DNA of 64,000 bases, taken from an uncultured Gammaproteobacteria bacterium (GTDB lineage Bacteria > Pseudomonadota > Gammaproteobacteria > Eutrophobiales > Eutrophobiaceae). The notes below the pieces were generated by a model, which saw only the letters and a program-made list of their open reading frames with translations, was not told the origin of the DNA and searched no databases. This document shows positions 1 to 64,000 of the stretch, one piece after another (positions within the stretch are counted from its first letter, which is position 1; the number at the start of each line of letters is the position of its first letter). The stretch is taken from the NCBI GenBank assembly GCA_951812995.1, contig CATOTD010000003.1:152825-216824 (forward strand). Direction: 5' to 3'. The translations under genes were made by a program, and so were the position numbers.

Positions 1-165
1 CTCATATACGTTTTTACGTTGGTTTCTTTTTTATTATTTGATGGCTGGCTATTAGTCAGCCCTTAATATAAGTGTAGTCACCGCCGCAGTGGCGGTCAAC
101 TACTGCTTAATATCGCGTTTGTATTGTTTGCGGCATATTCGCGCCGCCGATTAAGTTATCCACAC

Positions 166-300
166 CCTGCTACCTTGCCGCCGACAAGGAAGTCAGCCTC
201 GGTCGCGCCTTTGAGGCGGTCATCATCGCCAGCGTTTTTGGGCTTGGCCAAGCCGACCGACCCCTATATTAAAAAAATAGGCCGCACATCAACCGCCCTA
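166..300 (-). repeat. Conserved 3' flank of giant gene 1 (identical copy downstream of gene 2 at 44707..44840)
   Basis: About 135 bp, gccgccgacaaggaagtcagcctcggtcgcgcctttgaggcggtcatcatcgccagcgtttttgggcttggccaagccgaccgacccctatattaaaaaaataggccgcacatcaaccgcc, virtually identical at both loci. It contains the palindrome ggcttggccaagcc. It is non-coding (the best ORF is 18 aa). Confidence 0.7.
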
Positions 301-3300
301 AATCACTGCAAAATAATTGGCGAAATTATCGATAATGTCCTGATGATCAACGTTGTTGAGCGTCATGTAGACCACCGTACCAGCCGTGTTAGTGATATTG
401 GCATGGTCACCGTTATCTGGATTATCTACCACTGCCAGACCCAGGGCGGCCAAGGTGTTCTCAAGGTCAGTCACGGTATCTATTTGAATGCGGTCGTTCT
501 GGCCCGTGTTAAAGTCGGTGATGATGTCGGTGTCTGCGGCCAGCGCATTGGTATCCAGTACAAACCTATCCGCACCCGCACCGCCGGTTAAGGTGTCAAG
601 GAGCACACCGCCCGTGTCGCCCGTGCCGCCGATAAGCGTATCATTGCCATCGCCGCCTTCGAGTGTATCAGCCCCCGCACCGCCGATGAGCATGTCATCA
701 CCCGTGCCGCCAATAAGAACGTCAATGCCCGCGCCGCCGATGAGGGTGTCATTACCCCGGTCGCCAGTAAGATTGTCAATGCCCGCGCCGCCTTCGAGGC
801 GGTTATTACCCCCATCGCCGGTTAAGGTGTCGTCGAAGGCCGAGCCGATGATGTTTTCGATGTTGCGCAAAACATCGCCCTCCGCCCAGCTGCTGCCGAC
901 ACCTGTATTTCCCAAGCTTACTGTCACGCCACTGGCATTGTCGATGGGGGCACCGGCATAACTCACGGTATCAATACCATCGCCGCCGTCAATGGTGTCC
1001 CCACCCGCGCCGCCGTTAAGCAGGTCATTGCCATCACCGCCATACAGCCGATCATTGCCCGCGCCGCCTTCGAGCACGTTGACATCCCCATCGCCAACCA
1101 GTACATCGATATATGCCGAACCAATCAGGTTTTCGATACTGGTGAGTCTATCGCCCGTGGCATCCGTGTTACCACCAGTCTGTGGTGCGCCTACAATATT
1201 GAGATTGACATACACGCCAGTCACGCCCGTGACTTCGGCCGCCAGCCCGTTGCGTGCATCTGCCGCTACGTCATAGTTCGCAACCGCTACCGCTCCCGCA
1301 TACGAGGCCGTATCTATACCATCGCCGCCTTCGAGTAGATCAGCCCCCGCGCCGCCGATGAGCATGTCATCACCCGTGCCGCCAAACAGCCCGTCCCTGC
1401 CCGCGCCGCCGATGAGGGTGTCATTACCCGGGTCGCCTTCAATACTGTCAGTGCCCGCGCCGCCTTCGATGCGGTTGGCATTGGCATCGCCGGTTAAGGT
1501 GTCGCCGAAGGCCGAGCCGATGATGTTTTCGATGTTGCGCAAAACATCGCCCTCCGCCCAGCTACCGCGGCCACTAAAAATTGCCAAGTTTACTTCCACG
1601 CCACTGGCATTGTCGATGGGGGCACCGACATAACTCACGGTATCAATGCCATCGCCGCCGTCAATGGTATCCGCCCCCGCGCCGCCGTTCAGCAGGTCAT
1701 TGCCATCGCCGCCATACAGCCGGTCATTACCCGCGCCGCCTTCGAGCACGTTGGCATTCCCATCACCGACCAGCACATCGATATATGCCGAACCAATCAG
1801 GTTTTCGATACTGGTGAGTCTATCGCCCAGCGCATCAGTCACGGTGTTGTCCGCATCGGTCGTCTGTGCACCAGCCTTGTTTAGATTGACATACACGCCA
1901 GTCACGCCCGTGACTTCGGCCGCCAGCCCGTTGGGTGCATCCGCCGCTACGATATACGCCATACCGGTTGCTGCCGCCGCCGCATACGAGGCGGTATCCA
2001 AGCCCGCGCCGCCATACAGCCGGTCAGCACCCGCGCCGCCTTCGAGTACGTTGGCATTCCCATCACCGACCAGCACATCGATATATGCCGAACCAATCAG
2101 GTTTTCGATACTGGTGAGTGTATCGCCCGCGGCCTCGCTCCCGACTTGTGCACCAGCCTTGTTTAGATTGACATACACGCCAGTCACACCCGTGACTTGG
2201 GCCGCCAGCCCGTTGGGTGCATCCGCCGCTACGATATACGCCATACCGGTTGCTGCCGCATTCGCATACGAGGCGGTATCCAAGCCCGCGCCGCCATACA
2301 GCCGGTCAGCACCCGCGCCGCCTTCGAGTACGTTGGCATCATTATTGCCGACCAGCACATCGATATATGCCGAACCAATCACGTTTTCGATACTGGAGAG
2401 TACATCGCCCCGCGCATCAGTCACCACGGTGTTGGTGGCATTGGTCGTCTGTGCAGTGCCGACCTTGTTTAGATTGACATACACGCCAGTCACGCCCGTG
2501 ACTTCGGCCGCCAGCCCGTTGCGTGCATCTGCCGCTACGATATACGCCATACCGGCTGCTGCCGCATTCGCATACGAGGCCGTATCCAAGCCCGCACCGC
2601 CATACAGCCGGTCAGCACCCGCGCCGCCTTCGAGTACGTTGGCATCATTATTGCCGACCAGCACATCGATATGCGCAGAACCAATCACGTTTTCGATACT
2701 GGAGAGTGCATCGCCCCGCGCATCAGTCACCACGGTGTTGGTGGCATTGGTCGTCTGTGCAGTGCCGACCTTGTTCAGATTGACATACACGCCGGTCACG
2801 CCAGTGACTTGGGCCGCCAGCCCGTTGCGTGCATCTGCCGCTACGATATACGGCGCAACCGCGGCTGCTCCCGCATACGAGGCCGTATCCGTGCCTGCGC
2901 CGCCGATTAAGGTATCCGCATCGCCGCCGCCGCTAAGGTGGTCATTGCCCGCGCCGCCTTCGAGTACGTTGGCATTCCCATCACCGATAAGCACATCGAT
3001 ATATGCCGAACCAATCAGGTTTTCGATACTGGTGAGTCTATCGCCCGTGGCCTCGCTCCCGACTTGTGCGCCAGACTTGTTTAGATTGACATACACGCCG
3101 GTCACGCCCGTGACTTGGGCCGCCAGCCCGTTGGTGGCATCTGCCGCTACGATATACGCCATACCGGTTGCCGCTGCCGCCGCATACGAGGCCGTATCCG
3201 TGCCATCGCCGCCTTCGAGTGTATCAGCCCCCGCACCGCCGATGAGCATGTCATCACCCGTGCCGCCAATAAGAACGTCAATGCCCGCGCCGCCGATGAG

Positions 3301-6300
3301 GGTGTCATTACCCCGGTCGCCAGTAAGATTGTCAATGCCCGCGCCGCCTTCGAGGCGGTTATTACCCCCATCGCCGGTTAAGGTGTCGTCGAAGGCCGAG
3401 CCGATGATGTTTTCGATGTTGCGCAAAACATCGCCCTCCGCCCAGCTGCCGCCGACACCTGTATTTCCCAAGCTTACTGCCACGCCACTGGCATTGTCGA
3501 TGGGGGCACCGGCATAACTCACGGTATCAATACCATCGCCGCCGTCAATGGTGTCCCCACCCGCGCCGCCGTTAAGCAGGTCATTGCCATCACCGCCATA
3601 CAGCCGATCATTGCCCGCGCCGCCTTCGAGCACATTGGCATCCCCATCGCCAACCAGTACATCGTTATGCGCCGAACCAATCAGGTTTTCGATACTGGTG
3701 AGTCTATCGCCCGTGGCATCCGTGTTACCACCAGTCTGTGGTGCGCCTACAATATTGAGATTGACATACACGCCGGTCACGCCCGTGACGCGGGTTGCCA
3801 GCCCGTTGCGTGCATCTGCCGCTACGTCATAGTTCGCAACCGCGGCTACTCCCGCATACGAGGCCGTATCTATACCATCGCCGCCTTCGAGTATATCAGC
3901 CCCCGCACCGCCGATGAGCATGTCATCACCCGTGCCGCCAATAAGAACGTCAATGCCCGCGCCGCCTTCGAGGCGGTTATTACCCCCATCGCCGGTTAAG
4001 GTGTCGTTGAAGGCCGAGCCGATGATGTTTTCGATGTTGCGCAAAACATCGCCCACCGACCAACTGATACCATTAACCTGCCTAGACTGGCTCAAGTTTA
4101 CGAACACGCCATCGGTATTGTCGATGGGGGCACCGACATAACTCACGGTATCAATGCCATCGCCGCCGTCAATGGTGTCCCCACCCGCGCCGCCGTTCAG
4201 CAGGTCATTACCATCGCCGCCGTTAAGCGTATCCGCACCCGTGCCGCCAATAAGAACGTCATTGCCCGCGCCGCCGATGAGGGTGTCATTACCCGCGTTG
4301 CCAGTAAGACTGTCATTGCCCGCGCCGCCTTCGAGGCGGTTGTTACCTCCATCGCCGGTTAAGGTGTCGTCGAAGGCCGAGCCGATGATGTTTTCGATGT
4401 TGGAGAGTGTATCGCCCACCGACCAACTGGTACCATTAACCTGCCTAAACTGGCTCAAGTTTACTGCCACGCCACTGGCATTGTCGATGGGGGCACCGGC
4501 ATAACTCACGGTATCAATACCATCGCCGCCGTCAATGGTGTCCCCACCCGCGCCGCCGTTAAGCAGGTCATTGCCATCACCGCCATACAGCCGATCATTA
4601 CCCGCACCGCCTTCGAGCACGTTGGCATCATTATTGCCGACCAGCACATCGATATGCGCAGAACCAATCAGGTTTTCGATACTGGAGAGTCTATCGCCCA
4701 GCGCATCAGTCACGGTGTTGTCCGCATCGGTCGTCTGTGGGCCGACCTTGGTCAGATTGACATACACGCCAGTCACGCCCGTGACTGTGGCCGTCAGCCC
4801 ATTGGCGGCATCCATTGCCACATTGTACCCCCCCGCCACTGCCGCCACATTCGCATACGAGGCGGTATCTGTACCTGCGCCGCCGTTAAGCGTATCCGCA
4901 CCCGCGCCGCCGCTAAGGTGGTCATTGCCCGCGCCGCCTTCGAGTACGTTGGCATCATTATTGCCGATAAGTACATCAGCTTGCGCCGAGCCGATGACGT
5001 TTTCGATATTGCGCAAGATATCGCCCCGCGCATCAGTCACCACGGTGTTGGTGGCATCGGTCGTCTGTGGGCCGACCTTGTTCAAATTGACATACACGCC
5101 GGTTATGTTTATATCAATCGCCAGCCCGCTATCTGCCGCCGCTACGATATACGCCATACCAGTCGCTGCTGCCGCCGCATACGAGGCGGTATCTGTGCCA
5201 TCGCCGCCGTTAAGCGTATCCGCACCCGCACCGCCTTCGAGGCGGTTGGCATTGGCATCGCCGGTTAGCGTGTCGGCGTGGGTTGAGCCATCGATGTTTT
5301 CGATGTTGAGCAAAATATCGCCTGCCGCCCAGCCGTTGGCGTTCTGCGTATTGTCGGACAAGTTTACCGTAACACCCGCCGATGCCCCGGCATAGCTCAC
5401 GGTGTCGAGGCCGCCCTTGCCATCGATAAGGTCGGCACCCGCGGTGGCATCATAGCTATTATCGGCATCATCGCCAATAGTCGCGCCGCTGTTGAAGTTC
5501 ACGCGGTGTACCGTGGCGGTGGAGTCTAGCCCGTCCGCATCAGTCAAGACGATCGAAAATTCGCGCACGCGGTCGGTGGCGTTTGGCGCATTGGTATTGT
5601 CATAGCGCAAGGCGGCGAGGATGGACTCAACCTCTATAGTCGTTAAGTTGCCGCCAGTCTTGGTGACGGTAATGGTACCGGCACCTGTTGCGGCATCGGT
5701 CTGGCGCCAGGCCAGCGTGAGGCCGGTGATACCGGCAATGGTAACGTTGCTGGCATCGGCATTGGCTGCCGCACCGATGGCGAGGGCCAGGTCCGCGCCC
5801 ATGGCATTGCTACCATAGACCAGTTGTTCGTCCGTGGGGTCGAGGCCGGTGGCGGTAATCGTAATCGTACTTATCGTCGCCGTCAGCGGCAGTTCGATGA
5901 CCTGTACGCCGTCATCCCCATAAGCACTGACCAGGGCGTAGGCACGGCCGTCGATGACCGTGGTCGTGATGTCCTTTGCACCATACAGTGCGGTATTGTC
6001 ACCATCATCAGTAATCGTACCTGCGGGCGTGGGATTCTGCGGGTCGGAGATGTCGATGATCTGTACCCCGTCATCATTCTCGGCGGCGACCAGGGCGTAG
6101 GTCTTGCCAGCGACCACCACCGTGGTGATACCGCTTGCACCATTCAATACGGTAAATGGGCTATTCGCGTCCTGGTTATGATCGACAATCGCGGCCGTGG
6201 GCATGGGATTGTGTGGATCGCTGATGTCGATGATCTGTACCCCGTCATCATTCTCGGCGGCGACCAGGGCGTAGGTCTTGCCAGCGATCACCACCGTGGT

Positions 6301-9300
6301 GATGGCGATTGCACCATCCAGGGCGGTCTTGTCACCATCATCAGTAATCGCGGCCGTGGGCTTGGGATCATCCGGGTCGGAGATGTCGATAATCTGTACC
6401 CCGTCATCATCATAGGCGGCGACCAGCGCGTAGGTCTTGCCGCCCACCACCACCGTGGTGATGGCGTTTGCACCGTCAAGTTCGGTGTAGCCACCTGTAT
6501 CATCGCTAATCGCGGCCGTGGGCGTGGGCGTGGCGGGGTTGGAGATGTCGATAATCTGTACCCCATCATCATCATAGGCGGCGACCAGGACGTAGGTCGC
6601 ATCGCCGATCTTCACCGTAGTGATGCCGCGCGCACCACCGAGCGCGGTGTAAGGCGTATTAGCCCCCACCACCCCCACCATGCTGTCAGTAACCACGGCC
6701 GTGGGCTTGGGCATGGCGGGGTCGGAAATGTTGAGTATCCGTACCCCGTTACTATTATCGGCGGCGATGAGCGCGTAGGTATGCGGCACACCGGTATCTC
6801 GGTCATTAATAACCACCGTGGTGATTGCATATGGGGTAAGCAGTCGGTAGCTGCCATCGTCATCAGTAACTGCGGCCGTGGGCGAGGGATTGTTCGGGTC
6901 GGAAATGTTGAGTATCTGTACCCCGTTATACTCAGAGGAAGTGATCAGGGCGTAGGGAATGCCGCCGATGACCACCGTAGTGATGGACTCTGGAGAATCC
7001 AGCTTGGTGTTGGGATCAAAGTCGTCAATATTGCCCCTTGCCACTGGTGCCGATAAGGCGACCTCATCGCCCGCTGTGGCCTTGGCTCCCAAGACCACAC
7101 CCGCACCCAGTGCCGCATCGTTGACTATGCTGTAGGCAGTTTTAAGTGCCAGGGTCGGCGGGATAGTGTAGATAAAATGATCGTCCGTCAACGCCGCCTC
7201 CACGACCCCGATCAGCGTGATGGTGCCGGTAGGGGTGGTAATGACTGTATTGCCATTGCCATCATCAAGCGTTGCGCCCTGCACAGCTATCAGGTTGGCA
7301 AAGCCAGGAATGGCAGACAGATCGATTTTATTATTACCGGTGTTAAAATCAGTAATGGTGTCATTGCTGTGACCTGCGGCAAAGACAAAGGTATCATCGT
7401 CCGCCCCGCCCGTTAAGGTGTCATCCCCGGCCCCGCCGCTAAGCGTGTCATCCCCGGCCCCGCCGCTAAGCGTGTCATCCCCGGCCCCGCCGCTAAGGTG
7501 GTCATTGCCCGCCCCGCCGTCTAACCGGTTGCCATCATTATTGCCGATAAGCACATCGATATGCGCCGAGCCAATGAGGTTTTCGATATTGAAGAGTACA
7601 TCGCCCGCGGCCTCGCTACCGACTTGTGCGCCGACCTCGTTTAGATTGACATACACACCAGTTACGCCCACAACCGCAGTCGCCAGCCCATAGGCGGGGT
7701 ATGCTGCCACGGTGTACCGCGTCACTGCCACTGCCGCCGCATACGAGGCCGTATCTGTGCCATCGCCGCCGTCCAGCCTATCGGCACCCGCACCGCCGCT
7801 AAGGTGGTCATTGCCATCGCCGCCGTCCAGCCGATTGACCTCAGCATTGCCGATAAGCACATCAGCCTGCGCCGAGCCAATCAGGTTTTCGATATTGGAG
7901 AGTGTATCGTCCGTGGCATCCGTGTTGCCAAGGGTCTGTGCCGTGCCTACCTTGTTCAGATTGACATACACGCCGGTCACACCCGTGACTTCGCCCGCCA
8001 GCCCGTTGGGTAAATCCGCCGCTACGATGTACGACGCAACCGCCACCGCACTGGCATACGAGACGGTATCATCGCCATCGCCGCCGTCCAATGTGTCACC
8101 ACCCGCACCGCCGATAAGCACGTCATCGCCATCGCCGCCGTCCAGGATATCCGCACCCGCACCGCCTTCAAGTCGATTGACATTCGCATCGCCGGTTAGC
8201 GTGTCGGCTTGGGCGGTACCGATGAGGTTTTCGATGTTGAGCAAAACATCGCCCGCCGCCCAGCCGTTGGCGTTCTTGCTATTGTCGGATAAATCCACGG
8301 TCACGCCGTTGCCGTCTGTGACACCGGCATAACTCATGGTGTCCACGCCGCCCCGGCCATCGATAAGGTCGGCGTTGGCGGTGGCGGCGTAGCTAAGGCC
8401 AGCATCATCGCCAATGATCGCGCCGCTGTTGAAGTTCACGCTGTGTACCGTGGCGGTGGAGACGTTACCGTCAAGGTCGGTCAGCACGATCGAAAATTCG
8501 CGCACGCGGTCGGTGGCAGTGTCTGAAGCGGTATTGTCGTAGCGCAAGGCGGCGAGGATGGCCTCGACCTCTATGGTCGTGAGGTTGCTATTGTCGGTCT
8601 TGGTGACGGTAATGGTGTCCTCAGTATTATCCCAGACAATGTTAAGGCCGGTGATACCGGCAATCGTGACATCGCTCAAGCTGGCATCGTCACCGCCAAT
8701 AGCCAGGGCCAGGTCCACGCCCACGGCATTGCTACCATAGACCAGTTGTTCGTTGCTGTTATCCAGGCCGGTGGCGGTAATGGTGATGGTGCTAATGGTC
8801 TCGGTCAGCGGCAGTTCTATGACCTGTACGCTACTATCATCATAGGCACTGACCAGGGCGTAGGCACGGCCGTCTATCACCGTGGTGGTGATGTCCTCTG
8901 CACCATCCAATAAGGTGTTGGCCGCCGCATTAGTAATCGCGGCCACCGCGGTTGGGTTCTCGGGATCAGATATATCAATAATCTGTACCCCATCATCAAC
9001 GTAGGCGGTGGCCAGGGCGTAGGTCTTGCCGGCTATCACCATGGTCGTGATACTGTATACGCTACCCAGTACGAAGCCATTTTGTTTATCGTAAATCGCG
9101 GCCGTGGGCGTGGGATTGTGCGGGTCGGAGATGTCAATAATCTGTACCCCGTCATCATCATTGGCGGCGACCAGCGCGTAGGTCTTGCCTTTGATCACCA
9201 CCGTGGTGATGTCGATTGCACCCAACAGTGCGGTCTTGTCATCATCAGTAATCGCGGCCGTCGGCTTGGGCTTGTGCGGGTCGGAGATGTCAATAATCTG

Positions 9301-12300
9301 TACCCCGGCGGTACCCTCCACAAAGATATCACCATTGGCGGCGACCAGCGCGTAGGTCTTGCCTTTGATCACCACCGTGGTGATGTCGATTGCACCCAAC
9401 AGTGCGGTGTAGCCGCCCTCGCCATCGACAAGCGCGGCCGTGGGCGTGGGCATGTCGGGGTTGCTGATGTCGATAATCTGTACCCCGTCATCCGCATAGG
9501 CGGCGACTAGCGCGTAGGTCGCATCGCCGATCTTCACCGTGGTGATGGCGCGGGCACCACCGAGTGCGGTGTAGCCGCCTGTATCATCAGTAATCGCGGC
9601 CGTGGGCTGGGGGTCAATCGGGTCGGAAATGTCGATAATCTGTACCCCGTCACTATCATTATCAATGACCAGGGCGTAGGTGCTGGCACCGATCTTCACC
9701 GTGGTGATTGCATACGGGCTAAACAGTCGGGTGTAGCCGCCCTCGCCATCGGTAATCGTGGTCACCACAGTCGGCATGTCGGGATCGGAGATGTTGAGTA
9801 TCTGCACCACGCTATCATCATAGAAGGCGACCAGGGCGTAGGGAATGCCACCGATGACCACCGTGGTGATGGACTCAGGACTAGTCAGCACGTTATCGGT
9901 AATATTGCCCCTTGCCACCAGGGTCTGTAAGGCGACATCATCACCGGCCCTGGCCTTGGCTCCCAAGGCCACACCCGCGCCCAGTGCCGCATCGTTGAGT
10001 ATGCTGTAGGCAGTTTTAAGTGCCAGGGTCGGCGGGATAGCGTAGATAAAATGATCGTCTGTCAACGCCGCCTCCATGACCCCGATCAGCGTGATGGTGT
10101 TGCCAGCACTGGTGGTAATGACTGTATTGCCATTGCCATCATCAAGCGTTGCGCCCTGCACAGCTATCAGGTTGGTAAAGCCAGCAATGGCAGACACATC
10201 AATTTTATTATTACCGTTGGTAAAATCAGTAATGGTGTCTGCACCATGACCTGGGGCAAAGACAAAGATGTCATCGCCCGTGCCGCCGGTTAGTCGGTTG
10301 GCATTCCCAGCACCGACCAATACATCGTTATGCGCAGAACCAATCAGGTTTTCGATATTGAGCAAGATATCGCCCCGCGCATCAGTCGTCACGGTGTTGC
10401 CGACATTGGTCGTTTGTGCGCCGACCTTGTTCAAATTGACATACACGCCAGTCACGCCCGCAACGCGGGTTGCCAGCCCATGGGCTGCATCCGCCTCTAC
10501 GATGTACGCCGCCACTGCTACCGCACCCGCATACGAGGCCGTATCTATACCATCGCCGCCGTCTAGCCTATCCGCACCCGCGCCGCCTTCGAGGCGGTTG
10601 GCATTGACATCGCCGGTGAGCGTGTCGGCTTGGTCGGTGCCGATCAGGTTTTCGATATTGAGCAAGATGTCGCCTGCCGCCCAGCCGCCCATGTTCTTGG
10701 TATTGTCGGACAAGTCCACGGTTACGCCGTTGCCGTCTGTGGCACCGGCATAGCTCACGGTGTCTGCGCCGCCCTTGCCATCGATAAGGTCGGCGGCGGC
10801 GGTGGCGGCAAAGGACTGCTCGGCATCATCGCCCACCTGCGCGCCGCTGTTGACGTTCACGCGGTGTACCGTGGGGGTGGAGTCTATTCCGCCTTGGTCG
10901 GTGAGCTCGATCGAAAACTCGCGCACGCGGTCGGTGGCGTTTGGCGCATCGGCGTTTTGGTAGCGCAAGGCGGCAAGGATGGCCTCAACCTCTATGGTTG
11001 TTAAGTTGCCGCCGCCGTGTTTGCTGATCGTGATGGTGTTCGCGGTGCTATCCCAGACTATGTTAAGGCCGGTGATACCGGCAATGGTCACGTTGTTCGC
11101 GCGGGTATTGACCCCACCTATCGCCAGTACCGCGCCCGTACCATAGGCCAGTTGTTCGTCCGTGGGGTCAAGACCGGTGGCGGTAATGGTAATCGCGCGT
11201 ATGGTCGCCGGGATAGGCAGTTCAATGACCTGTATGCCGACATCACTATAACCCGCGACAAAGGCGTAAGTTTTGCCCGCGATCTCCGCCATGGTGATGT
11301 TGAATACACCTGCGAGTTCGGTGTAGCTATCCGCGCCATCTCTGAGCGCTACGACCGCAGTCGGGTTTTCAGGATCGGTAATGTCGATGACCTGCACCGC
11401 ATTATCACCGAAGCCGGTCACCAGGGCATAGGTACGGCCGGCAATGACTGTGGTGCTAATCGCGTAGGCAGTCCGCAGTGCGGTGTAGGGACTGGCGGCC
11501 TGACCTGCCACACTGCTATCAAACAATGCCCCGACCGCGGTCGGGGTCTCGGGCGTTGTGATGTCGATAATCTGCACACCGTGATCTTCACTGGCGGCGA
11601 CCAGCGCGTAAGTCTTGCCGTCTATTACCACCGTGGTGATATCCCACGCGCCACGCAGTGCGGTAAAGCCATCTGCATCATCAGTAATCGCGGCAACATG
11701 ACTAGGGGTCTCGGGCGTTGTGATGTCAATAATCTGTACCCCGTCATCCGCGCTGGCGGCGACCAGCGCGTAGGTCTGGCCTTTAATCACCACCGTGGTA
11801 ATGCCAATCGCACCATCGAGCTCGGTGTAGTCGGTGAGCGCGCCCGCCGTGCTGTCAGTAATGGCCGCGACCGCGGTTGGGGTGGCAGGCGTGGAGATGT
11901 CGATAATCTGCACCCCGTCATCGTTTTGGGCGGCGACCAAGGCGTAGGTCTTGCCTTTAATCACCACCGTGGTAATGCCGCGGGCACCCAACAGTTCGGT
12001 GTAGTTGGTGGTCGCATCGGGGTGATTGTCGGGTTGATCCTCACGCGCGGTGGCAATGGTCTGAATAGTCGGGGGGTTGTCGGGGTTGAGGGGATCGGTT
12101 CTAAGCTCAAGTATCTGTACCCCGTCATCACCCAAGGCGGCGACCAGCGCGTAGGTCACACCGCCGATGACCACGGTGGTGATGGCTTCTGGGCTACTCA
12201 GCTCCAGCATGTCGGTATTGGCTATACTGCCGATCTGCTCGGCGGCCGCCGGGTCGCTCACGTCTATCAACTGTACGCTGTTGCTAACGCGCACGGTGGC

Positions 12301-15300
12301 CAGCAGATAGGTCTTGCCGCCGATGTCCACGGTGCTCAGGGCGGTCGGGCCTACCAGCGAAAATTGGGCGGAGTCATCGGCATCATTGACCCCATTGGCA
12401 TAAGCCGCCGTAGCGGTTGGGGTCTGGAGCGCGGCATCATCGCCGGCCCGAGTGTTGGCTCCCAAGACCACACCCGTGGTCAGTGCCGCCTCGTTGAGTA
12501 TGCTGTAAGAGGTTTTAAGTGCCAGGGTCGGCGGGATAGCATAGATAAAATCATCTTCCGTCAAGTCATTCTCCTCGACCCCGGTCAGCGTGATGGTATG
12601 GCCAAGACTGGTGGTAATGACTGTATTGCCACTGCCATCATCAAGCGTTGCGTCCTGCACAGCTTTCAGGTTGGTAAAGCCCGCAATGGCGGATAGATCG
12701 ATTTTATTATTACCGGTGTTAAAATCGGTAATGGTGTCTGTGCCATGACCGGGCTTAAAGACAAAAGTATCATTACCCGCGCCGCCGGTTAAGGTGTCAT
12801 CCCCGGCACCGCCTTCGAGGGTATTCGCCCCCGACTCGCCAACCAGTACATCGTTATGCGCAGAGCCAATCAGGTTTTCGATACTGGTGAGTGTATCACC
12901 CGCGGCCTCGTTCCCGACTTGTGCGCTGTTGCCTTTGTACAGATTGACATACACGCCGGTCACGCCGGTGACTGCGACCGTCAGCCCGTTGGGTCGATCC
13001 ATTGCCACATCGTAGCCCATCACTGCCGCCGCTGCCGCATACGAGGCCGTATCCGTACCTGCGCCGCCGTTAAGCGTATCCGCACCCGCGCCGCCGATTA
13101 AGGTATCATCGCCCAAACCGCCGTTAAGTGTATCGGCATCCGCGCCGCCGCTAAGCTGGTCATTGCCCGCACCGCCGTCAAGCCGGTTGGCATCATCATT
13201 GCCGACCAGTACATCGTTATGCGCAGAACCAATCAGGTTTTCGATATGGGTGAGCACATCGCCTAGCGCATCGGTCATGGTGCCGTCCGCATCGGTCGTC
13301 TGTGCGTCGCCCTTGTTCAGGTTGACATACACGCCGGTTACGCCCGTGACTTTGGCCGCCAGTCCGTTGGGTGCATCCGCCGCCACGATATACGCCACAC
13401 CGGCTGCCGCTGCCGCCGCATACGAGGCCGTATCTGTACCATCGCCGCCGTCCAACGTATCCGCACCCGCACCGCCGCTAAGGTGGTCATTGCCCGCGCC
13501 GCCGTCTAAGCGGTTGGCATCCCCATCGCCAACCAGTACATCGTTATGCGCCGAGCCGATCAGGTTTTCGATATTGGTCAGTGTATCGCCCGTGGCATCC
13601 GTGTTGCCAAGGGTCTGTGCATCGGCCTTGTTCAGGTTGACATACACGCCAGTCACGCCCGTGACTTGGGCCGCCAGCCCGTTGGGTGCATCCGCCGCCA
13701 CAACATACGCCGCCACTGCTGCTGCACTGGCATACGAGGCGGTATCTGTGTCTGCACCGCCGTCTAGCGTATCGGCCCCCGCACCGCCGATAAGCGTGTC
13801 ATCATCCGCGCCACCGCTAATGGTGTCATCACCATCGCCGCCAGTTAAGGTGTCATCACCGCCGCCGCCGTTTAAGGTGTCGGCACCCGCGCCGCCATCT
13901 AAGCGGTTGGCATTGGCATCGCCAGTGAGCGTGTCAGCGTGGTCAGTGCCAATCAGGTTTTCGATATTGCTAAGTGTATCGCCTGCGGCATCGCCGCCCG
14001 CGTTATTGGTATTGTCGGATAAGTCCACGGTCACACCAGCCGCTGATGCGGCGTAGCTTGCGGTATCTGTACCTGCGCCGCCGTCTAAAGTATCGCCGCC
14101 CGCGCCGCCGATTAAGGTGTCATCACCCGTGCTGCCGGTTAAAGTATCTGCACCTGCGCCGCCATCTAGCGTATCATCACCCGCGCCGCCGATTAAGGTG
14201 TCATTACCCGTGCCGCCTTCCAGCCGGTTGTCATTGCCATCGCCGACCAGCAGATCGCCATGCGCCGAGCCAATCAGATTTTCGATATTGGTGAGTGTAT
14301 CGCCTGCGGCATCGCCGTCCGCATTATTGTTATTGTCGGATAAGCTCACGGTCACACCGGCCGCTGATGCGGCGTAGCTTGCGGTATCATCCGTGCCTGC
14401 GCCGCCGTCTAAAGTATCACCGCCCGCGCCGCCGATTAAAGTATCATCACCTGCGCCGCCATCTAAAGTATCATCACCCGCGCCGCCGATTAAAGTATCA
14501 TCGCCCGCGCCGCCATCTAGCTGGTTGGCATCCGCATCGCCGATCAGCAAATCATCATGGCCTGAGCCAACGATGTTTTCGATATTGATCAGTGTATCGC
14601 CATACGCATCAGTCACGGTGTTGGCCGCATCGGTGGTCTGTGCGTCGGCCTTGCGTAGGTTGACATACACACCGGTCACACCCATGACTTCGGCCGCCAG
14701 TCCGTTGGGTACATCCATTGCCACGGTATACCCCGCCGCAACTCGAGCCGCACCCGCATACGAGGCGGTATCATCTGTGCCTGCGCCGCCGTCTAGCGTA
14801 TCCGCACCGCCGCCGCCTTCAAGCGTGTCATCACCCGCGCCGCCGTTTAAGCGGTTGTCATTGGCATCGCCGGTCAAGGTGTCTGCGTTGGGAGAGCCAG
14901 TCAGGTTTTCGATATTGCTTAAAATATCACCTGCCGCCCAGCCGCCCATGTTCTTGGTATTGTCGGATAAATCCACAGTCACGCCGTTGCCGTCTGTGGC
15001 ACCAGCATAACTCATGGTATCCGTGCCGCCCTGGCCATCGATCACATCGGCACCAGCGGTGGCGGCAAAGGACTGGTCAGCGTCATTGCCCACCTGCGCG
15101 TTGGTGTTGACGTTCACGCGGTGTACCGTGGGGGTGGAGGTTATTCCGTCGGCATTGGTCAAGACGATCGAGAACAACCGGTCGCCATCGGTGGCGGTTG
15201 CTGCATTGGCGTTTTGGTAGCGCAGCGCGGCCAGGATCGCCTCGACCTCAATGGTGGTTAAGTTGCTGTTGTTGGTCTTGGTTACGGTAATGGTTTTCGC

Positions 15301-18300
15301 GGTATTATCCCAGACCAGGTTAAGGCCGGTGATACCGGCTATGGTCACGTCGTTCGCGCTGGCATCGGCCCCGCCAATGGCCAGCACCTGACCTGCTCCC
15401 GCGCCATAGGCCAGTTGTTCATCTCCATCGGCCTCAAGACCCGTTGTAGTAATGGTAATCGTGCTAATCGTCGCCGGGATAGGCAGTTCGATCACCTGTA
15501 CCCCGAGATCATTAGCACCCGCGACAAAGGCGTAAGTCTTGCCGCCGATCACCGCCGTGGTGATGTTGAATACACCTGCGAGTTCGGTGTAGCTATCCGC
15601 GCCATCGACAAGTGCTACGACCGGGGTCGGGGCGGTCGGATCGGTGATGTCGATCACCTGCACCGCATTATCACTGGAGCCGGTCACCAGGGCGTAGGTA
15701 CGACCAGCAATGACTGTGGTAGTAATAGCAAAGGCATCCCTCAGCGCGGTGTAGGGGCTGTCTGCCTGAACAACGTTATCAAACAATGCGGCGACCGGGG
15801 TCGGGGCCGTGGGATCGGAGATGTCGATAATCTGCACCCCGCTATCCTCCCAGGCGGCAACCAGCGCGTAGGTCTGGCCTTTGATCACTACCGTGGTGAT
15901 ATCCCACGCGCCATCAAGTGCGGTATAAGGTGTATTAGCCCCTACCGTGCTGTCAGTAATGGCGGCCACATGGCTTGGGGCCGCGGGCGTTGTGATGTCA
16001 ATAATCTGCACCCCGTCATCCGCACTGGCGGCAATCAGCGCGTAGGTATGCGGCACACCGGTATCCGGGTGATTAATGACCACCGTGGTAATGCCCCGCG
16101 CCCCATCCAGCTCGGTGTAGTCGGTGAGCGCGCCCGCCGTGCTGTCAGTAATGGCCGCGACCGCGATCGGGGCCGATGGCGTTGTGATGTCAATAATCTG
16201 CACCCCGTCACCCACACTGGCGGCGACCAGCGCGTAGGTCTTGCCTTTAATCACCACCGTGGTAATACCGCGGGCACCATCAAGCTCGGTGTAGTCAACA
16301 CGGTCGGCATCAACCGGGTTACTGTCGCGTAGACCGTCACGCGCGGTGGCGATAGTCTGGATAGTCGGGGGATTGGCCGGGTCGGGATCGGGTCTGATCT
16401 CAAGTATCTGTACCCCGTCATCAGCTAAAGCGGCGACCAGCGCGTAGGTCACACCGCCGATTTTCACGGTGGTGATGGCTTCTGGGCTACTTAGCCTCAG
16501 GGCGGCGGCATCGTCGGCATCGGCTATGCTGGCGATCTGCTCGGCGGCCGCCGGGTCGCTCACATCTATCAACTGTACGCTACTGCCGCCGCGCACGGTG
16601 ACCAGCAGATAGGTCTTGTCGCCGATTGCCACGGTGCTCAGGGCGGTCGGGCCACTACGCACACCCAGCTCAAATCGGGCGGAGGCATCGTGATCATTGG
16701 CCCCATCGGCATAAGCGGCGGCGGCGGTTGGGGTCTGGAGCGCGGCATTATCACCGGCCCGGGCGTTGAGACCTAAACGAATGCCCGCACCCGCACCCAG
16801 TGCCGCAGCATTGGCCAGGCTGTTGGTGGTTTGTAGCGCGAGAGTCGGCGGGATAACATAGATAAAATGATCATCCGTCAAATCCCTTTTCAAGAACCCG
16901 GTCAGCGTGATGGTGTTACCGGCACTGGTGGTAATCTCTGCGCTACCGTTCACATCTTGGGTTTTGCGCCTTACAGCCTCAAGATCGGTAAAGCCAGCAA
17001 TAGTAGACAGATCGATTTTATTATTACCGGTGTTAAAATCGGTAATGGTGTCATTGCCGTGACCTGGGGCAAAGACAAAGGTGTCATCGTCCGCACCGCC
17101 GGTTAAGGTATCATCACCCGCGCCGCCGTTGAGGATATCATCCCCCGCACCGCCAGTAAGCTGGTCATTGCCCTGATCACCGCGCATAGCATCATTCCCG
17201 TCCCCACCGTTGAGGATGTCATTGCCCACGCCGCCGTCCAGGATGTCAACCCCCGCACCGCCGCTAAGCGTGTCATCCCCCGCGCCGCCTTCGAGTACGT
17301 TGTCATCCCCATTGCCGACCAGTACATCGTTATGCGCCGAGCCAATCAGTCTTTCGATATTGGAGAGTACATCGCCCCGTGCATCAGTAATCACGGTGTT
17401 GGTGGCATCGGTCGTCTGTGCGCCAGCCTTGTTCAGGTTGACATACACACCAGTCACACCCGTGACTGCGGCCGCCAGCCCGTTGTCTACATCCATTGCC
17501 ACATCGTAGCCCCCCGCCACTGCGACTGCTACCGCATACGAGGCGGTATCATCTGTGCCTGCGCCGCCATCAAGCATATCCGCACCCGCGCCACCCATTA
17601 AGATATCATTGCCGTCACCACCGTCCAGCCGATTGGCATCATCATTGCCGACCAGTACATCGTTATGCGCAGAACCAATCAGGTTTTCGATACTGGAGAG
17701 TACATCGCCCGTGGCCTCGCTCCCGACTTGTGCGCCGCCCTTGCGTAGATTGACATACACGCCGGTCACGCCGGTCACGCGAGCCGCCAGTCCGTTGTCG
17801 GCATCCGCCGCCACGATATACGCCACACCGGCTGCCGCTGCTGCCGCATACGAGGCCGTATCTGTACCATCGCCGCCGTTAAGCATATCCGCCCCCGCGC
17901 CGCCGGTTAAGGTGTCATCCCCCGCGCCGCCTTCGAGTACGTTGTCATCAGCATTGCCGACCAGTACATCATCATGCGCCGAACCAATCAGGTTTTCGAT
18001 ACTGGAGAGTATATCGCCCGCGGCCTCACTCCCGATTTGTGCGCCAGCCTTGCGTAGATTGACATACACGCCAGTCACGCCCGTGACTTCGGCCGCCAGC
18101 CCGTTGCGTGCATCTGCCGCTACGATATACTGCGCCACTGCTACCGCCGCCGCATACGAGGCCGTATCTGTGTCTGCGCCGCCATACAGCCGGTCAGCCC
18201 CCGCGCCGCCTTCGAGCACATTGGCATTCCCATCACCGACCAGCACATCGATATATGCCGAACCAATCAGGTTTTCGATACTGGTGAGTGTATCGCCCGT

Positions 18301-21300
18301 GGCCTCGCTCCCGACTTGTGCGCCAGACTTGCGTAGATTGACATACACGCCAGTCACGCCCGTGACTTCGGCCGCCAGCCCGTTGGGTGCATCCGCCGCC
18401 ACGACATACGGCGCAACTGCGGCCGCTCCCGCATACGAGGCCGTATCTATACCATCGCCGCCTTCGAGTGTATCAGCCCCCGCACCGCCGATGAGCATGT
18501 CATCACCCGTGCCGCCAATAAGAACGTCAATGCCCGCGCCGCCGATGAGGGTGTCATTACCCCGGTCGCCAGTAAGATTGTCAATGCCCGCGCCGCCTTC
18601 GAGGCGGTTGTTACCTCCATCGCCGGTTAAGGTGTCGTCGAAGGCCGAGCCGATGATGTTTTCGATGTTGCGCAAAACATCGCCCTCCGCCCAGCTGCTG
18701 CCGACACCTGTATTTCCCAAGCTTACTGTCACGCCACTGGCATTGTCGATGGGGGCACCGGCATAACTCACGGTATCAATACCATCGCCGCCGTCAATGG
18801 TGTCCCCACCCGCGCCGCCGTTAAGCAGGTCATTGCCATCACCGCCATACAGCCGATTGACCTCAGCATCGCCGATAAGCACATCGTCATGGATTGAGCC
18901 AATGACGTTCTCGATACGGGAGAGTTTATCGCCCCGTGCATCAGTAATCACGGTGTTGGTCGCATCGGTCGTCTGTGCCGTGCCGACCTTGTTCAAATTG
19001 ACATACACGCCGGTTATGGCTACATCAGCCGCAAGCCCGCTGTCTGCCGCTAACACGGTGTACGCTATACCGGCCGCCGCCGCATTCGCATACGAGGCCG
19101 TATCTGTGTCTGCTCCGCCGTCCAAAGTATCCGCACCCGCGCCGCCGATGAGCACGTCATTGCCAGTGCCGCCTTCGAGCTGGTTGGCATACGCATCGCC
19201 GGTGAGCGTGTCGGCGTGGTCGGTGCCGATGAGGTTTTCGATATTGCTTAAGACATCACCCGCCGCCCAGCCGCCCATGTTCTTGCTATTGTCGGACAAG
19301 TCCACGGTTACGCCGTTGCCGTCTGTGGCACCGGCATAGCTCACGGTGTCTGCGCCATCCTTGCCATCGATAAGATCGGCATTGGCGGTGGCGGCAAAGG
19401 ACTGCTCGGCATCATCGCCCACCTGCGCGCCGCGGTTGACGTTCACGCGGTGTACCGTGGCGGTGGAGGTTATTCCGCCTTGGTCGGTGAGCTCGACCGA
19501 AAACTCGCGCACGCGGTCGGTGACGGTTGCTGCATTGGCGTTTTGGTAACGCAAGGCGGCGAGGATGGCCTCAACCTCGATGGTCGTTAAGTTGCCGCCG
19601 GGCTTGGTGACGGTAATGGTACCGGCACCTGTTGCGGCATCGGTCTGGCGCCAGGCCAGCGTGAGGCCGGTGATACCGGCAATCGTGGCATTGATGGCAT
19701 CGGCATTGGCCGCCCCGCCTATCGCCAGTACCGCGCCCGTGCCATAGGCCAGTTGTTCGTCCGTGGGGTCAAGACCGGTGGCGGTAATGGTAATCGCGCG
19801 TATGGTCGCCGGGATAGGCAGTTCAATGACCTGTATGCCGACATCACTATAACCCGCGACAAAGGCGTAAGTTTTGCCCGCGATCTCCGCCATGGTGATG
19901 TTGAATACACCTGCGAGTTCGGTGTAGCTATCCGCGCCATCTCTGAGCGCTACGACCGCAGTCGGGTTTTCAGGATCGGTAATGTCGATGACCTGCACCG
20001 CATTATCACCGAAGCCTGTCACCAGGGCATAGGTACGGCCGGCAATGACTGTGGTGCTAATCGCGTAGGCAGTCCGCAGTGCGGTGTAGGGACTGGCGGC
20101 CTGACCTGCCACACTGCTATCAAACAATGCCCCGACCGCGGTCGGGGTCTCGGGCGTTGTGATGTCGATAATCTGCACACCGTGATCTTCACTGGCGGCG
20201 ACCAGCGCGTAAGTCTTGCCGTCTATTACCACCGTGGTGATATCCCACGCGCCACGCAGTGCGGTAAAGCCATCTGCATCATCAGTAATCGCGGCAACAT
20301 GACTAGGGGTCTCGGGCGTTGTGATGTCAATAATCTGTACCCCGTCATCCGCGCTGGCGGCGACCAGCGCATAGGTCTGGCCTTTAATCACCACCGTGGT
20401 AATGCCAATCGCACCATCGAGCTCGGTGTAGTCGGTGAGCGCGCCCGCCGTGCTGTCAGTAATGGCCGCGGTCGCGATCGGGGCGGCGGGCGTGGTGATG
20501 TCGATAATCTGTACCCCGTCATCATTGAAGGCGGCGACCAAGGCGTAGGTCTTGCCTTTAATCACCACCGTGGTAATGCCGCGGGCACCTAAGAGTTCGG
20601 TGTAGTTGGTGGTCGCATCGGGGTGATTGTCGGGTTGATCCTCACGCGCGGTGGCAATGGTCTGAATAGTCGGGGGGTTGTCGGGGTTGAGGGGATCGGT
20701 TCTAAGCTCAAGTATCTGTACCCCGTCATCACCCAAGGCGGCGACCAGCGCGTAGGTCACACCGCCGATGACCACGGTGGTGATGGCTTCTGGGCTACTC
20801 AGCTCCAGCATGTCGGTATTGGCTATGCTGCCGATCTGCTCGGCGGCCGCCGGGTCGCTCACGTCTATCAACTGTACGCTGTTGCTAACGCGCACGGTGG
20901 CCAGCAGATAGGTCTTGCCGCCGATGTCCACGGTGCTCAGGGCGGTCGGGCCTACCAGCGAAAATTGGGCGGAGTCATCGGCATCATTGACCCCATTGGC
21001 ATAAGCCGCCGTAGCGGTTGGGGTCTGGAGCGCGGCATCATCGCCGGCCCGAGTGTTGGCTCCCAAGACCACACCCGTGGTCAGTGCCGCCTCGTTGAGT
21101 ATGCTGTAAGAGGTTTTAAGTGCCAGGGTCGGCGGGATAGCATAGATAAAATCATCTTCCGTCAAGTCATTCTCCTCGACCCCGGTCAGCGTGATGGTAT
21201 GGCCAAGACGGGTGGTAATGACTGTATTGCCATTGCCATCATCAAGCGTTGCGTCCTGCACAGCTTTCAGGTTGGTAAAGCCCGCAATGGCGGATAGATC

Positions 21301-24300
21301 GATTTTATTATTACCGATAGTAAAATCGGTAATGGTGTCTGTGCCGTGACCGGGCTTAAAGACAAAGGTATCATTACCCGCGCCGCCGGTTAAGGTGTCA
21401 TTACCGGCGCCGCCTTCGAGCGTGTCATTATTTGCGCCACCGTCCAGGGTATCCGCCCCCGCGCCACCGCTAAGGTGGTCATTGCCCGCACCACCGTCCA
21501 GCCGATTGACCCCCGCATTGCCGATCAGTACATCGTTATGGCCTGAGCCAATCAGGTTTTCGATATTGGTGAGTGTATCGCCTTCGGCATCGCCGCCCGC
21601 ATTATTGTTATTGTCGGATAAGTCCACGGTCACACCGGCCGCTGAGGCGGCGTAGCTTGCGATATCTGTGCCTGCGCCGCCGTCAATCGTGTCATCACCA
21701 TCGCCGCCGCCAAGCGTGTCATCACCGGCACCGCCGATAAGTGTGTCATCATCTGCGCCGCCGATTAAGTTATCATCACCCGCGCCGCCATCTAGCGTAT
21801 CATCGCCCGCGCCGCCGATTAAGTTATCATCACCCGCGCCGCCGTTAAGCGTATCATCGCCATCGCCGCCGATTAAGGTATCATCACCCAAACCGCCGAT
21901 AAGTGTATCGGCACCGGCGTTGCCGCTAAGCGTGTCATCGCCCGCGCCGCCGTCTAAGCGGTTGTCATTCCCATCGCCGATCAGTACATCGTTATGCGCT
22001 GAGCCAATGACGTTTTCGATATTGGAAAGTACATCGCCACGCGCATCAGTAATGGTGCCGCCCGTCGTCTGTCCACCGACCGTGTTTAGATTGACATACA
22101 CGCCGGTTATGCGTACATCAGCCGCCAGCCCGCTGTCTGCCGCTGTCACGGTGTACGGTACCCTGGCTACCGCTGCCGCCGCATACGAGGCGGTATCAAT
22201 GCCATCGCCGCCGTTAAGGAAGTCCGTATGCGCGCCGCCGATGAGGGTATCATCCCCCGCACCGCCGTTTAAGCTATCAATACCCGCGCCGCCTTCCAGC
22301 CGGTTGTCATTCCCATCGCCAGTTAAGACATCGGCGTGGGCAGTACCGATCAGGTTTTCGATATTGAGCAAGATATCGCCCGCCGCCCAGCCGTTCGCAT
22401 TCTTGGTATTGTCGGATAAATCCACGGTCACGCCGTTGCCGTCTGTGGCTACGGCATAGTTCATGGTATCCGTGCCGCCCTGGCCATCGATAATATCGGC
22501 GGTGGCGGTGGCATCATAGTCATTATCATTATCATCGCCAATGATCGCGCCGCTGTTGAAGTTCACGCGGTGTACTGTGGGGGTGGAGTCTAGCCCGTCC
22601 TTGTCAGTTAAGACGATCGAAAATTCGCGCACGCGGTCGGTGGCAGTGCCTGGATCGTCATTGTCATAGCGCAAGGCGGCGAGGATGGCCTCGACCTCTA
22701 TGGTGGTAAGGTTGCCGCCGCCGTTTTTCGTGAGCGTGATGGTGTTCGCGGTATTATCCCAGACTATATTAAGGCCCGTAATACCGGCAATCGTGACACC
22801 GCTCACGCTGTTATCATCCCCGCCTATCGCGAGTACCTGACCCGTGCCATAGACCAGCCGCTCGTTGGTAGCATCCAGACCCGTGGCGGTAATCGTAATC
22901 GTGGTAATCGTCGCCGATATTGGCAGTTCAATGACCTGTACGCTGCTATCAAGATAGGCACTGACCAGGGCGTAGACCTTGCCGTCGATCACCGCCGTGG
23001 TGATGTCCTCTGCACCATCCAATAAGGTATTGGGATCCGTATTAGTAATCGTGCCTGCGGGCCTGGGATTCTCCGGGTCGGAGATGTCGATAATCTGTAC
23101 CCCGTCATCAGTAATGGCGGCGACCAGGGCATAGGTCGCATCGCCGATCTTCACCGTGGTGATGCCAATTGCACCATCCAGGGCGGTGTAGCCGGTGGGG
23201 GTTGCCACCGTGCTGTCAGTAATCGCGGCCGTGGCAGTCGGCATGGCGGGGTTGGAGATGTCGATAATCTGTACCCCGTCATCATTATAGGCGGCGACCA
23301 GCGCGTAGGTCTTGCCGTCTATCACCGCCGTGGTGATGGCGATTGCACCCTGCAGTTCGGTGTAAGGCGTATTAGCCTCTGGCGTGCTGTCAGTAATCGC
23401 GGCGACTGGGCTAGGGGCCGCGGGCGTAGTGATGTCGATAATCTGTACCCCGTTATCATCATGGGCGGCGACCAGGGCGTAGGTATGCGACACACCGGTA
23501 TTCGGATCATCAATGACCACCGTGGTGATTGAATATGGGCCCAACAGTTCGGGGTATCTAGCGCTATCGGTAATCGCGGCGACCGGGGTCGGGGCCGAGG
23601 GCGTGCTGATGTCGATGATCTGTACCCCGTTATCATATTCGGCGGCGACCAGGGCGTAGGTGTTGGCACCGATCTTCACCGTGGTGATGGCACGGACACC
23701 ATCCAGGGCGGTGTAGCCATCTTGCCCATAAGTAATCGCGGCCGTGGCAGTCGGCCTGGCGGGTGTGCTGATGTCGATAATCTGTACCCCGTTATCATCG
23801 AAGGCGGCGACCAGCGCGTAGGTATGCGGCACACCGGTATCCGGGTCATTAATAACCACCGTGGTTATTGAATATGGGCCCAACAGTTCGGTGTATTGAT
23901 TATTATTGGCATCTCGACCGCCATCGGTAATCGCGGCCGTGGCAGTCGGCCTGGCGGGATTGGAGATGTTGAGTATCTGTACCCCACCATCATCATTATT
24001 ATAGGCGGCGACCAGGGCGTAGGGGATGCCGCCGATTTCCACCGTGGTGATGGACTCTGGCTCAATCAGCCTGGTATTGACACCATTGTCGGTAATGCGG
24101 CCCCTCGCCACCGGGGGGGCCTGAAAGACGACATTATCGTCCGCCGTGGTGTTGGCTCCCAAGACCACACCCGCACCCAGTGCCGCATCGTTGGCCAGGC
24201 TGTAAGTTCTTTGTAGCGCGAGAGCTGGCGGGGCAGAATAGATAAAATCACCTTCCGCCAAGCCCGCTTCCAAGACCCCGGTCAAGGTGATGGTGTTACC

Positions 24301-27300
24301 AGCACGGGTGGTAATGACTGTATTGCCACTGCCATCATCAGCCGTTGCATCGAGTACAGCTTGAAAATTGCTAAAGCCAGCAATGGCGGATAAGTCGATT
24401 TTATCGGTGCCGCTTACAAAGTCAGCAATCGTGTCTGCGCCATGATCGGGGGTAAAGACAAAAGTATCGGCACCGGCGCCGCCGGTTAAGGTATTTGCCT
24501 TTGCATCGCCGACCAGCACATCGCCCTGCGCCGAGCCAACCAGGTTTTCGATATGGGTGAGTGTATCGCCTGCGGCATCGCTCCCAACTTGTGCGCCGGC
24601 CTTGTTCAAATTGACATAGACGCCGGTCACGCCAGTGACGCGGGTAACCAGCCCATGGGCTACATCCGCCGCCACATCGTAGCTCGCCACTGCTCCCGCC
24701 GCCGCATACGAGGCGGTATCCATGCCATCGCCGCCATCCATAGTATCGGCACCCGCGCCGCCGTCTAAAGTATCATCACCCACGCCGCCATCAAGCGTAT
24801 CATCGTCATCGCCGCCGTCTAAAGTGTCATCACCGGCGCCGCCGGTTAAGGTATCAGCACCGCCGCCGCCGCTAAGGTAATCATCACCCGCGCCGCCGTC
24901 TAAGCGGTTGGCATTGACATCACCGACCAGCACATCGTTATGCGCCGAGCCAATCAGGTTTTCAATACTGGCGAGTCTATCGCCCGCGGCCTCGCTACCG
25001 ACTTGTCCGCCGTTCTTGTTCAAATTGACATACACACCAGTCACGCCCGTGACTTGGGCCGCCAGCCCATTGCCTGCATCTGCCGCCACGTCATACGGCG
25101 CAACCGCGCCTGCTGCCGCATACGAGGCGGTATCGGTACCTCCGCCGCCGCGTAAACCATCGGCACCCGCGCCGCCGATGAGCGTGTCATTATCCCCCTC
25201 GCCGTTAAGCGTATCGTTACCCACGCCACCGATTAAGGTGTCATCGCCCGTACCGCCATTTAGCGTATCCGCGCCATCGCCGCCATCTAGCACGTCATTG
25301 CCCGTACCGCCATTTAGCGCGTCTATGCCTGCGCCGCCATCTAGCACGTCATTCCCATCCTCGCCATACAGACTGTCATGGCCATCACCACCAGTTAAGG
25401 TGTCAGCCCCCGCATCACCGCTAAGCTGGTCATTGCCCGCACCGCCATCTAGCACGTCATTGCCCGCGCCGCCATACAGCACGTCAATGCCTGCGCCGCC
25501 ATACAGCCGATTGACCTCAGCATCACCGACCAGTACATCGTTATAGTCTGAGCCAATCAGGTTTTCGATATTGGAGAGCACATCGCCCTGCGCATCAGTC
25601 GCCGCGGTGTTGGTCGCATCGGTGGTCTGTGCGCCGACTTTGTGTAGGTTGACATAGACGCCGGTCACACCCGTGACGCGACTTGCCAGCCCGTTGTCTG
25701 CATCTGCCGCCACGGTATACGCCGCCACTGCCGCCGCACCCGCATACGAGGCGGTATCTGTGCCATCGCCGCCATCAATCCTATCGGCCCCCGCGCCGCC
25801 TTCAAGCGTGTCATCACCGGCACCGCCGACCAAGGTATCGATACCCGCGCCGCCAATCAGCGTATCATCACCCGCGCCGCCGCTTAAGATATCGACACCG
25901 GCACCGCCTTCCAGCCGGTTGGCCTGATCATCGCCGGTCAGAATATCGTGATGCGCCGAGCCGACCAGGTTTTCGATATTGTTTAAGACATCGCCTATCG
26001 CAAAGCCATTGGCGTTATTGGCATTGTCGGATAAATCCACATTCACACCGTCATTGGAGCCGGCATAACTCACGGTATCGACACCGTCTCCGCCATCGAT
26101 ATTATCTATGCTTGCGGTTGCGCTATAGTCATTTGCCTCCGGCCCGCCGACCACGACCACGGCGGCCCTTTGATCCACATTCACAATACGAACTGCGGCG
26201 GTCGATTCCAGACCTTCGTCATCGGTTAGCACAATCGAAAAGGTGCGCTCGCCATCAGTAGCACCCGCGGTATTTCGATAGCGTAGCGCATTGAGGATCA
26301 CCTCGACCTCGATGGTGGTTAAGTTGCCGCCGCCGTTTTTAGTGATTGTGATGGTGTTCTCGGAGGTATCCCAGGCAATATCAATACCGGTTATACCGGC
26401 GATAGTCACGTCATTGGCAGCGACATCGGCCGCGCCACCAATGGCCAGCGTCAGGGCATTACCCATAGCATCACTACCATAGACCAGTTGTTCGTTCGTG
26501 GTATCAAGACCGGTGGTGGTAATAGTAATGGTGGTAATGGTTGCCGGTGGTGAGAGTTCGATCACCTGTACCCCGATATCCCCATAACCCGCGACAAAGG
26601 CATAAGTCTTGCCGCCCACCACCGCGGTGGTGATGTCGTTGGCATTTAAGAGTTGGGTGTAGCCGCCTGCGCCATCGCTAAGTGCGGCGACCGCGCTCGG
26701 ATGCTCAGGGTCGGTAATGTCAATCACCTGCACCCCGTCATCGCCACTAGCGGCGACCAGGGCGTAGGTACGACCGGCAATGACTGTGGTGCTAATAGCA
26801 CGCGCACCACTGAGTTCGGTGTAGGGGCCTCCAGCCACCACGCCGTCATCAAACAATGCCGCGACCGGCTTCGGGGTCGCGGGGGTGGAGATGTCAATAA
26901 TCTGCACCCCGTTATCGCCAGAGGCGGCGACCAGGGCGTAGGTCTTGCCGTCTATCACCACCGTGGTAATGGCCCACGCGCCCCACAGCGCGGTAAAGCC
27001 GTCCGCATTATCGCGGATCGCCGCGACCGGCTTCGGGGCGGCGGGGGTGGAGATGTCGATAATCTGCACGGCGTTGTCAAGGAAACTTGCCACCAGCGCA
27101 TAGGTGGCCTTGCCGATTGTTACCGTGCTAATACCGCGCGCGCCCAGCAGGGCAGTATCGGCGGTATCGGTAATCGCGGCGACCGCCTTCGGGTCGGTGG
27201 GGGTGGAGATGTCGATAATCTGCACCCCGTTATCGCCACTGGCCGCGACCAGGGCGTAGATCGCATTGCCGATTGTCACGGTAGTAATCGCGGTCGCACG

Positions 27301-30300
27301 ACCCAGTGCGCTAAAAGTATTGCCCGCGCTGTCGTTTGTACCATCGCCAATGGCCGCGACCGCGATCGGGTTGGGGTTGGTGACCGGGTCGCTGATGTCA
27401 AGTATCTGCACCCCGTTATCGTTACTGGCGGCAACCAGCGCATAAGTGCTATCGCCGATCTTGACCGTGGTGATGGCTTGCGGGTTGTTCAGCTCCAGCG
27501 CGTTGGTATTGGCGATGCTACCGACCTGGGTGGGGGCGGCGGGGTTATCCACGTTAATAATCTGTACGCTGTTGGTTTCTATGGTGACCAGCAGATAGGT
27601 GCTACCGCCAATCTCCACGGTCGTGACCGCGAGCGGGCCTAGACCTATAGTACCCATCTCAAAAGCGACACCATTGCCATCATTGACCCCATCCTGGATA
27701 GCAAAGGTGGCGGCGGGCGCGATGCTTTGATGATCATTCACGCGCGCGCCGGTGCTGACATCTACCAGGGCAAGGCCGGCGTTTAAGCTCAAGTTATTAG
27801 TCCGCGTGGCCAGACCGAGCATGGTGCTGTCGGCGGGTTTTAAGTCCAGGATTGGGCTGGAGTCAAAATAGCTCAGATTATCGTCGCTAAGCTGGGCTTC
27901 CTGGACACCGATTAAGGTAATGTCGCCGTAAGCGGTGGTAATAACCGTGTTGGCACCAGCATCTGCTGTTGCGCCTTGCACCGCGGCCAGGTTGTTCGCG
28001 CCGATCAAGGCCGAGAGATCAAGGGTATCTTCAGCGGGATTAAAGTCGGTAATGGTGATATCGCCATGGCCGGGTTTGATGATAAAGGTATCGGCCCCAC
28101 CGCCGCCGGTTAAGGTGTCATCACCGCCGCCGCCACCGCTTAAAGTATCTGCGCCTAGCCCGCCTTTGATCACGTTGGCATTACCATCGCCAGTTAGCAC
28201 ATCGTCATGGCCGGAGCCATCGATATTTTCAATACCGGTTAGGATATCGCCCTCGGCATTGCCGCCGGCATTATTGCTATTGTCGGACAAATCCACGGTC
28301 ACACCGGCCGCTGAGGCCGCGTAGCTGACGGTATCAATCCCGGTACCACCGCGCAAGGTATCGCGCCCCGCGCCGCCGACCAAGAAATCATCACCCGCGC
28401 CGCCATCAATCGTGTCATCACCCGCGCCGCCGTCAAGCGTATCTGCGCCATCGCCGCCATCCAGGGTATCATCACCATCGCCGCCGCTAAACAGGTTGGC
28501 ATTGACATCGCCAGTTAAGCTGTCGTCATTGGCGGTACCGATCAGGTTTTCGATATTGCTTAAGACATCACCTGCGGCAAAGCCATTGGCATTATTGGTA
28601 TGGTCGGACAAATCCACAGTTACGCCGTTGCCGTCATCGGCGGTGGCATAACTCACGGTATCCGTGCCGCCTTTGCCATCGATAAAATCGGCGGCGGCGG
28701 TGGCAAAAAATAAATTGGGGGCGCCATCGCCCACTTGCGCGCCTCTGTTGACGTTCACGCTATGGACCGCCGGGGTGGTGGTCGTTAGTCCATCGGCATC
28801 GGTGAGCACAATCGAGAAGGTGCGCTCGCCATTGTTGGCAGTGGCGGCATTGGCGTTTTGATAACGCAGCGCGGCCAGGATCGCCTCGACCTCAATGGTG
28901 GTTAAGTTGCCGCCGCCGTGTTTGGTGAGCGTGATGGTTTTTGCCGCGCGATCCCAGGCTATATCAATACCAGCGACACCGCCGATGCTAAGGTTGCTCG
29001 CGCTGGTATTGGCCGCGCCGATCACTAGCACCTGACCCGCGCCGGTGCCATAGGCCAGTTGTTCATCTCCATCGGCATCTAAGCCAGTCGTGGTAATAGT
29101 AATCGCGCGTATGGTCGCCGAGATGGGCAGTTCGATCACCTGTATGCCAGCATCACCCAGACTCGCGACAAAGGCGTAGAGCTTGCCGCCTATCACCACC
29201 GTAGTAATCCCGGCGGCACCACCCAGTGCGGTGTAGCCGCCTGCGTCATCGCGGAGTGCGGCGACCGCAGTCGGGGCGGCCGGGTCGGTGATGTCGATCA
29301 CCTGTACCCCGTGATCATCGAGGGAGGCGACCAGGGCATAGGTACGACCGGCAATGACTGTGGTCGTGATAACACGCGGGCCATTGAGTTCGGTGTAGCC
29401 ATCGACACCATCGCGGATCGCGGCAACCGGGGTCGGGGTCTCGGGGGTAGAGATGTCAATAATCTGCACCCCGTTATCGCCAGAGGAGGCGACCAGGGCG
29501 TAGGTCTTGCCTTTGATTACCACCGTGGTAATGTCCCGGGCAGCACCCAGTGCGGTAAAGCCGCCTACCCCATCGGTAATCGCCGCGACCGCGCTTGGAG
29601 TCTCGGGCGTAGAGATGTCGATAATCTGCACCCCGCTATCATCGAAGGCGGCAATCAGCGCATAAGTCTTGCCTTTAATCACCACCGTGGTGATGGCCTG
29701 CACACCTTCCAGCTCGGTGTAAGGGGTATTGGCCAGCGCTGTGCTGTCAGTAATCGCCGCGACCGCGAGCGGGGCGCGCGGTGTGGAGATGTCGATAATC
29801 TGCACCCCGTTATCGGTATTGGCGGCAACCAGCGCGTAAGTCTTGCCGCCGATTACCACCGTGGTAATGCTCTGCGCACCTTCCAGTTCGCTGTAGTTGA
29901 CCCGATCGCCTGCGGTCGGATTACTGTCGGGTTGGCCATCACTGGCGGTCGCGATAGCCACAATAGTCGGGGGGTTGGCCGGGTCAGCGTCGGGTCTGAT
30001 CTCTAGTATCTGTACCCCGTTATCACCCAAGGCGGCGATCAGCACGTAAGTCACCCCGCCGATTACTACCGTGGTAATACTCTGCGGGCTACTTAGTTCC
30101 AGAGCGGGGGTATCGGTAAGGCTGGCGATCTGTTTGGCGGCCGCCGGATCGCTCACGTCTATCAACTGTACGCTATTGCCGCCGGACTCAGTAACCAGCA
30201 GATAGGTCTTACCGTTGATAACTACGGTCGTGACCGCGAGCGGGCCAGTAAAACCACCAGCCGTACCCAGCTCAAAACGCTGGACGGGGTCACTGGCATC

Positions 30301-33300
30301 GGCGCGCCCATCGACATAGACGGCGGCGGCGGTTGGGACGGGTTGATTGACATTATCGCCCGCTTGGGTGTTCGCGCCTAAACGAATGCCCGCGGTTAAC
30401 CCCGCGGTGTCGAGTATGCTGTAGGGCGTTTGTAGCGCGAGAGTCGGCGGGATAGCGTAGATAAAATCATCTTCATCCAGGTCATCCTTCAAGACCCCGG
30501 TCAGGGTGATGGTGCCGGTAGGGGTGGTAATCACCGCGTTACCGTTCACATCTCGGGTTGCGCGCTTTACAGCATCCAGATCGGTAAAGCCAGCAATTCT
30601 AAATAAGTATATTTTATCGGTGCCGGTGGTAAAATCGACAATGGTGTCTGCGCCATGACCGGGGGTAAAGGAAAAGGCATCATTACCCATGCCGCCGATT
30701 AAGGTGTCATCACCGGCGCCGCCTTCGAATATGTTGTCATTCCCATCACCAACCAGTACATCGTTATGCGCCGAGCCAATCAGGTTTTCGATGCTGGTGA
30801 GCACATCGCCCTCGGCATCGCTCCCGACTTGTGCGCCGCGCCCCTTGTTCAGGTTGACATACACGCCGGTCACGCCCGTGACTTCGGTCGCCAGCCCGTG
30901 GGCTGCATCCGCCGCTACGATGTACGCCGCACCCGCCGCTACCGCCGCCGTATACGAGACCGTATCTATACCCGCACCGCCGTCAATGGTATCGGCCCCC
31001 GCGCCGCCGTCGAGCGTGTCATTGCCCGCACCGCCGGTTAAGGTGTCATCACCCGCGCCGCCTTCAAGGCGGTTGGCATTGGCATCGCCGGTGAGCGTGT
31101 CGGCGTAGCGTGAGCCGATAAGGTTCTCGATATTGACGAGTACATCGCCCTGGGCATGACCGCCCGCATTATTGGTATTGTCGGATAAATCCACGGTAAC
31201 GCCGACACCGGAGTTGGCATAATGCACGGTATCTATGCCGCCTTGACCATTGAAGTTTTCATGGCCCGCGGTGGCCGTGTAGGGATTATCCTCCGCATCG
31301 CCGATGAAGCTGTGGACGTGATGGGCATTACTGGCGGCAATGGCCGCGCTATTGGTCGCGGCATCATGACCTGCAGCATCTTTGATAGTGCCGCCGCTTA
31401 AGTCGATATTCGCATTGACGGCAATGCCATCGATATCGGTGTCGTCATCGGCGACAGTGTAGCGAAAGACCAGCGTGGTCGTGCCATTGCCGCTGTGATA
31501 ACTGGCCTCGCGGGTGTTGCCGCCAACCTCGACCTCGATAGTTGGCGTGCCGCCCATGGTATCGACCACCACCGCCTCGTTATAGGTCACCGTGATGTCG
31601 ATGTTGTTGCCAGTGATGTAGGTGTTATCAGGGCCGGCAGCGTTCACCGTGGTGGTGGTGATGGTCGGGGCTGTGGTGTCGACCTTGTGCTGGTCATTGT
31701 CTGCCACGGCCGCATGGATAAGGTCGGCAGGGTTACCGGCGACATCTTTGATAGTGCCGCCGCTTAAGCCAAGCGCATCGGCATTGATGCTGATACCATC
31801 GGCATCGGTATCACCGTCTTGTACCTCGTATTGGAACACCAACGCGGTGGCGGTAGAGGAACCGGCTATATAGCTGGCCTGGCGGGTGTTGCCGCCGATA
31901 ACAATTTCTATGGTTGGCGTGCCGGTGACAACGACATCCTCGCTAAAGGTCACCGTTATCTCTATGGTCTCGCCTGCTATGTAAATACCATCACCCGCAT
32001 CAGAGCTAATCGTGGTGCCGGTGATAGTCGGGGCTGTGGTGTCTATGGTCAAGTTAAAGGCATCACTGGGGACGCTGGCGGCGGTGACAATGTCATTGCC
32101 ATCCACCGCCACCACGCGGGCGGTCAAAACCGCATTCCCCTCGGGCAAGGCGGACGGGGTGTAGGTCCAGGCCTGGCCGACCGTTACCGCCGTGCCGAGT
32201 AATACGCCGTTGTTGTATATCTGCACCTCTTGACCGGCGACCAGGGCCGCGGTGATGGTGCCGCTTAAGGTCGGGGTGGCATCGTTGGTGATGTCGTTCG
32301 TGCGTAAAGGTAAAACAACAGGCGGATTTAGCACCACGCCCACCGTCCCCACATTGTCGGTGACGGCGGTAATCTCGGCGGTGGTGCCCAAGGGCGGTAA
32401 TTGCGCATCGACTTGTTTAGTGAGGTCGGGGTCAACGGTTGTATGGGCAAGGGTGGCATCATTACCGGCCGTGTCTTTGATCGTGGCACCGACAGGCAAT
32501 ACAATGTTTCTGGTCGTGATGCTGATGCCATTGTTGTCGGAGTCATTCAATACTACGGTGTAGCTAAAAACCAGTTGGGTGTTGTCAACACTACTACGGA
32601 CATAGTTGGCCTGTTCGTTCGTGCCGCCAATATTGATGAAGATATGCGGCACGCCGACCACTGTGACTGCTTCATTAAAGGTCAGCGTGATTTCAATCGG
32701 CTCACCGGTATTAAAGGTATTACCTACATTTGGACTATTGATGGCAATACCCGTTACCGATGGGGGCGTGGTGTCGACCTTGTGCTGGTCATTGTCTGCC
32801 ACGAGTCCATGGTTGAGGGTGGCAGGGTTACCGGCGATGTCGGTAATCGTGCTACCACCGCTTAAGCTAAGCGCATTGGCATTGATACTAATACCGTCCG
32901 CATCGTTATCACCGGCTTGTACCTCGTATTGGAAGGTCAGCACTCTGCCGCCCGTGCCACTGTGATAACTGGCCTGGACGGTGTTGCCGCCGATGACGAT
33001 GCCTATGGTTGGCGTGCCGGTTACAACGACATCCTCGCTAAAGGTCACCGTTATCCTAATAAAATCGCCTGCTATGTAAATGTCATCACCCGCATCAGAG
33101 CTAATCGTTGGCACACCCGTGATAGTCGGGGCCGTGGTGTCGACCTTGTGCTGGTCATTGTCTGCCACGAGTCCATGGGCAAGGGTGGCCGGGTTACCGG
33201 CGATGTCGGTAATCGTGCTACCACCGCTTAAGCTAAGCGCATCGGCATTGATGCTGATACCATCGGCATCGGTATCACCGGCTTGTACCTCGTATTGGAA

Positions 33301-36300
33301 CACCAACGCGGTGGCGGTAGAGGAACCGGCTATATAGCTGGCCTGGCGGGTCACACCACCAATGCGAATACCTATTGATGGCGTACCGGTGACAACGACA
33401 TCCTCGCTAAAGGTCACCGTTATCCTAATAAAATCGCCTGCTATGTAAGTATTATCAGGACCCGCATCAGAGCTAATCTCCATGGTGGTGACGGTGGGGG
33501 CCGTGGTGTCGACCCGATGGGCGTTATTGTCTGCCACGAGTCCATGGGCAAGGGTGGCAGGGTTACCGGCGGCATCTTTGATGGTGCCACCGCTTAAGCT
33601 AAGCGCATCGGCATTGATGCTGATACCATCGGCATCGGTATCACCGTCTTGTACCTCGTATTGGAACACCAACGCGGTGGCGGTAGAGGAACCAGCTATA
33701 TAGCTCGCCTGGCGGGTGTTGCCGCCGATGACGATGCCTATGGTTGGCGTGCCGGTGACAACGACATCCTCGTTAAAGGTTACCGTTATCTCTATGGTCT
33801 CGCCTGCTATGTAAGTATTATCCGTACCCGCATCAGAGCTAATCGTTGGCGCACCCGCGATAGTCGGGGCTGTGGTGTCTATGGTCAAGTTAAAGGCCGC
33901 ACTGGGGACGCCGATTGCGGTTAAAGCGCCATCGCCATCCACCGCCACCACTTGGGCGCGAAAACTCGGTGTCGCACCATCGGCAAGCGCGCTTGTCAGT
34001 GTATACGTCCAGACCATGCTGGCACCCAGGGTGGCCGCATCGATCGTGTGCAACAAGGTAGCACCATTGTATATCCGTATGACTTCATTGGCTTCCAGCG
34101 ATGCACTGATGGTGCCGCTTAAGGTCGGGGTGGCATCGTTGGTGATGTCGTTCGTGCGTAAAGGTAAAACAACAGGTGGGTTTAGCACCACGCCCACCGT
34201 CCCCACATTGTCGGTGACGGCGGTAATCTCGGCGGTGGTGCCCAAGGGCGGTAATTGCGCATCGACTTGTTTAGTGAGGTCGGCAGCAACGGTTGTATGG
34301 GCAAGGGTGGCATCATTACCGGCCGTGTCTTTGATCGTGGCACCGTTTAATACAATGTCGGTGGTCGTGATGCTGATGCCATTGTTGTCGGAGTCATTCA
34401 ATACTACGGTGTAGCTAAAAACCAGTTGGGTGGTGCCATTGCCACTTTCATAGTCGGCCTGTTTGTTCGTGCCGCCAATATTGATGAAAATATGCGGCAC
34501 GCCGACCACTGTGACTGCTTCATTAAAGGTCAGCGTGATTTCAATCGGCTCACCGGTATTAAAGGTATTACCTACATTTGGACTATTGATGGCAATACCC
34601 GTTACCGATGGGGGCGTGGTGTCGACCTTGTGCTGGTCATTGTCTGCCACGAGTCCATGGTTGAGGGTGGCAGGGTTACCGGCGGCATCTTTGATGGTGC
34701 CACCGCTTAAGCTAAGCGCATCGGCATTGATACTGATACCGCCCGCATCGTTATCACCGTCTTGTACCTCGTATTGGAAGGTCAGCACTCTGCCGCCCGT
34801 GCCACTGTGATAACTGGCCAGCTTGGGAGCACCGCCGCCGATGACGATGCCTATGGTTGGCGTGCCGGTTACAACGACATTCTCGCTAAAGGTCACCGTT
34901 ATCCTAATAAAATCGCCTGCTATGTAAATGTCATCACCCGCATCAGAGCTAATCGCTGGCACACCCGTGATAGTCGGGGCCGTGGTGTCTACGCGGTGGG
35001 CGTTATTGTCTGCCACGAGTCCATGGGCAAGGGTGGCCGGGTTACCGGCGATGTCGGTAATCGTGCTACCACCGCTTAAGCTAAGCGCATCGGCATTGAT
35101 GCTGATACCATCGGCATCGGTATCACCGGCTTGTACCTCGTATTGGAACACCAACGCGGTGGCGGTAGAGGAACCGGCTATATAGCTGGCCTGGCGGGTC
35201 ACACCACCAATGCGAATACCTATTGATGGCGTGCCGGTGACAACAACATCCTCGCTAAAGGTCACCGTTATCCTAATAAAATCGCCTGCTATGTAAGTAT
35301 CATCTGCACCCGCATCAGAGCTAATCGCTGGTACACCCGTGATAGTCGGGGGCGTGGTGTCGACCCGATGGGCGTTATTGTCTGCCACGAGTCCATGGGT
35401 GAGGGTGGCAGGGTTACCGGCGGCATCTTTGATGGTGCCACCGCTTAAGCTAAGCGCATCGGCATTGATGCTGATACCATCGGCATCGGTATCACCGTCT
35501 TGTACCTCGTATTGGAACACCAACGCGGTGGCGGTAGAGGAACCGGCTATATAGCTGGCCTGGACGGTGTTGCCGCCGATGACGATGCCGATGGTTGGCG
35601 TGCCGGTGACAACAACATCCTCGCTAAAGGTCACCGTTATCCTAATAAAATCGCCTGCTATGTAAGTATTATCACCACCCGCATCAGAGCTAATCGCTGG
35701 CACACCCGTGATAGTCGGGGCTGTGGTGTCTATGGTCAAGTTAAAGGCCGCACTGGGGACGCCGATTGCGGTTAAAGCGCCATCGCCATCCACCGCCACC
35801 ACTTGGGCGGTAAAACTCGGTGTCGCACCATCGGGCAAGGCGGACGGGGTGTACGTCCAGGCCATGCTGGCACCCAGGGTGGCCGCATCGATCGTGTGCA
35901 ACAAGGTAACACCATTGTATATCCGTATGACTTCATTGGCTTCCAGCAATGTACTGATGGTGCCGCTTAAGGTCGGGGTGGTGTCGTTAGTGGTATTGCC
36001 GCTGACCAAGTCGTCTTGCACGGGGTCAACATTATCCTCGGCAGCATCTATGGTGACGGTGGTGTTCAGTCGCGGTAATTGCGCATCGACCTGTTTATTG
36101 GAGTCGGCAGCAACGGTTGTATGGGCAAGGGTGGCATCATTACCGGCGGTATCTTTGATTGTGGCACCGTTTAATACAATGTCGGTGGTCGTGATGCTGA
36201 TGCCATTGTCATCCTTGTCGCCGACCACGGGGCTGTAGCTAAAAACCAGTTGGGTGGTGCCATTGCCACTTTCATAGTCGGCCTGTTTGTTCGTGCCGCC

Positions 36301-39300
36301 AATATTGATGAAGATATGCGGCACACCGACCACTGTGACTGCTTCATTAAAGGTAAGCGTGATTTCAATCGGCTCACCGGTATTAAAGGTATTACCTACA
36401 TTTGGACTATTGATGGCAATACCATCTCTATTGACCGATGGGGCCGTGGTGTCGACCTGGTGGGTATTACTGTCTGCCACGAGTCCATGGGCAAGGGTGG
36501 CAGGGTTACCGGCGATGTCGGTAATCGTGCTACCACCGCTTAAGCTAAGCGCATTGGCATTGATACTAATACCGCCCGCATCGGTATCACCGTCTTGTAC
36601 CTCGTATTGGAAGGTCAGCACTCTGCCGCCCGTGCCACTGTGATAACTGGCCAGCTTGGGAGCACCGCCGCCGATGACGATGCCTATGGTTGGCGTGCCG
36701 GTTACAACGACATTCTCGCTAAAGGTCACCGTTATCCTAATAAAATCGCCTGCTATGTAAATGTCATCACCCGCATCAGAGCTAATCGCTGGCACACCCG
36801 TGATAGTCGGGGCCGTGGTGTCTACGCGGTGGGCGTTATTGTCTGCCACGAGTCCATGGGCAAGGGTGGCCGGGTTACCGGCGATGTCGGTAATCGTGCT
36901 ACCACCGCTTAAGCTAAGCGCATCGGCATTGATGCTGATACCATCGGCATCGGTATCACCGGCTTGTACCTCGTATTGGAACACCAACGCGGTGGCGGTA
37001 GAGGAACCGGCTATATAGCTGGCCTGGCGGGTCACACCACCAATGCGAATACCTATTGATGGCGTGCCGGTGACAACAACATCCTCGCTAAAGGTCACCG
37101 TTATCCTAATAAAATCGCCTGCTATGTAAGTATCATCTGCACCCGCATCAGAGCTAATCGCTGGTACACCCGTGATAGTCGGGGGCGTGGTGTCGACCCG
37201 ATGGGCGTTATTGTCTGCCACGAGTCCATGGGTGAGGGTGGCAGGGTTACCGGCGGCATCTTTGATGGTGCCACCGCTTAAGCTAAGCGCATCGGCATTG
37301 ATGCTGATACCATCGGCATCGGTATCACCGTCTTGTACCTCGTATTGGAACACCAACGCGGTGGCGGTAGAGGAACCGGCTATATAGCTGGCCTGGACGG
37401 TGTTGCCGCCGATGACGATGCCGATGGTTGGCGTGCCGGTGACAACAACATCCTCGCTAAAGGTCACCGTTATCCTAATAAAATCGCCTGCTATGTAAGT
37501 ATTATCACCACCCGCATCAGAGCTAATCGCTGGCACACCCGTGATAGTCGGGGCTGTGGTGTCTATGGTCAAGTTAAAGGCCGCACTGGGGACGCCGATT
37601 GCGGTTAAAGCGCCATCGCCATCCACCGCCACCACTTGGGCGGTAAAACTCGGTGTCGCACCATCGGGCAAGGCGGACGGGGTGTACGTCCAGGCCATGC
37701 TGGCACCCAGGGTGGCCGCATCGATCGTGTGCAACAAGGTAACACCATTGTATATCCGTATGACTTCATTGGCTTCCAGCAATGTACTGATGGTGCCGCT
37801 TAAGGTCGGGGTGGTGTCGTTAGTGGTATTGCCGCTGACCAAGTCGTCTTGCACGGGGTCAACATTATCCTCGGCAGCATCTATGGTGACGGTGGTGTTC
37901 AGTCGCGGTAATTGCGCATCGACCTGTTTATTGGAGTCGGCAGCAACGGTTGTATGGGCAAGGGTGGCATCATTACCGGCGGTATCTTTGATTGTGGCAC
38001 CGTTTAATACAATGTCGGTGGTCGTGATGCTGATGCCATTGTCATCCTTGTCGCCGACCACGGGGCTGTAGCTAAAAACCAGTTGGGTGGTGCCATTGCC
38101 ACTTTCATAGTCGGCCTGTTTGTTCGTGCCGCCAATATTGATGAAGATATGCGGCACACCGACCACTGTGACTGCTTCATTAAAGGTAAGCGTGATTTCA
38201 ATCGGCTCACCGGTATTAAAGGTATTACCTACATTTGGACTATTGATGGCAATACCCGTTACCGATGGGGGCGTGGTGTCGATGGTGATGGGGGCGGCAT
38301 TGCTGCCGACATCAACCGACCTATTACCGGCCGCATCGGTTTGGCGGACTTGTATATGACCTGCGTTATAGGTGGTGTTGGCGGTGCCAAGGCTGAAGGT
38401 GGTGCCCGTGCCGTCTTGCCAGACGGGCGTGCCATCATTGCCATTGATTGTATATTCCCAGGTCGCACCCGCTTCAAGACCCGTGACCGTGATGGTCGGG
38501 TTGCTGGTGATGCCGTCATCAGCGGCCGTGTCGGTAAAGGTGATCTCCGGGTTATCCGGGGGCGTGGTGTCTATGGTGATGGGGGCGGTGCTGCTGCCCA
38601 CGCCAGATACATTACCCGCCACATCGGTCTGGCGTACCTGTATATCACCTCGCACGTAGGTGGTGTTGGCGGTGCCGAGGCTGAAGGTGTTGCCCGTGCC
38701 GTCTTGCCAGACGGGCGTGCCATCATTGCCATTGATTGTATACTCCCAGGTCGCACCCACTTCAAGACCCGTGACCGTGACAGTCGGGTCGTTGGTGCGG
38801 TTGTCACCTGCTGTGCCTGTGTCGGTAAAGGCGATACCCGGGGGCAAGGCCTCGGTGTCGATGGTGATGACCTGGTCGTATTGATAGATGGACTCATTAC
38901 CGGCCGTGTCGGTTTGTTTTATGCGGATAGTATTGGCGTTATAGGTCTTATTGGCGTTGCCAAGGCTGAAGGTACCGTTGCCGCCTGCACCCACCACACC
39001 GCCACCGGTAAACGTGCCGCCATCGATTGAATACGCCCAGGTCGCACCCACTTCAAGGTTTGCGACATTGATGCTCGGGTTATTGGTGATGCGGTCATCA
39101 TCAGCCGTGCCCGTGTCGCGGGTCAAGGCTACTCTCGGATCATCCGGGGGCGTGGTGTCGATGGTTATGGCTCGGTCGTATGTATAGATGGACTCATTAC
39201 CGGCCGTGTCGGTTTGTTTTATGCGGATAGTATTGGCGTTATAGGTCTTATTGGCGTTGCCAAGGCTGAAGGTACCGTTGCCGCCTGCACCCACCACACC

Positions 39301-42300
39301 GCCACCGGTAAACGCGCCGCCATCGATTGAATACGCCCAGGTCGCACCCACTTCAAGGTTTGCGACATTGATGCTCGGGTTATTGGTGATGCGGTCATCA
39401 TCAGCCGTGCCCGTGTCGCGGGTCAAGGCTACTCTCGGATCATCCGGGGGCGTGGTGTCGATGGTTATGGCTCGGTCGTATGTATAGATGGACTCATTAC
39501 CGGCCGTGTCGGTTTGTTTTATGCGGATAGTATTGGCGTTATAGGTCTTATTGGCGTTGCCAAGGCTGAAGGTACCGTTGCCGCCTGCACCCACCACACC
39601 GCCACCGGTAAACGTGCCGCCATCGATTGAATAGGCCCAGGTCGCACCCACTTCAAGGTTTGCGACATTGATGCTCGGGTTATTGGTGATGCGGTCATCA
39701 TCAGCCGTGCCCGTGTCGCGGGTCAAGGCTACGGTCGGATCATCCGGGGGCGTGGTGTCGATGGTGATGGCCTGGTCGTATGTATAGATGGACTCATTAC
39801 CGGCCGTGTCGGTTTGTTTTATGCGGATAGTATTGGCGTTATAGGTCTTATTGGCGTTGCCAAGGCTGAAGGTACCGTTGCCGCCTGCACCCACCACACC
39901 GCCACCGGTAAACGCGCCGCCATCGATTGAATACGCCCAGGTCGCACCCACTTCAAGGTTTGCGACATTGATGCTCGGGTTATTGGTGATGCGGTCATCA
40001 TCAGCCGTGCCCGTGTCGCGGGTCAAGGCTACTCTCGGATCATCCGGGGGCGTGGTGTCGATGGTTATGGCTCGGTCGTATGTATAGATGGACTCATTAC
40101 CGGCCGTGTCGGTTTGTTTTATGCGGATAGTATTGGCGTTATAGGTCTTATTGGCGTTGCCAAGGCTGAAGGTACCGTTGCCGCCCACTGCTACCGTGCC
40201 GACTTCGGTAAACGTGCCGCCATCGATTGAATAGGCCCAGGTCGCACCCACTTCAAGGTTTGCGACATTGATGCTCGGGTTGCTGGTGATGCGGTCATCA
40301 GCAGCCGTGCCCGTGTCGCGGGTCAAGGCTACGGTCGGATCATCCGGGGGCGTGGTGTCGATGGTTAAGGTAAAGGCATCACTGCGGTCGCCGACTGCGG
40401 TTAAAGCGCCATCGCCATCCACCGCCACCACTTGGGCGCGAAAACTCGGTGTCGCACCATCGGCCAAGGCGGACGGGGTGTACGTCCAGGCTTGGCTACC
40501 GGCGACGGTAATGGTCGCCGTGCCGAGTAATACGCCATTGTTGTATATCCGTACCTCTTGATTAGTGGCGGCATCTAGTGGCGCACTGATGGTGCCGCTT
40601 AAGGTCGGGGTGGTGTCGTTAGTGGTATTGCCGCTGACCAAGTCGTCTTGCACGGGGTCAACATTATCCTCGGCAGCGTCTATGGTGGCGGTGGTGACCA
40701 GTCGCGGTAATTGCGCATCGACTTGTTTAGTGAGGTCGGGGCCAACGGTTGTATGGGCAAGATTGGCATCATTACCGGCCGTGTCTTTGATTGTGGCACC
40801 GTTTAATACAATGTCGGTGGTCGTGATGCTGATGCCATTGTCATCGCTGTCGCCGACCACGGGGCTGTAGCTAAAAACCAGTTGGGTGGTGCCATTGCCA
40901 CTTTCATAGTCGGCCTGTTTGTTCGTGCCGCCAATATTGATGAAGATATGCGGCACACCGACCACTGTGACTGCTTCATTAAAGGTAAGCGTGATTTCAA
41001 TAGGCTCACCGGTATTAAAGGTATTGCCTACATTTGGACTATTGATGGCAATACCATCTCTATTGACCGATGGGGCCGTGGTGTCGATGGTGATGGGGGC
41101 GGCATTGCTACCGACATCGACCGACGTATTACCGACCGCATCGGTCTGGCGGACTTGTATATGACCTTGCGCGTAGGTGTTGTCGTCGGTGCCAAGGCTG
41201 AAGGTGGTGCCCGTGCCATCGTCCCAATTACTGCCGTCATCCGTTGAATACTCCCAGGTCGCACCATCTTCAAGACCCGTGATCGTGATGGTCGGGTTGC
41301 TGGTGATGCCGTCATCAGCGGCCGTGTCGGTAAAGGTGATCTCCGGGTTATCCGGGGGCGTGGTGTCGACCCGATGGGTGTTACTGTCTACTACCGCACC
41401 ATGGGTGAGAGTGGCATTGTTACCCGCGATGTCGGTAATCGTGCCACCGTTTAAGTCAAGATTGCCCCGAACAATACTAATACCGCCCGCATCGTTGTCA
41501 CCGGCTTGTACCTCGTATTGGAATACCAGCTCGGTGGTGCCATTGCCACTTTCATAGCTGGCTTGGCGGGGGTTGCCACCCATGTTGATGCTGATGGTTG
41601 GCGTGCCCGTTACGATGACATCCTCATCAAAAGTTACCGTTATCTTAATAACATCGCCTGCCTTGTAAGTATTATCCGTACCGGCATTAGAGCTAATCGC
41701 TGGCACACCCGTGATAGTCGGTGCCGTGGTGTCTATGGTAATCAACGTGGTCGTGCCCACGCGTGATCTATTACCGGCCGCATCAGTTTGCCGTACCTGT
41801 ATCGCACCCGCTTCGTAGCTGGGGTTGGTTAGCTCAAAGCTCGTACCCGTGCCTGGGTTCCAGTTCGTGCCGCTGTCTGTTGAATACTCCCAAGTGGCAC
41901 CATCTTCAATGTTTCTAACCGTCATCGTCGGATCGGAAGTAATACCATCAGCGATGTTAGTGTCATCGGCCAAGGCCAGACCAGGTGCCGATGGCGCGCG
42001 GGTGTCGATGGTCAAGGTAAAGGTGGCGGGGACACCAAAGGTGTTGCTGTCTGTATTGACTACCTGAACGCGATAGCTGGCAGTCGCACCATGACCCAAG
42101 GCCGGGGTTTGTGTGTATGTCCAGTTCTGACCATCTACGGTGGCCGTGCCGAGTAATACGCCATTGTTGTAAACTTGTACGACTTCATTGGTGGCCAGGT
42201 CTACGCTAATGGTACCGCTTAAGGTCGGGGTGGTGTCATTGGTGGTATTGCCAGTGTCTAAATCCGTTGGGGAAGCAAGTACGTCCGCGGCATTGCTGCC

Positions 42301-44490
42301 AACATTATCCGCAGCTCCTGTAATCTGGACGGTCGTGGTGATCACATCCGCCGTGGTCGTGGTGTCAACCGCCTTAGTCGCATCGGCGGCAACGGCATCA
42401 TGGGTGAGGATGGCAGGGTTACCCGCGATGGTGGTGGCATCATTCCCCGCGATGTCTTGGATGGTGCCGCCGTTTAAGTTAAGACTGTTCTCGGCAATAC
42501 TGATGCCGCCCGGGGTATCATCACCGGTTTGTACCTGGTATTGGAACACCAACGTCTTGCTGCCCGTGCCGCTTTTATAGTCGGCCTGGACGGTATTGCC
42601 GCCGATGACGATGCCTATCCATGGCGTGCCGGTGACAACAACATCCTCACTAAAAGTCACTGTGATGGTGATGACCTCATTCGCCACAAACGCTGTGCCT
42701 GAGGCTGGATTGCTAATGGTCACCGTGCTGATGGTTGGGGGCGTGTCGTCAACAGTCAGTTCAATATCGGGCTCACCATTACCGTCATCATCGGCTATAC
42801 CTGCTTCCTCCGCACCATCCTCCAGACGCTTGGCAGCATCAGGCGACAAGCCCTCTTCAGTTATTTCATCTACCAAGTCTTCCAGGACTTCGCCCGTTGT
42901 TTTTGACTCGCCTCCTCTTACACCCGATTCTACACCCGAAATGGCCGCCAGTGCCTTGCCGTATTCGTTGGCGGCATCGTCACCCGTCGTTGGCTTGCCG
43001 TCTTTATCCACTGTCAGCTTGACCGGGCTCGATACCAGGTCATCAGCATCGGCTGTGTCATCATCACCCGTGATACCAAAGGACTTGGCTACCGCGGCCT
43101 GTTGCGCGACAACGGCTTCGGGAGTGATGTCCGTGATGCTGGTTGCAGAGGCACCGTTATCACCACCGGCAAGACCAACCTTGCGCGTGGCAAGCTCGGT
43201 TAAAGAATTGATGTTGACCGTCTTGGTTGCACCCGCTGCCGGGGCCTGGGTAATCACCCGCAAGTCGCTGGTCAAGTCTTTATCTGCATTCGTTGCTTCG
43301 TCTCGATAGTCGGCGGCGGCATTCTCGTCTACGACCTTAATCAGGATAAGGCCGTCATAGGCGCGGGTGATGGTGACCGTGTAGGTGCCATCATCATTGA
43401 CCTTGGTCGTGCCGAGTGCTGTGCCATCGGCCGCATACACGGTCACTTCCAGACCATGGCCAGCAATCACTGGACCGGCCGTGACAGTGCCGCTTACGGT
43501 AAAGCCGGGGACGGTCTCGGTCTCGGTGGACGTGACGGTTTTGGTAAAACCCTTAGCATCAGTGTAGGTGACGGCAACCCGTAGCTGCTGGCCTTGGTCA
43601 GTACTAGCGACAGTGTAAGTGGCTTGGTCCGCACCCGTGATAGGGTTCCAGGTGTTGCCATTGGTGGAGCGTTGCCATTGATAGCTAAACTCGCCATCCC
43701 CATTGCCATCGGGGTCGTCGGTGGCCGTGGTAGCTGTGAGTTGTTGACCGACTGCCGGGGTGCCGTCTATCGCAAAGGTCGCATCGCCACTATTCCCGGC
43801 CGCTTTACTGCTGTCGCTACTCCCACCGCCCGAGACGGCGAAACCGACCGCACCCAGTAAGGCCACGGCACCCGCTAATCCCGCACTACGATCGAGGCCG
43901 CCATCACTGCTTGTAGTTGCCGTTTCAGCACTTGTGTCGCTGGCTACTGCTTCGGCGGTCGTCTCGGCCACTGCTTCGGTTGTCGTCTCGGCCGTGGCGG
44001 TTGCTTGGGCGGTCGTCTCGGTCGCGGCGGCTTCTTGGGCCGCTGTTGCTGCTACTATCTCTTGGCCAAGTTGCTGATTCAATATATCTTCAAGCTCGCT
44101 GTTGCCTGTAGCCAATGCCAGCAGTGCTTGCAACGCACCTTGGTCATGGGCCTGGGCATAGATAAAGATACTGCCGTCACTCAAGGCCGTACCCTGGGTG
44201 GCGGGGGTGATGACATACTCGCCATTGTCATCTGCGCTGTCTTGATGATGCGGCAAGGCGACCTGGCAGGATGTCGCATCATCAACACAGACCGTGTAGA
44301 AGTCTTCAAGAATGACGACCGTACCATCGGCGTATTGCAGAACCAAGTCGTCACCTTCACGCATGACCAGGACATTGGCCTTGAGCGTGAGATTGTCTAT
44401 ATCGCTGATACGGTACTGATGACCCGCTTCGGTCTGGATGCGGTTGGTATTACCGTTTATGGGGTTGATGATGACGGGTTTAGTTGGCAC
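298..44490 (-). CDS. Giant T1SS-type repetitive adhesin (14,730 aa): Bap-like N-terminal prefix domain, Ig-like domain array, 8 x [RTX beta-roll / T1SS-C-term-like domain / LVIVD beta-propeller / linker domain] supermodules, C-terminal secretion domain
   Basis: Single uninterrupted 44,193-nt ORF on the minus strand. GTG start at 44490 with GGAGA 7 nt upstream, and the N-terminus is parallel to the paralog ([10 protein letters not shown] vs MSSKPVVINP). The N-terminus has a ...[22 protein letters not shown]... motif typical of Bap/LapA-like prefix domains. There are many GGAGxDTLxGG nonapeptides, and repeats of the [20 protein letters not shown] type matching the LVIVD repeat family. The C-terminus ...DRFVLD...[19 protein letters not shown]...NYFAVI* resembles the VCA0849-type T1SS C-terminal domain. 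Stop is TAG at 298-300. Confidence 0.9.
300..31300 (-). repeat. Eight tandem coding supermodules (2.4-4.3 kb each): RTX nonapeptide block(s) + FxF(T/A)PGHGxDTIxDF..KIDLS domain + 7-8-blade LVIVD-type propeller + [14 protein letters not shown] linker domain
   Basis: The [14 protein letters not shown]-containing domain recurs 8 times in the translated protein, at about nt 5630, 8570, 10990, 15240, 19570, 22690, 26300 and 28880. Large near-identical DNA blocks recur, e.g. identical antisense ORFs at 11118..11339 and 19719..19940 (offset 8601 bp). Confidence 0.7.
301..585 (-). other. C-terminal T1SS-type secretion/targeting domain of the 14,730-aa protein (last ~95 aa)
   Basis: [38 protein letters not shown]...[10 protein letters not shown] at the extreme C-terminus. 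The same sequence, ending DYFSVI, closes the paralog (44840..45125). The pattern matches RTX/VCA0849-type uncleaved C-terminal secretion signals. Confidence 0.5.
34752..36420 (-). repeat. Copy A of a perfectly identical ~1.67-kb direct repeat (tandem period 1833 bp, equal to 611 codons)
   Basis: Antisense ORFs 34762..35079, 34928..35185, 35339..35554, 35500..35775, 35708..36238 and 36171..36377 are each letter-for-letter identical to ORFs shifted by exactly +1833 nt. The sequence diverges upstream of about 34750 and downstream of about 36420. Confidence 0.8.
36585..38253 (-). repeat. Copy B of the perfectly identical ~1.67-kb direct repeat
   Basis: Same as copy A, shifted by +1833 nt. A more diverged third copy lies at about 32.6-34.4 kb. 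Confidence 0.8.
38870..40370 (-). repeat. Five tandem 300-bp (100-codon) near-identical coding repeats (Ig-like domain units)
   Basis: Identical 60-aa antisense ORFs at 38919, 39219, 39519 and 39819. The sequence block gatggactcattaccggccgtgtcggtttgttttatgcggatag recurs at 38888, 39188, 39488, 39788 and 40088. Confidence 0.8.
44161..44490 (-). other. N-terminal Bap/LapA-like prefix (retention-type) domain, ~110 aa, conserved between both giant proteins
   Basis: [14 protein letters not shown]...[39 protein letters not shown]... is about 75% identical to residues 1-110 of the paralog (coded at 55040..55372). The DDLVL...DG..V.I.DF(Y/F) pattern is characteristic of prefix domains of T1SS giant adhesins, as far as I recall. 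Confidence 0.45.
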
Positions 44491-44660
44491 GGGTGTTCTC
44501 CATGATGCTTGATTATTAAATAAGTTTAATGGCTAACATGTTTGGTAACTTAACTGCCCTTAATGATGCTACAGCTATCGCTTGTCTGTCAATAGACAAT
44601 CTTTGTGATTAGACAACAATACTGAGGCGGGCGGTCGCCCACTGATGACACGGCTTCAAG
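44491..44660 (-). promoter_or_regulatory. Conserved leader/promoter block upstream of giant gene 1
   Basis: About 85% identical to 55373..55545 upstream of gene 2 (gtttaat.gctaacatgtttggt ... gcccttaatgatgctacagctat.gcttg.ctgtcaa.agacaa.ctttg..att..acaacaatactgaggcgggc.gtcgcc). On the coding strand it contains a TTGACA hexamer. GGAGA RBS before the GTG. Confidence 0.4.
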
Positions 44661-44706
44661 CAAGGTCTGTAGGCAAACTTTATATCCTTGCTACCTTGCT
44701 ACCTTG

Positions 44707-44840
44707 CTATCTGCCAGCCGCCGACAAGGAAGTCAGCCTCGGTCGCGCCTTTGAGGCGGTCATCATCGCCAGCGTTTTTGGGCTTGGCCAAGCCGACCGA
44801 CCCCTATATTAAAAAATAGGCCGCACATCAACCGCCTTAA
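44707..44840 (-). repeat. Conserved 3' flank of giant gene 2 (copy of 166..300)
   Basis: See the 166..300 feature. It is preceded by a ccttgcta x3 direct repeat at about 44688..44712. Confidence 0.7.
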
Positions 44841-47800
44841 ATCACCGAAAAATAATCGGTGAAAGTGGCATCGCTTATCAGCGTATGATCGATGTTTTGG
44901 ATAGTCATGTAGACCAAGGTGTGATCGTCTGCGCTGACGATATTGGCATGGTCACCGTTATCTGCCACCGCCAGATTCAGGGCGGCCAAGGTGTTCTCAA
45001 GGCCAGTCACGGTATCTATTTGAATGCGGTCGTTCTGGCCCGTGTTAAAGTCGGTGATGATGTCGGTATCTGCGGCCAGCGCATTGGTATCCAGTACAAA
45101 CCTATCCGCACCCGCACCGCCGGTTAAGGTGTCGATGCCCGCACCGCCTTCGAGGCGGTTGGCATTCGCATCGCCGGTTAAGGTGTCGGCTTGGGCGGAG
45201 CCGATGAGGTTTTCGATGTTGAGCAAGACATCGTCCGCCGCCCAGCCCTTGGCGTTCTGCGTATTGTCGGACAAGTCTACCGTGACACCAGCATCAGACT
45301 GGTCATAGCTCACGGTATCTACACCGCCCTTACCATCGATAAGGTCGGCGTTAGCGGTGGCGGCGTAGCTAAGACCAGCATCATCGCCAATAGTCGCGCC
45401 GCTATTGAAGTTCACGCTGTGTACCACTGCGGTGGAGGGGTTACCGTCAAGGTCGGTGAGCACGATCGAAAATTCGCGCACGCGGTCGGTGGCATCCGCC
45501 ACATTGGTATTGTCATAGCGCAAGGCGGCGAGGATGGCTTCAACCTCTATGGTCGTGAGTTCGCTGTTGTCGGTCTTGGTTACGGTAATGGTGTCGTCGG
45601 CATCCACCCAGGCAATATCGATGCCGGTGATACCGGCAATCGTGACATCGCTCAAGCTGGCATCGTTACCGCCGATGGCGAGGGTCAGGTCCACGCCCAT
45701 GGCATTGCTACCATAGACCAGTTGTTCGTTGCTGTTATCCAGTCCCGTTGCGGTAATGGTGATGGTGCTAATCGTAGGAAATAGCGGCAGTTCAATGACC
45801 TGTACGCTGTCATCATTATAGGCACTGACCAGGGCGTAGGCACGGCCGTCGATGACCGTGGTGGTGATGTCCTCTGCACCATCCAATAAGGTGTTGGCAT
45901 CCGCATTAGTAATCGTGCCTGCGGGCGTGGGCTTTTTCGGATCGGAGATGTCGATGATCTGTACCCCGTCATCAACGTAGGCGGCGACCAGGGCGTAGGT
46001 CTTGCCGGCTATCATCACCGTGGTGATGGCACGGGCACCATTCAATGCGGTAAATGGGCTATTCGCGTCCTGGTTATCATCGACAATCGCGGCCGTGGGC
46101 GTGGGCTTGTGCGGGTTGGAGATGTCGATGATCTGTACCCCATCATCCCAATAGGCGGCGACCAGGGCGTAGGTTTTGTCGGCTATCACCACCGTGGTGA
46201 TGGCGATTGCGCCATCCAGGGCAGTGTAGGGTGTATTAGCATCCGCTGTGCTGTCAGTTATCGCGGCAACATGACTAGGGGCCGCAGGCGTTGTGATGTT
46301 GATAATCTGTACCCCGTTATCACCATAGGCAGCAACCAGCGCGTAGGTCTTGCCACCCACCACCACCGTGGTGATGGCGGTTGCGCCATTCAGTGTGGTG
46401 TAGGGGCTATCGGCATCTTTATTGTTGTCGACAATGGCCGCCGTGGCCGTGGGCATGGCGGGGTCGGAGATGTCGATAATCTGTACCCCGTCATCCCAAT
46501 AGGCGGCGACCAGGGCGTAGGTCGCATCGCCAATATTCACCGTGGTGATGCCCTGGGCACCATCCAGGGCGGTGAATGTAGCCCCATCGGTGATGGCGAC
46601 CGTGGGCTTGGGCTTGTTCGGGTTGCTAATGTCGATAATCTGTACCCCGTCATCGCCATCGGCGGCGACTAGCGCGTAGGTGCTAACACCGATCTTCACC
46701 GTGGTGATTGCATATGGGCTAACCAGTGCGACTGCGGTCTCGTCATCATCATCATCGCTAATCGAGGCCGTGGGTGTGGGCATGGCTGGTTTGGAGATGT
46801 TGAGTATCTGTACCTCGTCAAAAATCCAGGAAGTGACCAGGGCGTAGGGAATGCCGCCGATGACCACCGTGGTGATGGACTCTGGATTACTCAGCTTGAT
46901 GTCGCCACCATTGTTTTCAATATTACCCCTCGCCACCAGGGCCTGTAAGGCAACATCATCGCCCGCCGTGGCCTTAGCTCCCAAGGCCACACCTGCGGTC
47001 AGTGCCGCATCGTCGAGTATGCTGTAGGTGGTTTTAAGTGCCAGGGACGACGGATCACTGCGTTCAGCGTAGATAAAATGATCGTCCGTCAACGCCCCTT
47101 TCAATATCCCTTCCAGCTTGATGGTGTTGCCTTTGCTGGTGGTAATGACTGTATTGCCATTGCCATCATCAACCGTTGCGTCCTGCACAGCTTTCAGGTT
47201 GGTAAAGCCAGGAATGGCGGAGAGATCTATTTTATTATTACCGGTGGTAAAATCAGTAATGGTGTCCGCGCCGTGACCTGCGGCAAAGACAAAGGTATCA
47301 TCGTCCGCACCGCCCGTTAAGGTGTCATCCCCGGCCCCGCCAGTAAGCGTGTCATCCTCCGCCCCGCTGATAAGCGTGTCATCCCCGGCCCCGCCGTACA
47401 GGGTGTCATTGCCATCGGCGCCGTCGAGCCGATTGACATCCCGATCACCAATAAGCACATCGTTATGCGCCGAACCAATCAGGTTCTCGATGTCGATGAG
47501 CCTATCATCCGTGGCATCCGTGTTGCCAAGGGTCTGTGCCGTGCCTACCTTGTTCAGATTGACATACACGCCAGTCACGCCCGCAACCGCAGTCGCCAGC
47601 CTGTTGACTGCATCCGCCGCCACGATGTACGGCGCAACTTCTGTCGCATTCTCATACGAGGCGGTATCCGTGCCTGCGCCGCCGATAAGTGTGTCATTAC
47701 CCGCGCCACCGATAAACGTGTCATTATCCGCGCCGCCGATAAGCCAGTCATTGCCATCGCCGCCGTTGAGTGTGTCATCGCCCGCATCGCCGAAAAGCAC

Positions 47801-50800
47801 GTCATCGCCATCACCGCCGTTTAAGGTATCGATGCCATCGCCGCCGTAGAGTGTGTCATCGCCCGTGCCGCCGTAGAGTGTGTCATCGCCCGCATCGCCG
47901 TTTAAGGTATCCGCATCGCCGCCGCCCATGAGGTGGTCATCACCCGCGCCGCCGTCCAGCCGATTGACCCCAGCATCGCCAATAAGCACATCGTCATGGA
48001 TTGAGCCGATGAGATTTTCGATACTGGAGAGTGTATCGCCCCGTGCATCGGTCACCACGGTGTTGGTGGCATTGGTCGTCTGTGCATCGGCCTTGGTCAG
48101 ATTGACATACACGCCGGTTATGGCTACATCAGCCGCAAGCCCGCTGTCTGCCGCTAACACGGTGTACGCCATACCGGTCGCTGCCGCCACCGCATACGAG
48201 GCCGTATCTATGTCATCGCCGCCGTCCAATGTGTCACCACCCGCGCCGCCATATAAAGTGTCATTGCCCGCGCCGCCGTTTAAGATATCAACACCCGCAT
48301 CGCCGATAAGCGTGTCATCTCCCCCCTCGCCGTTTAAGGTATCACCGCCGCCGTTGCCAGCTAACTCATTAGCATTCGCATCGCCGGTTAGCGTGTCGGC
48401 ATGGGTTGAGCCATCAATGTTTTCGATGTTGAGCAAAATATCACCCACTGCCCAGCCGCGGGCGTTCTGCGTATTGTCACCCAAGTTTACCGTAACACCC
48501 GCCAATGCCCCGGCATAGCTCACGGTATCGACACCGCCCTTGCCATCGATAATATCGGCGTTGGCGGTGATTTGGACACCTTGAAAGATCTCATCGGTGT
48601 CATCGCCAATGATCGCGCCGCTGTTGAAGTTCACGCGGTGTACCGTGGGGGTGGAGTCTAGCCCGTCCGCATCAGTCAACACGATCGAAAATTCGCGCAC
48701 GCCATTGTTGGCGGTTTTTGGATCGGTATTGTCATAGCGCAAGGTAGCGAGGATGGCCTCGACCTCAATGGTCGTGAGCTCGCTGTTGTCGGTCTTGGTT
48801 ACGGTAATGGTGTTCGCGGTATTATCCCAGACAATGTTAAGGCCGGTGATACCGGCAATCGTCACATCGCGGGCATCGTCATTGGCCGCCCCGCCTATCG
48901 CCAGTACCGTACCCGTACCATAGGCCAGTTGTTCGTTGCCATCGGTATCCAAGCCCGTTGCGGTAATCGTAATCGTGCTTATCGTTGCCGTCAGCGGCAG
49001 TTCGATGACCTGTACGCCGTCATCCCCATAAGCACTAACCAGGGCGTAGGCACGGCCGTCGATGACCGTGGTCGTGATGTCCTCTGCACCATGCAGTGCG
49101 GTATTGTCACCATCATCAGTAATCGCGGTCACCGCGATTGGGTTCTCGGGATCAGATATATCAATGATCTGTACCCCGCCATCATCATCGCTACCATAGG
49201 TGGTGCCCAGGGCGTAGGTCTTACCGGCGATGACTATGGTCGTGATACCGTATACGCCATCCAGTACGAAGCCATTTTGTTCATCGTAAATCGCGGTCGT
49301 GGGCGTGGGATTGTGTGGGTCGCTGATGTCGATAATCTGTACCCCGTCATCATTATTGGCGGTGACCAGCGCGTAGGTCTTGCCAGCGATCTTCACCGTG
49401 GTGATGGCGATTGCACCATCCAGGGCGGTCTTGTCACCATCATCAGTAATCGCGGCCGTGGGCGTGGGATCATCCGGGTCGGAGATGTCGATGATCTGTA
49501 CCCCGTCATCATCATAGGCGGCGACCAGCGCGTAGGTCTTGCCGCCCACCACCACCGTGGTGATGGCGGTGGCACCCAACAGTGCGGTGTAGCCGCCCTC
49601 GCCATCGCTAATCGCAGCCGTGGGCTTGGGCTTGTTCGGGTCGGTGATGTCGATGATCTGTACCCCATCATCATCATAGGCGGCGACCAGCGCGTAGGTC
49701 GCATCGCTGATCTTCACCGTGGTGATGGCGCGCCCGCCACCGAGTGCGGTGTAGGGGCTATCCTCATCCTGGTTGTCATCAGTAATCGCGGCCGTGGGCT
49801 TAGGCATGGCGGGATTGGAGATGTCAATGATCTGTACCCTATCCTCACCCTCGGCGGCGACCAGGGCGTAGGTACGCGGCACACCGGTCGGGTCATCAAT
49901 GACCACCGTGGTGATGGAATATGCGCCCTTAAGTGCGGTGTAGCCGCCTTTGTCATCGGTAATCGTGGCCGTGGGCATGGGATTGTCCGGATCGGAGATG
50001 TTGAGTATCTGTACCCCGTTACTATCATGGGCGGCGACCAGGGCGTAGGGAATGCCGCCGATGACCACCGTGGTGATGGACTCTGGAGACTCCAGCGCGG
50101 TGTCGTCGGTAATATTGCCCCTTGCCACCGGGGCCTGTAAGACGACATCATCGCCCGCCGTGGCCTTAGCTCCCAAGACCACACCCGTGGTCAATGCCGC
50201 ATTGTTGAGTATGCTGTAGGGGGTTTGTAGTGCCAAGGTGGGCGGTATGGGGGCGTAGATAAAATCATCGTCCGTCAACGCCCCTTCCAAGACCCCAGTC
50301 AGCGTGATGGTGTTGCCAAGACGGGTGGTGATGACCGTGTTGCCATTGCCATCATCTTCTGTCACAGCCTGTACTGCGGCAAAGTTAGTTAAACCAACAA
50401 TGGCAGACAGATCGATTATATTGTTACCGTTGGTAAAATCGGCAATGACATCTACACCATGACCTGGGGCAAAGACAAACCTATCCGCACCCGCACCGCC
50501 TTCAAGCACGTCATCGCCCATACCGCCGGTCAAGACATTGGCTTGTTTATCGCCAGTCAGTTCGTCGTTGTGGTCGGAGCCGATGAGGTTCTCAATATTG
50601 GTGAGCACATCGCCTTTAGCCCAGCCATTGGCATTATTGTTATTGTCGGACAAGTCCACGGTAACACCGGCATCAGAATTGGTATAGCTCACAGTATCTG
50701 TGCCACCTTGACCATCGAAGTGTTCATGACCCGCGGTGGCCGTGTAGGTATTAGCCCCCGCATCGCCGATAAAACTGTGGACGCGGTGGGCGTTACTGTC

Positions 50801-53800
50801 TACTACTGCCACATGGGTGAGGATGGCAGGGTTACCCGCAATGTCGGTAATGTTGCCCGTGATGGCATTGGCATCAATGCTGATACCATCGACATCGGTG
50901 TCCTCATCAACCACCGTATAACGAAAGACCAGCGTGGTCGGACTAGATAGCACACCCACATAGCGGATCTGTTTGGGCGTGCCGCCAATATCAATGCTGA
51001 TCGTTGGCGCGCGGCCGATAATGCTGATCGCCTCATTAAAAGTGACCGTGATGATGATGTTGTCGCCAGTAACGTAGCTACCATTTGGGTTGGCATTGGG
51101 GGTAATCGCGATATTGTCTATGGTCGGGCGAGTGGTTTTGATCCTGATCTCACCTTCATTGCGGCCAGTATCGTCATTGCTATTAACAAGAGAGACATTG
51201 CCCGCCACATCGGTTTGGCGTACCTGTATACGGCCTACTGCATAAGTTCCATCGGCAAGGTTAAAGCTGTTGCCCATACCAGGTCTCCAGTTCCCGCCGC
51301 CATCAATCGAGTACTCCCAGGTGGCACCCGCTTCAATACCTGCGACATTGATGGTCGGGTTATTGGTGATGCCGTCATTGATCGTGATGGTGCCAGGGGT
51401 CAGGGCGAAAGCCGGAGCAGTCGGACTGGTGGTGTCGATGGTCAGGATAAAGGGCACACTGGTAGCACTGGCAGCGATGACATTACCGTCTCCATCCACC
51501 GCCACCACTTGGGCGCGAAAACTCGGTGTCGCACCATCGGGCAAGGCGGACGGGGTGTACGTCCAGGCCATGCTGGCACCCAGGGTGGCCGCATCGATCG
51601 TGTGCAACAAGGTAGCACCATTGTATATCCGTATGACTTCATTAGCATTCAAGGCCGCGGTGATGGTGCCGCTTAAGGTCGGGGTGGTGTCGTCCGTTAC
51701 ACCGTTGTTGGCCAAGTCATCTATCTTGCTACCAACATTATCCTCGGCAGCGTCTATGGTGACGGTGGTGTTCAGTCGCGGTAATTGCGCATCGACTTGT
51801 TTAGTGAGGTCGGGGCCAACGGTTGTATGGGCAAGGGTGGCATCATTACCGGCCGTGTCTTTGATCGTGGCACCGACAGGCAATACAATGTTTCTGGTCG
51901 TGATGCTGATGCCATTGTTGTCGCTGTCGCCGACCACGGGGCTGTAGCTAAAAACCAGTTGGGTGGTGCCATTGCCACTTTCATAGTCGGCCTGTTTGTT
52001 CGTGCCGCCAATATTGATGAAGATATGCGGCACACCGACCACTGTGACTGCTTCATTAAAGGTAAGCGTGATTTCAATAGGCTCACCGGTATTAAAGGTA
52101 TTGCCTGCACGCGGTGTGTTGATGGCAATGCCCGTTACCGACGGGGCCGTGGTGTCATAGATGATTTGGGCATCATTGCTACCGACCTCCGATATATTGC
52201 CCGCCACATCGGTCTGGCGGACGCGGATGGCATTGGCGTTATAGGTGCCCTCGGCGGTGCCGAGGTTGAAGCTTGTGCCCGTGCCGTCTTGCCAGCTATC
52301 ATTGTTGATGGAATACTCCCAGGTCGCACCCGCTTCAAGGTCGGTAACCGTGACAGTCCGGTTATTGGTGCGGTTGTCACCTACTGTGCCGGTGTCGGTA
52401 AAGGTGATGCCGGGGGGCAAGGCCTCGGTGTCGATGGTGATTGCCGTGGTCGTGCCCGCGCGTGATACATTACCGGCCGCATCGGTTTGGCGCACCTGAA
52501 TATCATCCGCGTTGTAGGTGATGTTGGTACCTAGTTCAAAGGTGTTGCCCACGCCCTTTTTCCAGTCGGGCGTGCCATCATTGCCATTGATTGTATATTC
52601 CCAGGTCGCACCCGCTTCAAGACCCGTGACCGTGATGGTTGGGTTATTGGTAATGCGGTCGCTGGTATTGGTGCCCGTGTCGATAAAGGTGATGCCGGGG
52701 GGCAAGGCCTCGGTGTCTATGGTGATGGGGTTGGCATTGTTACCCGCGGTGGATTGATTGCCGGCCACATCGGTTTGGCGGACGCGGATGGCATTGGCGC
52801 TATAGGTGCCATCGTCGGTGCCGAGGCTGAAGGTTGTGCCCGTGCCAGCTCGCCAGTCGGGCGTGCCATCATTGCCATTGATTGTATATTCCCAGGTCGC
52901 ACCCGCTTCAAGACCCGTGACCGTGATAGTCGGGTTGTTGCTGATGTTGTCGCTGGTATTGGTGCCCGTATCGATAAAGGTGATACCAGGGGGCAAGGCC
53001 TCGGTGTCGATGGTAATCTTCGTGGTCGTGCCCACGCGTGATCTATTACCCGCCGCATCGGTTTGGCGTACCTGAATATCACCCGCTTCGTAACTGGGGT
53101 TGGTTAGTTCAAAGGTGGTGTCCGTGCCTGGGTTCCAGTTCGTGCCGCTGTCTGTTGAGTACTCCCAAGTCGCACCTGCTTCAATATTCCTCACCGTCAT
53201 AGTCGGATCGGAAGTAATACCATCAGCGATGTTAGTGTCATCGGCCAAGGCCAGACCAGGTGCCGATGGCGCGCGGGTGTCGATGGTCAAGGTAAAGGTG
53301 GCGGGGACACCAAAGGTGTTGGTGTCTGTATTGACTACCTGAATGCGATAGCTGGCAGTCGCACCATGACCCAAGGCCGGGGTTTGTGTGTACGTCCAGT
53401 TCTGACCATCTACGGTCGCCGTGCCGAGTAATACGCCATTGTTGTAAACCTGTACGACTTCATTGGTGGCCAGGGGCGCGCTAATGGTACCGCTTAAGGT
53501 CGGGGTGGTGTCGTTGGTGGTATTGCCCGTGTCTAAATCCGTTGGGGAAGCAAGTACGTCCGCGGCATTGCTACCAACATTATCCGCAGCCCCTGTAATC
53601 TCGACGGTCGTGGTGATCTCATCCGCCGTGGTCGTGGTGTCAACCGCCTTGTCGGTCGCGGCGGCAACGGCATCATGGTCACGGTTGGCATCATTGCCCG
53701 CAGTATCGGTGATCGTACCACCGTTTAAGTTAAGACTGTTCTCGGCAATACTGATGCCATCAGCATCGTTTTCACCGTCTTGCACGGTGTATTGAAAGGT

Positions 53801-55372
53801 CAGCGTGTCAGTGGCCGTGGTGCCACCGGTATAGCGCGCCGTGCGAGTGTTGGTGCCGATAAGAATGTCTATGGTCGGCGTGCCCGTTACGATGACATCC
53901 TCACTAAAAGTCACCGTGATGGTGATGACCTCATTCACCACAAACGCCGTGCCTGAGGCTGGATTGCTAATGGTCACCGCACTGATGGTTGGGGGCGTGT
54001 CGTCAACAGTCAGTTCAACATCGGTACTCGCACTCGTCGCACCATCCTCCAGACGCTTGGCAGCATCAGGCGACAAGCCCTCTTCAGTTATTTCATCTTT
54101 TAATTCATCAAGGGCTTCGCCCGTTGTTTTTGACTCGCCTTCTTCTACGCCCGAGACCGCCGCCAGTGCCTTGCCGTATTCGTTGGCGGCATCGTCACCC
54201 GTCGTTGGCTTGCCGTCTTTATCCACCGTCAGCTTGACCGGGCTCGATACCAGGTCATCAGCATCAGCTGTGTCATCATCACCCGTGATACCAAAGGACT
54301 TGGCAACCGCGGCTTGTGCATCGGTGACGGCTTCGGGAGTGATGTCCGTGATACTGGTTGCAGAGGCACCGTTATCACCACCGGCAAGACCAACCTTACG
54401 CGTGGCCAGCTCGGTCAAGGGGTTGATATTGGCCGTCTTGGTCGCACCCGCTGCCGGAGCCTCAACAATCACCCGCAAGTCGCTGGTCAGGTCTTTGTCT
54501 GCCTTCGTTGCTTCGTCTCGGTAGTCGGCGGCGGGGTTGGTGTCTATGACCTTAATCAGGATAAGGCCAGCATAGGCGCGGGTGATGGTGACCGTGTAGG
54601 TGCCATCATCATTGACCTTGGTCGTGCCAAGTTCGGTGCCATCGGCCGCATAGACAGTCACCGTCAACCCATCACCGGCAATCACCGGACCGGCCGTGAC
54701 AGCACCGCTTACGGTAAAGCCGACGGGGGTGGGCGTGTCGCCGCCGCCATCACCACCCGCGGGTGTGGTAGCACCACTGCTACTGCCCCCACCACCCGCG
54801 GCAGCAACGCCACCGATTGCACCGAGTACGCCCAAGGCACCGAGTAGTGTCCCACTACCGATGCCGCCCTGGTCATCACCGCCGGTAGTCGTCTCGGCGG
54901 TTGTTGTCTCGGCGGTTGTTGTCTCGGCGGACATCATGACATCACCTGCAAGTTGTTGGTTCAATATATCTTCAAGCTCGCCGTTACCCGCGGCCAATGT
55001 CAGCAGTGCTTGCAACGCACCCTGGTCATGGGCCTGGACATAGATAAAGATACTCCCATCACTCAAGGCCGTGCCGCTTGTGGCGGGGGTGACGACATAC
55101 TCGCCATTGTCATCTGCGCTGTCTTGATGATGCGGCAAGGCGACCTGGCAGGATGTTGAATCGTCAACACAGGCCGTGTAGAAGTCTTCAAGAATGACGA
55201 CCGTGCCATCGGCGTAGTGCAGGACCAAGTCGTCCCCTTCACGCATGACCAGCACATTGGTCTTGAGCGTGAGATTGTCTATATCGGTGATGCGGTAATG
55301 GGTGCTGACCTCGGTCTGGATGCGGTTGGTATTGCCGCTTATGGGATTGATGACAACAGGCTTGGATGACAT
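44837..55372 (-). CDS. Giant T1SS-type repetitive adhesin paralog (3,511 aa) with the same N-terminal prefix domain, Ig-like domains, 2 RTX/LVIVD supermodules and the same C-terminal secretion domain
   Basis: Uninterrupted 10.5-kb ORF. ATG start at 55372 with GAGGA RBS. N-terminal about 140 aa and C-terminal about 90 aa are near-identical to the 14,730-aa protein. Internal [10 protein letters not shown](T/A)LRY linker domains occur twice. Stop is TAA at the position homologous to the TAG of gene 1. Confidence 0.9.
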   Translation of the reverse strand: MSSKPVVINPISGNTNRIQTEVSTHYRITDIDNLTLKTNVLVMREGDDLVLHYADGTVVILEDFYTACVDDSTSCQVALPHHQDSADDNGEYVVTPATSGTALSDGSIFIYVQAHDQGALQALLTLAAGNGELEDILNQQLAGDVMMSAETTTAETTTAETTTGGDDQGGIGSGTLLGALGVLGAIGGVAAAGGGGSSSGATTPAGGDGGGDTPTPVGFTVSGAVTAGPVIAGDGLTVTVYAADGTELGTTKVNDDGTYTVTITRAYAGLILIKVIDTNPAADYRDEATKADKDLTSDLRVIVEAPAAGATKTANINPLTELATRKVGLAGGDNGASATSITDITPEAVTDAQAAVAKSFGITGDDDTADADDLVSSPVKLTVDKDGKPTTGDDAANEYGKALAAVSGVEEGESKTTGEALDELKDEITEEGLSPDAAKRLEDGATSASTDVELTVDDTPPTISAVTISNPASGTAFVVNEVITITVTFSEDVIVTGTPTIDILIGTNTRTARYTGGTTATDTLTFQYTVQDGENDADGISIAENSLNLNGGTITDTAGNDANRDHDAVAAATDKAVDTTTTADEITTTVEITGAADNVGSNAADVLASPTDLDTGNTTNDTTPTLSGTISAPLATNEVVQVYNNGVLLGTATVDGQNWTYTQTPALGHGATASYRIQVVNTDTNTFGVPATFTLTIDTRAPSAPGLALADDTNIADGITSDPTMTVRNIEAGATWEYSTDSGTNWNPGTDTTFELTNPSYEAGDIQVRQTDAAGNRSRVGTTTKITIDTEALPPGITFIDTGTNTSDNISNNPTITVTGLEAGATWEYTINGNDGTPDWRAGTGTTFSLGTDDGTYSANAIRVRQTDVAGNQSTAGNNANPITIDTEALPPGITFIDTGTNTSDRITNNPTITVTGLEAGATWEYTINGNDGTPDWKKGVGNTFELGTNITYNADDIQVRQTDAAGNVSRAGTTTAITIDTEALPPGITFTDTGTVGDNRTNNRTVTVTDLEAGATWEYSINNDSWQDGTGTSFNLGTAEGTYNANAIRVRQTDVAGNISEVGSNDAQIIYDTTAPSVTGIAINTPRAGNTFNTGEPIEITLTFNEAVTVVGVPHIFINIGGTNKQADYESGNGTTQLVFSYSPVVGDSDNNGISITTRNIVLPVGATIKDTAGNDATLAHTTVGPDLTKQVDAQLPRLNTTVTIDAAEDNVGSKIDDLANNGVTDDTTPTLSGTITAALNANEVIRIYNGATLLHTIDAATLGASMAWTYTPSALPDGATPSFRAQVVAVDGDGNVIAASATSVPFILTIDTTSPTAPAFALTPGTITINDGITNNPTINVAGIEAGATWEYSIDGGGNWRPGMGNSFNLADGTYAVGRIQVRQTDVAGNVSLVNSNDDTGRNEGEIRIKTTRPTIDNIAITPNANPNGSYVTGDNIIITVTFNEAISIIGRAPTISIDIGGTPKQIRYVGVLSSPTTLVFRYTVVDEDTDVDGISIDANAITGNITDIAGNPAILTHVAVVDSNAHRVHSFIGDAGANTYTATAGHEHFDGQGGTDTVSYTNSDAGVTVDLSDNNNNANGWAKGDVLTNIENLIGSDHNDELTGDKQANVLTGGMGDDVLEGGAGADRFVFAPGHGVDVIADFTNGNNIIDLSAIVGLTNFAAVQAVTEDDGNGNTVITTRLGNTITLTGVLEGALTDDDFIYAPIPPTLALQTPYSILNNAALTTGVVLGAKATAGDDVVLQAPVARGNITDDTALESPESITTVVIGGIPYALVAAHDSNGVQILNISDPDNPMPTATITDDKGGYTALKGAYSITTVVIDDPTGVPRTYALVAAEGEDRVQIIDISNPAMPKPTAAITDDNQDEDSPYTALGGGRAITTVKISDATYALVAAYDDDGVQIIDITDPNKPKPTAAISDGEGGYTALLGATAITTVVVGGKTYALVAAYDDDGVQIIDISDPDDPTPTAAITDDGDKTALDGAIAITTVKIAGKTYALVTANNDDGVQIIDISDPHNPTPTTAIYDEQNGFVLDGVYGITTIVIAGKTYALGTTYGSDDDGGVQIIDISDPENPIAVTAITDDGDNTALHGAEDITTTVIDGRAYALVSAYGDDGVQVIELPLTATISTITITATGLDTDGNEQLAYGTGTVLAIGGAANDDARDVTIAGITGLNIVWDNTANTITVTKTDNSELTTIEVEAILATLRYDNTDPKTANNGVREFSIVLTDADGLDSTPTVHRVNFNSGAIIGDDTDEIFQGVQITANADIIDGKGGVDTVSYAGALAGVTVNLGDNTQNARGWAVGDILLNIENIDGSTHADTLTGDANANELAGNGGGDTLNGEGGDDTLIGDAGVDILNGGAGNDTLYGGAGGDTLDGGDDIDTASYAVAAATGMAYTVLAADSGLAADVAITGVYVNLTKADAQTTNATNTVVTDARGDTLSSIENLIGSIHDDVLIGDAGVNRLDGGAGDDHLMGGGDADTLNGDAGDDTLYGGTGDDTLYGGDGIDTLNGGDGDDVLFGDAGDDTLNGGDGNDWLIGGADNDTFIGGAGNDTLIGGAGTDTASYENATEVAPYIVAADAVNRLATAVAGVTGVYVNLNKVGTAQTLGNTDATDDRLIDIENLIGSAHNDVLIGDRDVNRLDGADGNDTLYGGAGDDTLISGAEDDTLTGGAGDDTLTGGADDDTFVFAAGHGADTITDFTTGNNKIDLSAIPGFTNLKAVQDATVDDGNGNTVITTSKGNTIKLEGILKGALTDDHFIYAERSDPSSLALKTTYSILDDAALTAGVALGAKATAGDDVALQALVARGNIENNGGDIKLSNPESITTVVIGGIPYALVTSWIFDEVQILNISKPAMPTPTASISDDDDDETAVALVSPYAITTVKIGVSTYALVAADGDDGVQIIDISNPNKPKPTVAITDGATFTALDGAQGITTVNIGDATYALVAAYWDDGVQIIDISDPAMPTATAAIVDNNKDADSPYTTLNGATAITTVVVGGKTYALVAAYGDNGVQIINITTPAAPSHVAAITDSTADANTPYTALDGAIAITTVVIADKTYALVAAYWDDGVQIIDISNPHKPTPTAAIVDDNQDANSPFTALNGARAITTVMIAGKTYALVAAYVDDGVQIIDISDPKKPTPAGTITNADANTLLDGAEDITTTVIDGRAYALVSAYNDDSVQVIELPLFPTISTITITATGLDNSNEQLVYGSNAMGVDLTLAIGGNDASLSDVTIAGITGIDIAWVDADDTITVTKTDNSELTTIEVEAILAALRYDNTNVADATDRVREFSIVLTDLDGNPSTAVVHSVNFNSGATIGDDAGLSYAATANADLIDGKGGVDTVSYDQSDAGVTVDLSDNTQNAKGWAADDVLLNIENLIGSAQADTLTGDANANRLEGGAGIDTLTGGAGADRFVLDTNALAADTDIITDFNTGQNDRIQIDTVTGLENTLAALNLAVADNGDHANIVSADDHTLVYMTIQNIDHTLISDATFTDYFSVI

Positions 55373-55545
55373 GGATGTTCCTCTGTGGTGGATTGTTAAA
55401 CAGGTTTAATCGCTAACATGTTTGGTGTTTAAGTCTAGTGGCGCGTTGCCCTTAATGATGCTACAGCTATGGCTTGCCTGTCAACAGACAACCTTTGCAA
55501 TTACACAACAATACTGAGGCGGGCAGTCGCCTCAATATTGATGTG
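55373..55545 (-). promoter_or_regulatory. Conserved leader/promoter block upstream of giant gene 2
   Basis: Same conserved block as 44491..44660. GAGGA RBS before the ATG. An IS256-type inverted repeat begins only about 215 bp upstream of the start codon. Confidence 0.4.
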
Positions 55546-55617
55546 GGTACGGGGTGATGATGAGGCTGTGTGTCGTAATCGCTGAACCTTTCCCGAACTC
55601 TGTGTAACTGCCGTTGG

Positions 55618-55803
55618 TTAAACGAAATTCTTTAGTCGGTCTTCGAATTCGATCATAAAGCGATTCATCGCTGGTTTCCAATATTTAATCGGCATAGTCC
55701 ACTTCTTTGATGCATCTTGAATGGCCAGATAGATCACCTTTCTGGTAGCGTCATCGGTTGGAAACAACTTAAGGCAACCTCTATTAATGCAATCACTTTC
55801 CAA
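55618..55803 (-). pseudogene. IS256-family transposase, C-terminal fragment
   Basis: MESDCINRGCLKLFPTDDATRKVIYLAIQDASKKWTMPIKYWKPAMNRFMIEFEDRL is the C-terminal end of IS256/mutator-type transposases. It is separated from the rest of the gene by the IS5-family insertion. Confidence 0.7.
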
Positions 55804-56852
55804 TTTATTGGCTCAGAGAGGTTAAAAAAACCAATTTGATCCAAAAAGCCGGTAGTGTCCGTACAGCCCTGTTCTCGGCTTTACTTCGTTTTCAAGACGC
55901 ACTGACCCGTTCCAGAAAGCATAAACGCCTCATGTTGTACCTTAGATTCATCAAGCCGATATGCATGTTTGTGCGCGTAATGCCAATGCAAGGAACCGCT
56001 TTGCGGTGTAAATTGCGCTGTGCTCCAAACACAGGTTCGACCCGACTACGAACTTTGGAGCGCGTGCGCTTACCTTGCGCCTTGAGAAACGCTACTTTTT
56101 CCTCTGACCGATAGGCACTGTCAGCCCAGACATCTTTACTGGTATTGCTGTCATCTGGCAGGTCGGCAAAAACCTGCGCGTCATGGACGCTGGCATCAGT
56201 GACCTGATAGTCACGAATCAACTTGTTGTCATGGTCTATCTGGCTGTGGTTCTTGTAAGCAAAATGGCGGCAGCTATGTTTCTTCGTCCAGCGGACAGGG
56301 ACAGCGCCTGCCTTAATCCGTGCATTGTCTTCCCAACGGTTACGCGGCAACAGTGCCGGAATGATCGAGGAGGCAACTATCTGACCCTTGCGAGTGATAT
56401 AAGCCGCCTGGTTCAACGACAACTGCTCAAACAACGATGCCATCAGACCCAGCGCCGCTAACCGATGCTTGAATGCCCAGCAGGTTTTGGTATCAGCGAC
56501 TCGTTGCTGCCTAGCAAGACCCAGAAACTGCTGAAAACTGCAACGGTCTTCGATTTGGTATTCCAACTGAGCATCGCTAAGACCATACAGATTTTGCACA
56601 AGCAGTCCCTTGAACATCATCACTACGTTTGTTGGGCGTTGCCCGCCTGACGCTTACGTTGTTTCTCATGAACCTTGTTCAACAACGACCGAAAAGATCC
56701 CCAGTCAACCGTCTTTTCCAGTTCAGGCAGAGGATTACCCAACTGTTTGAGACGATAGTCTTGAAGATTAAACAGAGAACCGAAAATGTCATTGCTCATG
56801 GAAGTTTCTTTGTCAGTTTGGAAACTTCAACATTGTACCAAATAGAGTCATT
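55786..56852 (-). mobile_element. IS5-family insertion sequence (~1.07 kb) nested inside the IS256 transposase gene
   Basis: It splits the IS256 Tnp between ...IRKAIKKRKG and LFPTDDATRK.... It is flanked by ATTAAT/TTAA at 55782-55787 and 56850-56855 and by short inverted tctattaatg motifs. It carries an IS5-family DDE transposase. Confidence 0.55.
55892..56799 (-). pseudogene. IS5-family DDE transposase (~301 aa) with an in-frame TAG after codon 58
   Basis: N-terminal MSNDIFGSLFNLQDYRLKQLGNPLPELEKTVDWGSFRSLLNKVHEKQRKRQAGNAQQT, then TAG, then in the same frame VMMFKGLLVQNLYGLSDAQLEYQIEDRCSFQQFLGL...IVASSIIPA...ADSAYRSEE.... These are typical IS5/IS4-superfamily motifs. Confidence 0.7.
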
Positions 56853-57591
56853 AATAGATATCCCTTTACGTTTTTTGATAGCTTTCCTGATGACGCTGTT
56901 GAGCGATGCAATGGCGTTGGTGGTATAGATTGTCTTGCGCATGTCCTGCGGGTAATCAAACAGGGTGTTGAGGTTCTGCCAATGACTCTGCCAGGAACGG
57001 CTGGTCTTAGGGTATTTGGCATCCCATTCGTCACCAAAGACATCAAGCACCAACAGTGCTTCCGCCTCCGTAGCTGACGGGTAGATTTGCTACAAGTCGA
57101 CTACAACCGCCTTGTAGTCCTTCCAGGTAACATACTGCATCGCGTGCCTGATCCTATGCACAATGCATCGCTAGATGCGGGTTTGCGGGTAGACGGTATT
57201 GATGAGATCAGGAAAACTCTTGAGTCCGTCAACACAGGCAATCAGGATGTCTCGTACACCGCGGTTATGAAGTTCGGTCAAGACATTGAGCCAGAACTTG
57301 GCACCTTCGTGCTCTGACAGCCACAGCCCTAAAAGCGCTTTGTGCCCGTCCAGGTTCACGCCCAGTGCCAGATAGACAGCCTTGTTGATGACTTTCTTGT
57401 CCTGGCGGATTTTAACGACTATGCAGTCAAGGTATGCGCTGGGGTATATCAGCACCAGTGGCCGATTGCCACGCAATCACCTTTGCTGTCACGCGCGAGA
57501 GCAGACTGGTTGAGACCGCCACGCCCTACATTTCCTGAAACAGCGCGACAATGTCACAGGTGGTATTGCCTTTGGCATAGAGACTGAGAAC
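56850..57591 (-). pseudogene. IS256-family transposase, central fragments (frameshifted; in-frame TAG in FQEM*GV)
   Basis: ORFs 56796..57053 and 57171..57476 plus an upstream frame reading IGLVLSLYAKGNTTCDIVALFQEM*GVAVSTSLLSRVTAKVIAWQS. It needs at least 2 frameshifts and has one in-frame amber at a conserved Tyr position. Confidence 0.6.
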
Positions 57592-58817
57592 TAGACCTAT
57601 CACGGTTTAATGCCGCATGGAACTCTCACTTTAACCCCGTTCTTCTCTCGAAGGCAACGGGGCTTTTACAACCCAGTGCCAAATGCATTCGATGTTAAGT
57701 TGTAAAACCATTGATGTACTGGCATATCCACGTCTCGGCTTGCCGACGGGTTTTCCAGTCCTGCCGCCATATAAGCTCGGCCTGCATCGTCTTGAAGAAA
57801 GACTCAACAACAACATTATCATAACAATCCCCTTTGCTACTCATAGACATCTGCAAGCCATGCTCACACAATATCCGCTGATAATTATACGCACAGTACT
57901 GACTACCCCTGTCCGTATGATGAATACTCCCCTTTGATGGTGTCCTGAGAGTAATGTAATCGCCATCTGCAAGGCCCTGATGGTCAACTCACCTTCCAGC
58001 CAATCACTCGCCTTTAATACAAATCAAGCACTACGGCCAGATATAACCATCCTTCTGAAGTCCAGATGTAGCTTATGTCCCCCGCCTACTTCTGGTTCGG
58101 GAACTCCGCTGCGAACTCTCGCTTCAGTAAATTCGATACCGTGGCGAACTTATGCTCGCTGTTCGTCGTCACCTTGAACTTATGCGTCCTTTTCGGTGTG
58201 ATGCCGTTTTCACGCATCAGACGGCCAACACGACGATGACCAACAGCTATACCGGACTGCTGCAACGCCTCGGTCATTCCTGGACGACCATAACTGTCCA
58301 GGTTCATACCCGAATGCTCCTTGATATAGGCCAAAACAACCTCATCCTGGCGTTGCCGGTCACTGGCCGGGTGTGAACTATACGCCCGGAACTTGTGCTC
58401 ACATTCATGAGCGCACATAACCGTGTCACCGAAAAATGCCCCCTATGTTCTTCAACAAACCTAAACCTCACGGCTTTAGACTCACAAAGAACTGGGTGGC
58501 TTTTTTTTAATATCTCCCTCTCCTCCCTAAGTATCCGATACTCACGCAGATGCCGATTATTCTCAAGCGCAAGGCTCCGATCTGTATCCAAATCAACTTC
58601 ACTGTCACGGTATGTGACTATCCATTTGCTTAAGCGCGACAGCCCAACACCCAAATCTTCCGTAACCTGACAACGCGATAAACCGCTCGTCAAAGCAATG
58701 CGTACCGCATCCTGACGAAACGCGTCCGTCCTTACTGTTCTTACTGTACCCATAACTCTATCTCCTTTACTGCACGTTATACTCTCATTCGTGCGGCATT
58801 AAATTGTGACAAGTCCA
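57592..58817 (-). mobile_element. IS3-family insertion sequence (~1.2 kb), decayed
   Basis: Imperfect terminal inverted repeats ga.ct.gac.t.tcac..tttaatgccgca at 57588..57622 and 58793..58821 (reverse complement). The outer ends begin TGGAC/TAGAC. OrfA-OrfB transposase organisation. Confidence 0.65.
57626..58753 (-). pseudogene. IS3-family transposase OrfAB with multiple frameshifts and in-frame stops
   Basis: OrfA HTH region (LGVGLSRLSKW...LALENNRHLREYRILREEREILKKS). OrfB blocks: RVGRLMRENGITPKRTHKFKVTTNSEHKFATVSNLLKREFAAEFPNQK, then TAG in place of the conserved Trp, then AGDISYIWTSEGWLYLAVVLDL; after a frameshift GHHQRGVFIIRTGVVSTVRIIISGYCVSMA; then SKGDCYDNVVVESFFKTMQAELIW and YINGFTT(TAA)HRMHLALGCKSPVAFE. 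Confidence 0.7.
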
Positions 58818-59037
58818 GATCGATCACAGATCGACTACACCCGACCACGCTAGCCCTACCACACCCCAACCCATGCCCAGTGGCTGAACATTGAGCTATT
58901 GCCAGATAAAAATATTCAAATGCGGTATTTTGTGCAACGGTCACACGCTGTCTTTTAGCGTTGCGTCATGTCATTGATGTTGCCCGTCTTTTCATTCAAA
59001 ATGGGCGCATCATTTTATTTACTATTTAATCGTACCT

Positions 59038-60243
59038 ATGGAAACCTATTTGGTCGGCGGGGCTGTTCGGAACAAACTACTTGGCATCCCGGTTAAAGAT
59101 CGAGATTGGGTCGTTGTCGGTGCAACACCAGAAGAGATGCTGGCGCAAGGTTTTAAGCCAGTCGGTAAAGATTTTCCGGTATTTTTACATCCAGAGACCA
59201 AAGAAGAATACGCACTGGCGCGCACCGAACGTAAGTCGGGCAAGGGTTATAAGGGTTTCACCTTCCATACTTCACCTACTATTACGCTGGAAGAAGATCT
59301 GCTGCGCCGGGATCTCACCATCAATGCCATGGCCGAAGATGTTGCTGGCAATCTGATTGATCCCTATGTCGGCGAGTCTGATCTGAAAAAAAAATTATTA
59401 CGCCACGTCTCCCCCGCATTTGTCGAAGACCCCTTGCGGGTTGTGCGTATCGCACGATTTGCCGCAAGCCTCGGTTTCAATATCGCGCCAGAGACAATGG
59501 CTTTATTGAAAACTATGGTAGCGTCTGATGAATTAAATACATTGGTGCCAGAGCGTGTCTGGGCCGAGATGGAGACGGCGTTGGCGGCAAAATATCCCGC
59601 GCGGTTTATTCTGGCACTACAATCATGCGATGCATTGAAAAAACTTTTTCCTGAGATACAAGCCTTGTTTGGCGTACCGCAGACAAAAGCATATCATCCG
59701 GAGATCGATACCGGCTTACATACCATCATGAGCTTGAATCAATCAACACGTCTATCATCAGATCCCATGGTACGCTTTGCTGTGTTGGTGCATGATCTTG
59801 GTAAGGGGACAACGCCAAAAGATAAATTGCCGAGTCATCATGGTCATGAAAAACGGGGTGCGCGCATCATTGACAAGCTGTGTCAACGTTACCGTATTCC
59901 GAATAAATTCCGAGAACTCGCGATGCATGTTTCAACATTTCATCTCGATTGCCATCGCATACAAGAGATGACACCTAAAACAATAGTAAAAAAACTAGAA
60001 CACCTTGATGCCTTTAGAAGACCTGAACGCTTTGCACAATTTCTCACCGCTTGCGAAGCCGATGCCCGTGGTCGTGCCGGTTTTGAAGACCGAGCGTACC
60101 CACAAGCTGAATATTTCAAGCGTGCATTACAGGCGGCTAACAACGTTGATGTCAGCGTATTACAAAAACAGGGGTTACAAGATAAAGCACTTGGGGATGC
60201 AATCAGAAAGCAACGAATAAGCAATATTAAACAGCTACATTAA
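59038..60243 (+). CDS. cca: Multifunctional CCA-adding enzyme (tRNA nucleotidyltransferase / 2',3'-cyclic phosphodiesterase / phosphatase)
   Basis: 401 aa, METYLVGGAVRNKLLGIPVKDRDWVVVGATPEEM...FPVFLHPETKEEYALARTERKSG.GY.GF... plus a C-terminal HD domain (HPEIDTGLHT, HDLGKG). Colinear with E. coli Cca. Confidence 0.9.
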   Translation: METYLVGGAVRNKLLGIPVKDRDWVVVGATPEEMLAQGFKPVGKDFPVFLHPETKEEYALARTERKSGKGYKGFTFHTSPTITLEEDLLRRDLTINAMAEDVAGNLIDPYVGESDLKKKLLRHVSPAFVEDPLRVVRIARFAASLGFNIAPETMALLKTMVASDELNTLVPERVWAEMETALAAKYPARFILALQSCDALKKLFPEIQALFGVPQTKAYHPEIDTGLHTIMSLNQSTRLSSDPMVRFAVLVHDLGKGTTPKDKLPSHHGHEKRGARIIDKLCQRYRIPNKFRELAMHVSTFHLDCHRIQEMTPKTIVKKLEHLDAFRRPERFAQFLTACEADARGRAGFEDRAYPQAEYFKRALQAANNVDVSVLQKQGLQDKALGDAIRKQRISNIKQLH

Positions 60244-61040
60244 ATAAAGACAATAAATAACATGATACCCAATAGCACGCGATAAATGACAAACGGCAAC
60301 ATTCCAATCTTATCGATAAATCCCATGAAAATATGAATGGCAACCAGCGCACTGATGGCAGAAAGTAGTGCGGTAACAACAAAACTCATCATGTCAACGC
60401 CGCCACCGAGTTGAATTAACTTTAATAACTCATAACCGCCTGCGGCTGCGATGATGGGCACGGCCATTAAAAAAGAAAGACGTGCCGCACTTGTTCGATC
60501 TAGGCCTAATATTAATGCTGCCGTCATCGTGATCCCCGAACGCGACGTGCCTGGAATCAAAGCCAATGCCTGTGCAAATCCGATGATGATCGCATCACGC
60601 ATATTGATTGAATCTATTTTTCGTTGCCGCCTACCTTGTGCATCCGCATACCAAAGTAATAAACCAAACACGATAGATGTACCGGCTATAACTAACGGCG
60701 CGCGTAAATAAAGGGCGATAATGTTTCTTAAAATGAAACCGGAAGCTAAAACTGGAATACTGGCAACAGCCAAATACCAAAATAATTTACTGTCTGAAGT
60801 TGTGGGTGCTTTGCCAGCGATTGAATCTATCCCGGCAAGTAATATGCGGTATATATCTTTTCTTAAATAAAAGACCACGGCAAATAAACTGCCAAAATGT
60901 GCTGCTACATCAATAGCTAGGCCTTGATCAGCCCAGTTTGTCAATAACGGAACAAGTATCAAGTGTGCTGAACTTGAGACCGGCAAGAACTCAGTTAGGC
61001 CCTGAATTAATGCAAGAATGATGAGTTGTGTTAAATCCAA
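60240..61040 (-). CDS. uppP: Undecaprenyl-diphosphate phosphatase (BacA/UppP)
   Basis: 266 aa polytopic membrane protein, ALIQGLTEFLPVSSSAHL...GTSRSGITMTAALILGLDR. Canonical BacA motifs. Convergent with cca, overlapping it by 4 nt. Confidence 0.9.
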   Translation of the reverse strand: MDLTQLIILALIQGLTEFLPVSSSAHLILVPLLTNWADQGLAIDVAAHFGSLFAVVFYLRKDIYRILLAGIDSIAGKAPTTSDSKLFWYLAVASIPVLASGFILRNIIALYLRAPLVIAGTSIVFGLLLWYADAQGRRQRKIDSINMRDAIIIGFAQALALIPGTSRSGITMTAALILGLDRTSAARLSFLMAVPIIAAAGGYELLKLIQLGGGVDMMSFVVTALLSAISALVAIHIFMGFIDKIGMLPFVIYRVLLGIMLFIVFI

Positions 61041-61289
61041 TTTTAAATAGGTAAGAAAATTGCCGAGGCCATGCGCTGTATAATTCGGGTAATCGTTTTA
61101 TTATTTTTGTCCGCTATTATTGCCGCAATCTCGATGTTCCTGGCGCAATTATACAATTTCTGCGGGTCTACTGAATCAAGTATATAAAATCCGATTTATA
61201 ATCATAGGATTTCATAATCATTGACAGCAAGGATGACAAAAAATAATGCTGTAATGATAATCGTAGCCTTGTATGCAAACCCACTCATG

Positions 61290-62489
61290 TTACAAGCGTA
61301 CACGTTGATCCATTAATGTAAAACCTTGGGGGGCGTAATCATACTTTTTAGTCAGCGCCATCACCTTAAAACGCTCACCCATGGCTTCAGGCATCGTTAG
61401 CGTACGTACTTGTTGTGCTATTTTTGTTTGTGTTTTGATATCATCCGCATGCACTTTTGCAAGTAAACTCTCCAAGCCGCAAGCGCACAAGAAGTAAGTT
61501 TGATTCGTATAACCACTGACATGCAAGCCTATCGAATCGGCACACTCAGCAACAGCAGTGAAATTGACGGAACTCGTTATATCTTGCAGCCCAGCATAGA
61601 AGAATGGATCATCATGCACCCGATGTCGATAATGGCACAACAAACTGCCAGCCGTTTTTTTTGGATGATAATACTCTGCTGCGCAATCGCCATAGTCAAT
61701 GAACAACATTACGCCTCGCGCAAGCGTCCGCTCTAAAGCACGCAACCATGACCCAAGACGGATATTGATCTCAGATATGAACCCTGCTGGCAATAGCACG
61801 GATAATGTATCCTCAAGTCGTCGCAGTTCCTCTGTGAGACTGCTATCGGCCACCGTTTCAACCCAGATAAAATCGTTGTCATCAAAACCGACTTTTAATT
61901 CTCTATAACCATCCGCCGTCTTTCTAAATCGTTTCACCGGCAATGCATCTAACACTTCGTTTGCCAATATAATGCCCGATACACCTGCCGCTGGTAATGC
62001 GTCTAACCAGACAACGCGATCGATGTAATGAGGGAGTGCTTCATTAATGAGTGCTTGTTGTCGTTGTTTTAGATCAGCACTTACCTCAAGGATGAAATAC
62101 TGTTCGGGTAATGTATTTTGCTTTTCTAATGCCAGCAACAGATCTCTCGCCATGATGCCCGTACCAGCACCTAGCTCCAAGATTGCGCCTGCTCCGATTA
62201 TATCTAATATTTGTGCACATTGATTCGCCAGGCATTGTGAAAATAGCGACGATAATTCTGGTGCCGTAACAAAGTCGCCCTCTGGTCCAAATTTACGACT
62301 GCCCGCACTGTAGTAACCTAAACCAGGTTCGTACAATGCCATATTCATGTATTCGTCAAAACCAATCATGCCGCCTTGCTTGCGTATAGACGTTTTAATG
62401 TGCTCAATTAGCATTCCACTTTGTCGCAATGCAACAGGTCCTGGCAGCGGCAGTTTTGTTTCAGCCTGTAATGGACTTGATTTTATCAT
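61290..62489 (-). CDS. Class I SAM-dependent methyltransferase, DUF185 / MidA (NDUFAF7-like) family
   Basis: YYSAGSRKFGPEGDFVTAPELSSLFSQCLA...ILELGAGTGIMARDLLLAL... matches the DUF185 family architecture. The ORF is open to 62594, but the internal Met at 62489 (MIKSSPLQ...) is preceded by a purine-rich RBS-like stretch and is the likelier start. Confidence 0.75.
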   Translation of the reverse strand: MIKSSPLQAETKLPLPGPVALRQSGMLIEHIKTSIRKQGGMIGFDEYMNMALYEPGLGYYSAGSRKFGPEGDFVTAPELSSLFSQCLANQCAQILDIIGAGAILELGAGTGIMARDLLLALEKQNTLPEQYFILEVSADLKQRQQALINEALPHYIDRVVWLDALPAAGVSGIILANEVLDALPVKRFRKTADGYRELKVGFDDNDFIWVETVADSSLTEELRRLEDTLSVLLPAGFISEINIRLGSWLRALERTLARGVMLFIDYGDCAAEYYHPKKTAGSLLCHYRHRVHDDPFFYAGLQDITSSVNFTAVAECADSIGLHVSGYTNQTYFLCACGLESLLAKVHADDIKTQTKIAQQVRTLTMPEAMGERFKVMALTKKYDYAPQGFTLMDQRVRL

Positions 62490-62742
62490 GACAATACCCT
62501 TGTTATTCTGTTGCTGATGATCCAATTTCTGATGATCCAATCTGTAGGTGCCACTCTTAACGAGTGACACATTGGCCGTCTGCGTTATGCGCACCGCTTT
62601 CTATCCAAACGCATGACAATATATAAATCCGGTAGCTGACCACAGCCCTTGATGTTGGCAATCGTGGTAACCGTTAGGTCTATGGTGACTGAAACGGTGT
62701 ACTTGGCAAAGGTCGGGTGTTGGGCAAACAATACATCGGCTG

Positions 62743-62919
62743 CTATCCCGGGATCTCACCAGCCGAGCCTTGGGTACCATCCTGCCAGGTAAATGCACCA
62801 CGTCTGGCTAATTGACCATCGCCTTGTTGGTCGGTGACCGACTCATGGGTTAATGAGATACTAACTATGCCCGCATCCGTAGTTAGTATAAAACCTTTTC
62901 CCGGATGATAAGTTGCCAT
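62743..62919 (-). CDS. Hypothetical small protein (58 aa), possibly a gene remnant
   Basis: ATG...TAG ORF MATYHPGKGFILTTDAGIVSISLTHESVTDQQGDGQLARRGAFTWQDGTQGSAGEIPG. No recognisable domain. It lies in the DUF185 upstream region. Confidence 0.15.
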   Translation of the reverse strand: MATYHPGKGFILTTDAGIVSISLTHESVTDQQGDGQLARRGAFTWQDGTQGSAGEIPG

Positions 62920-62993
62920 TGGTATGGGAATTATGTATTTAACTTGACAAAATAACTGATTATTTTACTTCTTTTAGTGTGGGTTGAGATAGC

Positions 62994-63365
62994 CCCAAAA
63001 ACTGTGTAACTGCTTATCATTGATTATTGCCCCGAAGGGGCTGAGGATAAGCACATGCAACCCGAAGCAATCAAGTCACTGGCACGTGAAACTGAAAGGG
63101 GCATCAAAACCGCAGAAGACCTGCATACGTTCCGTCAGGCATTGACCAGGGTAAGCATTGAGACAGCGCTGAATGCCGAGCTTGATGAACACCTTGGCTA
63201 TGCCAGGCATGAGTAGGCCGGAAAATCCAATAGCCGCAATGGTCGCAGTCATAAAATGCTGCGCACTGAAGAGGGCGTATTCGAGCTGGAAACACCCCGC
63301 GACAGAAAGGGTAGCTTTGCGCCAGCACTGGTCAAGCAGCACCCATCTGGAAGCCTCTAAAAACC
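62994..63365 (+). mobile_element. IS256-family element, 5' end only (terminal repeat + N-terminal ~105 codons of transposase), truncated by an IS5-family insertion
   Basis: Terminal repeat ccccaaaaactgtgtaactgc at 62994..63013, matching the repeat at 55592..55612. The transposase N-terminus starts at 63055 (MQPEAIKSLARETERGIKTAEDLHTFRQALTRVSIETALNAELDEHLGYARHE, then TAG, then [42 protein letters not shown]). It is complementary to the portion missing from the minus-strand IS256 copy. Confidence 0.6.
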
Positions 63366-63416
63366 GTACATTTTGTGGTACGATCTGATTCACTTGATGT
63401 GGGAGGATTTTGTTTA

Positions 63417-64000
63417 TGCACGCACCCGGATTGTTTGATTTGACGGATCATTTGGCGCGGCTTTCGGCGATGGGAGATCCGCTTGAGGTTTTGGAGCGGC
63501 ACGTTGATTTCGAAGTGTTTCGCCCAGTTCTTGTTGAAGCACTTGGCTATGGGGAACGTCCCAAAGGTGGTCGCCCGCCCTATGATGCCGTTGTGATGTT
63601 CAAGGTGCTGGTCTTGGCCTCGATGCACAATCTGAGCGATGAGCGGATGGAGTTTCTCATTCGTGACCGTTTCAGTTGGTTGCGGTTCCTGGGATTTCAA
63701 ATCGGGGAGCCGACACCTGATCAGAAGACGATCTGGCTTTTCAGAGAGAAGCTGACCCAGGCGGGTGTCTTCAAGGCCCTTTTTGCCGCGTTTGAAGCTC
63801 AGCTGTGCGCGCGGGGATACAAACCGACCGGCGGTCAGATTGTGGATGCCACGTTGGTCTTTGCCCCGCGCCAGCGGATGACGAAAGCAGAGAAAGCGCG
63901 CGCCAAGGCAGGCGAGGCCGCATCTGACATCTGGCCCGATGATCTGTCCAAGGCAGCGCAGAAAGACACCGATGCGCGTTGGACGGTCAAGTATTCAAAG
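63417..64000 (+). CDS. IS5-family (IS5-group) DDE transposase, N-terminal part; continues beyond the window
   Basis: MHAPGLFDLTDHLARLSAMGDPLEVLERHVDFEVFRPVLVEALGYGERPKGGRPPYDAVVMFKVLVLASMHNLSDERMEFLIRDRFSWLRFLGF...GQIVDATLVFAPRQ...KDTDARWTVKYSK. This is the classic IS5 transposase N-terminal region. The ORF is open at the window end. Confidence 0.75.

What the first reader, a model, noticed from the sequence alone, without database searches (positions are those of the whole stretch)
298..44490. A single 44.2-kb ORF encoding a ~1.5-MDa (14,730 aa) secreted repeat protein
A 44-kb uninterrupted ORF cannot arise by chance. It has a credible RBS and start, a Bap-like N-terminal prefix domain and a T1SS-type C-terminal secretion domain. 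Its modules are fully coherent end to end. At this length it would rank among the largest bacterial proteins on record (from memory). A T1SS substrate of this size is at the extreme of what LapA/SiiE/IBP-type systems export.
Basis: partly seen in the sequence, partly recalled or inferred. Interest (0 to 1): 0.75.

Follow-up and report, generated by a model that had tools for sequence, protein, structure and literature searches.

The report
Giant 1.47-MDa RTX surface protein gene
The 44-kb open reading frame is real and encodes a 14,730-residue calcium-binding repeat protein, most likely exported by a type I secretion system and held on the cell surface as an adhesin; it sits at the top of the known size range for such proteins but does not exceed it, and its interior has an unusual layout.

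Summary
Observation confirmed. One uninterrupted ORF runs 298..44490 on the MINUS strand (14,730 aa, 1,473,677 Da, pI 4.05). It has a GTG start and a GGAGA RBS, and its start position matches that of its paralogue and relatives. The chance of no stop is about 1e-233.

Layout, N- to C-terminus:
- a 140-aa N-terminal domain holding the protein's only two cysteines
- a low-complexity linker, a hydrophobic Gly/Ala/Leu segment and a Gly/Ser-rich stretch
- about 36 Ig-like domains (about 4,150 aa)
- eight cassettes of [RTX block, cap domain, 7-bladed LVIVD propeller, ~110-aa domain]
- a 1,550-aa RTX tail and a conserved C-terminal domain

The T1SS reading is supported mainly by context. In distant relatives that share the N-terminal domain, the gene directly follows a TolC / LssB-type ABC / HlyD operon (14 of 18 loci). 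No T1SS gene lies in this window.

The BapA-prefix match and the terminal TIGR03661 match are both below cut-off. Six of the eight INTERNAL caps, however, pass the TIGR03661 cut-off.

The size is not a record. Larger bacterial proteins are known (85,804 aa), and RTX adhesins are described up to about 15,000 aa (MpIBP is 1.5 MDa).

One 1,672-bp perfect tandem repeat leaves the Ig copy number unverified. A 3,511-aa paralogue lies immediately upstream.

The parts
298..44490 (-). Giant CDS: 14,730 codons plus stop. GTG start at 44490-44488, stop at 300-298.
44563..44592 (-). Sigma-70-like promoter candidate (TTGACA-18-CATCAT), about 70 nt upstream of the start. It lies inside the ~150-nt leader that is 86% identical to the leader of paralogue P2.
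   Evidence: Consensus match only.
44497..44501 (-). Ribosome-binding site GGAGA, 6 nt before the GTG.
   Evidence: read directly from the sequence
44071..44490 (-). N-terminal domain (aa 1-140). It contains the only two Cys of the protein (C68, C75). The domain defines a family of 159 representatives among 1.84 billion proteins, nearly always at the N-terminus of large proteins.
   Evidence: (AF2 pLDDT 86)
43885..44070 (-). Low-complexity Ala/Thr/Glu linker (aa 141-202).
43834..43884 (-). Hydrophobic Gly/Ala/Leu segment [17 protein letters not shown] (aa 203-219, Kyte-Doolittle 2.1), followed by a Gly/Ser-rich stretch. A comparable hydrophobic window (KD>1.6) is present in 74 of 106 family members, and many of those are followed by poly-Gly.
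31351..43803 (-). Extender of about 36 Ig-like beta-sandwich domains (aa 230-4380). It holds about 18 copies of one ~100-aa type, about 9 of a second type, 4 of a ~120-aa type, and singletons. Part of it forms a 611-aa, 5-domain super-repeat present 4 times.
   Evidence: (Big_13, Big_6)
34752..38256 (-). Two 1,672-bp perfectly identical tandem copies (34752-36423 and 36585-38256). This is the one place where repeat copy number cannot be trusted without long reads.
30682..31350 (-). First RTX block (aa 4381-4603).
28531..30693 (-). Cassette 1 (aa 4600-5320): cap domain (30436-30681), 7-bladed LVIVD propeller, ~110-aa alpha/beta domain, and the start of the next RTX block.
25954..28104 (-). Cassette 2 (aa 5463-6179); cap at 27850-28092 (TIGR03661 19.5 bits).
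22339..24480 (-). Cassette 3 (aa 6671-7384); cap at 24217-24468 (19.1 bits).
19222..21384 (-). Cassette 4 (aa 7703-8423); cap at 21121-21372 (18.2 bits).
14893..17094 (-). Cassette 5 (aa 9133-9866); cap at 16837-17085 (18.5 bits).
10636..12783 (-). Cassette 6 (aa 10570-11285); cap at 12520-12771 (18.6 bits).
8212..10284 (-). Cassette 7 (aa 11403-12093); cap at 10021-10272 (14.5 bits, below cut-off).
5284..7404 (-). Cassette 8 (aa 12363-13069); cap at 7147-7395 (18.2 bits).
631..5283 (-). RTX-only tail (aa 13070-14620): nonapeptide repeats punctuated by IENxxGS motifs.
   Evidence: CyaA RTX domain E 4.5e-60
301..630 (-). C-terminal domain (aa 14621-14730) ending ...[18 protein letters not shown]. 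It is nearly identical in relative P0138 and conserved in P2, P0126, P0129 and P0130. It is a weak homologue of the internal caps and the presumed secretion signal.
280..294 (-). Terminator-like hairpin plus T-run directly after the stop. The same element follows the P2 stop at 44819-44833, within a ~120-nt duplicated 3' flank.
44837..55372 (-). Paralogue P2 (3,511 aa, 359 kDa). It has the same N-terminal domain, Cys pair, hydrophobic segment, Ig region, two cassettes and C-terminal domain.

Best explanation
The ORF encodes a giant, calcium-dependent RTX protein of the adhesin type that is exported by a type I secretion system (ABC transporter, HlyD adaptor, TolC channel).

Inferred mechanism:
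1. The unfolded chain is threaded through the channel C-terminus first.
2. The C-terminal domain and RTX tail fold on meeting extracellular Ca2+.
3. Each of the eight interior RTX blocks, which carries its own cap domain, then folds in turn. This gives periodic anti-backsliding ratchet points along the 10,000-residue distal part.
4. The eight LVIVD propellers, closest in fold to the protein-binding EPTP propeller of LGI1, form a multivalent binding region.
5. About 36 Ig-like domains form a stalk that holds this region away from the cell.
6. The N-terminal domain, the only part with cysteines, together with the following hydrophobic and Gly-rich segment, remains at the envelope and anchors the protein.

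Shown here: the ORF, the domain map, the folds, the conservation of both ends across a family, and the T1SS operon linkage of the N-terminal domain in relatives.

Inferred: export of this particular protein, retention on the surface, the ratchet role of the caps, and ligand binding by the propellers.
For: - RTX repeats: 80 Pfam HemolysinCabind stretches and 165 nonapeptide motifs. The C-terminal 250 aa match the CyaA RTX domain at E 4.5e-60 and the C-terminal domains of secreted proteases and lipases at about 1e-10 to 1e-11.
- T1SS-substrate hallmarks: pI 4.05, 1,943 acidic vs 488 basic residues, 2 Cys in 14,730 residues, and no N-terminal signal-peptide-like sequence.
- Family behaviour: the close relatives examined (1,237-7,882 aa) keep the N-terminal domain, and four of them also keep the same C-terminal domain, while the interior varies. 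Each has exactly 2 Cys.
- Context: in 14 of 18 metagenomic loci with upstream sequence, the gene carrying this N-terminal domain directly follows, on the same strand, genes for an OEP/TolC-family protein, an ABC transporter and a HlyD-family protein. Pfam confirmed this in three loci. The ABC matches LssB-type TIGR03375 over its full length (583-638 bits), and HlyD TIGR01843 scores 309 bits against a 209 cut-off.
- Cassettes: AF2 gives a 7-bladed propeller (core pLDDT above 90). The best PDB matches are LGI1 EPTP propellers (E 1e-14, TM 0.80-0.83). Caps occur exactly 8 times, always before a propeller, and 6 of 8 pass the TIGR03661 cut-off.
- Literature: the general RTX-adhesin plan is anchor, extender, ligand-binding region, then RTX plus signal, and substrates fold only outside the cell in Ca2+ (PMC5550230; bioRxiv 10.1101/2025.09.30.679566).
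Against: - No ABC, HlyD or TolC gene lies in the 64-kb window, and only 297 nt lie downstream of the gene.
- The T1SS-linked relatives are distant (31-44% identity in the N-terminal domain). The three examined lack RTX repeats and have a different C-terminus.
- The terminal domain is below the TIGR03661 cut-off (13.4 vs 17.6 bits).
- No retention-module or LapG-site evidence was found. The N-terminal fold has no significant solved counterpart.
- The hydrophobic segment is not a feature reported for the MpIBP anchor (PMC5550230).
- No expression data exist.
- LVIVD propellers have no experimentally known ligand.
Confidence: 0.72

Rival explanations
1. Assembly artefact. The 44-kb ORF is a collapsed, expanded or chimeric concatenation of repeats, and the true gene has a different length or is split.
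For: A 1,672-bp perfect tandem duplication lies in the Ig region. RTX adhesins are known to be mis-assembled from short reads (bioRxiv 10.1101/2025.09.30.679566). The sequencing technology is unknown. Codon usage shifts sharply next to IS fragments at 56-59 kb, so a chimeric contig join there cannot be excluded.
Against: Apart from that one repeat, exact repeats are 412 bp or shorter, and copies are 50-80% identical at protein level, so most of the gene has unique sequence. All repeat offsets are in frame. There is no N and no frame break in 44 kb. The contig is 417 kb. Independent assemblies hold relatives of 7,882 and 7,883 aa with the same N-terminal domain. A mis-count would change only the number of Ig domains, not the nature of the gene.
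Confidence: 0.12
2. It is a released exoprotein (toxin, S-layer-like or matrix protein), or a polyprotein cut into propeller-bearing units, rather than a cell-anchored adhesin.
For: No retention-module HMM or structural match was found, and no LapG/LapD genes are in the window. The internal caps keep the features of true C-termini, including an acidic-plus-hydrophobic end (...DDFIY), and resemble the real C-termini of relatives P0127 and P0135.
Against: A conserved folded N-terminal domain followed by a Gly-rich segment and a long Ig stalk is the layout of anchored RTX adhesins (PMC5550230). No protease domain or known cleavage motif was detected by Pfam or NCBIfam. T1SS signals are understood to act at the extreme C-terminus (background knowledge).
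Confidence: 0.13
3. It is a silent or decaying horizontally acquired gene that is not expressed.
For: GC3 is 0.64, against 0.39-0.42 in the three neighbouring housekeeping genes. IS5 and IS3 fragments lie at the boundary. No T1SS genes are adjacent.
Against: 44 kb without a single stop or frameshift argues for selection or very recent origin. The RBS, the promoter-like and terminator-like elements and the start are conserved between the two paralogues. Giant genes typically differ in oligonucleotide usage from the bulk genome (statement quoted in PMC11573180).
Confidence: 0.03

Closest known systems
MpIBP, the 1.5-MDa RTX adhesin of Marinomonas primoryensis (PMC5550230)
   Same: Essentially the same mass. 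The overall plan matches: N-terminal anchor region, very long Ig-like Ca2+-dependent extender, distal binding region, C-terminal RTX beta-roll plus T1SS signal. T1SS export.
   Different: MpIBP gets its size from about 120 identical 104-aa Ig repeats. Here the Ig stalk is only about 28% of the protein, and about 70% is RTX plus eight LVIVD propeller cassettes. The N-terminal domain found no significant match anywhere in the PDB search (best Foldseek E 0.13). This protein also has a hydrophobic segment that the MpIBP anchor is reported to lack.
LapA (Pseudomonas fluorescens) / SiiE (Salmonella) type T1SS giant adhesins
   Same: Acidic, Cys-poor, Ig-repeat stalk, C-terminal RTX and signal. In relatives the partner ABC transporter is of the LssB type with an N-terminal extension.
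   Different: No retention-module HMM hit was found, and no demonstrable LapG di-alanine site or LapD/LapG genes. The protein is much larger (14,730 aa against, from memory, about 5,000-8,700 aa). Propeller cassettes are absent from LapA and SiiE.
CyaA RTX domain (blocks with C-terminal capping structure), Bordetella
   Same: Multiple RTX blocks. The C-terminal 250 aa align to CyaA RTX at E 4.5e-60. The idea that a C-terminal cap nucleates Ca2+-driven folding of a block comes from background knowledge of CyaA block V.
   Different: CyaA is a 1,706-aa toxin with five contiguous blocks. Here each capped block is separated from the next by a propeller, and there is no toxin, acylation or pore-forming domain.
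LVIVD-repeat (PF08309) surface proteins, and the EPTP propeller of LGI1
   Same: A 7-bladed propeller of ~54-58-aa blades. 488 database proteins share the repeat. The closest solved fold is LGI1 EPTP.
   Different: Most listed homologues are 400-1,060-aa proteins. Only a few also carry RTX repeats (for example P0066 and P0116-P0122). An array of eight propellers, each preceded by a capped RTX block, was not seen among them.
BapA prefix-like domain (PF22783 / NF033677)
   Same: Shares the short motif ...R.GDDLVL.YADGT.V.I..FY... at the N-terminus of a giant repeat protein.
   Different: Scores are below both curated cut-offs, and only about 28 of 123 profile positions align.

Membership tests
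RTX protein family (T1SS-secreted Ca2+-binding proteins) | Gly/Asp-rich nonapeptide repeats (GGxGxDxUx) | tested here: met
   Pfam PF00353: 587.5 and 714.5 bits in two chunks, 80 stretches in all. 165 regex nonapeptides. CyaA RTX E 4.5e-60.
RTX protein family (T1SS-secreted Ca2+-binding proteins) | Uncleaved C-terminal secretion signal | tested here: inconclusive
   TIGR03661 scores 13.4 bits against a 17.6 cut-off on the true C-terminus. However, the last ~110 aa are conserved across family members, align to the C-terminal parts of serralysin, ZapA and PueAB, and end in hydrophobic residues (YFAVI).
RTX protein family (T1SS-secreted Ca2+-binding proteins) | Cognate ABC transporter, membrane-fusion protein and TolC-type channel | tested here: inconclusive
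   None in the window. Present immediately upstream of distant relatives' genes in 14 of 18 loci. The rest of the source genome could not be retrieved.
RTX protein family (T1SS-secreted Ca2+-binding proteins) | Acidic, cysteine-poor polypeptide without an N-terminal signal peptide | tested here: met
   pI 4.05, 2 Cys in 14,730 aa. The N-terminus [19 protein letters not shown]... has no hydrophobic h-region.
RTX adhesins (LapA / MpIBP / SiiE type) | N-terminal retention module (periplasmic plug) | tested here: not met
RTX adhesins (LapA / MpIBP / SiiE type) | Long extender of tandem Ig-like beta-sandwich domains | tested here: met
   Big_13 95.7 bits, 7 stretches. In-house HMMs find about 36 domains over aa 230-4380.
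RTX adhesins (LapA / MpIBP / SiiE type) | Distal ligand-binding region with split domains carrying ligand-binding domains | tested here: inconclusive
   No known ligand-binding domain (PA14, vWA, peptide-binding) was reported. Eight LVIVD propellers occupy the distal region instead. Split-domain topology was not examined.
RTX adhesins (LapA / MpIBP / SiiE type) | Surface retention regulated by a LapG/LapD-type protease and c-di-GMP receptor | not testable with these tools
BapA prefix-like domain (PF22783 / NF033677) | Score at or above the curated cut-off of the family model | tested here: not met
   PF22783 18.4 vs 27 bits. NF033677 22.3 vs 35 bits. 12 of 24 family members reach E<=0.01, best 4.9e-05.
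LVIVD repeat beta-propeller (PF08309) | Repeat model above cut-off and a propeller fold | tested here: met
   76.7 and 50.5 bits against a 20.2 cut-off. AF2 gives a 7-bladed propeller with core pLDDT above 90. LGI1 EPTP TM 0.80-0.83.
T1SS C-terminal target domain, VCA0849 subclass (TIGR03661) | Domain at the extreme C-terminus scoring at or above 17.6 bits | tested here: not met
   The true C-terminus scores 13.4 bits. Six of eight internal caps score 18.2-19.5 bits, so the domain type is present but in internal positions.

The most novel reading that the evidence does not exclude
The eight internal 'cap' domains are working copies of a T1SS C-terminal target/capping domain. Six pass the TIGR03661 cut-off, and they resemble the real C-termini of relatives. 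Spaced every ~700-1,400 residues, they may be what lets a type I system export a 1.5-MDa chain. Each capped RTX block would fold in extracellular Ca2+ and lock the chain against back-sliding, or would re-engage the transporter. Giant T1SS substrates could then grow by end-to-end fusion of secretion-competent cassettes. A more extreme version is that the protein is a polyprotein cut after ...DDFIY into propeller units.
Probability: 0.2. Interest if true: 0.7.

Novelty: new variant of a known kind. Interest (0 to 1): 0.45.

Why it matters
This is a concrete, fully in-frame example of a T1SS-type substrate at the upper size limit described for the class (about 15,000 aa). Its bulk comes from repeated [capped RTX block + propeller] cassettes rather than from identical Ig repeats.

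That layout bears on an open mechanistic question: how does a type I system, which has no periplasmic intermediate, move and fold a megadalton chain?

The work also delimits an unannotated N-terminal domain family with a conserved Cys pair, a hydrophobic Gly/Ala/Leu segment and a Gly-rich stretch. In relatives this domain is genetically coupled to LssB-type T1SS operons, yet it does not match known retention modules. It is therefore a candidate alternative anchoring device.

If none of this holds up, the finding is still a well-characterised member of the giant RTX adhesin class.

Tried and rejected
1. Source genome and downstream flank. Exact look-ups show P2 and the flanking proteins are singletons on one 417-kb NCBI/ENA contig, but the look-up of encoding contigs had no record for P0004, P0001 or P0005. 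The giant protein itself is too long for the look-up tools.

The 79 loci returned are generic RTX proteins with no N-terminal domain or propeller. This was a poor query choice on my part.

3. The search for homologous proteins with aa 1-300 returned one hit and missed even P2, probably because of the low-complexity linker. The profile query A1 returned only six small fragments. The exhaustive HMMER search was the useful one.

4. The organism could not be identified. Cluster look-ups carry no names. There was no tRNA or Rfam hit and no plasmid match to the IS region. The only hint is a gammaproteobacterial-type CCA enzyme (PRK10885, 628 bits).

5. The afdb50 fold library was unavailable.

6. 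A literature search for '14730 aa' found nothing relevant.

7. I considered and rejected the large ORFs on the opposite strand (up to 623 aa). They are shadow ORFs of a GC-rich repeat gene: no independent evidence supports them, and they lie wholly inside the 14,730-codon frame.
Full report
OBSERVATION

The window contains one uninterrupted ORF at 298..44490 on the minus strand, 14,730 codons long with a GTG start. There are no ambiguous bases, and the translation has only its terminal stop. Given the ORF's own base composition, a stop is expected every ~28 codons, so the probability of 14,730 stop-free codons is about 1e-233. The other five frames of the same region carry 211-1,108 stops.

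The start is well supported. GGAGA lies 6 nt upstream of the GTG, and an in-frame stop lies 15 codons upstream. The paralogue and the closest relatives begin at the equivalent residue (MSSKPVVINP... and [10 protein letters not shown]...).

The predicted product is 1,473,677 Da with a pI of 4.05. It has 1,943 Asp+Glu against 488 Lys+Arg, and only two cysteines.

IS IT AN ASSEMBLY ARTEFACT?

At DNA level the longest perfect repeat is 1,672 bp, a tandem pair with a period of 1,833 bp (611 codons) at 34752-38256. The next longest exact repeats are 412 bp or shorter. All intragenic repeat offsets are multiples of three. Most repeat copies are only 50-80% identical at protein level, so most of the gene is effectively unique sequence.

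Relatives of 7,882 and 7,883 aa with the same N-terminal domain occur in two other assemblies. I conclude that the ORF is real. Only the copy number of one five-domain Ig super-repeat needs long-read confirmation.

ANATOMY (N- to C-terminus)

(i) N-terminal domain, aa 1-140. AlphaFold2, run with a 24-sequence family alignment, gives a confident mostly-beta model (pLDDT 86, pTM 0.82). It contains both cysteines of the protein (C68 and C75; C75 is invariant in the alignment).

(ii) Linker and hydrophobic segment. An Ala/Thr/Glu low-complexity linker is followed by a 17-residue hydrophobic Gly/Ala/Leu segment ([17 protein letters not shown], Kyte-Doolittle 2.1) and a Gly/Ser-rich stretch. A comparable hydrophobic window is present in 74 of 106 family members, and many of those are followed by poly-Gly.

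(iii) Ig-like extender, aa ~230-4380. It holds about 36 Ig-like domains of at least three sub-types (Pfam Big_13 and Big_6).

(iv) Cassette region, aa 4381-13069. Eight cassettes each consist of an RTX block, an ~84-aa cap domain, a propeller of LVIVD repeats, and a ~110-aa alpha/beta domain. AlphaFold2 on one cassette gives a 7-bladed, four-stranded-blade propeller with core pLDDT above 90. Its closest solved folds are the EPTP propellers of human LGI1 (E 1e-14, TM 0.80-0.83 normalised to target).

(v) RTX tail, aa 13070-14620, made only of RTX repeats.

(vi) C-terminal domain, the last 110 aa, ending ...[18 protein letters not shown].

Pfam finds 80 HemolysinCabind stretches. The C-terminal 250 aa match the CyaA RTX domain at E 4.5e-60.

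THE TANDEM PARALOGUE

Immediately upstream on the same strand lies a 3,511-aa paralogue (P2, 44837..55372). It has the same N-terminal domain, Cys pair, hydrophobic segment, Ig region, two cassettes and C-terminal domain.

The two genes also share about 150 nt of 5' leader (86% identity) and the last ~105 codons plus about 120 nt of 3' flank (87% identity). The shared flank includes a terminator-like hairpin directly after each stop. A promoter-like element lies ahead of the giant gene. The giant gene therefore appears to be its own transcription unit and arose by tandem duplication followed by internal expansion.

HOW IT MOST LIKELY WORKS

The window contains no secretion genes. Upstream of P2 lie IS5 and IS3 fragments, a CCA-adding enzyme, UppP and a methyltransferase, and only 297 nt lie downstream of the giant gene.

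The strongest evidence for type I secretion comes from relatives. An exhaustive HMMER search shows the N-terminal domain defines a small family of 159 representatives among 1.84 billion proteins. It sits almost always at residues ~20-140 of large proteins.

Scanning metagenome contigs with the family profile gave 38 loci. In 14 of the 18 with enough upstream sequence, the gene carrying the domain directly follows a three-gene block on the same strand: ~457 aa, ~748 aa (with Walker A and ABC signature) and ~430 aa.

Pfam identifies these three genes, in three loci tested, as an outer-membrane efflux protein (TolC family), an ABC transporter and a HlyD-family adaptor. NCBIfam places the ABC in the LssB-type T1SS permease/ATPase family over its full length (583-638 bits, just under the 693 cut-off). 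The adaptor falls in the T1SS HlyD family above cut-off (309 vs 209 bits).

These relatives are distant (31-44% identity). The three examined lack RTX repeats and have a different C-terminus. The linkage therefore belongs to the N-terminal domain, not to the RTX part.

The remaining evidence points the same way. The protein is acidic, nearly Cys-free and without a signal peptide. It carries RTX blocks, and both ends are conserved around a variable interior in close relatives. Type I secretion is the best-supported route.

By analogy with established RTX-adhesin biology, the chain would exit C-terminus first and fold outside the cell in Ca2+. Substrates stay unfolded until they are outside, and only the N-terminal module folds without Ca2+ and plugs the channel (PMC5550230; bioRxiv 10.1101/2025.09.30.679566). 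The N-terminal domain would remain at the envelope.

THE INTERNAL CAPS

The ~84-aa cap that ends each interior RTX block (...[29 protein letters not shown]...ITL.G....L..DDFIY) occurs exactly eight times in the giant protein and twice in P2. It is always directly N-terminal to a propeller.

Six of the eight caps score above the curated cut-off of TIGR03661, the T1SS C-terminal target domain (18.2-19.5 vs 17.6 bits). They align to the extreme C-terminal end of T1SS substrates such as PueAB (positions 514-616 of 616). They also resemble the real C-termini of family members P0127 (which scores 19.9 bits) and P0135.

The giant protein's own C-terminal domain is a weak homologue of the caps (hmmsearch i-E 0.0019; 3.8e-05 in P2). 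It scores only 13.4 bits on TIGR03661.

My inference is that these caps are folding nuclei for each RTX block, as described for CyaA block V (background knowledge). They would provide periodic ratchet points along the 10,000-residue distal region. Whether they also act as internal secretion signals is untested.

- 'T1SS C-terminal domain': sub-threshold at the terminus, as described above.
- 'Among the largest bacterial proteins': not so. Proteins of 85,804 aa (predicted), 39,678 aa (detected by proteomics) and 36,805 aa are documented (bioRxiv 10.1101/2023.11.21.568195). RTX adhesins are described as 1,500-15,000 aa, and MpIBP is 1.5 MDa. The protein is at the top of its class, not beyond it.

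COMPARISON AND NOVELTY

Functionally, the protein most resembles MpIBP-, LapA- and SiiE-type RTX adhesins. It meets the RTX, Ig-extender and composition criteria. It does not meet the retention-module or BapA-prefix tests. Its T1SS partner genes could not be examined.

It differs from the known adhesins in three ways:
- About 70% of its mass is RTX plus eight propeller cassettes, rather than identical Ig repeats.
- It carries internal T1SS-target-like caps.
- Its N-terminal anchor candidate has a conserved Cys pair and a hydrophobic Gly/Ala/Leu segment.

LVIVD proteins are common (488 hits) and a few of them carry RTX repeats, but none of the homologues listed is built like this. The exact sequences of P2 and the neighbours are already in NCBI/ENA, unnamed.

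I class the finding as a new variant of a known kind, of moderate interest.

LIMITS

The organism, the sequencing technology, expression, export, retention and ligand are all unknown.

The codon usage of both giant genes differs sharply from the three adjacent housekeeping genes (GC3 0.64-0.65 against 0.39-0.42). This is consistent with horizontal acquisition, or with the known compositional oddity of giant genes (PMC11573180). A chimeric contig join at the IS fragments cannot be excluded.

Noticed in passing
window 44837-55372 (- strand): A second giant gene (3,511 aa, 359 kDa) lies in tandem directly upstream. It is a paralogue with the same two ends and two RTX-cap-propeller cassettes. The ~150-nt 5' leader and ~120-nt 3' flank are duplicated with it.
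   Followed up: yes
window 56000-64000 vs 298-55372: Codon usage shifts sharply. GC3 is 0.64-0.65 in the two giant genes and 0.39-0.42 in cca (59038-60243), uppP (60240-61040) and a Methyltransf_28 gene (61290-62594). For example, Thr ACC is 56% vs 17% and Ser AGC is 44% vs 9%. This suggests a horizontally acquired island, or possibly a chimeric contig join.
   Followed up: partly
window 55892-56623 and 58086-58753 (- strand): Truncated IS5-family transposase (matches positions 37-214 of 285 of NF033581, just under cut-off), plus two small overlapping ORFs with IS3-like HTH_Tnp_1 and HTH_21 domains. These degraded insertion sequences sit exactly at the compositional boundary. In relatives, the position immediately upstream of the substrate gene holds a T1SS operon.
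   Followed up: partly
window 7147-30681 (eight sites) and 47057-50485 (two sites in P2): Internal cap domains score above the curated cut-off of the T1SS C-terminal target model (TIGR03661), while the true C-terminus does not. The caps resemble the real C-termini of relatives P0127 and P0135.
   Followed up: yes
window 43834-43884 (aa 203-219), and equivalent positions in relatives: A hydrophobic, glycine-zipper-like segment followed by a Gly-rich stretch lies just after the N-terminal domain. A comparable hydrophobic window is present in 74 of 106 family members, and many of those are followed by poly-Gly. The MpIBP anchor is reported to lack a transmembrane sequence (PMC5550230). Its role (channel-spanning linker or membrane anchor) is unexplained.
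   Followed up: partly
window 44680-44715 (- strand, intergenic): A short tandem repeat (gcaaggta x3) lies in the intergenic region between the P2 terminator and the giant gene's promoter-like element.
   Followed up: no
window 1646-3517, 11017-12696, 5824-7056 and other sites (+ strand): Long antisense ORFs (up to 623 aa) lie inside the giant genes. They are shadow ORFs of a GC-rich repeat gene and nothing supports them as genes.
   Followed up: partly
relatives P0127, P0129, P0130, P0138 (one 2.04-Mb ENA contig): A related organism encodes at least four paralogues of this family (7,882, 4,846, 3,784 and 1,237 aa) on one contig. Each has exactly two Cys. The family is therefore multi-copy, with highly variable interiors.
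   Followed up: partly
window 63076-63700 (- strand): Two overlapping small ORFs (105 and 122 aa) have no Pfam match.
   Followed up: no

Follow-up and report, generated by a model that had tools for sequence, protein, structure and literature searches.

A 1,672-nt perfect direct repeat, probably left by gene conversion, in a giant RTX/Ig-like gene of an uncultured gammaproteobacterium

Introduction

The repeat regions of giant RTX proteins are reshaped by homologous recombination, and their length varies among isolates (PMC7730722). In one RTX adhesin the extender repeats are identical in DNA sequence and have been recognised as a problem both of recombination and of assembly (PMC4083281), while for SiiE an effect of repeat number on function is cited in PMC7730722. 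The DDxP modular RTX proteins, Legionella RtxA and its relatives, are mosaic arrays of several types of module which are likewise reshaped by homologous recombination and which expand and retract among isolates (PMC7730722). Region II of the Marinomonas primoryensis protein MpAFP/MpIBP repeats a single domain of 104 aa approximately 120 times.

Repeats of this kind bear marks of the process that made them alike. Sharp edges of identity, tracts shorter than the repeat unit and mosaic exact tracts mark gene conversion, and a single unequal crossover or tandem duplication yields a tract of identity equal in length to the period. Here we describe a long perfect repeat within a giant gene of an uncultured gammaproteobacterium, located in a window of 64,000 nt (the whole stretch of DNA that was analysed), and weigh the processes which may have produced it. 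The features discussed below are collected in Table 1.

Table 1. Positions in the window of the two paralogous genes, the super-units and their parts
Feature	Position	Strand	Basis or remark
Giant ORF, 14,730 codons, GTG start	298..44490	-	open reading frame
Paralogous RTX/Ig-like gene, 3,511 aa, immediately upstream of the giant gene	44837..55372	-	sequence comparison
Partial unit U0, A1 and B only, aa 1146-~1380	40351..41055	-	154-nt exact tract common to U1 and U2
Identical copy A (aa 2079-2635 plus 1 nt), forming the head of super-unit U1	36585..38256	-	exact self-match
Domain A1 of U1, 118 aa, predicted beta-sandwich	37903..38256	-	AF2 model
Domain B of U1, 119 aa, Big_13-like at 23 bits (cut-off 27), AF2 confidence low	37546..37902	-	profile match
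Domains A2, A3 and A4 of U1 (123, 123 and 128 aa; 369-nt period), predicted beta-sandwiches, pLDDT above 90	36424..37545	-	AF2 model
U1 tail, last ~54 residues of U1.A4; 161-nt spacer separating the identical copies	36424..36584	-	mosaic
Identical copy B (aa 2690-3246 plus 1 nt), forming the head of super-unit U2	34752..36423	-	no difference from copy A (100% identity)
U2 tail, of U3.A4 type, with ~84% identity to the U1 tail	34600..34751	-	sequence comparison
Super-unit U3, aa 3298-3913, 1,848 nt	32752..34599	-	91.9% nt identity to U2
Super-unit U4, aa 3914-4501	30988..32751	-	73.6% nt identity to U3

The giant gene and its paralogue

The N-terminus of the giant protein is homologous to that of its ATG-started paralogue and is similar to the BapA prefix at a score below threshold (NF033677, 19.6 bits against a cut-off of 35). 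It is followed by approximately 29 or more beta-sandwich domains (aa ~900-4400) and then by dispersed blocks of RTX nonapeptides together with LVIVD-type repeats. The protein has the linkers expected of an Ig-like extender (29 copies of D-T-T-x-P, spaced 94-128 aa apart) and matches Big_13 (E = 1.7e-24). PF00353 is matched with E = 1.6e-163, in 34 stretches of the last 4,000 aa, and the 175 GGxGxD motifs conform to the nonapeptide GGxGxDxUx of RTX adhesins.

This layout, with its weak BapA-prefix-like N-terminus, long Ig-like extender, C-terminal RTX and acidic, nearly Cys-free composition, resembles that of the LapA/BapA/SiiE-type T1SS adhesins. In contrast to these, the RTX blocks are not restricted to the C-terminus but are spread over approximately 10,000 residues among the LVIVD-type repeats, and the first 400 aa contain no dialanine motif, neither in the form [TP]AAG nor in the broader form of the LapG site, [TP]AA[GV], that would place the protein in the LapA subfamily. 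Neither lapG nor lapD was found within the window, nor were type I secretion genes (ABC transporter, MFP, TolC) among its ORFs, the window holding only 297 nt downstream of the giant gene, so that such genes may lie just beyond its end. On its architecture, the product would be an RTX/Ig-like surface protein exported as a T1SS-type adhesin.

In the paralogue there is a single partial super-unit (aa 1081-1577, window 50642-52132), and this gene has exact tracts of up to 186 nt in common with the giant one, among them tracts of 186, 154 and 120 nt.

The exact repeat

Self-comparison at an offset of 1,833 nt revealed one unbroken exact run of 1,672 nt, in which 34752-36423 is identical to 36585-38256. 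The sequence-only reading had already pointed to letter-perfect, in-frame direct repeats of 1.67 kb with this period in coding sequence, and placed them at 34752-38253; its start and period are exact, and its end lies 3 nt short of the true one at 38256. No other exact repeat in the window comes near the pair in length, the runners-up being 412, 382 and 353 nt long, and chance is excluded as its source, a run of 1672 having been reached in none of 2000 shuffles (the top shuffled run was 635). The period is 3 x 611 nt, or 611 codons, and both copies begin on the first position of a codon in the minus-strand ORF, so that they are in frame. The antisense ORFs which the sequence-only reading had found identical at +1833, and by which the repeat had been noticed, were rejected as genes, these plus-strand ORFs being by-products antisense to the ORF of 14,730 codons.

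Copy A comprises the domains A1, B, A2 and A3 and the first ~74 residues of A4. When U1 was aligned with U2, no difference was found in the 1,672 nt, in keeping with the earlier description of the event as very recent, and all 24 substitutions and 9 gap columns fell within the last ~152 nt. These remaining ~150 nt are ~16% diverged, with three indels. The claim that 611 codons had been duplicated therefore overstates the identity, which covers only 557 codons plus 1 nt and gives way to a U2 tail of U3 type.

The five-domain super-repeat and its array

The unit of 611 aa consists of five domains (A1, B, A2, A3 and A4), which are 118-128 aa long and close with a D-T-T-x-P linker, and not of three Ig-like domains plus a linker as had been supposed. 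Four of the five were modelled by AF2 as all-beta with pLDDT above 90 and are confidently predicted beta-sandwiches; the fifth, B, is a weak match to Big_13. With the model of the unit, Foldseek retrieved only strings of Ig, FN3 or macroglobulin (MG) domains. These included the MpIBP extender 5irb_A (TMt 0.47), a likeness to Region II at the level of fold only; in place of one domain in ~120 copies, the present gene has a five-domain super-repeat in two identical and two diverged copies. Big_12 scored 14.3-16.8 bits on the A-type domains against the Pfam gathering threshold of 27, and only the fold of these domains is supported. No NCBIfam family was matched by the unit, and a sequence search of solved structures yielded nothing of use, its sole match being at E = 0.73. 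Its homologues carry the source labels SwmB or Ig-like. The module ends read DTTAP, DTTPP or DAQLP, and it is in these D-T-T-x-P ends, on modules of 118-128 aa, that the protein departs from the DDxP modular RTX proteins, whose mosaic arrays it otherwise resembles.

The array has four full units, U1-U4, and the partial U0, to which the partial unit of the paralogous gene is to be added; it had been described as two identical copies and one diverged copy, whereas U3 (92% nt identity) and U4 (74%) are both diverged full units. U4 has the first RTX block in place of its last domain. Between U3 and U2, blocks of 100% identity alternate with blocks of 57-80%. The longest identical runs are 228 nt for U2-U3, 110 nt for U3-U4 and 154 nt for U0-U1, and none of these, nor that of U1-U3, was reached in any of 2000 shuffles.

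The tails of U1 and U2 are themselves patchworks. That of U1 is exact over 81 nt to the tail of U3.A4 (32816-32896) and over 44 nt to a stretch starting at 33528, holds a unique 'SNTHQ' segment, and is exact in its last 32 nt to the junction preceding U0 (..SVNRD|GIAIN). In the U2 tail, the last 85 nt sit in a tract of 195 nt (34490-34684) exact to 32642-32836, and a patch of 70 nt (34662-34731) recurs without change in the A2 tails at 35400 and 37233. No donor of 100% identity covers the whole of either tail; the best match is 92%, and exact matches are confined to patches of 44-85 nt.

Searches for an orthologous locus in genome, protein and metagenome collections returned none. Scanning of the GTDB species representatives with the unit yielded no loci beyond those of Paenibacillus and of MAGs, which share 36-39% identity with it, and a search of 5.8 billion proteins gave at most ~50% identity, all matches listed being of 1,070 aa or shorter. 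Metagenome scans with an exact 32-mer and with a degenerate codon pattern of 59 nt gave no match. Exact look-ups with the proteins of neighbouring genes and with the 3,511-aa paralogue gave none, although a CCA enzyme of 100% identity is listed on a contig of 417 kb. In the four distant homologous loci the longest exact repeat is 165 nt, and they offer no useful baseline for perfect repeats.

Origin of the identity

In our view the identity most likely goes back to one event of non-reciprocal gene conversion, with a tract of 1,672 nt or more, between neighbouring units that already existed. A very recent intragenic homologous recombination would have let one repeat unit overwrite its neighbour, with one end of the tract halting where homology runs out, at the array's edge, and the other inside domain A4. 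Conversion between pre-existing units is favoured because the tract is shorter than the period and because the polarity of the hybrid U2 is reversed with respect to a crossover. As to the first point, 1,672 nt of identity stand against a period of 1,833 nt, a shortfall that a simple tandem duplication or unequal crossover would not leave. As to the second, U2 has a head of U1 type and a tail of U3 type, whereas a duplicating unequal crossover of U1 with U3 predicts a U3 head and a U1 tail. The first informative site past the tract (34751) is already in the U3 state.

Further marks of conversion are found in the array. Zero divergence switches abruptly to background divergence inside homologous units, over a tract shorter than the unit; the tail of U2 groups with the U3.A4 type (85 nt exact) and its head with U1; and independent mosaic tracts longer than expected by chance occur elsewhere in the family. 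The mosaic exact tracts among all the units, significant in the shuffles, support a conversion that is ongoing and that may have reached even between the two paralogous giant genes; the conversion of the U1 and U2 heads would then be the newest and largest event in this concerted evolution. Sharp tract edges, tracts shorter than the unit, mosaic tracts and exchange between paralogous genes are what is seen in the concerted evolution of other intragenic and paralogous repeats, from which the present case does not differ in principle; 1.67 kb or more is a long tract, yet unexceptional for RecA-mediated events.

Another possible explanation, which we regard as rather unlikely, is the one proposed in the sequence-only reading, by which the entire unit of 1,833 nt was freshly duplicated in tandem; short conversion patches would then have rewritten ~150 nt of one or both tails. 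The period of exactly one unit, in frame, agrees with it, and patching does occur in the array, to judge from the short exact patches from other domains (70, 81, 85 and 56 nt) present in both tails; the junction of U1 with U2 matches that preceding U0 exactly over 56 nt. A duplication could thus yield the same pattern with two or three patches, U2 receiving a tract from the U3 tail and a patch from an A2 tail, and U1 a patch of the pre-U0 junction. However, at least three later events would be required without any point change in 1,672 nt, homology between the sequences flanking a duplication the size of U1 is imperfect and spans only ~23 nt, and the U2 tail is U3-like over almost its entire length, as expected of a unit that was already there.

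Copy number and assembly

An artefact of assembly or polishing appears improbable, whether polishing reads that mapped to both copies homogenised them or a miscount of passages around the U1-tail loop gave a wrong number of units. The hazard is real, as the sequence-only reading had warned: a perfect repeat of 1.67 kb is longer than short reads and their inserts, and repeats of RTX adhesins are known to break or confuse assemblies (PMC4083281). In any repeat graph the path would run from the preceding sequence into the head, n times through the U1 tail and the head again, and out by the U2 tail, with n set only by coverage or spanning reads; since the U1 tail loops in this way, the sequence alone fixes only a lower bound of two copies. 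Against an artefact, there are four distinct junctions, two sequences entering the identical segment and two leaving it, so that at least two copies are real; the ORF stays open through 14,730 codons; a long-read assembly is suggested by the apparent length of the source contig, 417 kb; and the usual error is collapse rather than false duplication. By this junction logic the identical unit would be present in at least two copies and could be undercounted, and the perfect identity could have been sharpened in part by consensus polishing.

That selection, whether on the protein or on a nucleic-acid element embedded here, maintains the identity in place of recombination was rejected as a practically negligible explanation, as the synonymous sites are identical too and selection on protein cannot hold all of them across 557 codons when 8% of sites differ in U3, and no structured RNA, plus-strand gene or other feature is indicated. 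Nothing was found in its favour; the domains are structural extender modules.

Implications

Conversion between neighbouring units, if it is the source of the repeat, makes this a clean and datable case of concerted evolution that acts on a super-repeat of five domains and not on a single domain, set in an ORF which at 14,730 aa is among the larger ones of bacteria and with exchange extending into the neighbouring paralogue. As DNA-identical extender repeats and variation in repeat number are already established for RTX adhesins, it is an ordinary feature of such genes and opens no new question. In practice, confidence in the copy number and exact sequence of the 44-kb gene requires long reads that span it, and any attempt to clone the region or amplify it by PCR is prone to recombination.

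The perfect direct repeat would, as anticipated from its length and frame, serve as an in-frame substrate for recombination: RecA-dependent unequal exchange between the copies would add or delete exactly 611 residues, that is five whole domains, without a frameshift. It is conceivable, though we hold it to be doubtful, that the homogenised cassette acts as a contingency locus, in which frequent in-frame gain or loss of blocks of 611 residues is combined with continual conversion among units and between the paralogous genes. If so, homogenisation would be favoured because it raises the rate of switching, and the population of this uncultured gammaproteobacterium would harbour heritable variation in the length and surface of the adhesin.

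An exact in-frame repeat in the giant gene

Base-by-base self-comparison at an offset of 1833 gave a single unbroken exact run of 1,672 nt (34752-36423 = 36585-38256), to which no other exact repeat in the 64-kb window comes close (runners-up 412, 382 and 353 nt). Both copies lie within the RTX/Ig-like giant gene, a minus-strand ORF of 14,730 codons running from a GTG start at 44490 to 298, and both begin on codon position 1; since the offset equals 611 codons, the repeat is in frame. The copies form the heads of two full units, U1 and U2, which differ by 24 substitutions and 9 gap columns, all within the last ~152 aligned nt. This clustering, together with a largest identical run of 635 nt among 2000 shuffles, excludes chance. 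The identity is real and recent. The sequence-only reading had described letter-perfect 1.67-kb copies with a period of 1833, a multiple of 3, inside coding sequence and of very recent origin, and in this it was correct; the start of its span (34752) stands, whereas its end (38253) falls 3 nt short, and the ORFs it used as markers lie on the plus strand, antisense to the giant gene.

Read in the coding direction, the identical tract and U1 have the same first base, which is also an edge of the array: the preceding domain belongs to another type, and its homology with the tail of U1 is limited to ~23 nt of imperfectly matching linker. It ends within the last module, A4; past this point there are three mismatches in the first 55 nt, after which U1 and U2 are ~16% diverged, with three indels.

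Organisation of the units and of the giant protein

Five modules, 118-128 aa in length, make up the 611-residue unit, and each ends in a D-T-T-x-P or D-A-Q-L-P linker. A2, A3 and A4 (123-128 aa) are the source of a 369-nt DNA period, A1 is a diverged relation of these, and B, with an 11-residue motif, alone reaches 23 bits against Pfam Big_13 (cut-off 27). Across the first 4,000 aa of the giant protein, Big_13 matches six stretches (E = 1.7e-24), and no curated family exceeded its threshold for the A-type domain (Big_12, 14-17 bits). An AlphaFold2 model of the unit, built from a 54-sequence alignment, had a mean pLDDT of 84.6; the four A modules are all-beta with pLDDT > 90, and B alone was modelled poorly because the aligned homologues lack it. 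No solved structure related by sequence was detectable, and Foldseek searches of the PDB with the model matched solely Ig, FN3 or macroglobulin beta-sandwich chains, among them the MpIBP adhesin structure 5irb_A (TMt 0.47). Linker spacing, model and structural matches thus replace the proposed 'three Ig-like domains plus linker' with five beta-sandwich domains.

Four full units and a partial one were found in the giant gene (see table), and one more partial unit occurs in the upstream 3,511-aa paralogue, so that a count of two identical copies and one diverged copy was too low. U0 is followed by a distinct array of 96-100-aa domains. At 38854-40367, just upstream of U1 in the protein sense, five head-to-tail 300-nt repeats (100-aa domains, 92-99% identical) constitute a second array, homogenised independently, whose exact tracts extend to 412 nt (offset 600) and 299 nt (offset 300).

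Array units, tracts shared with the paralogue, and flanking genes (window positions)
Feature	Residues	Position	Remarks
U1	2079-2689	36424-38256	1,833 nt
U2	2690-3297	34600-36423	1,824 nt
U3	3298-3913	32752-34599	1,848 nt; 91.9% nt identity to U2
U4	3914-4501	30988-32751	73.6% nt identity to U3; first RTX block in place of last domain
U0 (partial)	1146-~1380	40351-41055	A1 + B only
Exact inter-gene tract		40844-41029 = 51921-52106	186 nt
Exact inter-gene tract		41927-42046 = 53202-53321	120 nt
Exact inter-gene tract		32433-32539 = 51817-51923	107 nt
Transposase remnant		55892-56623	IS5 family
Transposase remnant		57171-57476	Mutator family
Transposase remnants		58086-58753	IS3 family/HTH_21
CCA-adding enzyme		59038-60243	

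The giant protein is acidic, rich in Gly, Ala, Thr and Asp, and contains 2 Cys in 14,730 residues. A weakly matching BapA-prefix-like N-terminus (19.6 bits, cut-off 35) is followed by about 29 or more beta-sandwich domains and then by ~10,000 residues of RTX nonapeptide blocks (PF00353, E 1e-88 to 1e-178; 175 GGxGxD motifs) alternating with LVIVD/EPTP-type repeats. The latter, beta-propeller-like, have a ~160-174 nt period over 298-32000 (aa ~4100-14730). The RTX blocks are scattered rather than gathered in a single C-terminal block, which is unusual for an RTX adhesin. Higher-order repetition extends beyond the Ig-like region, as this part contains similar pairs at 10582-12819 and 19168-21420 (2.25 kb, 95% identity, offset ~8.6 kb), 621-1429 and 3171-3985 (0.8 kb, 95%), and 637-1052 and 18442-18857 (0.4 kb, 98.8%, offset 17.8 kb). 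The protein as a whole follows the plan of RTX 'megaprotein' adhesins, which suggests an adhesin role. No LapG-type dialanine site was found in its first 400 aa, and no type I secretion genes occur in the window, where merely 297 nt are available downstream of the gene; directly after its stop at 298 lies a terminator-like minus-strand hairpin followed by a T-run (280-294).

Origin of the identity

Judged from the pattern of tract and tails, gene conversion between pre-existing units is the most economical reading and probably the right one: starting from three units already in place, conversion over at least 1,672 nt would have copied the head of one onto that of another, the tract stopping on one side where homology runs out. 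In an alignment of all A-domain tails, the U2 tail is of U3.A4 type nearly throughout, the first informative site past the tract included, and its last 85 nt form part of a 195-nt exact match to the U3/U4 junction; only a 70-nt patch, which equals the A2 tails, departs from this type. The first half of the U1 tail is likewise of U3.A4 type (81 nt exact), then A3-like, then unique, with its final 32 nt identical to the junction before U0. No donor above 92% identity covers the whole of either tail. A distinctly less probable course of events is that the unit was freshly duplicated and that several short patches, of a kind demonstrably present in this array, were then converted.

That the identity arose in assembly or polishing is improbable. 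In a repeat graph the U1 tail closes a loop, so the number of traversals is set only by coverage or spanning reads and the true copy number could exceed two (the earlier warning of an assembly hazard was apt); a few genuine differences could also have been wiped out if short reads that map to several places were used for polishing. However, the identical segment is entered by two different sequences (the domain preceding U1 and the U1 tail) and left by two (the U1 and U2 tails), hence at least two copies are real. Moreover, the gene is open throughout, and a long-read assembly is suggested by the 417-kb length of the NCBI/ENA contig on which a protein with 100% identity to the neighbouring CCA-adding enzyme is recorded.

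As single events, tandem duplication and unequal crossover do not fit: either would leave an identical tract exactly one period long, and the tract observed is 161 nt under the period. A duplicating U1 x U3 crossover would also join a U3 head to a U1 tail in the middle unit, the reverse of U2 (U1 head, U3-type tail). The duplication of three domains proposed earlier was wrong in detail, with a tract shorter than the period and five modules per unit.

Genomic context

The three kinds of transposase remnant at 55892-58753 separate the two giant genes from housekeeping genes. G+C content is 54-61% over the giant genes (1-56000) versus 43-50% in the housekeeping flank (56000-64000); the contrast could stem from the Gly/Ala/Asp/Thr-rich composition or from foreign origin. 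The source is an uncultured gammaproteobacterium, and the nearest CCA-adding enzymes (at most 83% identity) belong to Gammaproteobacteria and Thiotrichaceae MAGs. A relative, GCA_025450675.1 (CCA-adding enzyme 83% identical), keeps the CCA-UppP-Methyltransf_28 block, preceded there by SLT and epimerase genes, without a giant gene. Searches of genome, protein and metagenome collections yielded no orthologue of the giant gene.

Recombination among repeats and known RTX adhesins

DNA-identical extender repeats are a textbook trait of RTX adhesins, and the risk of recombination and consequent mis-assembly of such ORFs has been explicitly pointed out (PMC4083281). Modular RTX giants have been described as mosaics reworked by homologous recombination, with repeat regions that lengthen and shorten from isolate to isolate, and the function of SiiE scales with its number of repeats (PMC7730722). 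The present array differs solely in scale: identical repeats are already known, whereas the homogenised unit here comprises five domains (611 aa) rather than one.

Conversion and duplication alike would make this a case of RecA-type homologous recombination between repeats of one gene. On the evidence of the repeats themselves, this recombination is evidently continuing, because the longest identical run of every unit pair (U2-U3 and U1-U3, 228 nt; U0-U1, 154 nt; U3-U4, 110 nt) beats all 2000 shuffles, and exact tracts of 186, 154, 120 and 107 nt reach the paralogue (44837-55372, minus strand) 11-19 kb away. These shared tracts indicate recombinational exchange not just within the two genes but from one to the other, and the recombination hotspot with in-frame length change, as originally suggested, is plausible.

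What the first reader, a model, noticed from the sequence alone, without database searches (positions are those of the whole stretch)
44837..55372. Tandem paralog with conserved termini but only 2 supermodules
Gene 2 keeps the same N-terminal ~140 aa and C-terminal ~90 aa as gene 1, and the same leader and 3' flank. It is 4-fold shorter. It lacks the YQWQ-type Ig domain that gene 1 has at its N-terminus. This points to whole-cassette duplication followed by module gain/loss, or a pair that are exported by the same transporter.
Basis: seen in the sequence. Interest (0 to 1): 0.55.

Follow-up and report, generated by a model that had tools for sequence, protein, structure and literature searches.

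The report
Tandem giant RTX surface-protein paralogs
Two neighbouring giant genes (3,511 and 14,730 codons) are diverged copies of one calcium-binding surface-protein gene that keep the same control region, the same start and the same secretion-type end but differ in the number of internal building blocks, which is the usual way such adhesin-like genes evolve.

Summary
Gene 2 (44837-55372, minus strand, 3,511 aa) lies upstream of gene 1 (298-44490, minus strand, 14,730 aa). Gene 1 alone has a YQWQ Ig-like domain (aa ~232-325). Gene 2 has 2 supermodules and gene 1 has 8.

Both look like RTX proteins exported by type I secretion, of the adhesin kind: an N-terminal domain distantly related to BapA_N, a glycine/alanine-rich hydrophobic linker, Ig-like extenders, and a calcium-binding beta-roll with a serralysin-like C-terminus. 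Each supermodule is a cap domain homologous to the protein's own C-terminus, a 7-bladed propeller, an unnamed domain and an RTX block.

At least five other large proteins in public data carry the same two ends around different middles, and the ends are mosaics. So this is a multigene family with duplicated cassettes, module gain and loss, and gene conversion. No transporter gene is in the window, so shared export is inferred. This is a new member of a known kind, of modest interest.

The parts
44837..55372 (-). Gene 2 (g2): 3,511-aa RTX protein, upstream member of the pair
   Evidence: Intact ORF. Pfam HemolysinCabind E 1.9e-54 (10 stretches), LVIVD and Big_13.
298..44490 (-). Gene 1 (g1): 14,730-aa RTX protein, GTG start aligned with the ATG of g2
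   Evidence: Intact ORF. Pfam HemolysinCabind E 1.7e-181 and 2.9e-221 in two thirds of the protein, plus LVIVD, Big_13 and Peptidase_M10_C.
55373..55531 (-). g2 leader: promoter-like TTGACA-18-CATCAT (55484-55455), 5' UTR of about 80 nt, AGAGGA ribosome-binding site
   Evidence: About 85% identical to the g1 leader. Promoter scan.
44491..44639 (-). g1 leader: the same promoter-like site (44592-44563), 5' UTR, GGAGAA ribosome-binding site
44715..44836 (-). g2 3'-flank element: weak terminator-like hairpin with a T-run directly after the stop, then a relic of RTX-like coding sequence
   Evidence: Identical to 297-176 apart from one T indel. Terminator-like site. Relic ORF '..AGDDDRLKGATEADFLVGG..'.
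176..297 (-). g1 3'-flank element (second copy)
54950..55372 (-). g2 N-terminal domain, aa 1-141 (candidate retention/anchor domain, distantly related to BapA_N, with the protein's only two cysteines, C68 and C75)
   Evidence: 86% identical to g1. 131 HMMER relatives, almost all at protein N-termini. PF22783 below threshold in 25 of 30 members. AF2 model pLDDT 82.8. Cys count.
44068..44490 (-). g1 N-terminal domain, aa 1-141
54752..54868 (-). g2 glycine/alanine-rich hydrophobic segment, aa 169-207, preceded by a Thr/Ala/Glu-rich linker
   Evidence: Longest stretch in the protein without charged or amide residues; highest 19-aa hydropathy window (1.81). The same feature is seen across the family.
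43816..43887 (-). g1 hydrophobic segment, aa 202-225
43516..43797 (-). YQWQ Ig-like domain, g1 aa ~232-325, absent from g2
   Evidence: Weak ZirU-family hit (38 bits against a cut-off of 100).
53003..54724 (-). Second conserved block of g2 (aa 217-790): Big_6-like Ig domain, a ~130-aa segment with no Pfam match that I call 'helical' without a structure prediction, and the first extenders; equals g1 43507-41728
   Evidence: 86% DNA identity over 1.78 kb. 88% aa identity, dN/dS 0.32. Big_6 hit.
50873..54115 (-). g2 Ig-like extender region, aa ~420-1500
   Evidence: Big_13 E 5e-18 in 4 stretches. Repeat periods of 95-100 aa.
47387..50572 (-). g2 supermodule 1 (aa 1601-2662): cap-like X domain, 7 LVIVD blades, Y domain, RTX block
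44840..47386 (-). g2 supermodule 2 plus C-terminus (aa 2663-3511)
   Evidence: Alignment A6. In the AF2 model the propeller part has pLDDT above 90. It matches 7-bladed propellers in the PDB.
4591..30768 (-). g1 supermodules S1-S8 (aa 4575-13300)
   Evidence: 8 X domains, 8 propellers and 8 Y domains. Identity matrix.
44840..45148 (-). g2 C-terminal domain (aa 3409-3511), ending ..DYFSVI: last RTX turns plus a secretion-signal-type end
   Evidence: Aligns to the C-terminal parts of the serralysin, ZapA and PueAB models. Same domain in P0001, P0004, P0005, P0019 and P0141.
301..612 (-). g1 C-terminal domain (aa 14627-14730), ending ..NYFAVI
55892..58753 (-). Cluster of decayed insertion-sequence fragments (IS5, IS256, IS3) a few hundred bases upstream of the g2 leader (context only, not part of the cassette)
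   Evidence: Partial, sub-threshold transposase hits.

Best explanation
g1 and g2 are tandem, diverged paralogs from a multigene family of giant calcium-binding RTX proteins of the type I secretion (T1SS) adhesin kind.

Shown by sequence:
- The cassette was duplicated in tandem.
- The copies differ by gain and loss of whole modules: Ig-like extenders, one YQWQ Ig domain, and 2 versus 8 supermodules.
- Patches of the two ends were exchanged by gene conversion among family members.

Inferred mechanism:
- The unfolded chain leaves C-terminus first through an ABC/MFP/TolC-type T1SS that recognises the serralysin-like C-terminal domain.
- RTX blocks fold on binding extracellular calcium and ratchet the chain outward.
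- The N-terminal 141-aa domain, with its conserved Cys pair, folds before export and stays behind as a plug or anchor. The Thr/Ala/Glu-rich linker and the Gly/Ala hydrophobic stretch would occupy the channel or membrane.
- The Ig extenders and the 7-bladed propellers are displayed as binding surfaces.
- The two ends are kept alike because all family members must fit the same export and anchoring machinery, while the passengers are free to vary.
For: Duplicated cassette:
- The leader, N-terminus, second block, C-terminus and 3' flank are all collinear between the genes.
- Promoter-like and terminator-like sites sit at equivalent positions.
- Both ORFs are intact. dN/dS is 0.20-0.32 in the N-terminal blocks with dS 0.27-0.36.

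RTX and T1SS character:
- HemolysinCabind E-values run from 1e-54 to 1e-221.
- The C-terminal 120-134 aa align to the C-terminal regions of serralysin, ZapA and PueAB, which are T1SS substrates.
- The internal X domain passes the Pfam Peptidase_M10_C threshold (31.8 bits against 20.7).
- There is no N-terminal signal peptide. The only hydrophobic stretch starts at aa ~170-200.

Adhesin-like build:
- Big_13 and Big_6 extenders.
- The N-terminal domain family has 131 relatives, nearly all at the N-termini of large repetitive proteins.
- It shows weak BapA_N similarity in 25 of 30 members.
- It folds confidently (pLDDT 82.8).
- The only two Cys of each protein lie in it.

Family with constant ends and a variable middle:
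- P0001, P0004, P0005 and P0019 share both ends but carry cadherin-like, subtilisin-like or propeller passengers.
- P0003, P0004, P0005 and P0019 all lie on one 2.04-Mb contig.

Gene conversion:
- The 3' end is a mosaic.
- P0001 and P0002 are mosaics of g1-like and g2-like residues.

Module turnover:
- Supermodule identity matrix and 2.2-kb internal repeats at 95-97% identity.

Known kind:
- RTX adhesins of 1,500-15,000 aa, their 'mix-and-match' modularity and species with more than one adhesin are described in bioRxiv 10.1101/2025.09.30.679566.
Against: - No T1SS gene (ABC, MFP or OMP) and no LapG/LapD-type regulator lies in the window. Only 297 nt downstream of g1 are available.
- The N-terminal domain does not reach the curated threshold of BapA_N (Pfam 18.5 bits against 27; NCBIfam 22.7 against 35). 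It gave no hit to any other curated N-terminal domain model.
- The C-terminal 120-134 aa gave no hit to any dedicated T1SS-target model at E<=1.
- Expression of either gene is untested.
- Repeat copy numbers inside g1 depend on an assembly I cannot check.
Confidence: 0.75

Rival explanations
1. Assembly artefact: g2 is a collapsed or chimeric copy of g1, or the adjacency was created by a wrong join at the repeated 122-nt or 150-nt identical tracts.
For: The genes are highly repetitive. Two exact or near-exact tracts of 122 and 150 nt are shared at the 3' ends. g1 holds 2.2-kb internal repeats at 95-97% identity. The literature warns that such genes are often misassembled from short reads.
Against: Homologous parts of g1 and g2 differ by 13-25% throughout. 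No g1-g2 match of at least 250 nt reaches 93% identity. The g2-g1 spacer has its own ~75 nt of unique sequence between the 3' element and the g1 leader. g2 and the flanking housekeeping proteins are recorded on one 417-kb contig. Separate family members exist elsewhere.
Confidence: 0.05
2. Simple recent duplicate with no shared functional constraint: the ends look alike only because they have not yet diverged, and one copy (probably the short g2) is redundant and on its way to decay.
For: dN/dS of the last ~100 codons is 0.76. Decayed IS fragments lie next to the pair. Fragmentary family members exist: P0002 (463 aa) and P0143 (98 aa) on one contig.
Against: A 10.5-kb ORF without a single stop is unlikely in a decaying gene. 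dN/dS is 0.2-0.3 over the N-terminal ~790 aa with dS ~0.3. The same ends are kept in relatives whose N-terminal domains are only ~50% identical, on another organism's contig. The leader and 3' flank are more conserved than synonymous sites.
Confidence: 0.1
3. Released exoproteins rather than anchored adhesins: the proteins are fully secreted (for example matrix, S-layer-like or toxin-like RTX proteins), and the N-terminal domain has a role other than retention.
For: The retention role is only an analogy. The domain has no supra-threshold BapA_N hit, no hit to any other curated N-terminal model and no structural match. There is no conserved LapG-type di-alanine site: g2 has LAAG, g1 has LATG and the family consensus is AQGN. 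Family members carry enzyme passengers such as the subtilisin-like domain of P0001 and P0004. Internal serralysin-type caps resemble secreted enzymes more than fibrillar adhesins.
Against: The N-terminal position is strictly kept in 131 relatives. The domain is followed in the family by a linker and a hydrophobic stretch, as in BapA-type proteins (BapA comparison from my own knowledge). The only two Cys of each protein lie in it. Ig-like extender arrays are typical of surface-anchored fibres.
Confidence: 0.15

Closest known systems
RTX adhesins exported by type I secretion (LapA and MapA of Pseudomonas fluorescens, MpIBP of Marinomonas primoryensis, FrhA of Vibrio cholerae), as defined in bioRxiv 10.1101/2025.09.30.679566
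   Same: Giant size within the reported 1,500-15,000 aa range. [quoted passage not shown] 'Mix-and-match' modular evolution. More than one adhesin per genome.
   Different: The N-terminal domain is not a recognisable LapA-type retention module and has no conserved LapG di-alanine site. The passenger is dominated by repeated supermodules of cap, 7-bladed propeller, Y domain and RTX block, instead of one ligand-binding region. RTX blocks are spread through the protein. No cognate T1SS or LapD/LapG genes lie beside the genes in the window.
BapA of Salmonella enterica (BapA prefix-like domain: Pfam PF22783, NCBIfam NF033677)
   Same: The 'GDDLVLxYADGTxVxLxDFY' core of the N-terminal domain matches the BapA_N models weakly in 25 of 30 family members. 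As I recall, BapA also has a Gly/Ala-rich hydrophobic stretch after its N-terminal domain, followed by Ig-like repeats and T1SS export.
   Different: Scores are below the curated cut-offs (18.5 against 27 bits; 22.7 against 35 bits) and cover only part of the model. BapA has no propeller/RTX supermodules. The bapBCD transporter genes adjoin bapA (my own knowledge), whereas nothing comparable is in this window.
Serralysin/lipase-group T1SS substrates (serralysin, ZapA, PueA/PueB, LipA)
   Different: There is no protease or lipase catalytic domain in g1 or g2. Scores against the whole-protein models are far below cut-off (for example 153 against 500 bits).
Paired large adhesins in one organism (LapA/MapA; the two Desulfovibrio vulgaris adhesins, PMC13090378; BapA/SiiE)
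   Same: Two large RTX-type surface proteins of different length coexist in one genome and may have complementary roles.
   Different: Here the two genes are directly tandem, share leader and flank sequences, and show gene-conversion mosaics. I did not find that arrangement reported for those pairs in the papers I read.

Membership tests
RTX adhesin (T1SS, LapA/MpIBP/BapA class) | N-terminal retention module that folds without calcium and plugs the secretion channel | tested here: inconclusive
   A folded 141-aa N-terminal domain exists (AF2 pLDDT 82.8) and is N-terminal in 131 relatives. It gives only sub-threshold BapA_N hits, no PDB sequence hit and no significant fold match. Function is not testable here.
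RTX adhesin (T1SS, LapA/MpIBP/BapA class) | Flexible linker after the N-terminal domain, long enough to span the channel | tested here: met
   A Thr/Ala/Glu/Gly-rich low-complexity stretch with a Gly/Ala hydrophobic segment lies at g2 aa 142-216 and g1 aa 142-231. The AF2 model is disordered after aa 144.
RTX adhesin (T1SS, LapA/MpIBP/BapA class) | Tandem array of Ig-like extender domains | tested here: met
   Big_13 E 2.6e-27 (7 stretches) in g1 and 5e-18 (4 stretches) in g2, plus Big_6. Repeats of 95-100 aa.
RTX adhesin (T1SS, LapA/MpIBP/BapA class) | C-terminal beta-roll of GGxGxDxUx nonapeptides | tested here: met
   HemolysinCabind E 1.9e-54 in g2, with 45 stretches in the last third of g1. 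Repeats are visible directly before both C-termini.
RTX adhesin (T1SS, LapA/MpIBP/BapA class) | C-terminal T1SS secretion signal recognised by a cognate ABC transporter | tested here: inconclusive
   The C-terminal 120-134 aa align to the C-terminal ends of the serralysin, ZapA and PueAB models, all below whole-protein cut-offs. No dedicated T1SS-target model was hit. The end ..[DN]YF[SA]V[IV] resembles the acidic-then-hydrophobic end of the protease/lipase group (my own knowledge). Secretion itself is not testable here.
RTX adhesin (T1SS, LapA/MpIBP/BapA class) | Adjacent T1SS genes (ABC transporter, membrane-fusion protein, TolC-like outer-membrane protein) | tested here: not met
   None in the window. 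Upstream of g2 lie IS fragments, a CCA-adding enzyme, UppP and a methyltransferase-like gene. Only 297 nt are available downstream of g1. This feature is frequent but not obligatory.
LapA subfamily (LapG/LapD-controlled) | Conserved di-alanine LapG cleavage site, (T/A/P)AA(G/V), after the retention module | tested here: not met
   g2 has LAAG at aa 126-129 but g1 has LATG, and the family consensus at that position is AQGN. No LapG or LapD gene lies in the window.
BapA family (PF22783 / NF033677 N-terminal domain) | BapA prefix-like domain scoring above the curated cut-off | tested here: not met
   Pfam 18.5 bits against 27; NCBIfam 22.7 and 20.9 bits against 35. Only model positions 41-72 are matched. 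25 of 30 family members hit weakly. It is a distant relative at best.
Pore-forming RTX toxins (HlyA/CyaA type) | Hydrophobic pore-forming domain and acylation sites, with an hlyC-type acyltransferase | tested here: not met
   The RTX_toxin model scores 153 bits against a cut-off of 1000 and matches the repeat region only. No acyltransferase gene lies in the window.
Serralysin-family metalloproteases | Zinc-protease catalytic domain N-terminal to the RTX region | tested here: not met
   The Zn_serralysin model scores 153.6 bits against a cut-off of 500, and only model positions ~327-416 (the RTX/C-terminal part) are matched.

The most novel reading that the evidence does not exclude
The supermodules may be fossil whole RTX proteins. 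Each ends in a cap domain (X) that is homologous to the family's real C-terminal secretion domain and 56% identical to the true C-terminus of a relative.

On this reading, giant proteins of this family are built by end-to-end fusion of neighbouring secreted RTX genes. The tandem g2-g1 pair would be one step of that process caught before fusion. A portable 'delivery cassette' would then be kept uniform across the family by gene conversion. It consists of the promoter and 5' UTR with the N-terminal anchor at one end, and the C-terminal signal with the 122-nt 3' element at the other.

The 122-nt flank translates as an RTX-like relic and is ~100% identical in both copies, although the neighbouring codons are not. 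It would then be either a conversion hotspot or a functional 3' element.
Probability: 0.2. Interest if true: 0.55.

Novelty: new member of a known kind. Interest (0 to 1): 0.3.

Why it matters
The pair is a clear natural example of how the largest bacterial proteins change. The export and anchoring ends are held constant and even homogenised between copies, while whole 1,000-aa blocks are added, lost or swapped.

For annotation, it shows that a 14,730-aa and a 3,511-aa ORF side by side are two real genes of one family. They are not a broken gene or an assembly duplicate.

It also defines an N-terminal domain family (131 representative relatives) that current curated models only graze. The internal serralysin-type caps suggest a testable route, fusion of secreted RTX units, by which such giants arise.

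None of this changes the known mechanism of type I secreted adhesins.

Tried and rejected
- Source genome and synteny. An exact 50-mer from the unique region downstream of g1 found nothing in genome contigs. The search for related loci with the alignment of close N-terminal regions found nothing in genome contigs or metagenome contigs; 595-600 pattern matches were all false. A degenerate '[10 protein letters not shown][VA]GL' DNA pattern found nothing in metagenome contigs.
- The look-up of encoding contigs had no record for g2, the CCA enzyme, P0001, P0019, P0142 or P0143. The neighbourhoods of the close relatives, and any T1SS genes, could therefore not be seen.
- Two distant N-terminal-domain relatives (L001, L003) had no T1SS neighbours, but one is a contig-end fragment.
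- L004 turned out to be an internal RTX fragment of a frameshift-ridden contig.
- The search for homologous proteins missed the close large relatives that HMMER found, and the hits it listed were all under 300 aa.
- RNA element in the leader or 3' flank: Rfam gave nothing at gathering thresholds and only chance-level hits at permissive E-values. The 3' flank does not fold better than shuffles (z = 0.22). I rejected a riboswitch or sRNA reading for lack of evidence.
- LapG site: rejected because it is not conserved between the paralogs or in the family.
- Fold match of the N-terminal domain to a solved retention module: none. The afdb50 library was unavailable.
- Organism identity: not determined. 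The housekeeping genes are of the proteobacterial type.

Full report
**Layout.** The window holds two very long minus-strand ORFs. g1 is 298..44490 (14,730 aa, GTG start) and g2 is 44837..55372 (3,511 aa, ATG start). On the coding strand g2 comes first, and 346 nt separate its stop from the g1 start. Upstream of g2 lie decayed fragments of IS5, IS256 and IS3 transposase genes (55892-58753). Beyond them are a CCA-adding enzyme gene, uppP and a methyltransferase-like gene. No gene for a secretion component is present.

**Checking the observation.**
- A global alignment shows aa 1-141 are 86% identical.
- At the DNA level the match starts ~150-158 nt upstream of the start codons and runs to codon 141 (85.6%).
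- Within the shared leader, both genes have TTGACA-18-CATCAT at the same relative place and a purine-rich RBS.
- After an indel-rich linker, g1 has ~110 extra residues that form the YQWQ Ig-like domain (aa ~232-325). This domain has no counterpart anywhere in g2.
- Similarity then resumes for 1.7 kb: g2 aa 217-790 = g1 aa 328-921, at 86% DNA and 88% aa identity.
- At the other end, the last ~103 aa are 78% identical, and the match continues 122 nt past the stop.
- In 30-nt windows the 3' end is a mosaic. g2 45133-44984 is 148/150 identical to g1. The last ~47 codons are only 60-87% identical. The stop codon and the next 122 nt are then identical apart from one T indel. A 50-mer from this flank occurs exactly twice in the window.
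- With dS of 0.27-0.36 in the N-terminal blocks, a neutral 122-nt stretch should carry some 25-30 differences. The flank is therefore either constrained or recently converted.
- g2 has two supermodules with a 1,062-aa period, and g1 has eight. The length ratio is 4.2.

**Not an artefact.**
- Homologous stretches of g1 and g2 differ by 13-25%. No g1-g2 match of at least 250 nt reaches 93% identity.
- The spacer has unique sequence between the 3' element and the g1 leader.
- g2 and the two housekeeping proteins are recorded on one 417-kb contig in public collections.
- Copy numbers of the 95-97% identical internal repeats of g1 cannot be verified here.

**What the proteins are.**
- Both carry large numbers of RTX nonapeptide repeats, with HemolysinCabind E-values from 1.9e-54 to 2.9e-221. 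They also carry Big_13 and Big_6 Ig-like domains and LVIVD repeats.
- The C-terminal 120-134 aa align to the C-terminal parts of the serralysin, ZapA and PueAB models. These are all type I secretion substrates.
- There is no N-terminal signal peptide.

**The N-terminal domain.**
- It had no relatives in the word-indexed search. A full HMMER scan of 1.84 billion representatives found 131 relatives, almost all at the very N-terminus of large repetitive proteins.
- In the family alignment Y26, L49, Y53 and C75 are invariant. C68 and C75 are the only cysteines in each giant protein.
- The domain hits Pfam BapA_N and NCBIfam BapA prefix-like only below threshold, though in 25 of 30 members.
- The AlphaFold2 model is confident (pLDDT 82.8, pTM 0.80): a beta-rich core followed by two helices.
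- The domain is followed by a Thr/Ala/Glu-rich linker and a Gly/Ala-rich hydrophobic stretch. That stretch is the longest segment without charged or amide residues in each protein, and it recurs across the family.
- This order matches the minimal RTX adhesin described in bioRxiv 10.1101/2025.09.30.679566: retention domain, channel-spanning linker, Ig extenders, C-terminal beta-roll with signal. That paper also reports sizes up to 15,000 aa, 'mix-and-match' modularity and species with several adhesins.

**The supermodule.**
- Aligning the ten copies gives this order: an X domain of ~95 aa, a linker, seven LVIVD-type blades of ~57 aa, a Y domain of ~150 aa with no Pfam match, and an RTX block of variable length.
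- The AlphaFold2 model of the last supermodule has pLDDT above 90 over the blades. It matches 7-bladed propellers in the PDB, with LGI1 EPTP at TM 0.80, followed by WD40 propellers.
- The X domain is a serralysin-type C-terminal cap. It passes the Peptidase_M10_C threshold.
- Its profile matches the profile of the family's true C-terminal domain with 97.4% probability (E 1e-11).
- It is 56% identical, right to the end, to the real C-terminus of relative P0003.
- Read in the other phase, each unit (propeller, Y, RTX, cap) looks like the body of a complete secreted RTX protein.

**Relationship of the modules.** g2's two supermodules group with the last two of g1 (73-75% identical) and more loosely with g1 S3. 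g1 S1 and S4-S6 form another group, in which S4 and S6 are 93% identical. This corresponds to a 2.25-kb DNA repeat at 95%. The two genes are thus collinear at both ends, and g1 has extra material in the middle.

**A family, not just a pair.**
- P0001 (2,351 aa), P0004 (4,846), P0005 (3,784) and P0019 (1,237) have the same N-terminal module: N-terminal domain, hydrophobic stretch, Big_6-like domain, and a ~130-aa segment with no Pfam match. They also have the same C-terminus, '..[23 protein letters not shown][SA]V[IV]'.
- Their passengers differ: cadherin-like repeats plus a subtilisin-like domain, or propeller supermodules.
- P0003 (7,882 aa) has the same N-terminal module but ends in an X-type cap.
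- P0003, P0004, P0005 and P0019 sit on one 2.04-Mb contig. P0001 and P0002 have N-termini 81-82% identical to g2 (HMMER E ~1e-77). They sit on 812-kb and 179-kb contigs from the same two sources as the window's contig. Whether that is the same assembly is my inference.
- P0001 and P0002 are mosaics of g1-specific and g2-specific residues. The C-terminal signals are mosaics across members.
- The YQWQ domain sits at other positions in P0001 and P0004.
- In an unrelated metagenome contig (L005), a C-terminus of this family is followed 157 nt later by another RTX gene with a different start.

**Interpretation.** The evidence shows a tandemly duplicated cassette, module gain and loss, purifying selection on the N-terminal ~790 aa, and patchy exchange of the ends among paralogs. 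The following rest on analogy with characterised RTX adhesins, not on a test: export through one T1SS, folding driven by calcium, and retention by the N-terminal domain. The Cys pair would fit a periplasmic location. The rivals are less likely for the reasons given in their entries: an assembly artefact, a decaying redundant copy, and released rather than anchored proteins. The last of these is the most serious.

**Composition.** GC3 is 0.64-0.65 in both giants against 0.39-0.42 in the neighbouring housekeeping genes. Together with the IS debris, this suggests the pair lies on acquired DNA.

**Verdict.** It is a new member (or small family) of a known kind, the giant type I secreted RTX adhesin-like proteins. 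Its own features are the propeller/RTX/cap supermodules and an N-terminal domain that curated models barely detect. Interest is modest (0.3). The more novel reading, giants built by fusing secreted RTX units with a delivery cassette kept uniform by conversion, is not excluded but is unproven.

Noticed in passing
window 298-55372 versus 59038-62594: GC3 of both giant genes is 0.64-0.65, against 0.39-0.42 in the adjacent CCA-adding enzyme, uppP and methyltransferase-like genes. The pair looks compositionally foreign, as on an acquired island.
   Followed up: partly
window 55892-58753 and 63055-63216: A cluster of partial, sub-threshold transposase fragments (IS5 55892-56623, IS256 56796-57476, IS3 57695-58753) lies a few hundred bases upstream of the g2 leader. 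A short ORF at 63055-63216 looked like the start of a transposase to me, but it gave no NCBIfam hit.
   Followed up: partly
window 44715-44836 and 176-297: The 122-nt 3' flank is ~100% identical in both copies, although the neighbouring last 47 codons are only 60-87% identical. It translates (ORF 44791-44699, minus strand) to '..AGDDDRLKGATEADFLVGG..', which looks like a relic of RTX repeats. No Rfam match and no unusual fold.
   Followed up: partly
window ~44680-44705: A small tandem repeat, (GCAAGGTA)x3, lies in the unique part of the g2-g1 spacer, between the 3' element and the g1 leader.
   Followed up: no
g2 aa 1617-1713 and 2679-2775; g1 aa 4591, 5454, 6662, 7694, 9123, 10561, 11394, 12353 (each about +96 aa): Every supermodule contains an internal serralysin-type C-terminal cap (X) ending in '..LTDDxFIY'. 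It is homologous to the family's true C-terminal secretion domain (hhalign 97.4%) and passes the Peptidase_M10_C threshold. These look like fossil secretion ends inside the protein.
   Followed up: yes
window 10582-12819 vs 19168-21420; 34233-36455 vs 36057-38282; 38728-40367: Long direct repeats inside g1 at 95-97% identity (2.2 kb each), plus a 300-nt unit repeated five times at 96%. These indicate recent internal duplications and are likely hotspots for copy-number change and misassembly.
   Followed up: partly
g1 and g2 aa 68 and 75 (window 44266-44289 and 55148-55171): Each giant protein has only two cysteines, both in the N-terminal domain. C75 is invariant, and C68 is present in most of the 30 aligned family members. 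This may be a disulfide formed in the periplasm.
   Followed up: partly
L005:9100-10837: In an ENA metagenome contig (ERZ28548061), a C-terminus of the same family (P0141, '..ADYFEVI') is followed 157 nt later by another RTX protein gene with a different N-terminus. Tandem RTX genes may be common around this family.
   Followed up: partly
P0002 and P0143 (179-kb contig, not in the window): A 463-aa N-terminal fragment very close to g1 and a 98-aa C-terminal fragment of the family lie on the same contig. This may be a disrupted further paralog.
   Followed up: no

Follow-up and report, generated by a model that had tools for sequence, protein, structure and literature searches.

When a rearrangement arises by replicative intramolecular transposition or by homologous recombination, each of its two junctions carries the same insertion sequence (IS). 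In genomes in which ISs have expanded, nested insertions and IS decay also occur, giving rise to "IS graveyards", and in the composite transposon Tn4001 inverted IS256 copies surround the cargo. A large IS256-bounded inversion is described in S. aureus OC8, where 1 Mb is bounded by two whole, oppositely oriented copies of IS256 (PMC5065196).

The locus considered here, at the right-hand end of a 64,000-bp window (the whole stretch of DNA that was analyzed) from a gammaproteobacterial genome, has features in common with each of these systems. As in inversions produced by homologous recombination between opposed IS copies, such as that of S. aureus OC8 (PMC5065196), ISs lie at the segment boundaries, the context differs from that of relatives, one IS (here an IS3-family element) has no target duplication, and a single IS256-family lineage, abundant in the genome, offers substrates for recombination. 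Known inversions, however, have the same whole IS in inverted orientation at both ends, with exchanged 8-bp duplications, whereas the window shows an IS3-family element at one boundary and one of the IS5 family at the other, a split IS256, a gap of 24 bp, and no sign of exchanged duplications. If the two IS256 pieces are independent, they bracket a 4.2-kb gene block as two inverted copies, much as in Tn4001-type transposons; unlike these, the block carries core housekeeping genes whose internal order is the ancestral one, both elements are dead, IS3 has taken the place of one inner end, the outer end of the right-hand copy lies outside the window, and there is no evidence of mobility for the block. 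From IS graveyards nothing essential differs: five IS-derived pieces of three families lie within 8.4 kb, some IS inside IS, with stops and frameshifts that are common to copies and with high copy number; the sole oddity is that two IS256 breaks fall within 8 codons of each other. The region is an IS graveyard and, whichever history applies, ordinary IS debris.

Two IS256-family pieces and their neighboring elements

The IS256-family element on the minus strand, copy A, spans 55584..57591, is decayed, and contains a nested IS5-family element. Its 3' end (55584..55772) comprises the right terminal repeat, GAACCTTTCCCGAACTCTGTGTAACTGC, whose tip is placed at ~55584 by comparison with reference elements L085-L089, and transposase codons ~353-402 at 55621..55770 (tblastn, residues 353-402 of P0121 aligning to 55770..55621). 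The middle part (56865..57591, minus strand) covers codons 107 to ~353; it contains three TAG stops in frame and one or more frameshifts, and begins exactly at reference codon 107 (VLSLYAKG, 57591), where a dead IS3-family element ends. The first-pass annotation had this copy resuming at the LSLYAKG block right at the IS3 end, which holds, and lacking its N-terminal ~110 codons; the absence is confirmed, but amounts to 106 codons.

The N-terminal piece (62987..63348, plus strand) consists of a left terminal repeat (...CCCCAAAAACTGTGTAACTGC), whose tip can be placed only to within a few bases and whose outermost 8 nt match the reference elements poorly, an ATG at 63055, and codons 1-98. It has one in-frame TAG, at codon 54, common to nearly all other copies in the genome, and ends ...PALVKQHPS (63348) against an IS5-family element starting at 63349. 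The earlier description of a plus-strand fragment at 62994..63365, with a terminal repeat and the N-terminal ~105 codons, stands as to the presence of these features, but its coordinates are now ~62987..63348, the final 17 bp being part of the IS5-family end GGAAGCC..., and the piece comprises 98 codons.

Both pieces belong to the IS256 family by the Mutator-type DDE transposase domain (Pfam Transposase_mut, PF00872), by terminal inverted repeats, and, taken together, by a length of ~1.3 kb. The N-terminal piece matches positions 14-95 of the profile (E=6e-17) and the C-terminal piece positions 107-377 (E=4e-71); aligned with 120 full-length 402-aa relatives, as had been recommended, they prove complementary, the former corresponding to residues 1-96 and the latter beginning at residue 107. 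They share no overlap and lie ~5.4 kb apart. Both terminal repeats read inward ...CTGTGTAACTGC on the plus strand, at 55600 and 63001, and this core is common to L085-L089; the pieces are thus in inverted orientation. Pfam, alignment, and terminal repeats therefore bear out the idea of complementary IS256 halves on opposite strands. By comparison with a paralogous ORF of the same genome (P0282), exactly 8 codons (RYTGMDDK, 24 bp) are missing between them, after HPS, in place of the ~12 residues once estimated to precede ILSLYAKG. A search of the whole window did not find these 24 bp. A count on the sequences puts the combined length of the two pieces and the 24 bp at ~1302 bp; reference L086 has 1307 bp. 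The highest identity of the pieces to full-length 402-aa IS256-family transposases is 69%; there is thus no near-identical master copy by which to define ends or compare DNA divergence.

Within copy A, the first IS5-family element (55773..56864, minus strand; Pfam DUF772 and DDE_Tnp_1, the domains expected of the family) sits between ...AIKKRKG and LFPTDD..., with IS256 continuing on both sides. It has the ends GGCAACCTCTATTAATG and CATTAATAGATATCC, with an imperfect 5-bp repeat, CTTAA/CTTTA, on either side.

The IS3-family element (57592..58817, minus strand, 1226 bp) is assigned to its family by a two-ORF transposase (Pfam HTH domains HTH_21 and HTH_Tnp_1), terminal repeats of the TG...CA type, and a length within ~1.2-1.5 kb. 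It is 66-69% identical in DNA to annotated IS3-family elements (blastn), the matches to transposases starting at 58817, and is also matched by reference OrfA/B in tblastn. Its decay is evident in the fusion of orfA/B into a 149-aa ORF and in an orfB with a frameshift and TAG/TAA stops. The terminal repeats are 26 nt long (TGGAC.../TAGAC...); the right end at 57592 is TAGACCTATCACGGTTTAATGCCGCA and the left end at 58817 is TGGACTTGTCACAATTTAATGCCGCA (reverse complement). A 3-bp target-site duplication is absent from its flanks (GTT and ATC in IS3 orientation), unlike in the related reference L091 (GGT/GGT), which points to a rearrangement at one IS3 end. Since IS256 in addition does not continue beyond IS3, some rearrangement ended exactly at the IS3 left end.

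The second IS5-family element (63349..64000, the window end; plus strand) cuts IS256 after codon 98. It has a putative left end GGAAGCC, a transposase ATG at 63416, an ORF of 194 codons that is still open at the window end, and a GC content of ~54%; only the DUF772 part falls within the window, and blastn matches it to annotated IS5-family transposases on alphaproteobacterial plasmids. The end at 63349 is defined by the stop of IS256 homology (63348) together with the GGAAG start, as no usable terminal repeats were found by way of a Sphingobium relative. No further IS copies were found elsewhere in the window.

Gene block, synteny, and IS copy number

Between the IS3-family element and the N-terminal IS256 piece lies a housekeeping block (58818..62986, genes on both strands) described from Pfam, tblastn, and synteny with relatives (L081-L084). 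It contains cca (59038..60243, plus strand), uppP/BacA (60240..61040, minus strand), a hypothetical gene remnant (61046..61242, minus strand), the gene for a MidA/DUF185 methyltransferase (61290..62489, minus strand), and ~500 bp of unique upstream DNA; cca, uppP, and MidA were identified by Pfam. The internal cca-uppP-MidA order is that of the relatives, but both ancestral neighbors (the SDR side and the epimerase/SLT side) are gone, and tblastn of the relatives' genes against the window detects no remnants of SDR, epimerase, GDT1, SLT, or others beside the block. Flanks unlike the conserved synteny of relatives on both sides fit repeated recombination among IS copies. In the nearest relatives, at 70-78% protein identity, the block has other surroundings on either side. 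The collections contain no close relative of the genome, the next-best MidA/DUF185 protein being 72% identical; among the matches listed in a search of genome contigs with the MidA alignment, relatives reach at most 53% identity. The region also adjoins two giant adhesin-like genes. Changes in GC skew track the limits of genes and ISs as well as codon usage, the third-position skews of the three genes having standard errors of ~0.1.

The IS256 lineage is abundant in the source genome. A 90%-identity cluster of at least 16 sequence variants, nearly all of which stop at the same TAG, includes the window's 53-aa N-terminal IS256 ORF; its members are found in 28 or more places, on contigs of 811639, 417378 (the source contig, with at least three copies), 345339, 254579, 189606, and 35196 bp. 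A 60-aa ORF that spans the gap between the pieces has 13 variants, which indicates that most copies are uninterrupted there. Given dozens of copies, including three or more on the source contig, it is not unlikely that two independent ones should lie 5 kb from each other. The first IS5-family element is likewise multi-copy (243-aa and 58-aa ORFs, with protein clusters of 15 and 5 variants). The IS3 OrfA cluster contains two variants only, the window's own and one on the 189606-bp contig, and no second distinct variant from the 417378-bp source contig is present in the protein collection. Both IS3 copies share the aberrant 149-aa ORF; the element was thus already dead at its last duplication.

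Independent copies or one split element

The best explanation, to which we give about half of our confidence, is that the two IS256 pieces are independent copies of the same lineage and that their near-fit to within 8 codons is a coincidence. Copy A would be an already dead, high-copy element that received an IS5-family element by simple insertion and, at codon 107, an IS3-family element. Subsequently a rearrangement at the IS3 left end, either by deletion or by recombination with a further copy of IS3, would have removed IS256 upstream of codon 107 and joined IS3 to DNA 220 bp upstream of cca. The plus-strand piece, 62987..63348, would be the start of a second, independent copy marking the other synteny break of the cca-uppP-MidA block; the still-open second IS5-family element would have inserted in it after codon 98, and the rest of this copy is expected beyond the window end. 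With its ORF open to the window end, this IS5-family element looks more like a simple insertion of recent date than the junction of an old rearrangement. Certain observations argue against independence. Break points 8 codons apart and a rebuilt length typical of the family amount to a few-per-cent coincidence on a rough estimate for two independent random breaks (a gap of ~20/402 codons, times 1/2 for the complementary side); as the small gap was noticed after scanning an IS-rich region, it is suggestive, not compelling. A second IS256 within 6 kb has a prior of ~0.1 at genome-average density, the local density being clearly higher. Nothing marks the pieces as different copies, as both have lineage-typical TAG stops and equal divergence: the N/C divergence ratio is 1.64, against 1.80 among 115 reference proteins, and such equality, after allowing for regional conservation, does not discriminate between one copy and two.

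The IS-mediated inversion of 57592..63365 put forward in the first-pass annotation is possible, and the split halves are indeed opposite in orientation and complementary; the IS pair at the junctions, the target duplication, and the lost 24 bp do not agree with it. The reciprocal junctions do not look conservative, given that RYTGMDDK is not encoded in the window; the 24 bp may lie past the second IS5-family element. The breakpoints within the window carry IS3 at one and an IS5-family element at the other instead of one IS inverted at both; a second IS3 may lie beyond the window. Re-inversion does not bring together an 8-9 bp IS256 target duplication: the outer flanks, TAATCGCT to the left of the right repeat and AACCCACA beside the left repeat, match at best 6/8 over all offsets, as do 58% of random pairs. 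Such a duplication is not expected if the pieces come from different copies or if flanks were exchanged earlier. As a one-step event, the inversion would have its junctions at IS256/IS3 right end and IS256/IS5 left end, IS3 would once have abutted IS5, and 24 bp would have been lost; it would directly account, by a single event, for IS256 breaks only 24 bp apart. We nevertheless regard it as very unlikely, since its junctions are ends of unrelated IS families, for which we know of no transposase or homologous-recombination route of pairing, target duplications are not exchanged, and the second IS5-family element looks like a young, intact insertion. Still less credible is a version in which the abutted IS3 right and IS5 left ends acted as a hybrid pair that attacked IS256, inverted 5.8 kb, and lost the 24 bp; if true, IS-mediated inversion of this type would be new.

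A more serious alternative, although a doubtful one, is that one IS256 was split by a local inversion through an inverted IS3 pair. An IS256 between the adhesin gene and MidA/DUF185 would have received IS3 at codon 107 and the second IS5-family element after codon 98, and homologous recombination with a second, inverted IS3 ~220 bp upstream of cca would have flipped the segment composed of the 24-bp middle piece, the IS5-family element, the IS256 N-terminal part, MidA, uppP, and cca. On this view the flipped stretch would extend from 58818 to just past this IS5-family element, leaving the 24 bp and the second IS3 outside the window. Such an inversion would account, with a single IS256 copy, for the orientation, complementarity, and proximity of the pieces, and also for their equal decay, for an IS3 without duplication, and for the stop of IS256 at the IS3 left end; copy A had already taken two other ISs, so a third 24 bp from the IS3 site is not far-fetched. 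The outer IS256 flanks, however, lack a target duplication, and that the IS3 and IS5 sites lie so near each other is no less coincidental than with independent copies. The second IS3 that would be left is not apparent for this low-copy element as a distinct OrfA variant on the source contig (an identical or broken copy may exist), and an IS3 dead at its last duplication would need transposase in trans for a local hop. An improbable variant of the explanation by independent copies invokes large-scale rearrangement via distant ISs: the missing N-terminal part of copy A would lie beside the other IS3 (the P0257 locus on the 189606-bp contig) or be deleted, and recombination among the dozens of IS256 copies would have placed the N-terminal piece in the window. 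The existence of that second IS3, on a contig that also carries N-terminal IS256 ORFs, and the fact that synteny ends exactly at ISs to the left and right of the block are in its favor, but nothing in the window specifically calls for it.

Beyond annotation the locus has little significance. An inversion, if true, would be one more ordinary IS-driven rearrangement in an IS-expanded gammaproteobacterial genome, and would help to reconstruct how the cca-uppP-MidA block left its neighbors and came to lie beside the giant adhesin-like genes. For an IS present in dozens of copies, fragments that complement each other do little to establish an inversion.

Two other candidates were rejected. Mobilization of IS3 and the gene block as one unit into IS256 would have left the IS256 halves in one shared orientation. 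Reassignment of TAG was considered because all four in-frame IS256 stops are TAG; the window has no tRNA gene, the IS3 stops are mixed, and a 14,730-aa gene itself ends in TAG.

Insertion sequences at the end of the window

Downstream of two giant ORFs on the minus strand, the final 8.4 kb of the window are made up of IS debris surrounding three housekeeping genes. A minus-strand IS256-family element (copy A, 55584..57591; right terminal repeat at ~55584) carries a nested IS5-family element (IS5#1, 55773..56864), with IS256 sequence on either side; the reading frame of copy A is interrupted by in-frame TAG codons and one or more frameshifts. Next come a minus-strand IS3-family element (57592..58817), with 26-nt terminal repeats (TAGACCTATCACGG... 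/ TGGACTTGTCACAA...), and unique DNA (58818..62986) containing cca (+), uppP (-), and the gene for a MidA/DUF185 methyltransferase (-). The left end of an IS256-family element, comprising codons 1-98, occupies 62987..63348 on the plus strand, and a plus-strand IS5-family element (IS5#2) extends from 63349 to the window end. A self-BLAST of this region against the whole window returned no further IS copies.

IS5#2 has a GC content of ~54%, compared with 41-47% in the housekeeping block, its best DNA matches are to alphaproteobacterial plasmids (Sphingobium, 69.6%), and its reading frame remains open; these sequence features suggest a recent arrival. The tandem giant ORFs, 298..44490 (-; 14,730 aa) and 44837..55372 (-; 3,511 aa), take up 86% of the window. 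Both are rich in repeats, adhesin/RTX-like in appearance as judged by eye, and strongly skewed in third-position GC on the coding strand (~-0.33). A 128-bp stretch of 80% identity is common to their upstream regions (55404..55531 versus 44524..44639).

Complementarity of the two IS256 pieces

The first-pass annotation described complementary halves of an IS256 transposase on opposite strands, and this is correct. In the Pfam Transposase_mut profile the plus-strand fragment (N piece) covers positions 14-95 and copy A (C piece) positions 107-377; in alignments to 120 full-length relatives of 402 aa the pieces correspond to residues 1-96 and 107-402. The gap was defined against P0282 (60 aa), an ORF of the same genome standing for a 13-variant cluster: the N piece stops after ...KQHPS at 63348, the C piece starts with (V/I)LSLYAKG at 57591, and exactly eight codons, RYTGMDDK, are missing between them. 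A search of the entire window did not find these 24 bp. Since both IS256 terminal repeats point inward on the plus strand, the pieces are mutually inverted. The boundaries first proposed shift slightly; for example, the last 17 bp of the interval 57592..63365 fall within the end of the IS5-family element.

Together with the 24 bp, the two pieces amount to ~1302 bp, compared with 1307 bp in a reference element. Their divergence from the reference proteins is equal when lower N-terminal conservation is allowed for (N/C ratio 1.64, versus 1.80 among reference proteins), and both bear TAG stops typical of the lineage. This likeness fits a single copy, and fits two copies from one lineage just as well.

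Rearrangement at the IS3 boundary

An IS3 left end lying on the plus strand would read TGGACTTGTCACAATTTAATGCCGCA. Flanked by ATC and GTT, IS3 lacks a 3-bp target duplication, whereas a related element has GGT/GGT; IS256 does not continue on the far side of the IS3 left end, and the 24 bp are absent from the window. Together these results firmly show that some rearrangement had one endpoint precisely at the left end of IS3. In the first IS3 ORF (58304..58753, -), OrfA is aberrantly fused to the beginning of OrfB, giving 149 aa. The genome's sole other IS3 copy (P0257) has the same form with five substitutions, so IS3 was already defective at its last duplication.

In relatives (70-78% protein identity) the conserved order is SDR(-) MidA(+) uppP(+) [GDT1] cca(-) epimerase(-) SLT(-). 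The block retains this inner order, but no remnant of its ancestral neighbours was found in the window on either side; with both neighbours lost, the block has been excised at IS boundaries on either side. The small GDT1 gene, located between uppP and cca in the relatives' loci (L081-L084), is missing, and the stop-codon ends of the convergent uppP and cca overlap by 4 bp (60240..60243). Between MidA and uppP is a hypothetical-gene remnant (61046..61242) that is 40% identical to a 244-aa protein encoded in L081. A 58-aa ORF (62743..62919, -) is located in the ~500 bp separating MidA from the IS256 left end; it forms a single-member cluster unique in the protein collection and is unrelated to the SDR gene occupying that position in relatives.

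The first-pass annotation explained the two IS256 halves by one inversion of 57592..63365, whose two junctions are the IS3 right end and the left end of IS5#2, an element of an unrelated family. Known IS-mediated inversions arise by recombination between inverted copies or by replicative intramolecular transposition, and either route leaves one and the same IS at the two ends; that exact geometry is therefore without a mechanism and highly improbable. A 1-Mb inversion in S. aureus OC8 is bounded by IS256 at both ends (PMC5065196), in contrast to the unrelated IS3 and IS5 ends here. The 24-bp closeness of the IS3 and IS5 sites would favour only this one-step model; it gives no preference between a workable inversion and independent copies, because both involve independent insertions. 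GC skew at this scale carries no information on inversion.

A workable inversion would use a second, inverted IS3 located just past IS5#2, with the missing 24 bp between them and IS5#2 as a simple insertion. We consider it possible though doubtful: the OrfA cluster has only two variants, that of the window (P0256) and P0257 on a separate 189,606-bp contig, which counts mildly against an IS3 pair, though a copy that is identical or broken would go unseen in this comparison. Splitting one IS256 accounts at no cost for the orientation, complementarity, and proximity of the pieces, but when the 8-9 bp outside the right repeat were compared, after re-inversion, with the reverse-complemented bases flanking the left repeat (all end offsets of ±8), no target duplication emerged (best match 6/8, equalled by 58% of random pairs). 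The IS256 lineage is also high-copy: the N-terminal 53-aa ORF, which ends at an in-frame TAG, belongs to a 90%-identity cluster of 16 variants, with at least 28 occurrences over contigs of one assembly, at least three of these being on the 417,378-bp source contig; for the gap-spanning ORF there are 13 variants. A region already holding five IS pieces could plausibly contain two separate copies within a few kb of each other. Copy number, local IS density, the lack of a target duplication and of a second IS3 variant to complete a pair, and synteny breaks falling exactly at IS boundaries thus favour two independent IS256 copies, a reading of middling confidence; variants of it involving distant IS copies are unlikely. 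Whichever explanation is true, nothing here is new in kind: IS256, IS3, and IS5 families, nested insertions, and IS-associated rearrangement are all well known.

In-frame TAG codons in the IS256 lineage

All four in-frame stops in the IS256 pieces (63214, 57528, 57173, and 57092) are TAG, and at least two (those following ...ARHE and ...FQEM) are common to the other genome copies (P0241-P0255, P0282), across 16 and 13 sequence variants and at least 28 occurrences. The protein collection yielded no intact transposase of the lineage; its best full-length relative there is 69% identical. It seems that this lineage reached dozens of copies while bearing common in-frame TAG codons, likely through mobilisation in trans from a since-lost master copy. 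In this genome TAG serves as an ordinary stop, since the 14,730-aa gene terminates in it.
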